A stretch of DNA of 64,000 nucleotides, taken from contig NW_026262581.1 in the NCBI RefSeq assembly GCF_021869535.1, positions 141,484,001 to 141,548,000 on the forward strand. The letters run 5' to 3'. This DNA comes from Mytilus californianus. Its lineage: Eukaryota. The notes beneath the pieces were generated by a model that was not told the origin of the DNA, did not search any database, and saw only the letters and a program-made list of their open reading frames with translations. Made by a program: the position numbers and the translations under genes. Positions 1 through 64,000 of the stretch are shown here, in pieces (positions within the stretch are counted from its first letter, which is position 1; each line of letters begins with the position of its first letter).

Positions 1-1
1 G

Positions 2-257
2 GGAATATTAGTCAAGTTATTAGATAGGAATGTATCAGGAATCAATGAGACGGAGATTTTAGAACTATATAGATCCTTGCAAATGTTTGACACCTATCTC
101 CATGAGGAAAGTATAGTTTTGACAGCTTTATATGTTCCGGTATTTCTTCTCGGATTTCTTGGAAATATAATAGTTACTCTTCTGGTACTAACAAACCAAC
201 AGCTGAGAAATTCTACCAATCTATATTTGTGTAATATGGCTGTAGCAGACTTGTTCG
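2..257 (+). CDS. Class A neuropeptide-type GPCR, first coding exon variant A (N-terminus, TM1, first half of TM2); 5'-partial
   Basis: Frame is open from base 2: GILVKLLDRNVSGINETEILELYRSLQMFDTYLHEESIVLTALYVPVFLLGFLGNIIVTLLVLTNQQLRNSTNLYLCNMAVADLF. It has the TM1 GN motif, TM2 N-M-A-V-A-D-L and two N-glycosylation sequons (NVS, NET). Phase-1 donor G|GTAAG at 257/258. The start codon lies upstream of the window. Confidence 0.85.
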
Positions 258-2413
258 GTAAGGTATCGAAATTTTTTAAACTCCCTATTTTTTGTACAGC
301 TTGCTTTATGTATATGGTATTTTTGAAAATCTATCTTACAATATCCTTAGCATTGTATCCATAACCATTTTTTGTAATTGATTGCGGGCATGGCCAGTTC
401 AACAAAGCAAACTTTGGAACCTACATGATTTATCTATTACAATTTGATGAAAATTTGTTGTTCATACATTGCAAAACTGCATTAAAATATCATTGTACTG
501 GATAATATCTAGGAATCTTTGTTGCAGATTTTATTCTTTTGTATATCTTTCACTATCATTGTTTTCTTTTTTTATAGTTTGACTCTGAATGAACCTATGT
601 TGATGTTTACAAAGTTTCTAACCGTCCTAAGTAAGCTAAGTTCTTTCATTTTTAAGATAAACTGTTAAAAGTCTTCCTAAAAATAAAGTTGCAATCAATA
701 CGACGAAATATTAAAGTTTAAACAAGTCTAAAACCTGTGCTATAAATATGAGTGTAGAACAGCTTAACATTTTATCTGAAAAAATCAAAGAAATGTCACA
801 TGATACATGACTATCAATATTGTTGCTAGGAATATAACTTTCTAAACTTTAAGTTTTATAAAAAAAAAACAATCGATGTTCATGTTTACCATAGTATACT
901 AGAAGGTTAAACACTCCAAATCAATAATTATCTGAACAATACATTGTATGTGGTTAACTGATTTGAAAATGTACACCGTCTTTTGTTTCCCCCCTTTTTT
1001 GTTGCTACCAAGAACTACTAATGGCATGGTAAAAAAAAGGCTGATATGATGAAGACATTTAATATTGTCAAAGATATCCCTTTATTCTTATTACGGAAAG
1101 AAACGTTTACGTTACCCTGAAGTAAATTTCTACGTCATCAACGATGAAATATGAATTTAACTAAAAAACCGTTTTAACTTTTTATTCAACTCGAAAATCT
1201 AGTTAATATCCAATAAATCAAACATATTAAATCCTGCCACATTCTTATTCTAAGCAAGAAATATGTAGTCTAGTTGTTGTCCTTGGTTGTTGTCTGCTCG
1301 TGTTATTATGATTTTATCATACACCAGACCGTTCGTTATCAATTTTGAACTGCTTCATCATATTTACATTTAATTATCCCAGGGCCTTTAATAGATTACT
1401 ATGCGGTATTGGTTTGGGTCATTTCTGAAGTCTAAAAACACTTGTCCGCCTGCTCGTTAGTGGATATTTGCCTTGTTTATATTATTTCATATCTCCGCTC
1501 TTTTATAATGATATAAAAAACATGGAGATTTCAGCATTTATAACACTACTCATATTAAGTTTCCATATTGATTGTTGTCAGTATGACCTGTTTCATAATG
1601 CAGTTGATTGTCCAATTTTTTTACCTTGAGATTGTACTATAAGTTAGTATTTCCATTGCATTTATCCCGCATATCCATGGGAATCTTAGATGAGGTATAC
1701 CATAAAGACAAGAATGTGTACTCCATTGTAAGATATTTTCTCACAATTGATGGACATCAAAAACTAAAATCTATAACAAATGCGATGATTTCTGCTTTTT
1801 TTCATTGTCAAATTCATGCCTTGGTAGTACCAAACCCTAAATGACAGCTTATGGCGTTTATGATCCCAGTTGATAACATTCGTTTGTAATCTTTCTCGTT
1901 ATTTCGATTACTTTCACACACAAAATATTCAAACTGGGTTCGGGAAAAAACGACCGAATGGTTGTTACGGTGTCCCGTTTTCATTGATAAAAAAGGTTAA
2001 CTCAGTCATAGATACATGTCCACTATTTTCAATTTGAAAATTTTACTGTTTTTTGTTCATGCACCTTGCTTTAACACGAACTATGGATTGACGACGGATG
2101 ATACATGCACAGGGGCAGAACTTTACACTGGGGATGCAACTTTGTTGTACATATTTGAATCCTATTATTTTACTCTTTTTTCCTGTTACTGAGACGTGCA
2201 TCTACCACTTTTATGTGTCACAGGTAGATAAAAGTTGTTGAATATAGTTATAGGTATCAGTTTTAAAAATTCCAAAATGCTTTTTTTTTTCTTTATACAG
2301 ATGAACTGGTTATTGGTGATAGTTATTTATTGTTGTTGCAACTCTTATACCGCCTTGCATTTGTTTGGTTTTTTTTGGGGTTTTTCTTATGTCTTGTATC
2401 TTTGTATCTATCA

Positions 2414-4560
2414 ATATGAAGTATAGTAAACGATACCTTGAGTTTTGATATCGGCGTCTAACCTATCATGACTGGAATCCAGATGATACATGAAGTATAT
2501 TAAACGATGACTGGAGTTTTGATATCGGCCTCTAACTTATCTTCATTGGAATCCACAAAAAACATGAAGTAAAGTAAACGATGGTTGAAGTTTTGATATC
2601 GGCCTCTAACCTATCATGATTGGAATCCAAATAATACATGAGGTCTAGTGAATAATGACTGGAGTTTTGATATCGGCCACTAACCTATCCTCATTTGAAT
2701 CGAGAAAATACATGAAGTCTAGTAAACGATGACTGGAGTTTTGATATCGGCCTCTAACCTATCATCATTGAAATCCAGATAATACATGAGGTATAGTGTA
2801 CGATGACTGGAGTTTTGATATCGGCCTCTAATCTATCATGATTGGAATCCAGATAATACATGAAGTATAGTAAATGATGACTGGAGTTTTGATATCGGCC
2901 TCTAACCTATCCTCATTTAAATCCCTATAATACATGAGGTAAAGTGAACGATGACTGGAGCTTTGATATCGGCCTCTAACCTATCCTTATTTGAATCCAG
3001 ATAATACAGGAAGTCTAGTAAACGATGACTGGAGTTTTGGTATTGGCCTCTAACCTATCATGGTTCGAATCTAGATAATACATGAAGTAAAGTAAACAAT
3101 GACTGGAGTTTTGATATCGGCCTCTAACTTATCCTTATTTAAATCCAGATAATACATGAAGTAAAGTAAAGGATGGCTGGAGTTTTGATATCGGCCTCTA
3201 ACCTATCACGATTGGAATCTAGATAATATATGAGGTATAATAAACGATGCATGGAGCTTTAATATCGGCCTCTAACCTGTCCTCGTTGGAATCCCTATAA
3301 TACATGAGGTATGGTGAACGATGACTGGAGTTTTGATATCGGCCTCTAATCTATCCTCATTAGAATCCAGATAATACATGAAGTAAAGCAAACGATGACT
3401 GGATTTTTGATATCGGCTTCTAACCTATCCTAATTTGAATCGAGATAATACATGAAGTCTAGTAAACGATGACTGGAGTTTTGATATCGGCCTCTAACCT
3501 ATCATGATTGGAATCCAGATAATACATGAGGTAAAGTGTACGATGACTGGAGTTTGGATATCGGCCTCTAACCTATCCTCATTTGAATCTAGATAATACA
3601 TGAAGTCTAGTAAACGACGACTGGAGTTTTGATATTGGCCTCTAACCTATCTTCATTGGAATCCAGATAATACATGAAGTATAGTAAACGATGACTGGAG
3701 TTTTGATATCGGCCTCTAACCTATCCTCATTAGAACACCTTTAATGCATGAGGTATAGTGAACGATGACTGGAGTTTTGATATCGGCCTCTAACCTATCC
3801 TTATTTAAATCCAGATAATACATGAAGTAAAGTAAACGATGGCTGGAGTTTTGATATCGGCCTCTAACCTATCACGATTGGAATCTAGATAATATATGAG
3901 GTATAATAAACGATGCATTGAGCTTCAATATCGGCCTCTATCCTGTCCTCGTTGGAATCCCTATATTACATGAGGTATGGTGAACGATGACTGGAGTTTT
4001 GATATCGGCCTCTAATCTATCCTTATTGGAATCCAGATAATACATGGAGTAAAGTAAACGATGGCTGGAGTTTTGATATCGGCCTCTAACCTATCCTCAT
4101 TGGAATCCAGATAATACATGAGGTATAGTAAACGATGCCTGGAGTTTTGATATCGGCCTCTAACATATCATCATTTGAATCCAGATAATACATGAAGTAT
4201 AGTAAAAAATTACTGGAGTTTTGATATCGGCTTCTAACCTATCCTCATTGGAATCCAGATAATACATGAAGTAAAGTAAACGATGCCTGGAGTTTTGATA
4301 TCGGCCTCTAACCTATCCTCATTGGAATCCAGATAATACATGAAGTAAAGTAAACGATGCCTGGAGTTTTGATATCGGCCTCTAACCTATTACGATTGGA
4401 ATTCAGATGATACATGAAGTATAGTAAACGATGACTGGAGTTTTGATATCGGCCTCTAACCTATCACGATTGGAATCCAGATGATACATGAAGTATAGTA
4501 AACGATGACTTTAGTTTTGATATCGGCTTCCAACCAATCCTCATAGGAATCAAGATAATA
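2414..4560. repeat. 74-bp tandem array, ~29 copies
   Basis: Unit catgaagtatagtaaacgatgactggagttttgatatcggcctctaacctatcctcattggaatccagataata; period 74 from gatatcggcc at 2521 and 2595. Confidence 0.95.
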
Positions 4561-6360
4561 AGCTTAGCGGCAAACACCTTCTTATTTTGTTTCTATAAAG
4601 ATAACAGGAAACCGAAACCTTCTCAATGATTTAAGTCTATTTTATTAAATCATCAGATTACTTTTGTTATATATTACTATGTTTATAGAAGAGCGCTTAT
4701 TTAAGGCACTCTTTCTATGAATTCTGGTATAATAAGCCTACGCAGGTCTATAGATATATCTGCTCATTCTAACGGGATGATGCATTGTTTATGCTTTTAA
4801 AACGTCTAACGTTTGATAATAGAATGCTATGAATAATTTATCTATATACATATATTAGACGAGCACACGTTGATGAGATATGTTGAATGTTGGTGTTTAA
4901 AGCCACCTACGGCACTTTTGTCTTTATCGTGAGGATCAGTTTGTTTATTTGTGGATAGTGTCTTACATTTTCAACATTGAATGTCGAAACACAAATTTCA
5001 ATTATTGAAAAATATATTCCACTAACCGAGTTTCTGTGTCACGACCTACATGTTGCTTTTCTATGTAAAATAGAAAACATAAGGTGCAATATGAAAACAT
5101 GTTTTATGATCTAAAAAAGCTATCAAAATTGAAAGACTTATTCAATATAGATAGATGATAAAGTATCTGCCAATAAGTTAGTAGATTTACTTTTATCCAG
5201 TTAGTAAGTCTAGACTTTTGTTAAATCCTTTATTTTTCAGCTGTTACAAAGTCCTTTCCATTATAGCATGAGACATTCAGGTTAATCACGTGATAACTAC
5301 ATGGTCAATAACCATATCAATAATATTACGTTCCCCCTTTTTTACAACATTCTATTTTTTACAATAATAGAGTTGCACTATTGTCTCATTGGCTACCTTC
5401 ATTATAACATTTCTTGTCCTGTATTGATCAGTGGTTACGGAAGCAATTGCTTTCGGTTGAATAACTATTGTCCGGTTAACTTTTTTTCAAATTCTTCCCA
5501 AGAAACCAACTCCAGTTTATTGTATAGGATTTGCTATTTACAAGATATTGACTTATTTAGTTGACAATTTGTTTATGATCTCTGTTGGGGGTCTTCATTT
5601 CTGTATTCTTTATTTATTTGACCTACATAAGTATTTTTCTTGATTTTGTATTATGTTGTTCATTATTCTTTACTGTTTATATCTTAGCAGACCAGCATCA
5701 TCTATCATTCTTTTTTGGGGCCCGCTGTCTATAATGTGTGATAGATTATTCTCTATTTTGTACGCCCAATCTAGACCTGCATATTTTCAAACATAGTTTT
5801 TTCTCCAGTTTATTTTTACTTATTAGATAAATTGGTATAAATTTTTTCATTCAATTTAATTTATAATGGTTGAAGACAAGTACGTATTTATAACTGTACA
5901 CGGTATTTTATTGATTCTCAAAACAAAATTTATTCCAAATATCCAAAATTAATATTTACATTCCAAAAACTCTCAATATCATCAACTTATTGTCAATACT
6001 GTTTTCCAGTTTGAGGCATGCAATCTTTGTAATACGATCTTTGTATATCTGAAATTGTACAATTTAACATAGTAAGCAATGGGACGATGAATAAGTGGGT
6101 TTTCTTCAAAACATTGATTACTCTGTTCACATCTTTGACCACTGGTCGTTATGGGTGAGTCTTATTGGCAATCAAACCACGTCTCCTTATTTTCTTACAC
6201 AAAACACTAAATGGTTGATGGGTTAAATACACACTTTCATTATAATACAAGCATTAGTAAACCAATTTACATCTGAAACGGTCATTTTGATCTAAACAGC
6301 TCTTAAAAGACTGAACGAATAATTGTTAAGTCATTTTCAACTTTAAAGACAATGTTCAGA

Positions 6361-6655
6361 CTTATTCACTGCGGTAAATTCAGTACTATTTAGACAGTTC
6401 GCTTGCAATCAGTTAAGATCTGTTTAGTCTATGTTCAGACTGTTCAGTAGTTATCAGTTACATGTACACATCAATCCTATACTGAACTGCCTGAAAAGCT
6501 AGTGAATAGTACTGAATTGACTGCAAGTGAATTCTCTGAACAGTACTGAATTGACTGCAAGTGAATTTGTGAACAGGTCTGAATTGACTGCAAGTGAATT
6601 GTCTGAACAGTACTGAATTAACTGCAAGTGAATTGTCTGAACAGTACTGAATTAC
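6361..6655. repeat. Imperfect foldback (~90-bp arms) whose right arm continues as a 34-bp tandem repeat (~4 copies)
   Basis: Reverse complement of 6361-6450 aligns with 6478 onward. Unit agtactgaattgactgcaagtgaattgtctgaac recurs at 6508 and 6542. Confidence 0.7.
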
Positions 6656-6771
6656 CATAATGGATTCATCTACAAACTGACTGGAAGACTGAACATGACT
6701 GAATAATTTATTTATTCAGAACTTTCAGATGGTGTTTAATTCCAACTGACCGTTAAACTTAAATTGTTAGT

Positions 6772-7843
6772 GAAGGTACCATTAGATAAACATATCGTGC
6801 TCCATATGTATCCCCTTGCTCCTAAACTCGGTGAAGGTGTCACTAGATATAAACATATCGTGCTCCATATGTATCTCCTTGCTCCTAAACTCGGTGAAGG
6901 TGTCATTAGATATAAACAAATCGTGATCCATATGTATCCCCTTGCTCCTAAACTCGGTGAAGGTATCATTAGATATAAACAAATCGTGCTCCATATGTAT
7001 CCCCTTGCTCCTAAACTCGGTGAAGTTATCATTAGATATAAACAAATCGTGCTCCATATGTATCCCCTTGCTCCTAAACTCGGTGAAGGTGTCATTAGAT
7101 ATAAACATATCGTGCTCCATATGTATCCCCTTGCTCCTAAACTCGGTGAAGGTATCATTAGATATAAACAAATCGTGCTCCATATGTATCCCCTTGCTCC
7201 TAAACTCGGTGACGGTATCATTAGATATAAACAAATCGTGCTCCATATGTATCCCCTTGCTCCTAAACTCGGTGAAGGTGTCATTAGATATAAACAAATC
7301 GTGCTCCATATGTATCCCCTTGCTCCTAAACTCGGTGAAGGTGTCATTAGATATAAACAAATCGTGCTCCATATGTATCCCCTTGCTCCTAAACTCGGTG
7401 AAGGTGTCATTAGATATAAACAAATCGTGCTCCTTATGTATCCCCTTGCTCCTAAACTCGGTGAAGGTGTCATTAGATATAAACAAATCGTGCTCCATAT
7501 GTATCCCCTTGCTCCTAAACTCGGTGAAGGTGTCATTAGATATAAACAAATCGTGCTCCATATGTATCCCCTTGCTCCTAAACTCGGTGAAGGTATCATT
7601 AGATATAAACAAATCGTGCTCCATATGTATCCCCTTGCTCCTAAACTCGGTGAAGGTGTCATTAGATATAAACAAATCGTGCTCCATATGTATCCTCTTG
7701 CTTCTTAACTCGGTGAAGGTGTCATTAGATATAAACAAATCGTGCTCCATATGTATCCTCTTGCTCCTAAACTCGGTGAAGGTGTCATTAGATATAAACA
7801 AATCGTGCTCCATATGTATCCCCTTGCTGCTAAACTCGGTGAA
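6772..7843. repeat. 63-bp tandem array, 17 highly homogeneous copies
   Basis: Unit ttagatataaacaaatcgtgctccatatgtatccccttgctcctaaactcggtgaaggtgtca; explains the four overlapping 21-aa-periodic ORFs. Confidence 0.97.
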
Positions 7844-8951
7844 TATTGGTAACAAGGGTGCTATCTAATTAAACAAATTAAATATATAAATCAACAAATT
7901 GGTATAAATCTAAAAGAGAAGACTCTGACGCAACTGCAACGCGGCAATAAAAACATTGAAATAAAACATTTTTCCTATACTTGTTGTCAGGAAACAGCTA
8001 CCAGCTAAAAAGTTAATAACTTCTCTCGCTTGCTAACATTTTATTAAAATTCGGTGCATCATCAATACCAATAAAGGAAAACTTGAATGATTTTAAAAGC
8101 TACTGACCATTTGACATTTTGAATTTCATTTAGTCTTTGATCAATGTTGACGTTTTAATGGATATATAAACGTTAACAGAGTTCTTCTCCTAAAACGTAC
8201 AATTTAACAGATTAACTTTTGTTTTAACATGCACTGTATTGTTGAAATAAAGAAGTCAGTACAGTTTCACGCATAGATAATCGTCATTGAAGAGATGAGG
8301 TATATGTGACGTAGGTTAGAAATGCATTGAAGTTCGTACATTATTCGTTTTGTGTTACATGAATCAAAGCATGACGTGCACTCTCTTCTTTAAAGACATC
8401 AAGCCTTTAACGATATTTAACAAGTGTTTGTAAAATATGTCAATATGTTAATGACATACGAATATATGTTTATTTCTGGGAGATTTTTTTTCAACATTTT
8501 TGTGTTGTTTTTGTGATGTTTGCTTGCTGCCTTATTGACGTTTAATTCATATCTCTTTTATTAAAATTGAATACAACTACATTTAACAAGTTAGAAAATG
8601 AACTTTCTCATAAAGTTTAATCCTGCTACATTCTTGTATTCATTCATTGGTTGTCATTGGTTGCTGTCTGCCATAATTGTTTTTCATTTAATGTTTTTAC
8701 ATGAATTAGTCCTCTGGTTTTTCGATTGAATTGTTGTATAGGGTTAGTGACGTTACATACGTTAACCCGGCCTAAATAACTTTGACCCGGACATATCACC
8801 GACATCATAATGAATGAACCGACATTCATTAGTTAGACCCGAACTTATTAAGTCATCTTCCGATTTGCTGTTGAAACAAAAATAAAATAACTTGTTTCTA
8901 TCATGCAACATATATAAATGCAATCCAATAAATCAATTCTCAAATTTTCAT

Positions 8952-9076
8952 CATATCTATTTGTAAAATATCAGTTGCTCAACACAATATGAAGCCTTTT
9001 GGACTAGTTCGTTGCGCTCATTCGACAAAAGGCTTCAAATTGTGACTCGCAGCTGATATTTTACAATATCAATATG
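8952..9076. repeat. Palindromic (hairpin) element with CpG-rich apex
   Basis: ttgtaaaatatcagttgc pairs with gcagctgatattttacaa; cacaatatgaagcctttt pairs with aaaaggcttcaaattgtg; loop gactagttcgttgcgctcattcgac. Confidence 0.8.
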
Positions 9077-9086
9077 CAGACAACCT

Positions 9087-9467
9087 GATAATCGGTACCT
9101 ATCATGAAGATAATCGGTAACTATCATGAAGATAATCGGTAATTATCATGAAGATAATCGGTAATTATCATGCAGATAATCGGTAACTATCATGAAGATA
9201 ATCTGTACCTATCATGAAGATAATCGGTAACTATCATGAAGATAATCGGTAACTATCATGAAGATAATCGGTACCTATCATGAAGATAATCGGTAACTAT
9301 CATGAAGATAATCGGTACCTATCATGAAGATAATCGGTACCTATCATGAAGATTATCGGTAACTATCATGAAGATAATCGGTACCTATCATGAAGATAAT
9401 CGGTACCTATCATGAAGATAATCGGTAATTATCATGAAGATAATCGGTACCTATCATGCAGATAATC
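9087..9467. repeat. 22-bp tandem array, ~17 copies
   Basis: Unit gataatcggt(ac/aa)ctatcatgaa; starts at 9109 and 9131 give period 22. Confidence 0.95.
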
Positions 9468-9739
9468 AAACAACGTCATCAATATCTTTGTATAGAGAAC
9501 ATGGCTTAATGTACAACTTATGTAATTCAAAACAAGAACTCGGGTTGAACTTTGAAATTTGGTATTGTACGCTAAGCATAACATTTTCCTCTATGAATAA
9601 ACGCTCTTGAACTGTAATGCACACCATCAATATACACCCTGAACACATGGACATGGTTTAGTGCAGCCAAACAGATTCCATGTGTGTCGTTTTTTAATTA
9701 AAGTTTAAATAAAGAACATGACCTTCATAGTAAAATGAC

Positions 9740-10260
9740 AAGAAGTTACCAATGGGGCAATGCAAATTACAACAGATCAGTAGATGAAAATACCAAGGTG
9801 TCAATTAGAATAAAGGGGGAATAGAAATATAAAGGTGGAAATAAAAACACCAATAGGCCAATAGAAAAAAAATACCCATAGATCAAATAAAATACCAAGA
9901 TAGCAATGCAAATATTATGTGGGCAATAAAAATACCAAGGTTAAAAAAATGCCAAGTATGCAATAAAAATACCCAGCGGGCAATATAATTGAGGAGGGGC
10001 AATAAAAAATACTATGGCGGAAATGAAATTTATAAAGAGCAATAAAAATACCAAATACCCAGAAGACAATAAAAATACAAATGGCAATTACAAATACCAA
10101 GGTTAAAATGAAAATACTAAGACAGTAATATTACTACCCAGAGACCAATGAAAATGCAAAGGGAGCATTAAAAATACCAAGAAGGAAATACCAAGGGAGC
10201 AATAAAAATAAAAAGAGTGAAACAAAAACTCTTATCTGAAGAAAGACAGACAATAATGGG
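9740..10260. repeat. Degenerate A-rich repeat built on gcaataaaaatacc
   Basis: Recurrent aataaaaatacc / aaataccaag words without a fixed period. Confidence 0.55.
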
Positions 10261-10622
10261 AACAAAAGTAAAAATCCGATATTAAGTTGCATTTTGTGAT
10301 AAGACATAAACGAGGTAAGGGGAAAATATCGCCGATAACTATAAATATATTTCACATAAGTGATGCAAAAATTCCTAGACAGAACAGGGAAGTTTGCTGA
10401 AAAAATGTAGTATGTAATACAATACGTTCACTAAAAGAAAAGATCAGATTCAAAGCTTTTATCTATAACCTAATAAACGTTCTGATAGATTCCCTTTGTG
10501 TACAAGATATGATGAATATGATTTCACTAAGCTAATAAAGTAACCTAATTTACATTTTCTTTTCAACATGAAATGAGATTATAGGTAGGTCAAAATGACG
10601 ACCCATTGTGAATTACAAAGTT

Positions 10623-12575
10623 TCTACTTCCCAACAGTAAATATAAAGTTGTTTTCCTTGTAATGTTATACATACCCTCTTGTTAGATTTAAGCGACAGT
10701 ACAGTGGTGATCTAGTTTCATCAGTGTGAGCGTTCCTGTGTCAGACAAAGTGCTGATCTAGTGTCATCAGTGTAAAAGGTCCCGTGTCGGACAGCGTGCT
10801 GATCTAGTGCCATCAGTGTGAGAGTTTCTGTGTTGGACAGAGTACTGATCTTGTGCCATCAGTGTGAGAGTTCCTGTGTCATACAAAGTGGTGATCTAGT
10901 GTCATCAGTGTAAAAGTCCCGTGTCGGACAGAGTACTGATCTAGTGCCATCAGTGTGAGAGTTCCTGTGTCAGACAAAGTGCTGATCTAGTGTCATCAGT
11001 GTAAAAGGTCCCGTGTCGGACAGCGTGCTGATCTAGTGCCATCAGTGTGAGAGTTCCTGTGTCAGACAAAGTGCTGATCTAGTGTCATCAGTGTAAAAGG
11101 TCCCGTGTCGGACAGCGTGCTGATCTAGTGCCATCAATGTGAGAGTTTCTGTGTTGGACAGAGTACTGATCTTGTGCCATCATTGTGAGAGTTCCTGTGT
11201 CATACAAAGTGGTGATCTAGTGTCATCAGTGTAAAAGTCCCGTGTCGGACATAGTGGTGATCTAGTGCCATCAGTGTGAGAGTTCCTGTGTCAGACAAAG
11301 TGGTGATCTAGTGTCATCAGTGTAAGAGTTTCTGTGTGGGACAGAGTGGTGATCTAGTGCCATCAGTTTGAGAGTTCCTGTGTCAGACAAAGTGGTGATT
11401 TAGTGTCATCAGTGTAAAAGGTCCCGTATCGGACAGAGTGTTGATCTAGCGCCATCTACTTCCCAACAGTAAATATAAAGTTATCATTGTTTTCCTTGTA
11501 ATGTTTTACATACCTCTTGTTAGATTTAGGCAACAGTAGAGTGGTTATCTAGTGCCATCAGTGTGAGAGTTCCTGTGTCAGACAAAGTGGTGATCTAGTT
11601 TCATCAGTGTAAAATGTCACGTATCGGACAGAGTGCTGATCTAGCGTCATCAGTGTGAGCGTTCCTGTTTAAGACAAAGTGGTGATATAGTGTCATCAGT
11701 GTAAAAAATCCAATGTCGGACAGCGTGCTGATTTAGTGCCATCAGTGTGAGAGTTCCTGTGTCAAACAAAGTGTAGATCTAGTGTCATCAGTGTAAAAGG
11801 TCCCGTGTCGGACAGAGTGCTGATCTAGCGCCATCAGTGTGACAGTTCCTGTGTCAGACAAAGTGGTGATCTAGTTTTATCAGTGTAAAAGGTCCCGTAT
11901 CGGACAGAGTAGTGATCTAGTGCCATCATTGTGAGAGAATCTGTATGGGACAGAGTGGTGATCTAGTGTCATCAGTGTAAAAGGTCCCGTATCGGACAGA
12001 GTGGTGATATAATGCCATCATTGGGAGAAAATCTGTGTGGGACAGAGTGGTGATATAATGTCATCGGTGTGAGAGTTCCTGTGTCAGACAGAGTGGTGAT
12101 CTAAATTCATCAGTAAGAACTATCGTGTCCGACAGAGTAGTGATCTAGTGTCACTAGTGTGAGCGTTCTTGTGTCAGACAGAGTTATGTTCTAGTGTCAC
12201 CAGTGTGAGCGTTCTTGTGTCAGACAGAGTGATGATCTAGTGTCACTAGTGTGAGCGTTCTTGTGTCAGACAGAGTAGTGATCTAGTGTCACTAGTTTGA
12301 GCGTTCTTGTGTTAGACAGAGTGATGTTCTAGTGTCAACAGTGTAAGCATTCTTGTGTCAGACAAAGTGATGATCTAGTATCACTAGTGTGAGCGTTCTT
12401 GTGTTAGACAGAGTGATGAGCTAGTGTCACTAGTGTGAGCGTTCTTGTGTCAGACAGAGTGATGATCAAGTGTCACTATTATGAGAGTTCCTGTGTCAGA
12501 CAGAGTGGTAATCTAGTATAACTAGTGTGAGTGTTCTTGTGTCAGAAAGAGTGGTGAGCAAGTGTCACCAGTGTG
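10623..12575. repeat. 46-bp tandem array in two blocks, each preceded by the same ~85-bp unique leader
   Basis: gatctag recurs at 10755, 10801 and 10847. Leader tctacttcccaacagtaaatataaagtt...ttgttagattt occurs at 10623 and 11455. Confidence 0.93.
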
Positions 12576-13133
12576 AAAGTTTCTTGATATACAAATGATA
12601 TATACAGTAGAAAGATGTGTCCATGGCTTCTATACAGTGATACAATATAACATTGAAGAATTACTTGTAATCGTAGATTACCTCCTCGAGTCTGTTTTAC
12701 AAGCCTGATCTTTCCAAGAATACTGTCTGAATTTTGATAAATGAATTGTTTAACTTCTCCAGACTTTATTTTAAACAAATCTTCTGACACTAGTCTTCGC
12801 ATTTATATGTTGAATTAGTCATCTAAAAAATAAATTGCACGACAGTACGACGTTTATGCAATATCGTTGCTTTTAATAATCTCCGCGTTGTTTTTCAACC
12901 TGGAATTTGCTTTTTGTGAACATGAGTTGATTGAAGGTTATAGAATGCAGTTAGCGTACCAGATAATTAGTGATTAACTATTTACAATAAATTAAATTAC
13001 ATCATTGGATACTAATAACTATACGAGTGAAGCGCTAGTTCTATTGGTAAAAATGAAAATGGGTTCTGAAGCAATATGTGAAAAATAATGTCTTTAGTAA
13101 AATAATGTTTATATGTGAGACGGTTGTAAAAGA

Positions 13134-13386
13134 ATGGAAAGAACAGAATTTTCAGTTTTATCGCCATTAAATATGTCTAATGCAACTGAAATATTCACTT
13201 TGTTGGATGAAATGTTTGCCGTCGATTTGAGTTATATCAATGTTATTTTGGCAATTTTATATGTTCCTGTATTTCTTCTTGGATTTGTTGGAAATATTAT
13301 AGTTGTATTACTTGTGTTTGTGTATCAACCACTGAGGAATTCTGCCAATTATTATCTGTGTAACATGGCTGTCAGCGATCTTTGTT
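13134..13386 (+). CDS. Class A neuropeptide-type GPCR, first coding exon variant B (N-terminus, TM1, first half of TM2)
   Basis: ATG at 13134; MERTEFSVLSPLNMSNATEIFTLLDEMFAVDLSYINVILAILYVPVFLLGFVGNIIVVLLVFVYQPLRNSANYYLCNMAVSDLC; sequons NMS and NAT; phase-1 donor T|GTAAGT at 13386/13387. With exons 2 and 3 the CDS is 253+96+1196=1545 nt (514 aa). Confidence 0.9.
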
Positions 13387-14020
13387 GTAAGTTATATTAT
13401 TATCTGTGAAGCATGGCTATCAGCGATCTTTGTGGTAAGTTATATTATTATATGTGAAGCATGGCTGTCAGCGATCTTTGTGGTAAGTTATATTATTATA
13501 TGTGAAGCATGGCTATCAGCGATCTTTGAGGTAAGTTATATTATTATATGTGTAACATGGCTATCAGCGATATTTGTGGTAAGTTATATTATTATCTGTG
13601 AAGCATGGCTATCAGCGATCTTTGTGGTAAGTTATATTATTATCTGTGAAGCATGGCTATCGGCGATCTTTGTGGTAAGTTATATTATTATATGTGAAGC
13701 ATGGCTATCAGCGATCTTTGTGGTAAGTTATATCATTATCTGTAAAGCATGGCTATCAGCGAACTTTGTGGTAAGTTATATTATTATATGTGAAGCATGG
13801 CTATCAGCGATCTTTGTGGTAAGTTATATTATTATCTGTAAAGCATGGCTATCAGCGAACTTTGTGGTAAGTTATATTATTATATGTGAAGCATGGCTAT
13901 CAGCGATCTTTGTGGTAAGTTATATTATTATCTGTAAAGCATGGCTATCAGCGAACTTTGTGGTAAGTTATATTATTATCTGTCTAACATGACTATCAGC
14001 GATCTGTGTGGTAAGTTATA
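13348..14020 (+). repeat. 48-bp tandem array (14 copies) whose first copy is the 3' end of GPCR exon 1B plus its splice donor
   Basis: Exonic copy attattatctgtgtaacatggctgtcagcgatctttgtt|gtaagttat versus downstream copies attattatctgtgaagcatggctatcagcgatctttgtg|gtaagttat; starts at 13348 and 13396. Confidence 0.93.
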
Positions 14021-14241
14021 TTCCGAATTCGAGTTGTCCTATTGCCGTCTATATAAATGATTTCCATATTTGTTTTGTGATTTTTGGCTGAGTCGTTCCA
14101 GAGTTTTTGGACTTTAATCGTAAATTTACTAAACAAAATTGTCAGCAATATTTCTTACGATCACCAATTCACATGTGCCGATGATTAAGGAATTTGTTAG
14201 ACAAAAAAACATTAGTTTAACTAATCGGCTATTGTATGATT

Positions 14242-15258
14242 CGTAATCACCTGAGTCTGACATTCACAGTTGGAGCAGGAACTGTTGCGTAATCACCTGA
14301 TCTGACATTCACAGTTGGAGCAGGAACTGTTGAGTAATCACCTGATCTGACATTCACAGATGGAGCAGGAACTGATCGTAATCACCTGATCTGACATCCA
14401 CAGTTGGAGCAGGAACTGTTGGGTAATCACCTGATCTGACATTCACAGTTGGAGCAGGAACTGTTGGGTAATCACCTGATCTAACATTCACAGTTGGAGC
14501 AGGAACTGTTGCGTAATCACCTGATCTGACATTCATAGTTTAAGAAGGAACTGTTGCGTAATCACCTGATCTGACATTCACAGTTGGAACAGGAACTGAT
14601 GCGTAATAACCTGATCTGACATGTTGGAGCAGGAACTGTTGCGTAATCACCTGATTTGACATTCACAGTTAGAGCAGTACTGTTGCGTAATCACCTGATC
14701 TGACATTCACACATGGAGCAGGAACTGTTGGGTAATCACCTGATCTGACATTCACAGTTGGAGCAGGAACTGTTGGGTAATCACCTGATCTAACATTCAC
14801 AGTTGGAGCAGGAACTGTTGCGTAATCACCTGATCTGACATTCACAGTTGGAGCAGGAACTGTTGCGTTATCACCTGATCTGACATTCATAGTTTGAGAA
14901 GGAACTGTTGCGTAATCACCTGATCTGACATTCACAGTTAGAGCAGGAACTGTTGCGTAATCACCTGATCTGACATTCACACATGGAGCAGGAACTGTTG
15001 CGTAATCACCTGATCTGACATTCAAAGTTGGAGCCGGAACTGTTAGGTAATCACCTGATCTGACATTCACAGTTGGAGCCGGAACTGATGCGTAATCACC
15101 TCATCTGACATTCACAGTTGGAGCCGTAACTGTTGCGTAATCACCTGGTCTGACACTCACAGTTGGAGCAGGAACTGATCGTAATCACCTGATCTGACAT
15201 CCACAGTTGGAGCAGGAACTGATGCGTAATCACCTGATCTGACATTCACAGTTGGAGC
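14242..15258. repeat. 45-bp tandem array, ~22 copies
   Basis: Unit gtaatcacctgatctgacattcacagttggagcaggaactgttgc; explains the 15-aa periodic minus-strand ORFs. Confidence 0.96.
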
Positions 15259-15654
15259 TTCATAATGGTTAATGCATAGACTTTTAACGTTTTTTTTCAG
15301 CTAAAGTTATCATCTTTATACCTTTTCTTCATTTGTGTTTACATTTATTGTTAGGTACAAAATAAAAATCGACATGTTTTACATTTAATATATTTTTCTT
15401 TAATTTAATGATATTAGCTCTGCACATTTATTGTTATTTCAAGTGAAACTTTGGGTGTGATGATAAAAACAATGTTTAAAACAAATTCCTTTTTAAATTT
15501 TTTTTAAAGAAAGTTTAATTTTATGTATCGAAATGTGAAACAAGTGATTGTTTAAATCCCCACTGGAAGGCCTCTTACAGACTGAGTGAGCGTAAAATCA
15601 TTGTTATCGATAGCCGATGACAAACAAGTTAAAGGTAAATGATTCAGTGTTATG

Positions 15655-15944
15655 TAGAATATGGCAAAGTACTCTCGACCAATGAAATTGTAGGATTGGA
15701 TGCCTCTTAATTGTGAAGAATGAATGTAAATCATGTTCTTAGTAAGGGATTATCCTATTAATTGGGTCTATTTACAGTTCAAAACAAAGAGTTCTATAAA
15801 TGAGTTACAACTGCCCCGAAGCACATTTATCAGATTGAAAGGATTTATCACACAGTGATTGAAACCTGACTAATAGTTGAATTGTGAAATAAACAAAAAT
15901 CTCAAAATAAGTTGAAGTTTACTGGCGCAGTAAAATTGGTACCG
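15655..15944 (+). mobile_element. Dispersed repeat, ~290 bp; second copy inverted at 30498-30794 inside the MULE element
   Basis: cagttcaaaacaaagagttctataaatgagttacaactgccccgaagcacatttat here is the reverse complement of 30608-30662; both ends also align. Confidence 0.75.
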
Positions 15945-16599
15945 TGAATTTTATTATGAAAATATTAATAACTTCAAATTACTATAAAATTAAACAATAC
16001 CAAAGCAATGCAAAAAAAAAAAGAAAAAATCTTTCAGATAAAAAATAACCTAAATCTTTAGCTTTCCAAATCTTTGATTACTTGATCAGCGGTTGGGGAG
16101 AATAGTTATTTCCAATACATGTATTCCGATAAAAAAAAACAGGAATTTAATTTTGAACATATTAAAAACTTTTAAGGGCATTATTTTTTAACATTTCCCT
16201 GACATAATGAAACAGTATTTGATGTAAAAAGCCGGACCAAATTATTGGCTGTGAAACAGAATTTAGTTGTAACTCAAATGCATTAATTGATATAAACTGT
16301 AAATAAAAAAAAGGATAATTCCTCACTAAAATATTACATGATTTACATTCATACTCACAATCAGGAAACATACAATCCCTACCTTTTCTTTCTACTGTTG
16401 TGTCACCTAATATCTATAACACATTTTTTTTTTTTAAATATTTCCCAAATGATAAGAAAGTCCTCACATCACTAAAACTAATCCATAAATGACATGCCGA
16501 AAAAGGAAGTCATGCATACATTAAAAACATTGCACTCACAATGAAACTAATTCTTGAATAGATCATTTGAGCCTTGAGCACTTTACAATATTCTAAGTT

Positions 16600-16688
16600 T
16601 GTAAGAGAATCATAATCCCTTACTTCATGATAAGTACTCGCTAACGCTCGTACTTATTCACGAAGAAAGGGATTATCATTCTCTTACA
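16600..16688. repeat. Near-perfect palindrome (~38-bp arms) with ctcgctaacgctcg apex
   Basis: tgtaagagaatcataatcccttacttcatgataagtac pairs with gtacttattcacgaagaaagggattatcattctcttaca. Confidence 0.88.
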
Positions 16689-17473
16689 TATACATAAAAA
16701 CATAATCATTACGGTTGTCCACACTGTTATGGGATTACCTCTTATCTATTGTTGTCAGTTTTACGGTTAACTAATTGAACTTCAGTACAATGGCTATAAG
16801 ATTGTTTTTTTGTTTGTTAGATATACGGTTATTTAGGTGATTAGTTTCTGTGCGACACTGTTATAACTTACATTTTTGTTAGTTTTAAGTTTGATTTAAT
16901 TGAACTGTTTTCTCTGTAAAATGGCTAAAATAAATAAATCTTATGGATCTATACTGATAACCAAGTATTTAAGATCACGAAAGCAAGTCGCCAGTGAGTT
17001 GAGACACCGACACATCGTATCGGTCAACCAATTCGTGATGGTGAAAGTAAAGCTTATGAAACGTCGAGTGTTTTTTTAACTCACGCTATATACTTTAAGT
17101 GACGATTAATTCAGATTTTTTTTTACGTTCGTCTGACATAAATAATTTGATTCATCAGAGAGAATGGTAATATTTCAGAATAAACGGTATCGCGTGCGAA
17201 TACGCTTCGTGGAGTAATTATTATTTCTAGTTTTTATGTACCTGTATTTTATATTATGTTTTCCTCTTTCACACTCCCGTATTTGTCCCGTATTAGGGAC
17301 CCTAAAAACGGATTATATTCCCTGTTAGGTCGCATTGTGTATTATATTTCTAATAATAATGAAACTGTAACCCGTAAATTCCCGATACTTCGAAGCTCCC
17401 CCTGACATTTTGGAAAGGTTAAACTTGTGTTCTTTTGCCTTTATGTTGGTTGTATTGTTCTTTGTTTTTAATG

Positions 17474-18335
17474 CTGTTTGTAATAGTCGTTTGTTCGTAT
17501 GCTTTGTGTTCAACTGTTTGTAATAGTCGTTTGTTCGTATGCTTTGTGTTCAACTGCTTGTAATAGTCGTTTTGTTCGTATGCTTTGTGTTCAACTCTTT
17601 GTAATAGTCGTTTTGTTCGTATGCTTTGTGTTCAACTCTTTGTAATAGTCGTTTTGTTCGTATGCTTTGTGTTCAACTGTTTGTAATAGTCGTTTTGTTC
17701 GTATGCTTTGTGTTCAACTGTTTGCAATGGTCGTTTGTTCGTATGCTTTGTGTTCAACTGTTTGTAATAGTCGTTTGTTCGTATGCTTTGTGTTCAACTG
17801 TTTGTAATAGTCGTTTTGTTCGTATGCTTTGTGTTCAACTGTTTGTAATAGTCGTTTGTTCGTATGCTTTGTGTTCAACTGTTTGTAATAGTCGTTTTGT
17901 TCGTATGCTTTGTGTTCAACTGTTTGTAATAGTCGTTTTGTTCGTATGCTTTGTGTTCAACTGTTTGTAATAGTCGTTTTGTTCGTATGCTTTGTGTTCA
18001 ACTGTTTGTAACAGTCGTTTGTTCGTATGCTTTGTGTTCAACTGTTTGTAACAGTCGTTTGTTCGTATGCTTTGTGTTCAACTGTTTGTAATAGTCGTTT
18101 GTTCGTATGCTTTGTGTTCAACTGTTTGTAATAGTCGTTTTGTTCGTATGCTTTGTGTTCAACTGTTTGTAATAGTCGTTTTGTTCGTATGCTTTGTGTT
18201 CAACTGTTTGTAATAGTCGTTTTGTTCGTATGCTTTGTGTTCAACTGTTTGTAATAGTCGTTTGTTCGTATGCTTTGTGTTCAACTGTTTGTAATAGTCG
18301 TTTGTTCGTATGCTTTGTGTTCAACTGTTTGTAAT
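17474..18335. repeat. 40/41-bp tandem array, ~21 copies
   Basis: Unit ctgtttgtaatagtcgttt(t)gttcgtatgctttgtgttcaa. Confidence 0.96.
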
Positions 18336-19047
18336 GCTCCAGAGGGGCGCGCAGATCCTGATCCGTGCACATGTGGCATTCATCATGTTGCTCGTGGTAT
18401 AACTATAAATCTGATAAGTCTCATTCGGTGATGTCATAATCGAGGTAAAGAAGACGGAGAAGTGGTTCCGACAATTCGAACATTGTCATGGTCATATACA
18501 AGAAATCTTTTTTTTTGGGCAAAAAATCCGTTTGGGTATGGCCATGGCTTGAATCTCAATTGCATGACAAGATCTCTAAAGGATGTTTTTTTAAGAAGAG
18601 GGTTGTTTTTGCAAGTTTTGCCTCGGAAGCCTCACCGTTAATATTTCAGACACAATATGAAAATTTAGATACTGAAATCTGACAGACTAAAAATGTCTTG
18701 TTAACATCTTAAGACTGTTAATAATTTTGATTGATTTATAATACTTTTTTGATTGGCCTTGGCATGCCTTCTGCTTTACATATTTCTATATTAAAATTTT
18801 GTAAAACTTACCCATATCTGATTATATCTTAATGAAAGGCTGGAGGAAAATGAAAGGAAAAGAAAGTTCATGGGAAATAATGCATTGTTTTTGTCATCTA
18901 AATTTACGAGTTTATTAGAAAAATGTGGAGAAAATGTTGGGTTTTTTTTTTATCAATTAACGGCTAGTCTGTATATATCAGAAAAGAATACTAGACTAAG
19001 TCGGTTTTTTTGTCACAACTGACTCAAATGGACTATAGATAAAATTG

Positions 19048-19975
19048 CGAATGGAAATTGGGAATATGTCGAAGAGACAACAAACCGACCAATAGAGCAG
19101 AAAACAGCCGAAGGCCACCAATGGGTCTTCAACACAGCGCGAAAAGCCCGCCTCCTGGAGCTGGCCCCTAAACAAAAATGTGTACTAGTTCAGTGAAAAT
19201 GGACGTCACACTAAACTCCAAAAACATATAAATGAACTAAAATTTAAAAAAAAACATACAAGACTAACAAAGGCCAGAGGCTCCTGACTTGGGACAGGCG
19301 CAAAAATGCGGCGGGGTTAAACATCTTTTGTGAGATCTCAACCCTTCCCCTATATCTCTAGCCAATGTAGAATAAACAAACACACAGCAATGCACACAGT
19401 AAAACTTAGTTTAAAAGAAGTCCGAGTCCGATGTCAGAATAGGTAACAGAAGAAACTAAGCAAAATGACAATGATACATAAATAACCACAGGACTACTAG
19501 CAGTTACTTACATGCCAGCTCCAGACCTCAATTAAACTGATTGAAAAATTATGTCTTCATCATATGAAAATCAAGCACAATCCCTCCCGTTAGGGGTTTA
19601 GTATCATACCATCATAAAATATATGAGAAGAACATAACCTGTTTCATGCCAACAACTGGTTTTAGAATAAATGTGTTTATTTTCGATGCAAAGACCCTAT
19701 GAGTGAATCAATATTAATTCCAAAATATGCCATCTTTAATGACCTGACAACAGTATCGTAACTATATCCCTTCTGAATAAGTCTGTTTAAATGTTTGGTT
19801 TGCTTTTGAAGTAAATGACGACATTTTTGTGCTTTGTATAGAATATTACCCTAAAAGATTGGATGTGAAATAATTAACGTATAAGATGTCTGAATGCTGA
19901 TTTATATTTACGAATGATGTCCTTGTACTGATGATAAAATTTAATAATGTTTTGACTAGTTTGTGATATCGAAAA
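19048..19975. mobile_element. Dispersed non-coding repeat (~0.9 kb); a partial inverted copy lies at 45264-45628
   Basis: 19048-19400 (gaagagacaacaaaccgacc...gggacaggcgcaaaaatgcggcggggttaaac...gcaatgcacacagt) is the reverse complement of 45264-45628. The extent beyond 19400 rests on recalled similarity to a common mussel repeat and is less certain. Confidence 0.7.
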
Positions 19976-20510
19976 CCCTGGTGTAATAATTTTTCAGTAA
20001 TACAGAGAATTCTTTCGTTAAAATCAAATACTTTGTTACATAAACGAGCGAATCAAACGTCACCATCTAAAAATGGATAATTAATAATAGGAAATGAAAA
20101 ATCATCTCTTTTATCGTAAATTTTGGTATTAAGCTTTGTTTGTATCGATTATTAAACTTTCAGGTTACTAAAACATTTAATTGAACAGATAATAACATTA
20201 CACATGTCGTCAAACCTTTTGTGTCAATGACCTTTTACAACTAACAGAATTGTCTAACAACACTCACAGAACCAGTAATATTTATTTAGATGTTTACTTG
20301 TTCATTGTATCTTTTTCTTTATTTTATTGTGGTGTCTATTGTACTAATAAGTGTAAAGAATCTCGTCAGTGGTCAGAGTCAGTGGTAGTCATTTGTAAGA
20401 GATCTCGTAGTTCTATCTAAATACTTTGTCACTGAGCGAATATTTTGAGATCTTTGATGGTCTTTTATGAATTTATTCAGAGCTTTTCTATACCCGTTAC
20501 GATTTAGAGC

Positions 20511-22366
20511 TTGATATAATATTTATAGGTGAGGACTGTTTGTTTGATATATATATATAGGTGAGGACTGTTTGTTTGATATACTATTTATAGATGAGGA
20601 CTGTTTGTTTGATATACTATTTATAGGTGAGGACTGTTTGTTTGATATACCATTTATAGGTGAGGACTGTTTGTTTGATATAATATCTATAGGTAGGGAC
20701 TGTTTGTTTGATATAATATTTATAGGTGAGGACTGTTTGTTTGATATATTTAAAGGTGAGGACTGTTTGTTTGATATATTTAAAGGTGAGGACTGTTTGT
20801 TTGATATATTATTTATAGGTGAGGACTGTTTGTTTGATATATTTATAGGTGAGGACTGTTTGTTTGATATAGTATTTATAGGTGAGGACTGTTTGTTTGA
20901 TATAATATTTATAGGTGAGGACTGTTTGTTTGATATATTTATAGGTGAGGACTGTTTGTTTGATATACTATTTATAGATGAGGACTGTTTGTTTGATATA
21001 CTATTTATAGGTGAGGACTGTTTGTTTGATATACCATTTATAGGTGAGGACTGTTTGTTTGATATAATATCTATAGGTAGGGACTGTTTGTTTGATATAA
21101 TATTTATAGGTGAGGACTGTTTGTTTGATATAATATCTATAGGTGAGGGCTGTTTGTTTGATATATTTATAGGTGAGGACTGTTTGTTTGATATACTATT
21201 TATAGGTGAGGGCTGTTTGTTTGATATACTATTTATAGATGAGGACTGTTTGTTTGATATATTTATAGGTGAGGACTGTTTGTTTGATATAATATTTATA
21301 GGTGAGGACTGTTTGTTTGATATTATATTTATAGGTGAGGACTGTTTGTTTGATATAATATTTATAGGTGAGGACTGTTTGTTTGATATAGTATTTATAG
21401 GTGAGGACTGTTTGTTTGATATAATATTTATAGGTGAGGACTGTTTGTTTGATATATTTTTAGGTGAGGACTGTTTGTTTGATATAATATTTATAGGTGA
21501 GGACTGTTTGCTTGATATAATATTTATAGGTGAGGACTGTTTGTTTGATATAATATTTATAGGTGAGGTCTGTTTGTTTGATATATTTATAGGTGAGGAC
21601 TGTTTGTTTGATATACTATTTATAGGTGAGGACTGTTTGTTTGATATATTTTAGGTGAGGACTGTTTGTTTGATATACTATTTATAGGTGAGGACTGTTT
21701 GTTTGATATAATATTTATAGGTGAGGACTGTTTGTTTGATATACTATCTATAGGTGAGGACTGTTTGTTTGATATAATATTTATAGGTGAGGACTGTTTG
21801 TTTGATATAATATTTATAGGTGAGAACTGATTGTTTGATATACTATTTATAGGTGAGGACTGTTTGTTTGATATACTATTTATAGGTGGGGACTGTTTGT
21901 TTGATATACTATTTATAGGTGAGGACTGTTTGTTTGATATAATATTTATAGGTGAGGACTGTATGTTGGATATAATATTTATAGGCGAGGACTGTTTGTT
22001 GCATATAATATTTATAGGTGAGGACTGTTTGTTTGATATACTATTTATAGGTGGGGACTGTTTGTTTGATATAATATTTATAGGTGAGGACTGTTTGTTT
22101 GATATACTATTTATAGGTGAGGACTGTTTGTTTGATATACTATTTATAGGTGGGGACTGTTTGTTTGATATAATATTTATAGGTGAGGACTGTTTGTTTG
22201 ATATACTATTTATAGGTGAGGACTGTTTGTTTGATATGATATCTATAGGTGAGGACTGTTTGTTTGATATACTGTTTACAGGTGAGGACTGTTTGTTTGA
22301 TATAATATTTATAGGTGAGGACTGTTTGTTTGATATACTATTTATAGGTGAGGACTGTTTGTTTGA
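20511..22366. repeat. 33-bp (and 30-bp variant) tandem array, ~57 copies
   Basis: Unit ataggtgaggactgtttgtttgatataatattt; explains the IGEDCLFDIIF and NKQSSPINIIS ORFs. Confidence 0.97.
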
Positions 22367-22384
22367 CTTTTGTTGCATCATTTG

Positions 22385-22525
22385 CAGGGGCAGATCCAGC
22401 CATTCATAAAAAGGAGGTTCCTAACCTAGGATAAAGGGGGGAGGGGGGTTCCAACTATATGTCCCCATTCAAATGCATTGATCGTCAACTCCCGGAACCC
22501 CCCCCCCCCCTTGGATCCGCCACTG
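22385..22525. mobile_element. 141-bp MITE with CAG termini, probable 5-bp TSD (hAT5-like)
   Basis: TIR caggggcagatccag versus cagtggcggatccaa (reverse complement of right end), 12/15 match; flanks atttg and attta (4/5). Confidence 0.55.
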
Positions 22526-22993
22526 ATTTATTAATATATACATACACCTACATTGATTGATTAATATATACATACACCTACATCGCCATTTATTTACAGT
22601 CAAGAAGATATAACGGACATTGAAACTCTGGGTCGATTCCGCTATTGGTGGACGTTTCTGCCCGAGGGTGTCACCATGTCATTAATTAGCACTTTTGTGT
22701 TGACATGAAAAATCATCAAAACGGTGGTCATCAAATAGTTTTCTCTTTTACTTTTCTGTTTATAAAATTTTGAATTATTCGAAACACTAAGGTTTTTTCG
22801 GACTCCGGCAAAGATGACCTTAGCCTTATTTAGCTCAACTTTTCAGAATCTTAGATTTTCAGTGTTTCTTCAACTTCGCATCTTATTTGACCTCCCAACT
22901 CTTATTGAATCTTTGAATCCTTGTATTTTTGAATAGTTGTTTTAAATCAACATAGACCGGGGGATCATTGATATTGTTGTATCTATATTTCAG

Positions 22994-23089
22994 TGAGCTT
23001 GATATGTGTTCCTATGGCTGTTGGTGATGCTTTATACAGAGTGTGGATTTATGGAGAGTTTATGTGTAAGGTAACAGCTTATTTACAAG
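22994..23089 (+). CDS. GPCR exon 2 (rest of TM2, ECL1, start of TM3)
   Basis: Acceptor tatatttcag|, 96 nt, phase 1 to phase 1: (V/L)SLICVPMAVGDALYRVWIYGEFMCKVTAYLQ(G), with the ECL1 W-x-x-G-x-x-x-C motif; donor G|GTAAG at 23089/23090. Too short for the ORF track. Confidence 0.93.
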
Positions 23090-23279
23090 GTAAGCATCCA
23101 CGATATCAAGTCTATCGGTATTGGTCGAGGTCATCAGTAACATACGACTGTTGGGGTGTGTATATATATTAACAATTGTTTCATCTACCCATTCAAATGT
23201 TAAGATTATGAGTTACTTACCACACGACGATGACACTTAGGTCATGTAATTAATTACTCCATCCAAATCTAATATCATA

Positions 23280-23780
23280 GTTAGGGGTAAATAATGACAA
23301 CAGACGAGAACAGTGAATCACTGAGAGAGTGTAGGTGGAAATAAGGGACTTATAAACTTCTGATCCATTGAAATATTCAGTTATTATTCTAGTTAGTCAG
23401 GGGCATTCAGGGTCAAATAATGACTACAGAGAAAGTCAGCCAATCGCTTTGAGGGTCAAATAACATTCTCACCTCTTGATATTATCAGATAATCGTTAAA
23501 GGTCAAGGTCATGCAGGATTAAATTTCAATTCCGATCAGGGTGTGAAGTAACAACTCCTTCCACTGTGATTATCAGTTAAACATCAAAGGTCAGGGGCAC
23601 TCAGGGTTGAATACAACTCCGACCACTGAGATAAGCTCTAAGGTCAGGGGCGATCAGGGTAAATTAACAACTCCGTCCTCATGGGATAACTATTACTTTT
23701 AACTCAGCTGGGTCAATTTACACCTAAGGAGATTATCAGTTAAATATGAAATGTCAGGGACAATTAGGGTAATTATTCGA
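23280..23780. repeat. Old, diverged ~60-bp tandem repeat
   Basis: Recurrent aaggtcaggggc...tcagggt...aacaactcc...actgagat motifs. Confidence 0.5.
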
Positions 23781-23793
23781 CTTGGTTACTAAG

Positions 23794-26700
23794 GTTGGTC
23801 GGCTACTCTTTGTAGTTCTATAGGGTTGTAATGACGTTGGTCAGCCTCTCTTTGTAGTTCTAAAGGGTTGTAATAACGTTGGTCGGCTTCTCTTTATAGT
23901 TCTATAGGGTTGTAATAACGTTGGTCGGCTTCTCTTTGTAGTTCTATAGGTTTGTAAAAACGTTGGTCGGCTTCTCTTTGTAGTTCTATAGGGTTGTAAT
24001 AACGTTGGTCAGCTTCTCTATGTAGTTTTATAGGGTTGTAAAAACGTTCGACGGCTTCTCTTTGTAGTTCTATAGGGTTGTAATAACGTTGGTCGGCTTC
24101 TCTTTGTATTTCTATAGGGTTGTAATAACGTTGGTCGGCTTCTGTTTGTAGTTCTATAGGGTTGTAATAACGTTGGTCGGCTTCTCTTTGAAGTTCTATA
24201 GGGTTGTAATAACGTTGGTCGGCTTTTGTTTGTAGTTCTAAAGGGTTGTAATAACGTTGGTCGGCTTCTCTTTGAAGTTTTATAGGGTTGTAATACCGTT
24301 GGTCGGCTTCTCTTTGAAGTTCTATAGAGTTGTAATAACGTTAGTCGGCTTCTCTTCGTTGTTCTATAGGGTTGTAATAACGTTGGTCGGTGTCTCTTTG
24401 TAGTTCTATAGGGTTGTAATAACGTTGGTCAGCTTCTCCTTGTAGTTCTATAGGGTTGATATAACGTTGGTCGGCTTCTCTTTGAAGTTCTATAGGGTTG
24501 TAATAACGTTGGTCGGTTTCTCTTTGTAGTTCTATAGGGTTGTAATAACGTTGGTCGGCTTCTCTTTGTAGTTCTAAAGGGTTGTTATGACGTTGGTCAG
24601 CTTCTCTTTGTAGTTCTATAGGGTTGTAATAACGTAGGTCGGCTTCTGTCTGTAGTTCTATAGGTTTGTAATAACGTTGGTCAGTTTCTCTTTGTAGTTA
24701 TATAGGGTTGTAATAACGTTGGTCAGCTTCTGTTTGTAGTTCTATAGAGTTGTAATAACGTTGGTCAGCTTCCCTTTGTAGTTCTATCGGGTTGTAATAA
24801 CGTTGGTCGGCTTCTCTTTGTAGTTCTAAAGGGTTGTAATAACGTTGGTCAGCTTTTCTTTGTAGTTGTATAGAGTTGTAATAACGTTGGTCAGCTTCTC
24901 TTTGTAGTTCTATAGGGTTGTAATAACGTTGGTCGGCTTCTCCTTGTAGTTTATATAGGGTTGTAATAACGTTGGTCAGCTTCTGTCTGTAGTTCTATAG
25001 GGTTGTAATAACGTTGGTCGGCTTCTGTTTGTAGTTCTATAGAGTTGTAATAACGTTGGTCGGTTTCTCTTTGTAGTTCTATAGGGTTGAAATAATGTTG
25101 GTCGGTTTCTCTTTGTAGTTCTATAGGGTTGTAATAACGTTGGTCGGCTTCTCTTTGTAGTTCTATAGAGTTGTAATAACGTTGGTCGGTTTCTCTTTGT
25201 AGTTCTATAGGGTTGTAATAACGTTAGTCGGCTTCTCTTTGTAGTTCTATATAGTTGTAATAACCTGGTCGTCTTCTCTTTGTAGTTTTATAGGGTTGTA
25301 ATAACGTTGATCAGCTTCTGTTTGAAGTTCTATAGGGTTGTAATGACGTTGGTCGGTTTCTCTTTGTAGTTCTATATGGTTATAATAACGTTGGTCAGCT
25401 TCTGTTTGTAGTTCTATAGGGTTGTAATAACGTTGGTCGGCTTCTCTTTGTAGTTTTATAGGGTTGTAAAAACGTTGGTCGGCTTGTCTATGTAGTTCTA
25501 TAGGGTTGTAATAACGTTGGTCAGCTTCTCTTTGTAGTTCTATAGGGATGTAATAACGTTGGTCGGCTTCTGTTTGTAGTTCTATAGGGTTGTAATAACG
25601 TTGGTCGGTTTCTCTTTGTAGTTCTATAGGGTTGTAATAACGTTGGTCAGCTTCTCTTTGTAGTTTTATGGGGTTGAAAAAACGCTGGTCGGCTTGTCTT
25701 TGTAGTTCTAACGGTTTGATATACCGTTGGTCGCCTTCTCTTTGTAGTTCTATAGGGTTGTAATAACAGTTAAGGGTCGTCTTCTTTTGTATTTCTATAG
25801 GGTTGTAATAACGTTGGTCGGCTTCTCTTTGTAGTTCTTTAGGGTTGTAATACCGTTGGTGGGCTTCTCTTTGTAGTTCTATAGGGTTGTAATACCGTTG
25901 GTCGGCTTCTCTTTGAAGTTCTATAGGGTTGTTATAACGTTGGTCAGCTTCTTTTTGTAGTTCTATAGGGTTGTAATAACGTTGATCGGCTTCTCTTTGA
26001 AGTTCTATAGGGTTGTAATACCGTTGGTCACCTTCTCTTTGTAGTTCTATAGGGTTGAAATACCGTTGGTCAGCTTCTCTTTGTAGTTCTTTAGGGTTGG
26101 AATACCGTTGGTCAGCTTCACTTTGTAGTTCAATAGGGTTGTAATAACGTTGGTCAGCTTCTCTTTGTAGTCTTATCGGGTTGTAAAAACGTTGGTCGGC
26201 TTGTCTTTGTAGTTCTATAGGTTTGTAATTACGTTGGTCGGCTTCTCTTTGTAGTTCTATAGGGTTGTAATAACAGTTAAGGGTCGGCTTCTTTTTGTAT
26301 TTCTATAGGGTTGTAATAACGTTGGTCGGCTTTTCTTTGTAGTTCTATAGGGTTGTAATAACGTTGGTTGGCTTCTCTTTGTAGTTCTATAGGGTTGTAA
26401 TAACGTTTGTCGGCTTCTCTTTGTAGTTCTATAGGGTTGTAATAACGTTGGTCGGCTTCTCTTTGTACTTCTATAGGGTTGTAATAACGTTGGTCAGCTT
26501 CTCTTTATAGTTCTATAGGGTTGTAATAACGTTTGTCGGCTTCTCTTTGTAGTTCAATAGGTTTGTAATAACGTTGGTCGGCTTCTCTTTGTAGTTCTAT
26601 AGGGTTGTTATAACAATTAAGGGTCGTCTTCTCTTTGTTTTTCTATAGGGTTGTAATAATGTTGGTCGACTTCTGTTTGTAGTTCTGTAGGGTTGTTATA

Positions 26701-29617
26701 ACGTTGGTCGGCTACTCTTTGTAGTTCTATAGGGTTGTAATACCGTTGGTCGGCTTCTCTTTGAAGTTCTATAGGGTTGTAATAACGTTGGTCGACTTCT
26801 GTTTGTAGTTCTGTAGGGTTGTTATAACGTTGGTCGGCTACTCTTTGTAGTTCTATAGGGTTGTGATAACGTTGGTCAGCTTCTCTTTGTAGTTTTATAG
26901 GGTTGTAATAACGTTGGTCAGCTTCTCTTTGTAGTTCTATAGGGTTGTGATAACGTTGGTCAGCTTCTCTTTGTAGTTTTATAGGGTTGTAATAACGTTG
27001 GTCAGCTTCTCTTTGTAGTTTTATAGGGTTGTAATAACGTTAGTCGGCTTCTCTTTGTAGTTCTATAGAGTAGTTATAACGTTGGTCAGCTTCTCTTTGT
27101 AGTTCTATAGGGTTGTTATAACGTTGGTCGGCTTCTCTTTGTAGTTCTATAAGGTTGTAATAAAGTTGGTCGGCTTCTCTTTGTAGTTCTATAGAGTTGT
27201 AATAACGTTAGTCGGCTTCTCTTCGTTGTTCTATAGGGTTGTAATAACAGTTAAGGGTCGTCTTCTTTTGTATTTCTATAGGGTTGTAATAACGTTGGTC
27301 GGCTTCTCTTTGTAGTTCTTTAGGGTTGTAATACCGTTGGTGGGCTTCTCTTTGTAGTTCTATAGGGTTGTAATACCGTTGGTCGGCTTCTCTTTGAAGT
27401 TCTATAGGGTTGTTATAACGTTGGTCAGCTTCTTTTTGTAGTTCTATAGGGTTGTAATAACGTTGATCGGCTTCTCTTTGAAGTTCTATAGGGTTGTAAT
27501 ACCGTTGGTCACCTTCTCTTTGTAGTTCTATAGGGTTGAAATACCGTTGGTCAGCTTCTCTTTGTAGTTCTTTAGGGTTGGAATACCGTTGGTCAGCTTC
27601 ACTTTGTAGTTCAATAGGGTTGTAATAACGTTGGTCAGCTTCTCTTTGTAGTCTTATCGGGTTGTAAAAACGTTGGTCGGCTTGTCTTTGTAGTTCTATA
27701 GGTTTGTAATTACGTTGGTCGGCTTCTCTTTGTAGTTCTATAGGGTTGTAATAACAGTTAAGGGTCGGCTTCTTTTTGTATTTCTATAGGGTTGTAATAA
27801 CGTTGGTCGGCTTTTCTTTGTAGTTCTATAGGGTTGTAATAACGTTGGTTGGCTTCTCTTTGTAGTTCTATAGGGTTGTAATAACGTTTGTCGGCTTCTC
27901 TTTGTAGTTCTATAGGGTTGTAATAACGTTGGTCGGCTTCTCTTTGTACTTCTATAGGGTTGTAATAACGTTGGTCAGCTTCTCTTTATAGTTCTATAGG
28001 GTTGTAATAACGTTTGTCGGCTTCTCTTTGTAGTTCAATAGGTTTGTAATAACGTTGGTCGGCTTCTCTTTGTAGTTCTATAGGGTTGTTATAACAATTA
28101 AGGGTCGTCTTCTCTTTGTTTTTCTATAGGGTTGTAATAATGTTGGTCGACTTCTGTTTGTAGTTCTGTAGGGTTGTTATAACGTTGGTCGGCTACTCTT
28201 TGTAGTTCTATAGGGTTGTAATACCGTTGGTCGGCTTCTCTTTGAAGTTCTATAGGGTTGTAATAACGTTGGTCGACTTCTGTTTGTAGTTCTGTAGGGT
28301 TGTTATAACGTTGGTCGGCTACTCTTTGTAGTTCTATAGGGTTGTGATAACGTTGGTCAGCTTCTCTTTGTAGTTTTATAGGGTTGTAATAACGTTGGTC
28401 AGCTTCTCTTTGTAGTTCTATAGGGTTGTGATAACGTTGGTCAGCTTCTCTTTGTAGTTTTATAGGGTTGTAATAACGTTGGTCAGCTTCTCTTTGTAGT
28501 TTTATAGGGTTGTAATAACGTTAGTCGGCTTCTCTTTGTAGTTCTATAGAGTAGTTATAACGTTGGTCAGCTTCTCTTTGTAGTTCTATAGGGTTGTTAT
28601 AACGTTGGTCGGCTTCTCTTTGTAGTTCTATAAGGTTGTAATAACGTTGGTCGGCTTCTCTTTGTAGTTCTATAGAGTTGTAATAACGTTAGTCGGCTTC
28701 TCTTCGTTGTTCTATAGGGTTGTAATAACGATGGTCGGCTTCTCTTTGAAGTTTTATAAGGTTGTCATAACGTTGGTCGGCTTCTCTTTGAAGTTCTATA
28801 GGGTTGTAATAACGTTGGTCGACTTCTCTTTGTAGTTCTGTAGTGTTGTTATAACGTTGGTCAGCTTCTGTTTGTAGTTCTATAGGGTTGTAAAAACGTT
28901 GGTCGACTTCTGTTTGTAGTTCTGTAGGGTTGTTATAACGTTGGTCAGCTTCTCTTTGTAGTTCTATAGGGTTGGAATACCGTTGTTCAGCTTCTCTTTG
29001 TAGTTCAATAGGGTTGTAATAACGTTGGTCAGCTTCTCTTTGTAGTTCTATAGGGTTGTAATAACGTTGCTCGGCTTCTCTTTGTAGTTCTATAGGGTTG
29101 TAATAACGTTGGTCAGCTTCTCTTTGTAGTTCTATAGGGTTGTAATAACGTTGCTCGGCTTCCCTTTGTAGTTCTATAGGGTTGTAATAACGTTGGTCGG
29201 CTTCTCTTTGTAGTTCTATAGGGTTGTAATAACGTTGGTCGGCTTCTCTTTGTTGTTCTATAGGGTTGTAATAACGTTGGTCAGCTCCTGTTTGTAGTTC
29301 TATAGTGTTGTAATAACGTTGGTCAGCTTATCTTTGTAGTTCTATAGGGCTAATAACGTTGGTTGGCTTCTCTTTGTAGTTCTATAGGGTTAATAACGTT
29401 GGTCGGCTTCTCTTTGTAGTTCTATAGGGTTGTAATAACGTAGGTCGGCTTCTCTTTGTAGTTCTATAGGGTTAATAACGTTGGTCAGCTTCTCTTTGTA
29501 GTTCTATAGGGTTGTAATAACAATTTAGGGTCGGCTTCTGTTTGTAGTTCTATAGGGTTGAAATAACGTTGGTCGGCTTCTCTTTGAAGTTCTATAGAGT
29601 TGTGATAACGTTGGTCG
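23794..29617. repeat. 42-bp satellite array, ~139 copies, in GPCR intron 2
   Basis: Unit ttctctttgtagttctatagggttgtaataacgttggtcggc; gggttg at 23823 and 23865 gives period 42. Confidence 0.98.
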
Positions 29618-30068
29618 TACACACGTTTTTAGTATCACACAAATTGCTTTTGTCAACACTATTTCATTCGAATAAATCTACAAAAAGAAGCATACAATTC
29701 CTAAATCAAAGTTAGCGTTGTTCTATAATTTCAAAATATGTTGTCATCCTATTACAATTAATAGGATCTTGTAGTGTATGATAATACGTGTAATAAACTT
29801 CAGATGACCTCTATGTTGGCATCAGATAATATTAAAGAGTATTAAGCTGGTTAATTATCGATATCATCTATCTTCGTACAATGCCTTATTTATTACCAAA
29901 CACGTAAAACGATCCTATTTATTTGAGCACTGTCTATTTAGAACAGAGAAAAACTCGTGTTCTATAATTAAATAAAAGTTAAAAAGAGAATTATATGTGT
30001 GTTAGTGTTTATAATTGTATTCTGTGTATCTATCATTTATTAATTTCAATGTTGTATGTTAAGTTTTA

Positions 30069-30269
30069 GGCGCTGGCTACGATTACGTTGAAATGTAACA
30101 ATAATAAAAAAAAAGTTATTGTTATATTGGACACTAATTGCCGGAATGCTAGGTTGGGTAAGGAACCAATTGATTACGAACGTAACAATAATATTTGCGT
30201 CTACTGTTACGTTTCGTTATTGTTGCGTTAGATTTATTAAACTACTATAGTTTTGTGCTTAATTCTTCG

Positions 30270-30324
<55 letters not shown>

Positions 30325-31527
30325 CAAATAATGTTTAAATAGTTAATATAGTTTTTAAGTAATTTCTTAATATATCCAAAAGTAAAAGATTGAGGTTATA
30401 TTTAATTTTAAAACCTTTTTTTTTTGCATTGCTTTGATTTAGTGTAATCTTTTAGTAATTTGAAGTTATATTTAAAATATTCTCATAATAACATTAACGG
30501 TTTCAATTTTACTGCACCAGCAGACTTCAACTTATGCTGATTTTTTTGTTTGTTTCAAAGTTCAAGTTTTTATTAGTCAGTTTCAATCACAAATCCGTTC
30601 AAGCTCATAAATGTGCTTCGGGGCAGTTGTAACTCATTTATAGAAACTCTTTGTTTTGAACTGTAAATATTCATAAATAATAGGATAATACCATTTAAAT
30701 TAAAACACATCAAATCTCTTTGTTTTGAACTGTGAATATGCATAAACAATCGGATCCTACAATTTCATTGGTCGAAAGCACTTTGCTATATTCTAAGTAT
30801 TGAACTGAAAACCTACCCTTATTACTGTCGTTATAATTTGAACAATGGATGAAGTGATTTCTATTACCAAATTTGTTTTGGGTGACAAATTAAAAACTTT
30901 AGATGCGTTTGAATCAAAACTAAAACAATATCAAGAATCAAATTGTATGTAGTTATACAAATGCAGTTTTCGAAAAAATTGACACATCAAAGGCAAAGTT
31001 TTAAAGCAGTGAACTAAAATACTGCGATCTTCTGTAGTATCTGTATGCTTGTATCCATGGAGGACGTAATTTCGTTTCAAAAACAGATGGAGTACGTTCA
31101 GATTGATTGGAACTTTTTTGTCTGCAAAACCGACGTGCACATTGCTGAATCACTCGTTTGTGATGGGTACCTAGAGTGGTTTCACCAAATATGCGTCGGA
31201 CTAAAACATGCTCCCAAAGGCACATACTGGATATGTAGAAGCTGCTATCAGTGTAAATAAGATGAAACAAAAATGTATGCAATATTGTAGCAGTGCAGTG
31301 TTTACGAATAAAAAGTGTTAAAGTTGTATTTTGATACATATTACTAGTTCCATCATACATTGAAGCGCATTAACGTAACAACAACACAACGTAACCGTAT
31401 ACACAAATATTATTGTTACGTTCGTAAATAATCGGTTCCTAACCCAACCTTGCATTCCGGTAATTAGTGTCCAATGTAACAATTTTTTTTATTATTGTTA
31501 CATTTCAACGTAATCGTAGCCAGTGCC
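30069..31527 (+). mobile_element. Non-autonomous Mutator (MULE) deletion derivative, 1459 bp
   Basis: ~165-bp TIRs starting GGC(G/A)CTGGCTACGATTACGTTGAAATG; 9-bp TSD taagtttta / ttagtttta (8/9). Interrupted coding remnants FVLGDKLKTLDAFESKLKQYQ...ELKYCDLL*YLYACIHGGRNFVSK (N-terminal region I recognise from animal MULE/ZSWIM3-type proteins) run into a decayed PHD finger. Internal (AAT)n at ~30272-30318. Confidence 0.85.
31100..31260 (+). pseudogene. Degenerate PHD finger within the MULE element
   Basis: FFVCKTD...LVCDGYLEWFHQICVGLKHAPKGTYWICRSC fits the C4HC3 spacing with two Cys positions replaced (ttt for tgt, tac for tgc). Confidence 0.75.
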
Positions 31528-32212
31528 TTAGTTTTATTGGTGAGCGTCATGCCAACCAAACATGTTTATTCATGTTTAAAAAGTAAAATAACAAAAATAC
31601 CGAAATCAAGGAAAATTCAAAACGGAAAGTCCCTTATCAAATGGCAAAATCAATAGCTCAAACACATCAATATAAACTATTTTCATGACGTCATGAGTAT
31701 ATGAATTACTACACAGGAAAAAGTTTCTGTAATCATAATTTTAATCTTGATATACTATTTTAGTATTTCTTATTTGAAATAACAAGGAAACGAATTTTTT
31801 TAATGGAGATGTGTAAGTTCGGCCTTTCAAGTACTCAACAACTTAGCCTTCGGAGAAGAGGCGGGATCACCTACTATGTGTTCGAAGCTGTGGTCTTATT
31901 TCAGAGAGAACTATATACCAGTAGAACAACGGACAAAGATATAAACAAATACATATCATTGTACGGCTTTCAACAATGAGAAAGTTATAATAAGCACATC
32001 ATGACAACATGTAAAACGTAACAACAGCGAAAACTAACGGTCCAATTTAAGCTAATATTTAACGAAAATTAAAAATTACAGACGACAAATGGGCTTATGC
32101 TGTTACTGAAGGCTTGTTCTAAGTCAATGTTCAACTACTAAATAAACCTTGGTTCTCACAGTTTTCATAAGTTGAACATACAAAAATTAATGTTTTTTTC
32201 TTTTTGTTTCAG

Positions 32213-33408
32213 GAGTAACCGTTGCTGCCAGTATTTTTACGATATCAACATTAAGTGTAGATAGATTCTTAGCTATCCGTCATCCAATGATATTCCGTCG
32301 AGTGAGTAACACAAGAGCCGCTACCAGAATTATTATAGTCATTTGGATAGTTTCAATTGTGATCATGGCGCCACTTCTTATTGTTAAGAAAGTGAACACT
32401 TTACATCTATTTGAAGAACCAATACATTTCTGTCATGAGATATGGCCACATATCACACATCGACAAGCTTATGATATCTGTTTATTTTTGTTTGTATACA
32501 TTATACCAGGTATTGTAATTTTTATTGCATATAGTCTTATAGGTAATAAATTGTGGACCGAGGACAAAAATCTACAGAGGACCGAGTCGGAGACAAGTAA
32601 AGGTATTGGGAAACATGTAATGTCCGGGCGGAAGCGAGTAGCTAAGATGTTGATAGCTTTAGCAGTATTATTTGCCGTATGTTGGTTGCCTTATTATATT
32701 GTAAGTTTGTACTTAGATTTCACAACAGAAGGTGCCAAGAACTTTTTGCTCGTTTTGCCGTTCACTATATTGTTGGGGCATTCTAACAGTGCTTTCAATC
32801 CTATATTATATTTCTATTCCAGTAAAAATTTCAGAAAGTACCTGTACAGAGCTTTGAAATGTAAGTCAAAGAGAACTAAACGTTCGCTTGCCGTTCGATA
32901 TACACCTGCTCAGAACAATAAACACCAAGATGCAAATGTCAAACCTCGCATACGAATTTCAAGTACCGGAAGTTTTAAGTCTTCGGGTACTGGAAGTTTT
33001 AGATTTTCCAGGTCATCAAATACAAGTCTCAAATCTTCAAACTTGTCAAGTCGATCACGTGACAGTAGAAGTGACAAAAAACGTGAATCGGATAAAGATA
33101 CATTAATGATCGAAAGAAAAAGTTATACTCTGCCTCTTGTTATCATGCATGGAAATGGCGGGAAACGATTACTTAAAGCTCATAAAAAAGAAATTCTTGA
33201 TACATCATTAAGTATTCCCTCCACAATCAATGAAGAAAGCAGCCGACTAGGATCAATTAGTCCTGTCAATGCTGTAACTACTTTTAAAGCAGATGTAATG
33301 CCAGAGATAGAGGAAGCACCTGAAGACATACAGTTGTATCTCAGTGTGTCTAAAACAGAACTGTCACTCAAATTCATCGACAGCGAAGAAGAAATAGACG
33401 ACGTATGA
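32213..33408 (+). CDS. GPCR exon 3 (TM3-TM7 and long C-tail); orexin/SIFamide/QRFP-like neuropeptide receptor group
   Basis: Acceptor tttttctttttgtttcag|ga; (G)VTVAASIFTISTLSVDRFLAIRHPM (DRY-type DRF), ECL2 CHEIW, TM6 CWLP, TM7 NPILY, stop TGA at 33406-33408; AATAAA at 33514. The subfamily call is from motif resemblance only. Confidence 0.95.
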
Positions 33409-36351
33409 ATTCCATTGAAATTTACTATTAAATTATATTTTGTAGAAGTTGTTTTTTATACACCGTTTATAGCTAGACATTACTCAGTACATCTTATTAA
33501 AACAACAAAAAAAAATAAAAACTGACTTGATAATCACATAATCTATGCGCACACAGATATGCATGATTGTTTACTGATATATATTTCTCATAACAAAACA
33601 TGTTGTATCACAAATATGTCAAATTCTTTGAAAAAAAATTTCATGAAATATCATTGATAATATTAATATATATGCAGATGTGAAGAATGCTAGTGTACAC
33701 TCGATAACGTCAGCGTATCTACGCAAAAAAGTTAAATTAAAAGCAGTTGTAACTCAGAAGATCGATTGACCAATCAAAACAGTTGAAGAAATTGACCCAT
33801 AACATTACTACGGATTCTCCCAAGGTCATCCTGGTAGTATTATATATATGTGTGTCCCGTGACGTCATGCCACTCAAATCCGTGGCCTTTTGTCCTGTCT
33901 CAAATTTGTGTACTTTTGTCAGATCTATGTCCTGTGACGTACGTCATTACACTTAAATCTGTGGTATTTTGCTGAGCATCAAATCTGTATCCTTTCCTCA
34001 GATCTGTGTCTTGTGACGTCATATACTCAAATATGTTTCTTTTTCTCAGATATGTGTTCTGTGATGCTATGACAATGAACTTCACAGTCATATCCAAGAG
34101 AAAACCCCAGTTACCACACAGCAACATACTGACAGCCTCTCCTATAGTCATGCAGGTCACACATCGTAATCTATTTCTTATAAGCATTTAAACATAATAT
34201 ACTAAAATCAAAACTAGTTATGCTATCGTTTAATCCAATATGTTCTTTTTTCACTTTCTACTGAGTGTTTTCCCTGTAAGTTCTGATGAACATGCGTTTT
34301 CGATTACAATATCCGGATTTTCAAGAACTGATTAAAAACATAGTTATTGTAACGAAATGTGGGTCCCCTGAAATGGAACTTGTTTCCCCTAAAATTGTGT
34401 GATGACGTTGTTTAAATCTTACCGATAATTGACTTTTCTTATTAAATATTTCTTGTATAACTATGTTTACACATTGTTAACTCTAAAACTTTTTATTATT
34501 CTTGCCTATGTTTTTACATTCGGAAAACTTCTGAATTGTTTATTTCAATTGACGTACAATGACGTCAGTTCCGGTTTTGGTAATTTAGGTATTTTCCGAA
34601 ATGGTAAATGGTAAACCAAAATGGTAAATGGTAAACCAAATCGGTAAATTGGTTTACCTAAGTATAAATACGACGGAGAATACAGATAAGTCTTCAGCAC
34701 AATTTTACCCTGGGCAAGTAACACACGTTAAGTCCAAGCGATTTTGATATACGTACAGATACCATGTACCAGACCAAGTAGTAACCAGACAGTCAACACT
34801 ATTACAATGTCCGAGGAGACGACGTCCGTATAATGTGGGTTTGTTAATTCCTTTCCAAGTTGCATTTAGAGAATAACTTCTCGAGAGAAACTTTATCTTT
34901 TGGCATTGAACTTGATTTACCATTTGCCGATTACCAAACTACAATTAGAAAACTTTCTGGGTAAATTGTTCCGCTATCCATTTTTCTTTAATTCACGATA
35001 TTCCGGCTAAGGTTAATAAAGTATTTATTTGTTTGACTAGAATACTGTTAATTTATTTAATATTTATATGTATTGTTGATATTCAATGCATCTTAAAGTT
35101 AATACAAGTTTATTTTTATTTAACGAGTCTGTTATTCTTACAAACATCGAGAGAATACGTTCTCATCTAAAATTTAAAATTCTCATTCACGGTCATTTGC
35201 CATAATTCGTACTCAAATAGGTCGAATTATTGCTCATAATACAAACGTATGCAAAAACGAGAAAAATAAAGGAAAACACGTTTTTCTTTTTATCAAACAC
35301 TTGAAAATCGAGAATCTGGCATATTGAACACCTGGTGAATGCTGAACTGAATTGAATAAATTAACCTCCATTTCTCAGGCCTGTATGCCAGCATACGAAC
35401 CTGGTGTATGCTAAAGTCTACATTTAATTTATACATTGCATTTCTCAGGTCTGTATGCCTGCATACGAACCTGGTGTATGCAGAACGGCCAATATTGAAT
35501 CAAATGTTGTATTTCGCAGGTCTGTATGCTAGCATACGCACCTGGGTGTTTCCAGAATCTTCAATGTAATGCATATGAATCAGTAGAGCATACAAACATG
35601 GTGTTGCCAAAATCCTTTACTTCAGTAGTTGTGTTTTAACACCGATTTCGATTTATTTGTTTTTAAACTACAAGTCTAAGACTGACCTCTATATTTTCTC
35701 CCGATCGGAAAACAGAAAAGCGTTAAATTGCAAGGCAAACCGGTTCTACGGCGTTTACTGTTGTAAATCTAAAAATGAAAACCGATTCTCAAGTTCCACG
35801 ACTATAATCACTTTATTGACATGCAAGTTATCCGTTTTGTTTTTTGCAAATTAAAATTACGGAAAAATGAGGCGATCATACATTTGTACAAGGTTCCAAG
35901 TTGTTGACAAACTTTTAAATGACGTCAGGGACCTTGTGACGTAAGGCGGAGGGAATTACAGACGGAGCACAATGAGGGCCTTGACTTACGCGAGTTACAT
36001 TTACCAGTACACTTAATTAAAATAATAGCAATTGATTACAAAACAAAATAGGTTTTTTTATACTTTGTATTGGTAATTGATAAAAAGTCAAAGAACAAGT
36101 GGGCTATTTATCTGCGTTGAATGACCACTAATAACCCCTTATGTCACGCGCTCCTATATGACGTCATTTCTAAATGTAAACAATGAGCATGATCAATGAA
36201 GGAGTTCCCGTCATGGAGAAGAAAATGGACAATTCATTGAAAAGTACGCTCTATTATCTAAATTTTAATATACCAGAAGCAAAACAGAATATTAGCACAT
36301 TACGGTAAGTAAACCTACCGTTATTGCATAAAAAAATCAAGAATCAAGAAG

Positions 36352-36382
<31 letters not shown>

Positions 36383-36516
36383 AGCCTTGCAAGATGTCAT
36401 AAGTATTTGGACTACCCCCATCCCCTTGAAAGCATTTACTCAGTGATTTAGAGAAAAAAGTGAATGGGAAATACGATTAGGTGTACATCCTCAGTGATGT
36501 CTCCTTGCATTAGTTA

Positions 36517-36653
36517 CAGAGTGCGGATTTAGGGGGTGCTTTGTGGGGGAAATTTGGTTGATTATTGAGGGAAGCAAGACTGGAGCGGTCCATCTCTAAG
36601 GCAGTCAGTGCCCACCCCTATCCCCCCTTATTAAACTTCTGGATCTGCTACTG
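36517..36653. mobile_element. 137-bp MITE with CAG termini and 5-bp TSD (hAT5-like)
   Basis: agtta|cagagtgcggattt ... ctggatctgctactg|agtta; related to the 22385 element ends. Confidence 0.6.
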
Positions 36654-36883
36654 AGTTAAGTCTCCCGGCTTTTTTTAAAATTGAAATTCAGCCCCTATCC
36701 AGATTTTCAAAATGCATGACCAATGCCCTTCAGTTAACCCATTCAGTTCTTATTCTAAAAAAATATTAGGGAAACAACTGTCCCAGGTAAGGACAAGGGA
36801 TGAGCGCTCATATGTTAAAAGCGGCCACACTAGTCTTTATGTGCCTGTCTGCTGTCAGGAGCCTGTAGTTGAAGTTGTCATTG

Positions 36884-37118
36884 GTTCATGTATGTCGTAT
36901 TTTTTTTTCGTAAATTGTTTTGCTATAAATTAGGTCGTTAGTTTTCTCAATTGCATTGTTTCTTATTTTTCATGTTGGGGCATTTTATCATCTGACTATA
37001 CGGTATTGGTTTTTCTCATTGTTGAAGTCTGTACGGCCTATACTTGCTTACATCCACTTCATTTGGACTTTGGTGGATAGTTGTCTCATATACAATCATC
37101 CCACATCTCCTTATATTT
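36884..37118. mobile_element. Dispersed repeat family A (ends ...gatagttgtctcat...cccacatctccttat); other degenerate copies near 1270-1500, 6130-6195, 31930-32045 (inverted), 39560-39628 and 56987-57950 (inverted)
   Basis: Shared words ccgttagttttctc, tgactat(a/g)cggta, ttgttgaag and gtctcatt...cacatct(c/t)ctt across copies. Confidence 0.65.
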
Positions 37119-39879
37119 ACAAGGAGGTTGTATGATGTGTCCTTGTTTGGGAAAACTGTACATTTGTCACATGATCATGCAGCATTCTGTGGTGTGTGTA
37201 TGTAAGAAGATGTTACTGTAACAGGGTAATTTATGAAAAACAATCAACAAAATCGAAAGACAGACAGAAAACTTTTGAAATTTAGTGAGCAATAAAAAAC
37301 AAAAAAGAAGGTAATTCAAACAAATTAAACATACATTTATTGCGAAAGGATCTTAAGGTAGATAGGGTGTCTTCCTCCATCTTGGATTTTGAAATACCAG
37401 AAAATAATCGGTCTAGATCTTTAATAAAATGTGCAAATTTTGAGAGTAGTGGGTAATGTGTTAGAATTTTCATTTTAATATAGAAAATGACATGTTTTAT
37501 AATATTTATGGTTGTATTTTACAAAAAAACAGAATACTTTTGTTTGATTAAATTTTTTCCAAATTTGCCACATAAGGGGAGGCAACTCAAATGTAAGGAC
37601 AGATAATTCAGATAAAGTTACTTTTACAATAGAATGTGTTAGGAATTTACCTATTTTATTATGTAGCAAGAAAACGGGTCCCGTGACCCCATTTTTTCTT
37701 TTTCTTATCTGAAAGTATATTAGAGCTATCTTCTCATATTTTATCTCGAAATTCTATGGTGTAGTTTTCGTTTTTATGGCAGAAAATTGCGTTTTCCATG
37801 CATAATCTATACAAAATCTTTCAATTTTGCACAACCTGTAGCGTGAAAATAAGCCCCGTGACCCATTCTTTTTAGTATTTTTTTTTAAAAAGCATGACAT
37901 AAACTACATTTTGACAAATTATAAAAATATTCTATGGATTATAATTTAGACACCCCATCTACCTTAACAGCACATTTCAAGAGTGTTCAAATTGGAAAAA
38001 TGAATGTTATTAAGGAAATGACATATTTCATTGATCTTCAATCAGATGCATGGCAAAAAAAAACTTTCAAGGGAACGACTTCAATTCAACCACGAAGTTC
38101 AATAAATTCTAAAATCAGTAATTGTGATAATATTAAAGTTATGAAGTGTATAATATTTACATAATTTTTTTTATATATATTTATGTATATAATATGTAGT
38201 TTCCATTTCTCGTTTCAGAATTTTTCAAACAGTGGCTATACCTTTCATGTAACTATTTATGTGTTGCTTATGAATTGAATTGTAACACTTCTTAGTGACT
38301 CGATAGGTTAAACCAATGCCTTCCTAGAAAACTACGACACCAATGAACAGCACCTGACCTTTTACTGTTCCTGCTAATAAAGTAAAAATGGCTTCACTAG
38401 AAAAGGACGACACCTAGAAAAAGCATCAATTCTTTGGCTTTCCTGATTGAAGGATTTATTTTCATAACTCCAGTGTATATGCCAGTATACCCAATTTTTA
38501 CCATAGTATAATACTATAAATTCACTGTAATTTTCATATCTGAGCCAGTCCAGGATGATATCGACTTATGATATGCAGTCAAGACAGATCATTGCAAATT
38601 GTTTAAATTACCGATAATTAAAATACATGCATGTTTGGCATAAATCTTTTTACAGCAAATTGTATACAGACATCCCCCTAAAAGCATTTAAAAAAATACC
38701 AAACAAGAACTTTGTCATACAGCATGTTGACAGGCAGAGATGAAAGCACAATGACTTAAAAACTTTGCTATATCGCTATCTATTTTATACATATTGTTCA
38801 GCTTGCTAAATATCTAATAAGTTCCACCAAATATGCAGAAATTTTAGACTGGAGGCAAACCCTACACAATTACACAAGCTCTTTGAACACCAGCTTGGTT
38901 TGACAATACTAAAATGTATGTAAAACTATAATTCAATAGAACATAGGTGGGTATACAGGCAATCAAATCTTGTATATATCCAAGTAAAAAAAATAAGCGT
39001 TCACCGTACACCAGTAATGTATGCAGGAATTAATACCGTGAACTGAAAATGTCAAACAAGTATGCAAACTTTCACGTTCAAATGTGTATAGGACTATATA
39101 TATATATATATATATTTATTCAAGATAAAAGGAATGAATTTGACAGAATACAGATACATTAAATTACAATGACACGGATATAGCACTAGACATAGACACT
39201 AAAATGATTTACATGTTTACTAAAAAATATAATTCAAAAAATAAAATTATGAAAATTGTCATGATATTTTGATAATATGAATAGACTAGATTAAAAAAAT
39301 GAGTGAAATTTAAGTTGACTAGATTTTCACTGTAGCCTAATACCTTAGGATGACCCACAAAAGTTATTGAAACTTATTTCCAGTGGGGTCCTTTTATAGG
39401 TCGGTATGCCGACAAGCAAACCTATGAATTCCATTTTTTCACAAGAGTTTATTACAAAGCGGGTTGAAATAAGGTATAAACCCCTGAGTGTTGCAGTTAA
39501 GAATTGAGAGCTTTCTTTCAAATTCAAACGAATTTGAAGGCTATACATAAGTCATCCCTTACATCCATGTAATTCGGACCTTGATGGAGATATGTCTCTT
39601 TCACAATCATACACATCTCCTTATTTTTGATGGGGGGTTGGTTATGCAGACATAAGTAAATAAGAAATGTTACTACACAGTAAATGCTTAGCATTCAGGC
39701 ATACAGACTTGCCACTACAAACATGTATCCAGAATAAGATTTAAGAATCCATGCAGGCATACCTGGCTGAAAAATGCCAAAATAAATAATAATTTATGTC
39801 TACATACACCAGGTTCGTATGCAGGCATACAGACCTAAACTATGCCAAAATAAATATTGTAAAGATACTAAATACACCA

Positions 39880-40292
39880 GATTTGTATGCAGGCATACAG
39901 ACCTGACAAATACTAGTATACGCAGAGAGTGACAGTTTAGCATACGCCAGGTCGGTATGCAGGCATACAGATCTGACAAATACTAGTATACGCATACAGT
40001 GAGAGTTTAGCATACACCAGGTCAGTATACTGGCATACAGACCTGACAAATACTAGTATACACATACAGTGAGAGTTTAGCATACATCAGGTCGGTATGC
40101 TGGCATACAGACCTGACAAATACTAGTATATGCATAGAGTGAAAGTTTAGCATACACCAGGTCGGTATGCTGGCATACCGACCTGACAAATTCTAGTATA
40201 CACATAGAGTGAGAGTTTAGCATACACCAGGTCGGTATGCTGGCATACATACCTGACAAATACAAGTAAGAGAAAAAAGACTGAATTTAGCA
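39880..40292. repeat. 70-bp tandem array, ~6 copies (right subterminal arm of the 35157-40669 element)
   Basis: gacaaatactagtata at 39905, 39975 and 40045. Confidence 0.9.
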
Positions 40293-42694
40293 TACTATTC
40301 ATTGAAACATCTGAAATAAAGATGGGTAAATGCTATGTTATGTATATATTGCAAAAATGGCATAAAAGTACAACAAAAATGCAGAATGAGTAATTTTTTA
40401 AGGTTTAATTGCTTCAACTATTTCTTGGGTGTTGAAATAGTTCATTCTAGCATCCTATGAATAAGGATAATGCTAAAATGATGAAGTTTTGGATTCGCAT
40501 TAACAAAAAAAGACCAAAAATTTTGCCAAAAAATGACAGACAAATATAAATAATGCTATACAGTGACTTTTTAACGCAAAATATATCAATCATGCCAAAA
40601 GATGTAGCTTTTTCACACAAAAATGAGTTAAATGGCATATGAGAATTTCTAATTTTAGATGAGAACGTGTTAGAGTTACCATACAAAAACCTATACTCCA
40701 ATCTACCCTTTTATATCCGAGTCATTACCTTACCAGAGGAACTAACCTTACCAGTGTGTATTCAGAATACCAAAGTACCACATAGTACCACGATACCAGA
40801 GTACCACGCTACCAAAGAAGTGTCATCAGTTATTACTTTTATTTCTTATATACTCGTACACTCTAACAAAACACATTTTTATAGCAAAGCACTAAGGGAT
40901 AAACATTTATAGCTTAACACTAAGGCCCGACCGCTCGGTTTTCGTTACAGTGGTGGCAGCGGAGGCACGTATCTACATTTTTATATTCTTACAATAAGTG
41001 TAATTATATTCAAGATAAGGCATAAATAAAAATAAGTAAAATGGATAGCGCGGAAAATAAATTTGAAACACCTAGGTTAACTGCCCAGGGTAGACCAGTG
41101 CTCCCCCGATCTCGGTCCTGTAAACTTTTCCATGATCTGACGTCGACCGGAGAGATAGGCATAAGAGTGAACTAAGATCAATGGCCCTCACAAGAGAATA
41201 CAAACAGATACGAAAAGGATGGTATACATCATGCTGACAATAGGCCATTGTCAGGGGATCTATCATCATCAAGGAAAGTGGCCGTTGACCAAGCGAAAAA
41301 CCCGGAAGTTTCAAATAGGGCAACGGTTGTGCATTTGGAAACAAATGCAGCGCGTACGGTAAAACAGAATTTTGGTGAAGAGTCAAGGACTCTTTTGGAC
41401 CATGCTGCCAGAGGGTCTAGGTATGGGTTTTGGAGTCAGAAAGCAATGGATACTGCTGAGGGAGACTCCGGGAATACAAGACGAGTCATGACGTCTTGTG
41501 AATCCGATGCCCGACGGGGTAAACAACATAAGGAAGCCAACAAGTACTTCAAGGACAACTTAACGTCATCATGTAAAGACTAATGACTATAAAAATCCGC
41601 ACTTATAATATCAACAAAACCTACAAAGAAGTAATATATCAGGCCAATCATTGAATCCAGAGACTATGCAACAGATTACGAAACCAGGGCTTCTACCTCA
41701 TCCTTATATTAATGGTCAAAATATCCTTCTGAATATAAATCATTCAGATCATCCAAATGCAAATATATCAACAGTCAATCTAACCGAGATTTCATAAATA
41801 TAGAAACACAATGATTCCAAAACCAAAACAATATATGTAGTCAAAGAAAAAGAAATACAAATATTGATATAAGAGAAAGAACAAATAACTTTGACAAAAG
41901 ACTAACCGAACGTATAAATCACTCTCAAGGTCACGATGACAGAAACAACTAGTACAAAAGTCGTACCAACACAGGGGTCTGAACAATATCAAAATATGAA
42001 AAAAAAATATAGGTATGAAGATCTCTACAAAAAAAAAGAGGATAAAAAATACGTCCGGCATCTGACTATTAAAAAATACCAACAACATGTAGCAAATATG
42101 AAAAAAAAACAGAACAACAAAATTTTCGTGCACTAGCCCAAGAAAATCGCCCACCAGATCAAACACAAATAACAAGAAATGGAATGGTGGCATTCCAACA
42201 ATAGAAATTATTACCAGCAATATCGTAGGATTAATACAAATATTACACTCATTAGATCTATCAAAATCAATAATATGTTCACAAGAGCACTTTTTATGGG
42301 ATTTCAAATTAGAGAAATAAAAAAATTGCTACCATCAATTGAAAATCACGCAAGTTGTTCGGACACAAATGATCCATAGTGTGACCTAAGCCATGGACGA
42401 ACATTGTTAAAAAATCAAAAAACGGCAATGAAAGAATAATTGTCATACTGATAACCGCTTCGCCAGATATTTGTATTAAAGATATTTGGAACGTCTTGAA
42501 TATTTCGGGGCCAGAATATTTGTTTTCATTTGTGGTAATGGAATATTATTGATTTCCATCTTAATGAGGGCCAGCATATTTATTTACAAAATCTACCAGG
42601 CCCCCAACTCAGAATCAAATGGTCGTCCGCTAAACAGTGCAGATGAATCTGGAATAACAGGTGAACATTTAAAAAACTCAAAATCAACCGTCGA

Positions 42695-44104
42695 TTCTGT
42701 GCTAACATCACTATTTAACATGTTCATTCTGTGCTAACATCACTATTTAACATGTTCATTCTGTGCTAACATCACTATTTAACATGTTCATTCTGTGCTA
42801 ACATCACTATTTAACATGTTCATTCTGTGCTAACATCACTATTTAACATGTTCATTCTGTGCTAACATCACTATTTAACATGTTCATTCTGTGCTAACAT
42901 CAATATTTAACATGTTCGTTCATTCTGTGCTAACATCAGTATTTAACATGTTCGTTCATTCTGTGCTAACATCAGTATTTAACATGTTCATTCTGTGCTA
43001 ACATCAATATTTAACATGTTCATTCTGTGCTAACATCAATATTTAACATGTTCATTCTGTGCTAACATCAATATTTAACATGTTCATTCTGTGCTAACAT
43101 CAATATTTAACATGTTCGTTCTGTGCTAACATCAATATTTAACATGTTCGTTCATTCTGTGCTAACATCAGTATTTAACATGTTCATTCTGTGCTAACAT
43201 CAGTATTTAACATGTTCATTCTGTGCTAACATCAATATTTAACATGTTCATTCTGTGCTAACATCAATATTTAACATGTTCATTCTGTGCTGACATCAAT
43301 ATTTAACATGTTCATTCTGTGCTAACATCAATATTTAACATGTTCATTCTGTGCTAACATCAATATTTAACATGTTCGTTCATTCTGTGCTAACATCAGT
43401 ATTTAACATGTTCATTCTGTGCTAACATCAGTATTTAACATGTTCATTCTGTGCTAACATCAATATTTAACATGTTCATTCTGTGCTAACATCAATATTT
43501 AACATGTTCATTCTGTGCTAACATCAATATTTAACATGCTCGTTCTGTGCTAACATCAATATTTAACATGTTCGTTCATTCTGTGCTAACATCAGTATTT
43601 AACATGTTCATTCTGTGCTAACATCAATATTTAACATGTTCATTCTGTGCTAACATCAATATTTAACATGTTCATTCTGTGCTGACATCAATATTTAACA
43701 TGTTCATTCTGTGCTAACATCACTATTTAACATGTTCATTCTGTGCTAACATCACTATTTAACATGTTCATTCTGTGCTAACATCACTATTCAACATGTT
43801 CATTCTGTGCTAACATCACTATTTAACATGTTCATTCTGTGCTAACATCACTATTTAACATGTTCATTCTGTGCTAACATCACTATTTAACATGTTCATT
43901 CTGTGCTAACATCACTATTTAACATGTTCATTCTGTGCTAACATCACTATTTAACATGTTCATTCTGTGCTAACATCACTATTTAACATGTTCATTCTGT
44001 GCTAACATCACTATTTAACATGTTCATTCTGTGCTAACATCAATATTTAACATGTTCATTCTGTGCTAACATCACTATTTAACATGTTCATTCTGTGCTA
44101 ACAT
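42695..44104. repeat. 32-bp tandem array, ~44 copies
   Basis: Unit ttctgtgctaacatca(c/a/g)tatttaacatgttca; starts at 42695 and 42727; some 36-bp variants with extra ttcg. Confidence 0.97.
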
Positions 44105-44689
44105 CTTTAACAACATACTACTGAATAAAACAGTACCAATATCATTTAGATTTGGCTTGGGTAACTTCCATATTTTTTGGTAGGGGTGTGCCATTTTTGC
44201 CTCCAAATTTTACCATTTTAATATAACATTCACTAAAATTCAGTACCTATAGTTATATAAATATTTAAGAATGAATGACCTATACTTATATACAAATCAG
44301 GAGAAAAATGTCTGGGGTTCATTTGGGAACTTATTTGAAAGGTGAGCTTTCAAATGAATTGATTTAATTTAATATAATGATTGACCATTAATAATTTAAG
44401 ATTCCGAATAGCATATCTATATATGATATGTAGATCATACATACCTCACATCAATATACAGGGCATTTTAATATAGGATGTTATAAAAAGGAGGGTCATT
44501 TTTTTATAAAATCTCGCAAAATTATGACCCATATTTTTGGCACATCCCCATACACCCAATAATAGGAAGTGACCCCCCCCCCCCCCCCCCCCGTGACTCC
44601 AGTACTCAAAAAGTAAAACGATCCAACAATTAAGGGGAATCACCGGGGCATAACAGTTACAATGCCATTGGGAAAACATTTGAATATGT

Positions 44690-46700
44690 CTTTCTGGAAA
44701 AACTTAATCTACAATCAAAAAACATTACTAATCTACAATCAAAAAACATTACTACAGTTTGGATTTACAGTTTGGACTTACAGAAGCACTGTCATAACCA
44801 ACTTTTTTTTCATATCTGTTCTTGATGTACAATCAGCATTCGATGTTTTACAGCATGTCAAACTATAAATGAACAGACAATTGATCAAAATATACAGCCA
44901 ATTTATTGGAGAATTATAACAGAGCTATATGATGGGCTTAGTTCCAAAGTAAAATGGATGGATGAGTTAAATGAACCATTAAAAATTAAACAAGGAGTAA
45001 GACAATGCGGAATACTTTCCACTCATTTTTACAAAATATTTGTACAAGACTTATTGATAGAACTGGAGCAGAACTCATTAGGATATCATTTGTGGGACAT
45101 ATATCTAGGAGCGCCAACTTGTGCAGATGATTTAGTCTTCATTTCAAAACACGAATATGAGTTACAAATAATGTTGAATTTAATTGACAAATATGCTAGA
45201 GAGCACCATTATAAAATTCATCCAGCCACAACTGAAATAATTGATAGCTCAAAACAGAAAACTGTGCGTATTGCTATGTGTTTCTTTATTCTACATTGGC
45301 TAAAGGTAAAGGGGAGAATTGAGATCTCACAAAACATGTTTAACCCCCGCCGCATTTTTGCGCCTGTCCCAAGTCAGGAGCCTCTGGACTTTGTTAGTCT
45401 TGTATGTTTTTTTAATTTTAGTTCATTTATATGTTTTGGAGTTTAGTGTGATGTCCTTTTTCACTGAACTAGTACACAGTTTTATTTAGCGGCTAGCTGA
45501 GGACCACCTCCGGGTGCGGGATTTTCTCGCTGCAGTTGAAGACCCATGGTGGCCTTCGGCTGTTGTCTGCTCTTTGGTCGGTTTGTTGTCTCTTTGACAT
45601 ATTCCACATTTCCATTCTCAATTTTATTTTGACTACAACTGGACTATGGGTGATGAAAAAGTAAAAACCATAGATTGCAGTGACCATCTAGGCATAAGAG
45701 AGAACATATTGGCTAGAAAATAACTTCAACATAAAAGAAAGAATCCAAACAGCTAGAAGAACAAAGTGTGCACTTACTAGTAAGTGTTCTGGTGTACATG
45801 GTACAAATGGGCTCAACCTTGCAACCTCATACCAAATATATTAAAACATATGTGATACCAAGTCTAACATAATTGGTTTAGAAGTTCTGCCGTTGACAAA
45901 AGCAAATATTGAGGAAACCGAGATATTCTACAGGAAAAATTTGAGGCACCTGCAGTCACTACCTAAGAGAACATCAAATGCTGTTGTCTTATTATTATAA
46001 GGAGCATAACCAATAGAAGCTGAAATATATAAGAGACAACTATCTATACTCCACAATATCATGTGATAACAACAAAATTAAAGATGTTATGAATAAACAA
46101 ATTGCCACAAAACATACCCCAAAAAAAAAAATGCCTGGAAAGAAGAAACTAAGAAAAAAATAAACCAATTTTGGAGCACTAAGTTGAAATCTGAAGCCAT
46201 CAACAAAACCAGCCTTAAATATATGAACATAGAAAGCCTTAGAATTGGATAAAAAAGGCACAAATCTGGAATCTAAAAAATCAACCGAGGCTTGAGATAA
46301 GAAAGCTATTTCGAAAGCCAGAATGATGACTGGAGTATACATTTTGTAATCAGAGAAACATAATTTACACACTTTACAGCAGAACCAACATGTCAATTGT
46401 TTCATGCAGAAAATGAAGACGTAGTGCATATGGTAACATAGTGTCGATTGCTTAGTACTATAAGAGAGAAATACTTTATAGATAAAAAAAAAAAAAAGGG
46501 AAATCTTGGATAGTATTGGGTCAACAAATTGGAATGCTTTATGTGGTAACAAGTTGGAAGTAATCCGTTTGGTATTATATTTTAACAATTTCATAAAATG
46601 TTTAGATATTAGCAGAGAATTTAACATCAAATAATAAGTTGTTATACTAGTGTATAGATATAATTTAAAATATATTACATTCGTGGAAAAGCGAAAAATT
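44690..46700 (+). mobile_element. 5'-truncated, decayed non-LTR retrotransposon (RT plus C-terminal CCHC-like knuckle), split by a repeat insertion at 45264-45628
   Basis: LQFGFT, LDVQSAFDV, KQGVRQCGILSTHFY, APTCADDL, then after the insertion DYNWTMGDE...SDHLGI and IGLEVLPLT...LRHLQSLP, and CQLFHAENEDVVHMVT*C; multiple stops and frameshifts. Confidence 0.88.
45264..45628. mobile_element. Truncated dispersed repeat inserted in the LINE RT
   Basis: Reverse complement of 19048-19400; the RT frame resumes on the far side (SSKQKT / DYNW). Confidence 0.8.
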
Positions 46701-47216
46701 GAGCAGGATTTGAATCATGAATAAAGAAGGAGGATAAGCTCTTCATATCGCAAATCACCGGTTGCAAGCACGGTGGTATTTGGATATTACTTTGATAAGA
46801 ATAGTGTATGCAAGAAGGTTTATCATTTAATCAAATATTCAATTAAAGCAGAGGGAGGTTTAAACCATTAATATTTCTTTCTTTTCATAATGCCAATAAT
46901 GCCAAAAAAATAAATATTGCAATTTTAATTTACTATATATATATAATTTTTATTTTAATATTAAAACTTTAAGACTAATTCAAAATTATTCTTTTTTGTC
47001 ACGGAAGCCACTTTTTAAGTTAATCATGTTGATGCTACTTGTATACTTAATGATACAGTTTCTCCCTATGTAAACTAAACAATGAACTTTTAATCATCTC
47101 CCTTTTACCCAGCTATTAGTTTAGCATATATCATGTATATGACACCCACACATGTAAATAACATAATTTTGTAAAATTCAAACAAAATAAAAGCCAAAAC
47201 TGCATATAAACTTTAA

Positions 47217-47810
47217 AGGGACATTAGCTGTCAAATTTATGTTCACCGATTTGACTCAAATTCTCATATTTGATTTATAACATACTAAAACGTATATCTT
47301 ATTACAAAAAGTTAAAAAAAATAAGCAATTAACAACGCATGCACTCGATAATATGTATTGATATTTCTTGTGTTTTTTTTTTCTAGGCGTCAACTAATTA
47401 ACCATTTCCCGAGATGACCTCCGAAGACTGTCGATAGTCATATAACCCGATATATAAATAGATAGCGATCACGTGCAATTGGGTTTTTCTAGGTCTGCTT
47501 GATTTCATATTGTAGGTTATTGGTTCAATTTCAATGTTGACATTCTTTTCCTTTCAATAGCTGAATACATGCGTAACCCATCTCCAGCTAAGGAGCTAAA
47601 TTAAAGGTCACATGAATACTCATTCAATGAGGTCGAATTATTCACCTGCAAGTTAATAATTCATCAGCGATGTTTCTTAGCTTATTTTGACAAAATTGAT
47701 CCAAACTGGCTGCTAAAAGCGAATTATTATTTCACTATTTCACTTGCATTAATGATTGAACAAAAATAATTCATACTTTAATTTTTGTTTATCTCTTAGC
47801 TTATGCCCCT
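47217..47810. mobile_element. Kolobok-like non-autonomous DNA transposon, 594 bp
   Basis: ttaa|agggacattagct ... agcttatgcccct|ttaa: TTAA TSD, 5'-AG termini, 13-bp TIR with 2 mismatches. Confidence 0.55.
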
Positions 47811-48404
47811 TTAATTTTAAAAAATAAAGGGAACAAACTCGGCCTACGATTTGTAGATTTTGTTTTTCACTTATTTTCATTTTTTTTTATTGTTTATAAC
47901 TGTTACAACTTTTTATGTTTACATACGAATTTACGAGATAATAATAAATATTTTTGAAAAAAAAATCTATAAAATGTATTAAGATAAACTTAGATCCATA
48001 AGAAATTGTTAAATAATGTGTGTACCATCCAAAACACTTAAATTATTTTTTTAGCGCAGTCGAATTATCAAGTATATATGTGAATAGAGTTTAAAACAAA
48101 ACTTTGTGTACCAAAAAATACGCAGTGTTTCAAATCCTAAGGATTTGTGCACATGCAAAAAGAGTGCAGGACGATTGAAAATGTGTCAACAGTACAGAAC
48201 ACGTGTCAGTTATTAGTTTTAAGGTGATAAAAAAAGGTGTCAACAGTACACGTGGCAGTATGATAGCATGTTAGGTCCAGTTCAATCAAAAAATCATGCA
48301 TATTATAAATAATTTAAAAAAGGAAATAAAAAATTAAAAAACTTAAAGTAAAGACAAGTATTTAGTGGTAACTTTTTATTATTAACTGAATTAAGTCTTA
48401 CTTT

Positions 48405-48790
48405 TCAAGTTCAAAGTTCAAAAGCTTTATTTATAGACGAATATCAATAATATACAGAAAACATAAGCTCTATTGAGCTTTTATATCGTCTTATTTAAAA
48501 CATGCACGTTTAAAACAAAGCAAGCAAGCTTCATACACAAGAGCTACACAAAGCAAATCATTACATTGAAGCATATATATACAATATAAATGACATGAAG
48601 AAGATAAATATGTTATAATATTATGCAGAAATATTAAAAGTACCGTAAGCAATCAATATTAAAAGCATATAAAACACTTTAAAAACACATAAGCAATTAA
48701 AGCACATTAAGCAGAAAAAGCACTATAAATTAAGCATTAATCATTTGCAGGCATTGCCTTGGCATGAACTACCATTCCTGGTAACAATAA
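48405..48790 (-). mobile_element. Probable 3' end of a minus-strand LINE
   Basis: Reverse complement ends aaataaagcttttgaactttgaacttgaa (AATAAA plus ttgaac-type tandem tail); short LPGMVVHA remnant near 48750-48785. Confidence 0.4.
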
Positions 48791-48927
48791 GTATAGAAAA
48801 TTGATTTTGTCTTTATTGTTAATGTAATTTATATTTCTTGCTTGTAATATGTTCAAAATAAATTATTTCATAATTCTAACTCATAATAATAATTTCAAAG
48901 GGGGTCACATTGGGGTGTCCTGATCCC

Positions 48928-49428
48928 TTACTTACTTACTTCAGTGCTTACTGTCCTGTACGCCATTGGCGTGTAGGGCAGTAACGGAGGATTCTTCGTT
49001 ACAGTTTTTGTAAAATAGTTTTTTTTTAACAAAATTGGGTTGTTTGTCCTAGGCTCAACCTCTTACGTAGAGGGTCGGGTTTTTCTGTCAGGATGTTCCT
49101 TCCCTTAGACGATTGCTGCAACTGAACTAACGAGTTCCTTTTATCCGGATTTTCTGTCTGAATTTACTTCCGTAGCCTTTGACTTTTCGTGAGTCATCCA
49201 CAAGGCAGTGGAGCAATATTTATCCCATAGCTGGGGGCTAGGTTTGCAGGCATCAGGGCGTGTCCAAACACCGGTGGGGCTGCATGCCGTGTATCTGGGG
49301 GCCTAGTCTCCTCCGAGACCCTATGGTTCTGCCTGGGATCGTATGATACCCAGTTTACATCTGCCACTTCGAGAAGGATTCAATATCTTGCCACATTGGT
49401 CTTACTGCATGAGAGGCTATAACTGGGT
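48928..49428 (-). mobile_element. Internally deleted RTE-type non-LTR element (5' UTR joined to 3' end), 501 bp
   Basis: 8-bp TSD ctgatccc at 48920-48927 and 49429-49436. The minus strand ends gccctacacgccaatggcgtacaggacagtaagcactgaagtaagtaagtaag, with the (TAAG)n tail typical of RTEs; no RT coding capacity. Confidence 0.65.
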
Positions 49429-49514
49429 CTGATCCCGGATCTCGCTTATTGATTTGTCAGAATCCCGTATCCCGCTTATCATTGTAATAATAGCGCGACT
49501 TCGTTTCCCGTTTT

Positions 49515-50404
49515 CACCGTGTATCATCGGTACAGCGGATAAAAGTACTATCCAAGCGAGCGTGATCGATTTTGACCTGACACAGCAAGAAAATCTTTGT
49601 TTTGTTTACATAATATCAATGTGTACTTCAATCTAAACATAATTGTTGTTTTAAGAGATGATTTGGTCGTAGGTTGATGATTTAATTTAGAGAAGTCTCA
49701 TTATTTCCCCAAAACAAGAACGCTTACTAAAACATGTGCAAATACTTGTCAAAGAAGTTGGCGCTCGTCTCATTCGATATGATTCTATATGCATTGCAAC
49801 TCTTTTTCTGATAGAAGGCCACTGTGTGTGCATAATAAGTATAGCTGTTTCAATAATTTGCATTGAAATCTTTCATACATAATATGTTATTTTTCGATAT
49901 TTTATCCCGAAAAGAAGCGTTGTGTACGGTGTATAGCATGTATAGCTGACTTCATAAGTCCTTCTGTACGGTGCATAGTTAAGTGAATGTACGGAGTATA
50001 GCTTTTTCACACTTGTTTATTACCCAGAATGTTTCATGGAATGATTTATCCAGTAATCACAGGTAGGTTTATGATAGGTCACTATTACTTTTGCCCTGTA
50101 TTAGCTTTCATTCATATAAAACATGTAAATGGCTCGACGACTGTATCGAAATTGAAAGTTGGTGTTGACATTCACAACTATTTGCGCATGTAAAAGTTTA
50201 TTATTCTTATTAGAACATAAAAGTTGTCTTATAAATAGGAAAAAATCGATGCGAAAATTATTTGGGAGCAGGAATTTCAGATGTTGAGAAATGTACAGTG
50301 AATGTAGATAAAACAAAACAAAGATGTTCTTACCGTGTCAGGTAAAAATCGATCACGCCCCGCTTGGTTAGTACCTATATCCGCTGTACCGATGATACAC
50401 GGTG
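49515..50404. mobile_element. Transib-like non-autonomous DNA transposon, 890 bp
   Basis: gtttt|CACCGTGTATCATCGGTACAGCGGATA ... TATCCGCTGTACCGATGATACACGGTG|gtttt: ~95-bp TIRs, 5'-CAC termini, perfect 5-bp TSD GTTTT. Confidence 0.75.
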
Positions 50405-50757
50405 GTTTTTGACTTTGAATATTTTTCTCTAAAAAGTATTTGAATTCTTCGATTAGTTATTCTATAAATACTACATATTTCCGGCATATTATCACAAGGT
50501 CATTATACATAGCTGGAAACCAGAGTAACGTGCCACGCTTACAAAAAATAGGCCAATCCCGGATAACCCAATGAGACCAACTTCAAATTACTAACAGAGA
50601 CATTTAATACAAATGTATTATATGTCTCTGGTACTAAATATGTTTATTTAGAGTCGGCATAGTATACAAACAAGGACATGTTATTGATAATTATTTTCAA
50701 ATAAAGCATTTAACATCATTTATCATAGTTATATTCTTTTGATAGTCCGAGTTTGTT

Positions 50758-52042
50758 GATTCAATTTGTATCTTTGAATAATGTTATGTCGGAACCCATG
50801 GAAGTTACATGTGGTGTCCCCCAAGGAAGTATCCTTGGACCGCTATTATTTTTAACATATATAAATGATATGTCAATCAATATTGATGAAGACTGTAAAT
50901 TAATTTTATATGCTGATGATAGCGCTATTTTATATACTCATAAAAATCCAGATATTATTTCTACAAAATTGGGAAAAGTTCTAGAAAAATGGTTAGTAGA
51001 TAATAAACCGTCTTTCACATCTAGGAAAAACTAAATGTATGCTTTTTGGACCTCCAAAAAAGATTAGATAAAATATTAATTTTCAGGTTAAATGTAATGA
51101 TCATCTTATCAAATCGGCAAATTGTGTAAAATATTTAGGAGTTCACATTGATATTTTTTTTAAATTGTGAACAAATAGTTTCCAATATCATAAAAAAAGT
51201 TAATGCAAGATTAAGATTTTTATATAGAGGAGAAATGCCAAATGTTTGGATACTAGATCAAGGATGACTCTCACATCTGCTCTGATACAATGCTATTTCG
51301 ATTATTACTGCTCTTCGTGGTATAGTAATCTGGGCAAAGGGATGACAAAAAAATTGCAAGTTGTACAGAATAAGGTGGTGAGATTCATCCTAGGTCTGGG
51401 TCCAAGGACTTAGAATTACATGTGATATTTTAGATAAAGTTAATATGCTATGTGTAAAAGATAGAGTTAGTCAACTTAGATTAAACCATGTATTCAATAT
51501 AAATCATGGACATGCTCCAGAGTATGTATGTGAACATTTTGATTTGAATAATCATAATACCAGAAATGCTGCACATGATAATTATTTTGTACCAAATGTT
51601 AAAAACTGTAATAAAAACAGTTTTGTCTATAATGCTATACAAGACTGGAACAAGCTACCAGCCAACCAAAAAAATATATCAAATAGATCTGCTTTTAAGA
51701 CTGCAATTAAAAATAACAACAAGAAATATAGAAACTGAAGATTTTTTATATGTTTTTTAAGAAAAAATTGATCTTTCTTTTTTTGGTGAAAGTCAAATTT
51801 TAACATATAATTTGAAATATTATTTTTATATATTTTCAAACAAGGGACCCCATTGGAAATAAGCTATACTATGTAAGCTTTTATGGGATATCCCAGTCTT
51901 CTTTCTAAGCACTGTTTTAACTTATATTATGATACTATTTTAAAAAAGTATATATATATATATATTATTTGTCTTGTTTTGTCTTGTGAATTTTTATATA
52001 TGTGCTTGAATTTATCTGAATAAAACTATACTATACTATACT
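50758..52042 (+). mobile_element. 5'-truncated L2/CR1-group LINE remnant
   Basis: CGVPQGSILGPLLFLTYINDM, LYADDSA, VKYLGVHID, later WNKLP; AATAAA at 52019 followed by a (ctata)n tail; 16-bp TSD atagtccgagtttgtt (50742-50757) / atagtccgaatttgtt (52043-52058). Confidence 0.9.
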
Positions 52043-52153
52043 ATAGTCCGAATTTGTTATAGGTCGAGTAAGTTAGGGCGATTTTGTTATAGGTCGAGTT
52101 TGGGTCAGTCCGAGTTTTATATGGGCCGAGTTAACAGGGAGTCGACTTTATTA

Positions 52154-52161
52154 CCGGAAGT
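52154..52161 (+). promoter_or_regulatory. ETS/GABP-type motif CCGGAAGT just upstream of the ABCD3-like start codon
   Basis: Exact CCGGAAGT ending 15 nt before the ATG at 52176, in a locally GC/CpG-richer patch; this motif is typical of animal housekeeping promoters. Confidence 0.5.
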
Positions 52162-52175
52162 TTATCTGGTGAAAT

Positions 52176-52282
52176 ATGGCAGCGCTCAGCAAGCTCACAC
52201 CGCAGAGGTCGGCAATCTTAACCGTAGCCGCTGTAGCTGCTTACTTTCTGTATAAGAAAATTGGTTTGAAACGGAAGACCAG
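52176..52282 (+). CDS. ABCD3: Probable exon 1 of a peroxisomal ABC transporter, ABCD3/PMP70-like
   Basis: aatATGG Kozak context; MAALSKLTPQRSAILTVAAVAAYFLYKKIGLKRKT(R), a hydrophobic stretch followed by a basic cluster, resembling my recollection of human ABCD3 MAAFSKYLT... and fly Pmp70 MPALSKL...; phase-2 donor AG|GTATAA. Confidence 0.6.
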
Positions 52283-52596
52283 GTATAAAGTTCATGTCCT
52301 TCAAACGTTTTCAAAAATTTAAGTCCGTAAGATTCCCTCGCCATTCAAAGAAGCAGTGTCAAAGTCCAACTTTTTGAAAGGTCAGAAAGTAGAACGTATA
52401 CATTTCAGTCAAATTATCCATAGATATCGACAGCCACCATCACGAATGCGTAGAGACTCTATGAAAATAGGCAGATGCTGTATAATTACCAATTACTGCA
52501 TGTGATAACTAACCCGTGTACAAAATGTAGGGGTATCCCGTTGTACCAGAACCTAGTCGTTCCATCCTTATTCAATAGGCTCCTTCATGGTTAGTG

Positions 52597-52767
52597 CAGC
52601 CATGTTGAATAGGGGGGCAGATTTTCATAATGGAGGTAAAAATGGTTTGAAAAATACGGGAAAACATTAAAACAGAGCAGTTGCTTGGAAACATGCATAG
52701 GATTTCCCGTACTTTCATACTATTTCCACCTCTATCCAAAAAATCAACCCCCTATTCAATATGGCCG
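52597..52767. repeat. Short inverted-repeat element (~170 bp)
   Basis: gccatgttgaatagggg pairs with cccctattcaatatggc; no TSD seen. Confidence 0.4.
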
Positions 52768-52885
52768 AAATAACCGTGAAGTGACCTATTTGGCCCAAAT
52801 GGATCCGATCCTGAAGGAAATTTTTGGGATCCTAATCATGCTTTAAAAGATGAATGATTTATTTGTATGAAAGTGTAAATTTAAC

Positions 52886-53657
52886 CAGTCAGGGGACTTA
52901 TTGAAATAAGTGATTTTTAAATCACTTATTTAAGTAGCAAATTCGAAGTTTTGTCACAAATTGTGGTTTTGTAGTTTTACCAAAATTTTAAACACATAGC
53001 TTTAAATAATATCTTTTCATTAGTAAAATTGAAAAAAATGAACTTTTTGCCTCTTTTAAGCATCAAGGTTTATGCCTTTGATGCAATCATTTAGCTGCAA
53101 ATTCTATTTTACTTGAAAAAATGCTATAAAAATGGCTTTACATAATGAACTGATACTTTCTCAACAGATTTTTCCCAGCAGTGGGAGAATTTTTCCTGTA
53201 AAATGCAAGGTTTCATCTTATAGATTATGTAATAAAATTCTACTGTTCACGATCAAAATTTCACTGTTCGGGGGTGTTGAAATTAGTGGGGGTTATTAAA
53301 ATAATGATACTTAAAGAAGTAATTTTTTGGAAGGAAATTGAGGTATGATACTTGAACAAGTGATTTTTATGTCATTATCCTTGATTTAGTACAAGGTCAT
53401 CACCTGACATGACCCGGTCATCCTATCAACACAGATGTTGGTTCTGATAATTTTAGCAACATAATTAGTTCCTGGATCATTAGTATTCTATATTTAAAGC
53501 TACAATAAAATTAAATCACTTAGTCTAGTGATTAATTTGTACTACTTAAATAGGTGATTATTAAAGAAAGACAACTCTTACTTCCAACTTTTATGTACAT
53601 AATGTTACTTGAATCAGTGATTTAGAAAATCACTCATTTAAGTAAGTCCCTTGACTG
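52886..53657. mobile_element. 772-bp MITE with CAGTC termini and 5-bp TSD (hAT5-like)
   Basis: ttaac|CAGTCAGGGGACTTATTGAAATAAGTGATTTT ... AAAATCACTCATTTAAGTAAGTCCCTTGACTG|ttaac; 32-bp TIR with 4 mismatches. Confidence 0.8.
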
Positions 53658-53999
53658 TTAACATTGATCATTGTAAACAAATATGATGAGTCACAGACTG
53701 GTGAACAGTATCCTCAATGATTGGAAGTTCCTTACCCTAACTCGAAACAGAAGAAAGAGCAAATATTATCCACTGTGAATGTAAATATTCTTTACTTATT
53801 TGCAAACAGTCTGATACACTTTATTGATGAATAGCCTCAGAAACATGGTCAATCTGTCTATGTTTCGTATTGTGATCCGATAAAATAAGTAGACATGCTT
53901 TTAAGTTCGTGACCTTTGTCTTGGACGGTGGCTTTTGCGCATGTGCAACAATAGATATAGGTCAGGCATATTGTAATATGAGGCAAGCATTACCTGTGA

Positions 54000-54472
54000 A
54001 AGGGGACGAAGTCTATATAAATTATTTTTTTTAATTCAAACATATTTTAAGTTCTAAATCTGTTAAAAAGGAAACGGAAATATCGTAACGTTTCAGATTT
54101 TGGTTCTGTTGTTAGGGATTTTAGTTGTGACGTTATTTTAGTTATGAGGTCATATTCAATGTAAACAAAGAAACGCTATCATCAGGTAACGTTTTTTCAT
54201 ATAAAAAAATAATTAGAAATGAAATTGTTATTGTGTTCCTTCCTATATTTTACTGGACTGATAAATATATATTTCACTCAAAGTCTCATGACAAACGACA
54301 CCGGAAGAAGGAATTAGATTTCTGCGCAAATGCGGGAATTAAAAAAAGTTACATAAAAAAAGTTAATGATTTTGAGTTCATTAGTACAATGAAAATTTCG
54401 GGAAATTTTCCCTATTTTTTTTTTTTTTTTTTTTATTGATTTTTCTTCTGTAATAGGGGACTTCGTCTCCTT
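54000..54472. repeat. Possible MITE with 14-bp TIRs
   Basis: aaggggacgaagtc pairs with gacttcgtctcctt (13/14); no TSD identified. Confidence 0.35.
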
Positions 54473-56772
54473 ATTATGTATTTAAACATTACAGAATAAA
54501 TTTGAGATCAAATAACAAATGAATATCTCGATAAAAAGAGAAATTGGGACATACTAACTCTTTTATTCTCCCTTCATCAATTATTTTAATTTTTACATGT
54601 GACTTTCAATGGTCAATTGGAAAGTCCAGAATTAAAACACTTAAAACACGTTTAAGATAACTATAACGATGTCACAATGTCATTAATGCATCAAAATATT
54701 TTTTCATTCAATTTGCATTAATGGCACAGGATTAAAATGCTTTTACGAGCCAATAATGGACATGTTTTGTTTTATCAAAATACATCAAATCAATTTCTGA
54801 TCTTAAAAAATCCACTCACATACAGAATTTAAAAAATAATACTCTTGGCCTTAAAAAAAGGAAAATGAGTGCCACATAGCCTGATATGCATGATATGTGA
54901 TGACTCATTGCTTAGATGTCAATAACATTGCTGAAAGGATTTTCCCAAGAATTCAACGAAATTCTAGGAGAGGAATAAAACAGTTATCATGGTTATAGTG
55001 GAAATAGATGTTTAAACAAATAATATGCAAGAACATAAACAACTTCTCTTTTTAAAGCCGATATTTGTGAACATGCAATGAAAAACATCCGGTTAAGATT
55101 ATTTGAAGTAGCACGTTGCCGATGATAAATACTTATGCATGACGTTAGGAGTAGTAAAGTGGAACTCCCGAAATGTCATGAACTTACAAGCATTACGAAC
55201 TTGCAATCATCGACGATACTTGCCTTGAAATTCTTTAGGGGGCTAATGAACACATGATGAAAATACGCCTTATCGCTATTTAGTCCAATCCTGAAAAAAC
55301 AGTCACTTAGACAACTTCCTGTTTGGGTCATCTGGCGCCAAAACAAAGGTCATCAGTAACGAGCTGAGAGAGGAAAAAATTTAGAAATTTAGAAAGCGAA
55401 CACTTTGAAACTTTGATAGATTATGATCCACTTTTTCAAAACTCAAATTAAAGTAAAAAAATGTTTTGTTTGAAGTGTTTACGATGGTTTAAACAGGTCT
55501 CTTTAAAAAGTGTTATGCATGATACAGTGTTTAAACAGGGCCCCAGACAGCTTCAACTGGATGAAAAAGTTGTGTAATTTCAGAACTTACCCGGAACGGA
55601 ATAAATAGTGATAAGGTGTATTATGCATCATGTGTTATATGAAAAAGATATAAAAGAATGAATATTGTGAAGGGGGGTTGAATGAAATGGACAGTTGGAA
55701 TAGGATTTTGAAGTTAGTTGTGAATAAAAATTAATTACAAGCCAGTTTGTTGTTTGTTTGTGTTTTTTTTGTTGGCCCTAATGAAATGGTCAAGTAATAA
55801 TCTAGACCATTACTGGACCAATTGTCCGGTAAATACGAGCAGACCTTTGGGGTCACAGATCACTGACACTGAGAGGATAACTACTGTTTGCCCAGGTGGC
55901 TGCTCTTTCCTTTTTAACTATTTCCTGAAAGCAATTTGAAAGAAGTACACTGGAAGTACATTTTGTAATACCATAATATAAGTAGTTCACAAGTAGAAAA
56001 CTGATGCCATGAAAATCATGTGGTCTGGATTTTTTTATACTTTTTAGTCATGTTAGTCATGTTAGTAGAGCATATGAATTTTATCTATAGAAGCAGAATT
56101 TTATAAGTCCGATGGGAACCCTTGAAAGTGTTTTTCATAAAGGGGCCGAATCGACTTAAAATATGGGCTGAATCAACATGAAACACATGTAGGCCCTTGT
56201 CTTTTGATCCACCCTTTTTGATATATTTGTAGTGTTTCCTAAAGGAGCTTTTGGCGTGGTATGGCACCCTGTCATTTTTTGGAAAAAAAATGGCGCCATG
56301 CCCCTTTTCTGCCTTATTTTATAACATCCTCCCATAATTGAAGATCAGTTCTGCGATTCATCTATTAGTAAGACCATTTCCCTTTGCACGAAATCAAAAT
56401 TTGTATGGCCAACATTTTATTGAATTTCAAAATTATGTGTTTGAACCTTTTTGAAGCGACCGAGTACTAATACTTGATTGAATCTAATAAGGACAACATC
56501 AGCTTTGTACCTCTACAAATTTAAAATGTAGACAATTTAGAAAGGAACCAGGCGATCGTTTGAGTAATAATTTTACAGTGCATGTGATGAACATTACGTA
56601 AACAATCAGCTGTTTGTTTATATTTTTATTTCAAGTATGACCACTTCAACTATTTGGTCAGTCGAAATGTTGGATTAGGGTGACTTTACGATGGCTTTCT
56701 TACTGTTATCTAAATAAAATAAAAAAGTTAAGAGAATATTTATTTATTTTGTATACTATTTATATTTGACAG

Positions 56773-56809
56773 AGCTGAAGAACCAGAAATTAAAGTTGTT
56801 ATACATGAG
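56773..56809 (+). CDS. ABCD3: Probable 37-nt exon 2 of the ABCD3-like gene
   Basis: Acceptor tttatatttgacag|, phase 2 to phase 0, encodes (R)AEEPEIKVVIHE in frame with exon 1; donor AG|GTATGT. As I recall, human ABCD3 exon 2 is also 37 nt with these phases (unverified). Confidence 0.6.
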
Positions 56810-56986
56810 GTATGTTGTCTGAATAAGTAGCTTGTATGTTTTGATATGCATGTCAGAGGTATGTGTTGTCTGGTGTAGTTACTTGTATGTTTTGTTGTAC
56901 ATGTCAGAGGTATATATTGTCTGGTGTAGTTACTTGTATGTATTGTTATACATGACAGAGGTATATATTGTCTGGTGTAGTTACTT

Positions 56987-58388
56987 AGATATAAGAAGAT
57001 GTGGTATGAGTGCCAATGAGACAACTCTCCATCCAAGTCAAAATTTATAAAAGTAAACCATTATAGGTCACAGTACGGTCTTCAACACGGAGCCTTGGCT
57101 CACACCAGTCAGGGATATAACTCTATAGGGTTATTACAGAAAAATAACATGCATTTGATACTGTGGACTAAAAAATCAAAGAACTGCGATAACATATGTA
57201 TGTTACATGTTTCAAAGGGGCAATATACATCATAAGTTTAGTTAAGATGTGTACAAATTCTATTGATATTACTATTGTCTTTATGTATACTTAACTATAG
57301 AAAGATATAACAGTTCATAGTTTGTCAATTTTTCCTAGTACACCTATGTTATTACAGAAAAAATTGCCTGTAATAACTAAAGGGTGTTATCACAGCTTCT
57401 CTATATCACTCCAAAGCATTTGCTCAGACACACATCATGCTTAATTACAATGTATTTTAATTTATTGTAAGAAATAATGACCAGAGCATGTAATGAGGTT
57501 CTGCACAAGCTTCCCAGTAATTCCCAAGTGTCTCATATATTAAGTTAAATTCCTTTCATAACTAAGCCTTGTTATTATTTATCCCTTAAAAGCCTCGTCT
57601 CATTGATTAACCATGGTTAATAAAAATGTAATTAATTTAATTAAAGAATTAGTTATCAATGCTATGCATTTAGTTTCTGCGCAAAGTCTCAAGAGTTCCC
57701 TAGAGCCCACTATAAATTGATTTATTTTACTAATTACAAACATATGTTATTACAGATTTAGAAAATTTAAAGAATAAAGAGTAGACAACTCATGAAAGTA
57801 TCTGTAATAACACACGCAAGTTATTTTCTGTAATAACCCTATAGAGTTATATCTCTGACTGCACACCGAACAGTAAGCTATAAAGGGCCCCAAAAAATTA
57901 CTAGTGTAAAACCATTCAAACGGGAAAACCAACAGTCTAATCTATATAAAAAACCCTTTTTCTGAAACAATAGTGTAACATCACAACATAGAAAGACACA
58001 CTATAAAATATCAACTGAAATAGCTTAACTCAATCAAAGGACATATTAACAACATTGAACATACACTGAACAAATAAATTTGACCTATGACACAATGTTA
58101 ATACAAAATAAATAAACTAAGGGAAGAATAATAAAAGTAACATGTTATATCGGTAAGAAATGTTAAACAATTAAAGAAAAACAATATGCTCGAACAAAAA
58201 TACCATCCATTTGCAATAACTTTAAACACAGGTAAATGAAAATAATTTTGTTGTTAGGTATATGTGTACAGTACCAATAGAGAAAGGAAATATTTTTACA
58301 AAATAAATAATTTTGATGTTCATAGTACGAAGTGAACATTTATAGTTATACCAAACACTTATCAAATCTGGTATATAGACCAGATATA
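56987..58388. mobile_element. Composite insertion in the satellite: family-A-type dispersed repeat (inverted), itself interrupted by a MITE
   Basis: Satellite breaks at gtagttactt|agatataagaag and resumes at ccagatata|acttgtatg. The host reads ggctcacac...cgaacag across the inner MITE. Confidence 0.7.
57106..57861. mobile_element. 756-bp MITE with CAGTC termini and 5-bp TSD (hAT5-like)
   Basis: cacac|CAGTCAGGGATATAACTCTATAGGGTTATTACAGAAAA ... TTTTCTGTAATAACCCTATAGAGTTATATCTCTGACTG|cacac; ~42-bp TIRs. Confidence 0.88.
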
Positions 58389-61300
58389 ACTTGTATGTTT
58401 TGTTATACATGTCAGAGGTATTTGTTGTCTGGTGTAGTTACTTGTATGTTTTGTTGTACATGTCAGAGGTATGTTGTCTGGTGTAGTTACTTGTATGTTT
58501 TGTTGAACATGTCAGAGGTATGTTGTCTGGCGTATTTACTTGTATGTTTTGTTATACATGTCAGAGGTATGTTGTCTGGCGTAGTTACTTGTATGTTTTG
58601 ATATACATGTCAGAGGTATGTTGTCTGGTGTAGTTACTTGTATGTATTGTTATACATGTCAGAGGTATGTTGTCTGGTGTAGTTACTTGTATGTTTTGTT
58701 GTTCATGTTAGAGGTATATGTTGTCTGGTGTAGTTACTTGTATGTTTTGTTATACATGTCAGAGGTATGTTGTCTGGTGTAGTTACTTGTATGTTTTGTT
58801 ATACATGTCAGAGGTATGTTGTCTGGTGTAGTTACTTGTATGTTTGTTATACATGTCAGAGGTATATGTTGTCTGGTGTAGTTACTTGTATATTTTGTTA
58901 TACATGTCAGAGGTATTTCTTGTCTGGCGTAGTTACTTGTATGTTTTGTTATACATGTCAGAGGTATGTGTTGTCTGGTGTAGTTACTTGTATGTTTTGT
59001 TGTACATGTCAGAGGTATGTTGTCTCGTGTAGTTACTTGTATGTTTTGTTATACATGTCAGGGGTATGTTGTCTGGTGTAGTTACTTGTATGTTTTGTTA
59101 TACATGTCGGATTATGTTGTCTCGTGTAGTTACTTGTATGTTTTGTTGTTCATGTTAGAGGTATATGTTGTCTGGTGTAGTTACTTGTATGTTTGTTATA
59201 CATGTCAGAGGTATATGTTGTCTGGTGTAGTTACTTGTATGTTTTGTTGTTCATGTAAGAGGTATATGTTGTCTGGTGTAGTTACTTGTTTGTTTGTTAT
59301 ACATGTCAGAGGTATATGTTGTCTGGTGTAGTTACTTGTATATTTTGTTATACATGTCAGAGGTATTTGTTGTCTGGTGTAGTTACTTGTATGTTTTGTT
59401 ATACATGTCAGAGGTATATGTTGTCTGGTGTAGTTCCTTGTATGTGTTGTTATCCATGTCAGAGGTATATGTTGTCTGGTGTAGTTCCTTGTATGTGTTG
59501 TTATCCATGTCAGAGGTATATGTTGTCTGGTGTAGTTCCTTGTATGTTTTATTGTTCATGTCAGAGGTATATGTTGTCTGGTGTAGTTCCTTGTATGTTT
59601 TATTGTTCATGTTAGAGGTATGTTGTCTGGTGTAGTTACTTGTATGTTTGTTATACATGTCAGAGGTATGTTGTCTGGTGTAGTTACTTGTCTGTTTTAT
59701 TGTTCATGTCAGAGGTATATGTTGTCTGGTGTAGTTCCTTGTATGTGTTGTTATCCATGTCAGAGGTATATGTTGTCTGGTGTAGTTCCTTGTATGTTTT
59801 ATTGTTCATGTCAGAGGTATATGTTGTCTGGTGTAGTTCCTTGTATGTTTTATTGTTCATGTTAGAGGTATGTTGTCTGGTGTAGTTACTTGTATGTTTG
59901 TTATACATGTCAGAGGTATGTTGTCTGGTGTAGTTACTTGTCTGTTTTATTGTTCATGTCAGAGGTATATGTTGTCTGGTGTAGTTCCTTGTATGTTTTA
60001 TTGTTCATGTTAGAGGTATGTTGTCTGGTGTAGTTACTTGTATGTTTGTTATACATGTCAGAGGTATGTTGTCTGGTGTAGTTACTTGTATGTTTTGTTA
60101 TACATGTCAGGGGTATGTTGTCTAGTGTAGTTACTTGTATGTTTGTTATACATGTCAGAGGTATGTTGTCTGGTGTAGTTACTTGTATGTTTTGATGTAC
60201 ATGTCAGAGGTATGTTGTCTGGTGTAGTTACTTGTATGTTTTGTTATACATGTCAGGGGTATGTTGTCTAGTGTAGTTACTTGTATGTTTTGTTGTTCAT
60301 GTTAGAGGTATATGTTGTCTGGTGTAGTTACTTGTATGTTTTGTTATACATGTCAGAGGTATGTTGTCTGGTGTAGTTACTTGTATGTTTTGTTATACAT
60401 GTCAGAGGTATGTTGTCTGGTGTAGTTACTTGTATGTTTTGTTATACATGTCAGAGGTATGTGTTGTCTGGTGTAGTTACTTGTATGTTTTGTTGTACAT
60501 GTCAGAGGTATGTTGTCTCGTGTAGTTACTTGTATGTTTTGTTATACATGTCGGATTATGTTGTCTCGTGTAGTTACTTGTATGTTTTGTTGTTCATGTT
60601 AGAGGTATATGTTGTCTGGTGTAGTTACTTGTATGTTTGTTATACATGTCAGAGGTATGTTGTCTGGTGTAGTTACTTGTCTGTTTTATTGTTCATGTCA
60701 GAGGTATATGTTGTCTGGTGTAGTTCCTTGTATGTTTTATTGTTCATGTTAGAGGTATGTTGTCTGGTGTAGTTACTTGTATGTTTGTTATACATGTCAG
60801 AGGTATGTTGTCTGGTGTAGTTACTTGTATGTTTTGTTATACATGTCAGGGGTATGTTGTCTAGTGTAGTTACTTGTATGTTTGTTATACATGTCAGAGG
60901 TATGTTGTCTGGTGTAGTTACTTGTATGTTTTGATGTACATGTCAGAGGTATGTTGTCTGGTGTAGTTACTTGTATGTTTTGTTATACATGTCAGGGGTA
61001 TGTTGTCTAGTGTAGTTACTTGTATGTTTTGTTGTTCATGTTAGAGGTATATGTTATCTGGTGTAGTTACTTGTATGTTTTGTTATACATGTCAGAGGTA
61101 TGTTGTCTGGTGTAGTTACTTGTATGTTTTGTTATACATGTCAGAGGTATGTTGTCTGGTGTAGTTACTTGTATGTTTGTTATACATGTCAGAGGTATAT
61201 GTTGTCTGGTGTAGTTACTTGTATATTTTGTTATACATGTCAGAGGTATTTGTTGTCTGGTGTAGTTACTTGTATGTTTTGTTATACATGTCAGAGGTAT

Positions 61301-64000
61301 GTGTTGTCTGGTGTAGTTACTTGTATGTTTTGTTGTACATGTCAGAGGTATGTTGTCTCGTGTAGTTACTTGTATGTTTTGTTATACATGTCAGGGGTAT
61401 GTTGTCTGGTGTAGTTACTTGTATGTTTTGTTATACATGTCGGATTATGTTGTCTCGTGTAGTTACTTGTATGTTTTGTTGTTCATGTTAGAGGTATATG
61501 TTGTCTGGTGTAGTTACTTGTATGTTTGTTATACATGTCAGAGGTATATGTTGTCTGGTGTAGTTACTTGTATGTTTTGTTGTTCATGTAAGAGGTATAT
61601 GTTGTCTGGTGTAGTTACTTGTTTGTTTGTTATACATGTCAGAGGTATATGTTGTCTGGTGTAGTTACTTGTATGTTTTGTTGTTCATGTTAGAGGTATA
61701 TGTTGTCTGGTGTAGTTACTTGTATGTTTTGTTATACATGTCAGAGGTATGTTGTATGATGTAGTTACTTGTATGTTTTGTTATACATGTCAGAGGTATG
61801 TTGTCTGGTGTAGTTACTTGTATGTTTGTTATACATGTCAGAGGTATATGTTGTCTGGTGTAGTTACTTGTATATTTTGTTATACATGTCAGAGGTATTT
61901 GTTGTCTGGTGTAGTTACTTGCATGTTTTGTTATACATGTCAGAGGTATATGTTGTCTGGTGTAATTCCTTGTATGTGTTGTTATCCATGTCAGAGGTAT
62001 ATGTTGTCTGGTGTAGTTCCTTGTATGTTTTATTGTTCATGTTAGAGATATGTTGTCTGGTGTAGTTACTTGTATGTTTGTTATACATGTCAGAGGTATG
62101 TTGTCTGGTGTAGTTACTTGTATGTTTGTTATACATGTCAGAAGTATATGTTGTCTGGTGTAGTTACATGTCAGAGGTATGTTGTCTGGTGTAGTTACTT
62201 GTATGTTTTGTTATACATGTCAGAGGTATGTTGTCTGGTGTAGTTGCTTGTATGTTTTGTTATACATGTCAGAGGTATGTTGTCTGGTGTAGTTACTTGT
62301 ATGTTTTGTTGTTCATGTTAGAGGTATATGTTGTCTGGTGTAGTTACTTGTATGTTTGTTATACATGTCAGAGGTATATGTTGTCTGGTGTAGTTACTTG
62401 TATGTTTTGTTGTTCATGTTAGAGGTATATGTTGTCTGGTGTAGTTACTTGTATGTTTAGTTATACATGTCAGAGGTATTTGTTATCTGGTGTAGTTACT
62501 TGTATGTTTTGATATACATGTCAGAGGTATATGTTGTCTGGTGTAGTTACTCGTATGTTTTGTTATACATGTCAGAGGTATATGTTGTCTGGTGTAGTTA
62601 CTTGTATATTTTGTTATACATGTCAGAGGTATTTGTTGTCTGGTGTAGTTACTTGTATGTTTTGTTATACATGTCAGAGGTATATGTTGTCTGGTGTAGT
62701 TCCTTGTATGTGTTGTTATCCATGTCAGAGGTATATGTTGTCTGGTGTAGTTCCTTGTATGTTTTATTGTTCATGTTAGAGGTATGTTGTCTGGTGTAGT
62801 TACTTGTATGTTTGTTATACATGTCAGAGGTATGTTGTCTTGTGTAGTTACTTGTATGTTTTGATGTACATGTCAGAGGTATGTTTTCTGGTGTAGTTAC
62901 TTGTATGTTTTGTTATACATGTCAGGGGTATGTTGTCTAGTGTAGTTAATTGTATGTTTGTTATACATGTCAGAGGTAAGTTGTCTGGTGTAGTTACTTG
63001 TATTTTTTGTTGTACATGTCAGAGGTATATGTTGTCTGGTGTAGTTATTTGTATGTTTTGTTATACATGTCAGAGGTATGTTGTCTGGTGTAGTTACTTG
63101 TATGTTTGTTATACATGTCTGGTGTAGTTACTTGTATGTTTGTTATACATGTCAGAGGTATATGTTGTCTGGTGTAGTTACATGTCAGAGGTATGTTGTC
63201 TGGTGTAGTTACTTGTATGTTTTGTTATACATGTCAGAGGTATGTTGTCTGTTGTAGTTGCTTGTATGTTTTGTTATACATGTCAGAGGTATGTTGTCTG
63301 GTGTAGTTACTTGTATGTTTTGTTGTTCATGTTAGAGGTATATGTTGTCTGGTGTAGTTACTTGTATGTTTGTTATACATGTCAGAGGTATATGTTGTCT
63401 GGTGTAGTTACTTGTATGTTTTGTTGTTCATGTTAGAGGTATATGTTGTCTGGTGTAGTTACTTGTATGTTTAGTTATACATGTCAGAGGTATTTGTTGT
63501 CTGGTGTAGTTACTTGTATGTTTTGATATACATGTCAGAGGTATATGTTGTCTGGTGTAGTTACTCGTATGTTTTGTTATACATGTCAGAGGTATGTGTT
63601 ATCTGGTGTAGTTACTTGTATGTTTTGATATACATGTCAAAGGTATGTTGTCTGGTGTAGTTACTTGTATGTTTTGTTGTACATGTTAGAGGTATATGTT
63701 GTCTGGTGTAGTTACTTGTATGTTTTGTTATACATGTCAGAGGTATGTTGTCTGGTGTAGTTACTTGTATGTTTTGTTATACATGTCAGAGGTACATGTA
63801 TATGTTGTCTGGTGTAGTCACATGAAAATAGAAGCTTTTATCCGTAATTATACACAAGGTATGTTATCTGTTGTAATTGAATGAAATTAGAAGCTGTTAT
63901 CCATATTACCATACATGCATTAAATATGTGAAACAGTGTGATTGCTTATTTTGAGTGATTTTTTGAAAAAGGGAAGTTTGCTGTTTTTGGGTGATTCATT

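Follow-up and report, generated by a model that had tools for sequence, protein, structure and literature searches.

A class-A peptide receptor gene of Mytilus californianus with two copies of its first coding exon

The locus and its exons

The window considered here, that is, the whole stretch of 64,000 nucleotides that was analysed, comes from the mussel Mytilus californianus and carries one rhodopsin-type (class-A) peptide GPCR gene. The gene has three coding exons, and the first of these is present in two copies, called A and B in what follows. Its RefSeq product names vary by species, and it appears as QRFP-like, NPFF2-like or galanin-2a-like. The features of the locus are listed below, with the evidence for each in brackets.

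2..257, + strand: first coding exon, copy A (translation; Pfam 7tm_1; RefSeq orthologues)
12930..13133, + strand: conserved block just 5' of exon B (five-species Mytilus alignment)
13134..13386, + strand: first coding exon, copy B (translation; Pfam 7tm_1; orthologues intact)
13348..14022, + strand: 48-bp minisatellite (TRF)
22994..23089, + strand: shared exon 2, 96 nt (sequence; conservation; sole copy in the window)
32213..33408, + strand: shared exon 3, ending with the stop codon (ORF; acceptor; Pfam 7tm_1)

Exon A codes for an N-terminal ectodomain with two N-glycosylation sequons (NVS and NETEI), TM1, ICL1 and part of TM2; this last part ends two residues past D2.50, at a phase-1 donor (G|GTAAG). 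The exon is cut by the window edge, and judged by the M. edulis and M. galloprovincialis orthologues its ATG lies about 9 nt upstream of position 2. It is 86-87% identical to the corresponding exon of the RefSeq models XP_071169342 (M. edulis) and XP_076087707 (M. galloprovincialis), both of which consist of A, exon 2 and exon 3. In an ML codon model, its omega is 0.157 (LRT p = 7e-7), and not near 1, the value that the original prediction had named, together with a lack of expression, as speaking against it. In M. edulis and M. galloprovincialis a plausible acceptor stands 5' of A (a pyrimidine tract followed by tag|tgATG). A is therefore perhaps an internal exon, and mutually exclusive splicing could decide between A and B. 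The suggestion that more variable exons might lie upstream found no support when the 10 kb 5' of A were examined in these two species.

As for the shared part of the gene, exon 2 is bounded by the acceptor tttcag and a 3' end reading G|gtaag, is in phase 1 at both ends, and codes for the remainder of TM2, for ECL1 and for the beginning of TM3, which includes the conserved Cys. Its conservation is high: 97-100% identity across five Mytilus species and 94% with exon 2 of Pecten maximus. It joins exon 3 at 32213 (acceptor gtttcag), where G+GA gives Gly, and exon 3 continues from TM3 (DRF motif) to TM7 (NPILY) and helix 8, after which comes a long C-terminal tail rich in Ser. This last exon is 100% identical to the M. 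californianus RefSeq protein XP_052106756 and has an omega of 0.04.

The family assignment rests on several lines of evidence. Pfam PF00001 (7tm_1) matches exon 3 over profile positions 68-260 (E = 5e-38), and it matches exons A and B, each, over positions 1-31/32 (E about 1e-6). The class-A signatures are present, namely GN (N1.50) together with AVADL in A or AVSDL in B, and the DRF and NPILY motifs of exon 3. When the full-length M. edulis orthologue is compared with the structures of NPFFR2, OX2R, QRFPR and GALR1, all four give E values within 4.5e-44 to 1e-42, those of NPFFR2, OX2R and QRFPR being about 1e-44.

Is this one gene, or two? The original prediction held that a single set of downstream exons serves both first exons up to 64 kb, and this is borne out: low-stringency tblastn found no further exon 2 or exon 3 in the 64 kb on either strand, and the sequence contains no N, hence no assembly gap in which a separate set belonging to A could be hidden. 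Another gene had been placed at 52 kb, and the next gene does begin at 52176, with a match to the first exon of the ABC transporter gene (Pfam ABC_membrane_2 / ABC_tran) that sits downstream of the receptor orthologue of M. edulis. It could be argued that A and B are two separate tandem genes, with the downstream exons of A mis-assembled away or located elsewhere, the more so as the interval 257-13134 is satellite-rich (TRF) and prone to assembly collapse. Against this stand the window itself, which has no N and no remnant of another exon 2 or 3, and the comparison with other species. Exons A, B, 2 and 3 follow each other in this order in two independent chromosome-level assemblies, those of M. 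edulis and M. galloprovincialis. The loci of M. coruscus and M. trossulus stop short of A and repeat the order from B onwards, with exon 2 and exon 3 after it. The RefSeq models of two species, too, connect A with the common exon 2. The reading as two genes is thus close to refuted, and its probability is very small.

The two first exons compared

Exon B opens with an ATG at 13134, with a TGA ahead of it in the same frame, and runs for 84 codons plus one base, coding for the same protein segments as A, with the sequons NMS and NATEI. Its donor is T|GTAAGT in M. californianus and G|GTAAG in the four other Mytilus species, in phase 1. Within the window, tblastn pairs the two copies at E = 1e-20 with 60% identity, and the homology originally claimed, with 34 of 47 residues identical over TM1-TM2, is recovered with the same figure when the translations (2-256 against 13134-13385) are recounted. 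Over the global alignment, 42 of the 79 aligned residues are identical, 15 of them through different codons; the earlier count of such residues was about 12, so that the idea holds and the number changes.

The other resemblances that had been pointed out are also seen in both translations: the pattern NxS...NxTEI of the sequons, the 17-residue span from MF to LY, and the common end in TM2, where both exons stop one base into the codon before GTAAG, two residues after D2.50. The joining to the 96-nt exon 2 is in frame for both at the level of the sequence, as predicted, with G+TG giving Val for A and T+TG giving Leu for B. In the four other Mytilus species, B joined to exon 2 would read ...SDLCVSLICVPMAVG, which is near the ...ADLCVSLICVPMAVG of the single exon of Pecten.

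The duplication that produced the two copies is old. Their dS is saturated (1.0-2.6) and the omega of the TM part is low (0.1-0.2), which indicates that both copies have been constrained for most of the time since they separated. The branch lengths since the duplication are near equal, at 0.68 and 0.64.

With regard to exon B, it is intact in M. californianus, M. coruscus, M. edulis, M. galloprovincialis and M. trossulus, and in 5/5 species it keeps the ATG, the 84 codons with zero indels, the GTAAG and the phase of the donor. Its identity is 88.9% with no gaps, and the 550 nt 5' of it show 77.9% and 7 gap openings (Fisher p = 1.3e-4); the neighbouring intron has twice its mismatch rate, with Fisher p values from 1.3e-4 to 4e-6. 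In codon tests that rest on 84 codons and five closely related species, the ML model on the five-species tree gives an omega of 0.35 for the whole exon (p = 0.0055). This figure combines two parts: codons 37-84, which code for the TM1-ICL1-TM2 part, have an omega of 0.125 (p = 8.7e-5), and the N-terminal tail evolves in a nearly neutral manner (omega about 1.0). The 15 variable sites of the TM part are distributed over the three codon positions as 8/0/7, with none at a second position, and N1.50 and D2.50 (the LAxxD-type motif) are retained. The proposal that both exons are under purifying selection is therefore upheld, for A over the exon and for B most clearly in its TM part.

Could B nevertheless be a leftover of some old partial duplication that is now decaying, a silent pseudo-exon in intron 1 of a gene that makes the A receptor only? 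The tail, with its omega of about 1, would suit such a relic, as would the whole-exon pairwise NG86 omega of 0.5-0.8 between the two Mytilus clades and the absence of B from the annotations and protein databases searched. The impression of a relaxed constraint across the exon, which came from the NG86 values, was dropped once the tail and the TM part were separated and the ML codon model was applied, because the TM part proved to be strongly constrained. The likelihood ratio test rejects omega = 1 for both the whole exon and the TM part, the ORF, ATG and donor have stayed intact in five species without an indel, next to an intron with 7 gap openings per 550 nt, and the branch that leads from the duplication to B does not exceed that of A in length. 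That B is a relic is accordingly quite improbable. Judged from its pattern of substitution, exon B appears to be a coding exon kept under purifying selection in its TM part, yet it is found in no Mytilus annotation.

Fate of exon B: receptor or other product

If B is expressed, what does it make? One answer is that it is conserved and expressed without being part of a full receptor, serving instead for a short protein or an NMD transcript; another is that the block works mainly from within the intron, regulating the A isoform in cis. The region around the donor offers some ground for this idea. The minisatellite consists of 14 copies of 48 bp, made of the last 25 nt of exon B and the first 23 nt of the intron, and every copy bears a decoy donor, G|GTAAGT; exact matches to TTTGTKGTAAGT number 12, versus 0.09 expected. 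The authentic donor of B, with T at -1, is followed by 11 exact decoys that match better because they have G at -1 (13 repeat copies in all). The decoy donors would give a stop codon, and read-through out of exon B reaches a TGA after 8 codons. The use of a decoy, or read-through, would in this case yield a protein of ~92 residues with the N-terminal tail and TM1, or a regulatory transcript targeted by NMD.

Constraint at the nucleotide level is hinted at by the dS of exon B, which is 0.12-0.17 versus 0.33-0.50 in A and exon 3. Furthermore, the 200 nt upstream of B are conserved too: between M. californianus and M. edulis, positions -1 to -200 have ~80% identity with 0-1 gap, and positions -201 to -400 have ~70% identity with 45 gap columns. 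This block (12930..13133), in which an AG at 13095-13096 is conserved in 5/5 Mytilus species, may be a 5' UTR, a core promoter or the site of a weak acceptor.

The annotations can also be read in this way. B is missing from the gene models of all four RefSeq annotations for Mytilus, and in M. californianus and M. trossulus the models begin at a Met inside exon 2, so that they are without TM1 and half of TM2. The protein databases, too, count against a second full receptor. No B-type protein was found among 5.8 billion clustered proteins with the A-type N-terminus and the B peptide as queries, and no product of B and exon 2 among the 1.84 billion representatives searched with B; all that came up there were read-through ORFs of A type, further GPCRs and models of concatenated first exons. 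A metagenome scan for relatives of exon 1, aimed at dating the duplication, gave 147 pattern matches, of which 0 were confirmed. Logan/ENA contigs with exon 3 (P0125, P0127) had been considered as possible cDNA and were rejected, as they are genomic and contain intron sequence.

Several observations speak for a receptor exon and against such alternatives. Selection on the TM part is specific to codons, as its omega and the lack of second-position changes indicate; the donor phase and the GTAAG are retained in 5/5 species; N1.50 and D2.50 are retained, two residues whose importance is confined to the complete 7TM fold; and the equivalent alternative exons of clams are modelled as parts of full receptors. 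A role of B outside a complete receptor is, on balance, rather unlikely.

The reading to be preferred is that of one gene, in which two old tandem paralogous first coding exons are combined with shared exons, and which would give two 7TM receptors. It is probably correct, and as both copies are intact and under selection, the gene probably makes two versions of the receptor. Of the original prediction of one gene and two receptors, the paralogous first exons on a shared set stand, and the A-exon 2 models and the clam isoforms support them; as B followed by exon 2 was found neither in a transcript nor in a protein model nor in a database protein, isoform B is what we infer from the rest.

How would the two receptors arise? 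A transcript bearing A would splice over B, which lies inside intron 1, to exon 2, and a transcript bearing B would splice from the first donor of B to the same exon. Transcripts with B could start just 5' of it; alternatively, B could be picked instead of A after a common non-coding leader. The products would be two full 7TM receptors with TM2b-TM7 and the C-tail in common, and they would differ in about 38 residues of the tail and in 13/47 residues of the TM1-ICL1-TM2a part. Such differences may affect expression, the capture of the ligand by the N-terminus, or trafficking and coupling via ICL1.

Bivalve relatives and known systems

Clams provide the closest comparison. For a 'QRFP-like peptide receptor', RefSeq lists isoforms X1-X3 in Mercenaria mercenaria (XP_045158872/3/4) and X1/X2 in Ruditapes philippinarum (XP_060596397/8). 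Within each species, the isoforms vary as far as the ADL of TM2 and no further, and they are the same throughout from exon 2. These receptors belong to the same family as the Mytilus gene and are 43% identical to exon 3 of the window, and the genes span >200 kb each. Their first-exon isoforms are annotated by RefSeq, and B of Mytilus is not. The phase-1 exon boundary is common to clams and Mytilus, and an ORF of the Ruditapes cluster (P0135) reads through it; the position of the intron is conserved in the exon layout of Pecten, in Ruditapes and in Haliotis, where a read-through ORF (P0139, Haliotis cluster) marks it.

A single ancient duplication common to mussels and clams was considered and rejected, as the clam first exons form a clade of their own with a support of 100; the clam duplications are therefore independent of that which gave A and B. 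A paralogous gene of Mya arenaria has three tandem copies of the first exon.

The layout in which first exons are swapped is thus already annotated for a related clam gene, and the mussel locus does not represent a new kind of gene architecture. To call the swapping of part of the 7TM bundle unusual, as was done at first, is an overstatement in view of the clam annotations and of precedents among the AKHR1 of the oyster and the Gr/Or receptors of insects. As for class-A GPCRs with alternative first exons that encode TM1, little was found in the literature.

Variable first exons that have their own start codons and are spliced to constant exons are well known from protocadherin and UGT1A. Those clusters have many variable exons, each with a proven promoter; the mussel gene has two, and for B the promoter is only a candidate.

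Nearer in kind is the AKH receptor-1 (GnRH-R) of Crassostrea gigas, whose splice variants were reportedly described by Rodet et al. 2008. The oyster AKHR1 gene (formerly GnRH-R) has four 7TM splice variants, A-D; AKH activates A and B and leaves C and D without a response (Li et al. 2016, PMC5024129). Like the mussel gene, it is a bivalve class-A peptide GPCR gene with alternative exons, and it makes several complete 7TM receptors, as is proposed for the mussel; unlike the mussel gene, it belongs to the AKH/GnRH-type family, with eight exons and variants proven by cDNA cloning.

Insects offer two further cases. Gr28b, Gr39a and Gr23a are said to have been described by Robertson et al. 2003 as loci of this type, in which long N-terminal exons alternate. 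In Gr/Or loci generally, alternative long N-terminal exons are spliced to shared C-terminal exons (PMC3011837); as in the mussel, tandem paralogous 5' exons stand on shared 3' exons, several 7TM proteins come from one locus, as is proposed for the mussel, and the 5' exons are gained and lost in a lineage-specific manner, as in the bivalve receptor group. However, these are not rhodopsin-family GPCRs, and their variable exon makes up most of the protein, the shared part being the C-terminus only, whereas in the mussel only the tail, TM1 and half of TM2 vary. The second case is that of ETHR-A and ETHR-B, two receptors made from one class-A peptide GPCR gene via alternative exons, conserved among insects and with distinct roles for the subtypes (PMC8291126). 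They resemble the proposed mussel isoforms in differing in part of the 7TM bundle, although their alternative exons lie towards the 3' end and those of the mussel are the first.

Does the recurrence of first-exon duplication in bivalves have a deeper meaning? It may be, and this is a tentative idea, that selection repeatedly favours swaps of the N-tail, TM1 and ICL1, leading to a different ligand preference or coupling; the different ligand response is modelled here on the oyster AKHR1 variants. If this were true, the fast tail of B would reflect a change of function and not decay.

As it stands, the locus points to a single orphan receptor gene of the neuropeptide type as the source of two receptors, which would be distinct in their N-terminal ligand-capture region as well as in TM1 and ICL1. 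The two mussel forms and the independent duplication in clams together make a compact natural experiment on the part that TM1 and the N-terminus play in the function and expression of peptide GPCRs. The practical value lies in receptor deorphanisation and in the gene models of bivalves, where the truncated proteins of M. californianus and M. trossulus can be corrected and B adds an unannotated conserved coding exon.

A last point concerns the array beside exon B: it also occurs at the other Mytilus loci, and a decayed version stands after the equivalent exon in locus L009, which suggests a B-positioned exon outside Mytilus.

Two first exons on one set of downstream exons

The observation that a single peptide GPCR gene of M. 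californianus carries two paralogous first coding exons, A and B, in front of one set of downstream exons is confirmed. Each of the two encodes an N-terminal tail, TM1, ICL1 and half of TM2, and exon 2 supplies the rest of TM2, ECL1 and the start of TM3. The exons lie as follows, together with the first exon of the neighbouring gene (window coordinates).

2-257, + strand: exon A, ending one base into a codon and followed by GTAAG
13134-13386, + strand: exon B, ending one base into a codon and followed by GTAAG
22994-23089, + strand: exon 2 (96 nt), acceptor tttcag in front, 3' end G followed by gtaag
32213-33408, + strand: exon 3, acceptor gtttcag in front, stop codon at 33408
52176-52424, + strand: first exon of the neighbouring gene, 92% identical to the first exon of an M. 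edulis ABC_membrane_2 / ABC_tran gene

As the original prediction had it, both first exons end at a phase-1 GTAAG donor and run in frame into the 96-nt exon 2, the joining codon being Val for A and Leu for B; exon 2 meets exon 3 at a Gly codon. The single downstream set also stood, as no further exon 2 or exon 3 was found anywhere in the 64-kb window, even at E = 10, and the window contains no N. The other gene expected from about 52 kb starts at 52176; the gene call in M. edulis makes it an ABC transporter. From the orthologues of M. edulis and M. galloprovincialis, the start codon of A would lie 9 nt before window position 2.

Within the window A and B pair at E = 1e-20 (tblastn), and the resemblances first noticed in the sequence were all recovered: identity at 34/47 residues over TM1-TM2, a pair of sequons in each exon (NVS and NETEI in A, NMS and NATEI in B) and a 17-residue MF-to-LY span in both. 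In the global alignment, 42 of the 79 aligned codons specify an identical residue, and 15 of those 42 use different codons. At the DNA level the alignment survives over only ∼125 nt of TM1-TM2, at 71-76% identity. Between the two exons dS is saturated (1.0-2.6), with a TM omega of 0.1-0.2, and the branches since duplication are about equal in length (A 0.68, B 0.64).

The Pfam 7tm_1 profile is matched at positions 1-31/32 in exon A and in exon B, and at 68-260 in exon 3, which also encodes DRF and NPILY. The nearest solved structures are the NPFF2, orexin-2, QRFP and galanin-1 receptors, all at about E = 1e-43 to 1e-44, so that the RefSeq names, which follow vertebrate types, do not discriminate between them. 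One of these names is "galanin receptor 2a-like", given to XP_052106756.1 of M. californianus, to which the exon 3 translation is 100% identical. The locus of this protein (GCA_021869535.1, JAKFGE010000001.1) agrees exactly with the window over the two stretches compared, its first 300 bases and another 400, and window position 13014 is position 141497014 of that record. This model (window 23014-33408) and XP_063420873.1 of M. trossulus, both of 423 aa, take their first Met inside exon 2, so that the N-terminus, TM1 and half of TM2 are missing and the models are 5'-truncated. The 518-residue models XP_071169342 (M. edulis) and XP_076087707 (M. galloprovincialis) run in the order A-type exon, Val, exon 2, exon 3.

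Conservation and possible use of exon B

In M. coruscus, M. edulis, M. galloprovincialis and M. trossulus, B lies in intron 1 at the matching relative position, with its ATG, 84 codons, no stops, no indels and the phase-1 GTAAG. Between M. californianus and M. edulis it is 88.9% identical without gaps, against 77.9% and seven gap openings for the 550 nt upstream (Fisher p = 1.3e-4; down to 4e-6 in other species pairs); introns in general are 68-81% identical over blastn-detected stretches. Whole-exon omega between the two Mytilus clades (NG86, 0.5-0.8) suggested a relaxation of B, which was explained by treating tail and TM part separately in a codon model.

Omega by partition (GY94-F3x4, maximum likelihood, five-species tree; LRT against omega = 1)
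B, whole exon: 0.35, p = 0.0055
B, TM1-ICL1-TM2 (codons 37-84): 0.125, p = 8.7e-5
B, N-terminal tail (codons 1-36): 1.03, not significant, near-neutral
A, whole exon: 0.157, p = 7e-7
exon 3: 0.04, LRT 236.9

The purifying selection originally suspected on both first exons is thus found on A and, outside its tail, on B. Variable sites in the TM part of B fall 8/0/7 on codon positions 1/2/3. Taken together, the conservation of the TM frame, this codon-position pattern, the saturated dS with low omega and the nearly equal branches indicate that B has been translated in this frame, for which only the shared exons 2 and 3 are available downstream.

What, then, does B produce? A truncated or regulatory product is the less likely reading, given some room by its near-neutral tail and by the protein-database matches to the B peptide, among which there is no B-exon-2 product. 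The donor region leaves room for it too. The authentic B donor of M. californianus has T at -1, and the 3' end of the exon with its donor is repeated as a 48-bp unit in 14 copies (13348-14022; 12 exact TTTGTKGTAAGT sites), so that 13 further copies follow, 11 of them exact, better-matching decoy donors whose use would bring in an in-frame TGA. The simplest reading is the alternative use of two first coding exons: A transcripts would remove B within intron 1, and B transcripts would splice from the first donor of B. B could be chosen through its own promoter, or A and B could be mutually exclusive after a common leader. B is preceded by 200 nt of relatively high conservation, and A, in M. edulis and M. 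galloprovincialis, by a plausible acceptor.

In the TM region the predicted isoforms differ at 13 residues, in four places (Ballesteros-Weinstein positions, with N1.50 and D2.50 of the translated exons as anchors).

Extracellular end of TM1: 1.34, 1.36, 1.37
Mid-helix TM1, one position: 1.48
Cytoplasmic end of TM1, ICL1 and start of TM2: 1.54, 1.58-1.60, one ICL1 residue, 2.39, 2.41
TM2: 2.49, 2.52

The main TM2 pocket positions of class-A receptors, from 2.53 on, are encoded in the shared exon 2. The largest difference is the ∼38-residue tail with its predicted glycosylation. The isoforms would therefore probably differ in the control of expression, in ligand capture by the N-terminus, or in trafficking and coupling.

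Relatives, precedents and the age of the duplication

Of the related bivalve genomes, in which the original prediction proposed to look for TM1-TM2 exons, the four further Mytilus genomes carry B. RefSeq lists isoforms of the related gene in Mercenaria mercenaria (X1, X2, X3) and Ruditapes philippinarum (X1, X2) whose differences are confined to the segment ending with ADL of TM2; the remainder is identical. The phase-1 intron after ADLx recurs in read-through genomic ORFs of the Ruditapes (P0135) and Haliotis (P0139) clusters, and Pecten maximus has the same three-exon layout with a single exon 1 (gene and 10 kb upstream). In the exon-1 peptide tree, Mytilus A is placed with B (UFboot 80-82), adjoining pectinids, and the clam exons fall into a single clade of their own (support 100), so that the first exon was duplicated independently in mussels and in clams.

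Mya arenaria XP_052775850.1 (P0143, "uncharacterized protein" in RefSeq) concatenates three tandem first-exon units of tail, TM1 and half of TM2, the middle one degenerate. It looks like a further case of a bivalve receptor gene whose first exon has multiplied. Its units fall with one Haliotis receptor (UFboot 58, weak), clearly apart from the clade of mussels, scallops and venerid clams, and appear to belong to a paralogous receptor.

The mytilid-like contig L009 has one exon 1, separated by 8.9 kb from the exon 2 downstream of it, and the 10 kb before this exon 1 contain no further copy. Behind it comes a decayed repeat of the exon end and donor, as behind Mytilus B. A short ORF, P0147, groups with A (support 99). 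Together these hint, as a lead only, that the A/B duplication is older than the genus Mytilus.

Exchange of part of a 7TM protein by alternative exons has precedents in ETHR-A/B (PMC8291126) and in insect Gr/Or loci, where long N-terminal exons alternate on common C-terminal exons (PMC3011837). Another is given by the oyster AKHR1 variants A-D, which are all 7TM, with a response to AKH only in A and B (PMC5024129). The clam first-exon isoforms are already in RefSeq, whereas Mytilus B is unannotated. What is new here is this exon, kept by selection, a correction to both truncated RefSeq models, and the evidence that first exons were duplicated more than once in this receptor group.

Repeats around the exons

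Amplified exon-B ends also lie 3' of B in M. edulis, M. galloprovincialis and M. trossulus, and M. coruscus has at least the first repeat. The arrays occupy 24250-25240, 4335-5140 and 22107-23373 in the orthologous Mytilus loci L001, L002 and L003, and 10250-10400 in L009, where the decayed state behind the equivalent exon indicates that the array is old.

Exon 2 has been amplified as well. In M. edulis and M. trossulus its 5' part forms a tandem array upstream of the exon, with a spacing of ∼57 bp between matches, and M. galloprovincialis shows this at least in part; in M. edulis the 3' part of exon 2 is also amplified downstream, ∼48 bp apart (L001 30840-33620 and 33985-36093; L002 5700-9880; L003 near 32800-33043). 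No exon-2-derived array was found in the M. californianus window. The M. edulis model CAG2232048 (P0123) translates through repeated KIYGEFMCKVTAYLQG units, an annotation artefact.

Most of the intron sequence of this gene is made up of unrelated minisatellites, with repeat units of 22-74 bp (2416-12581, 14242-15258, 17474-18335, 20511-22366, 23790-29617). One 42-bp array, of 138 copies, fills 5.8 kb of intron 2, which measures ∼9.1 kb in M. californianus versus ∼1.5 kb in M. trossulus. The same intron holds an 80-codon open frame (31018-31257, + strand) with a PHD-finger match (PF00628, E = 1.3e-5) that may be a mobile-element fragment or a stray exon. Just upstream of the next gene, reverse-transcriptase fragment ORFs (50729-51735, + strand; Pfam RVT_1 E = 1.8e-11 on 50729-51031) are probably the remnant of a non-LTR retrotransposon.
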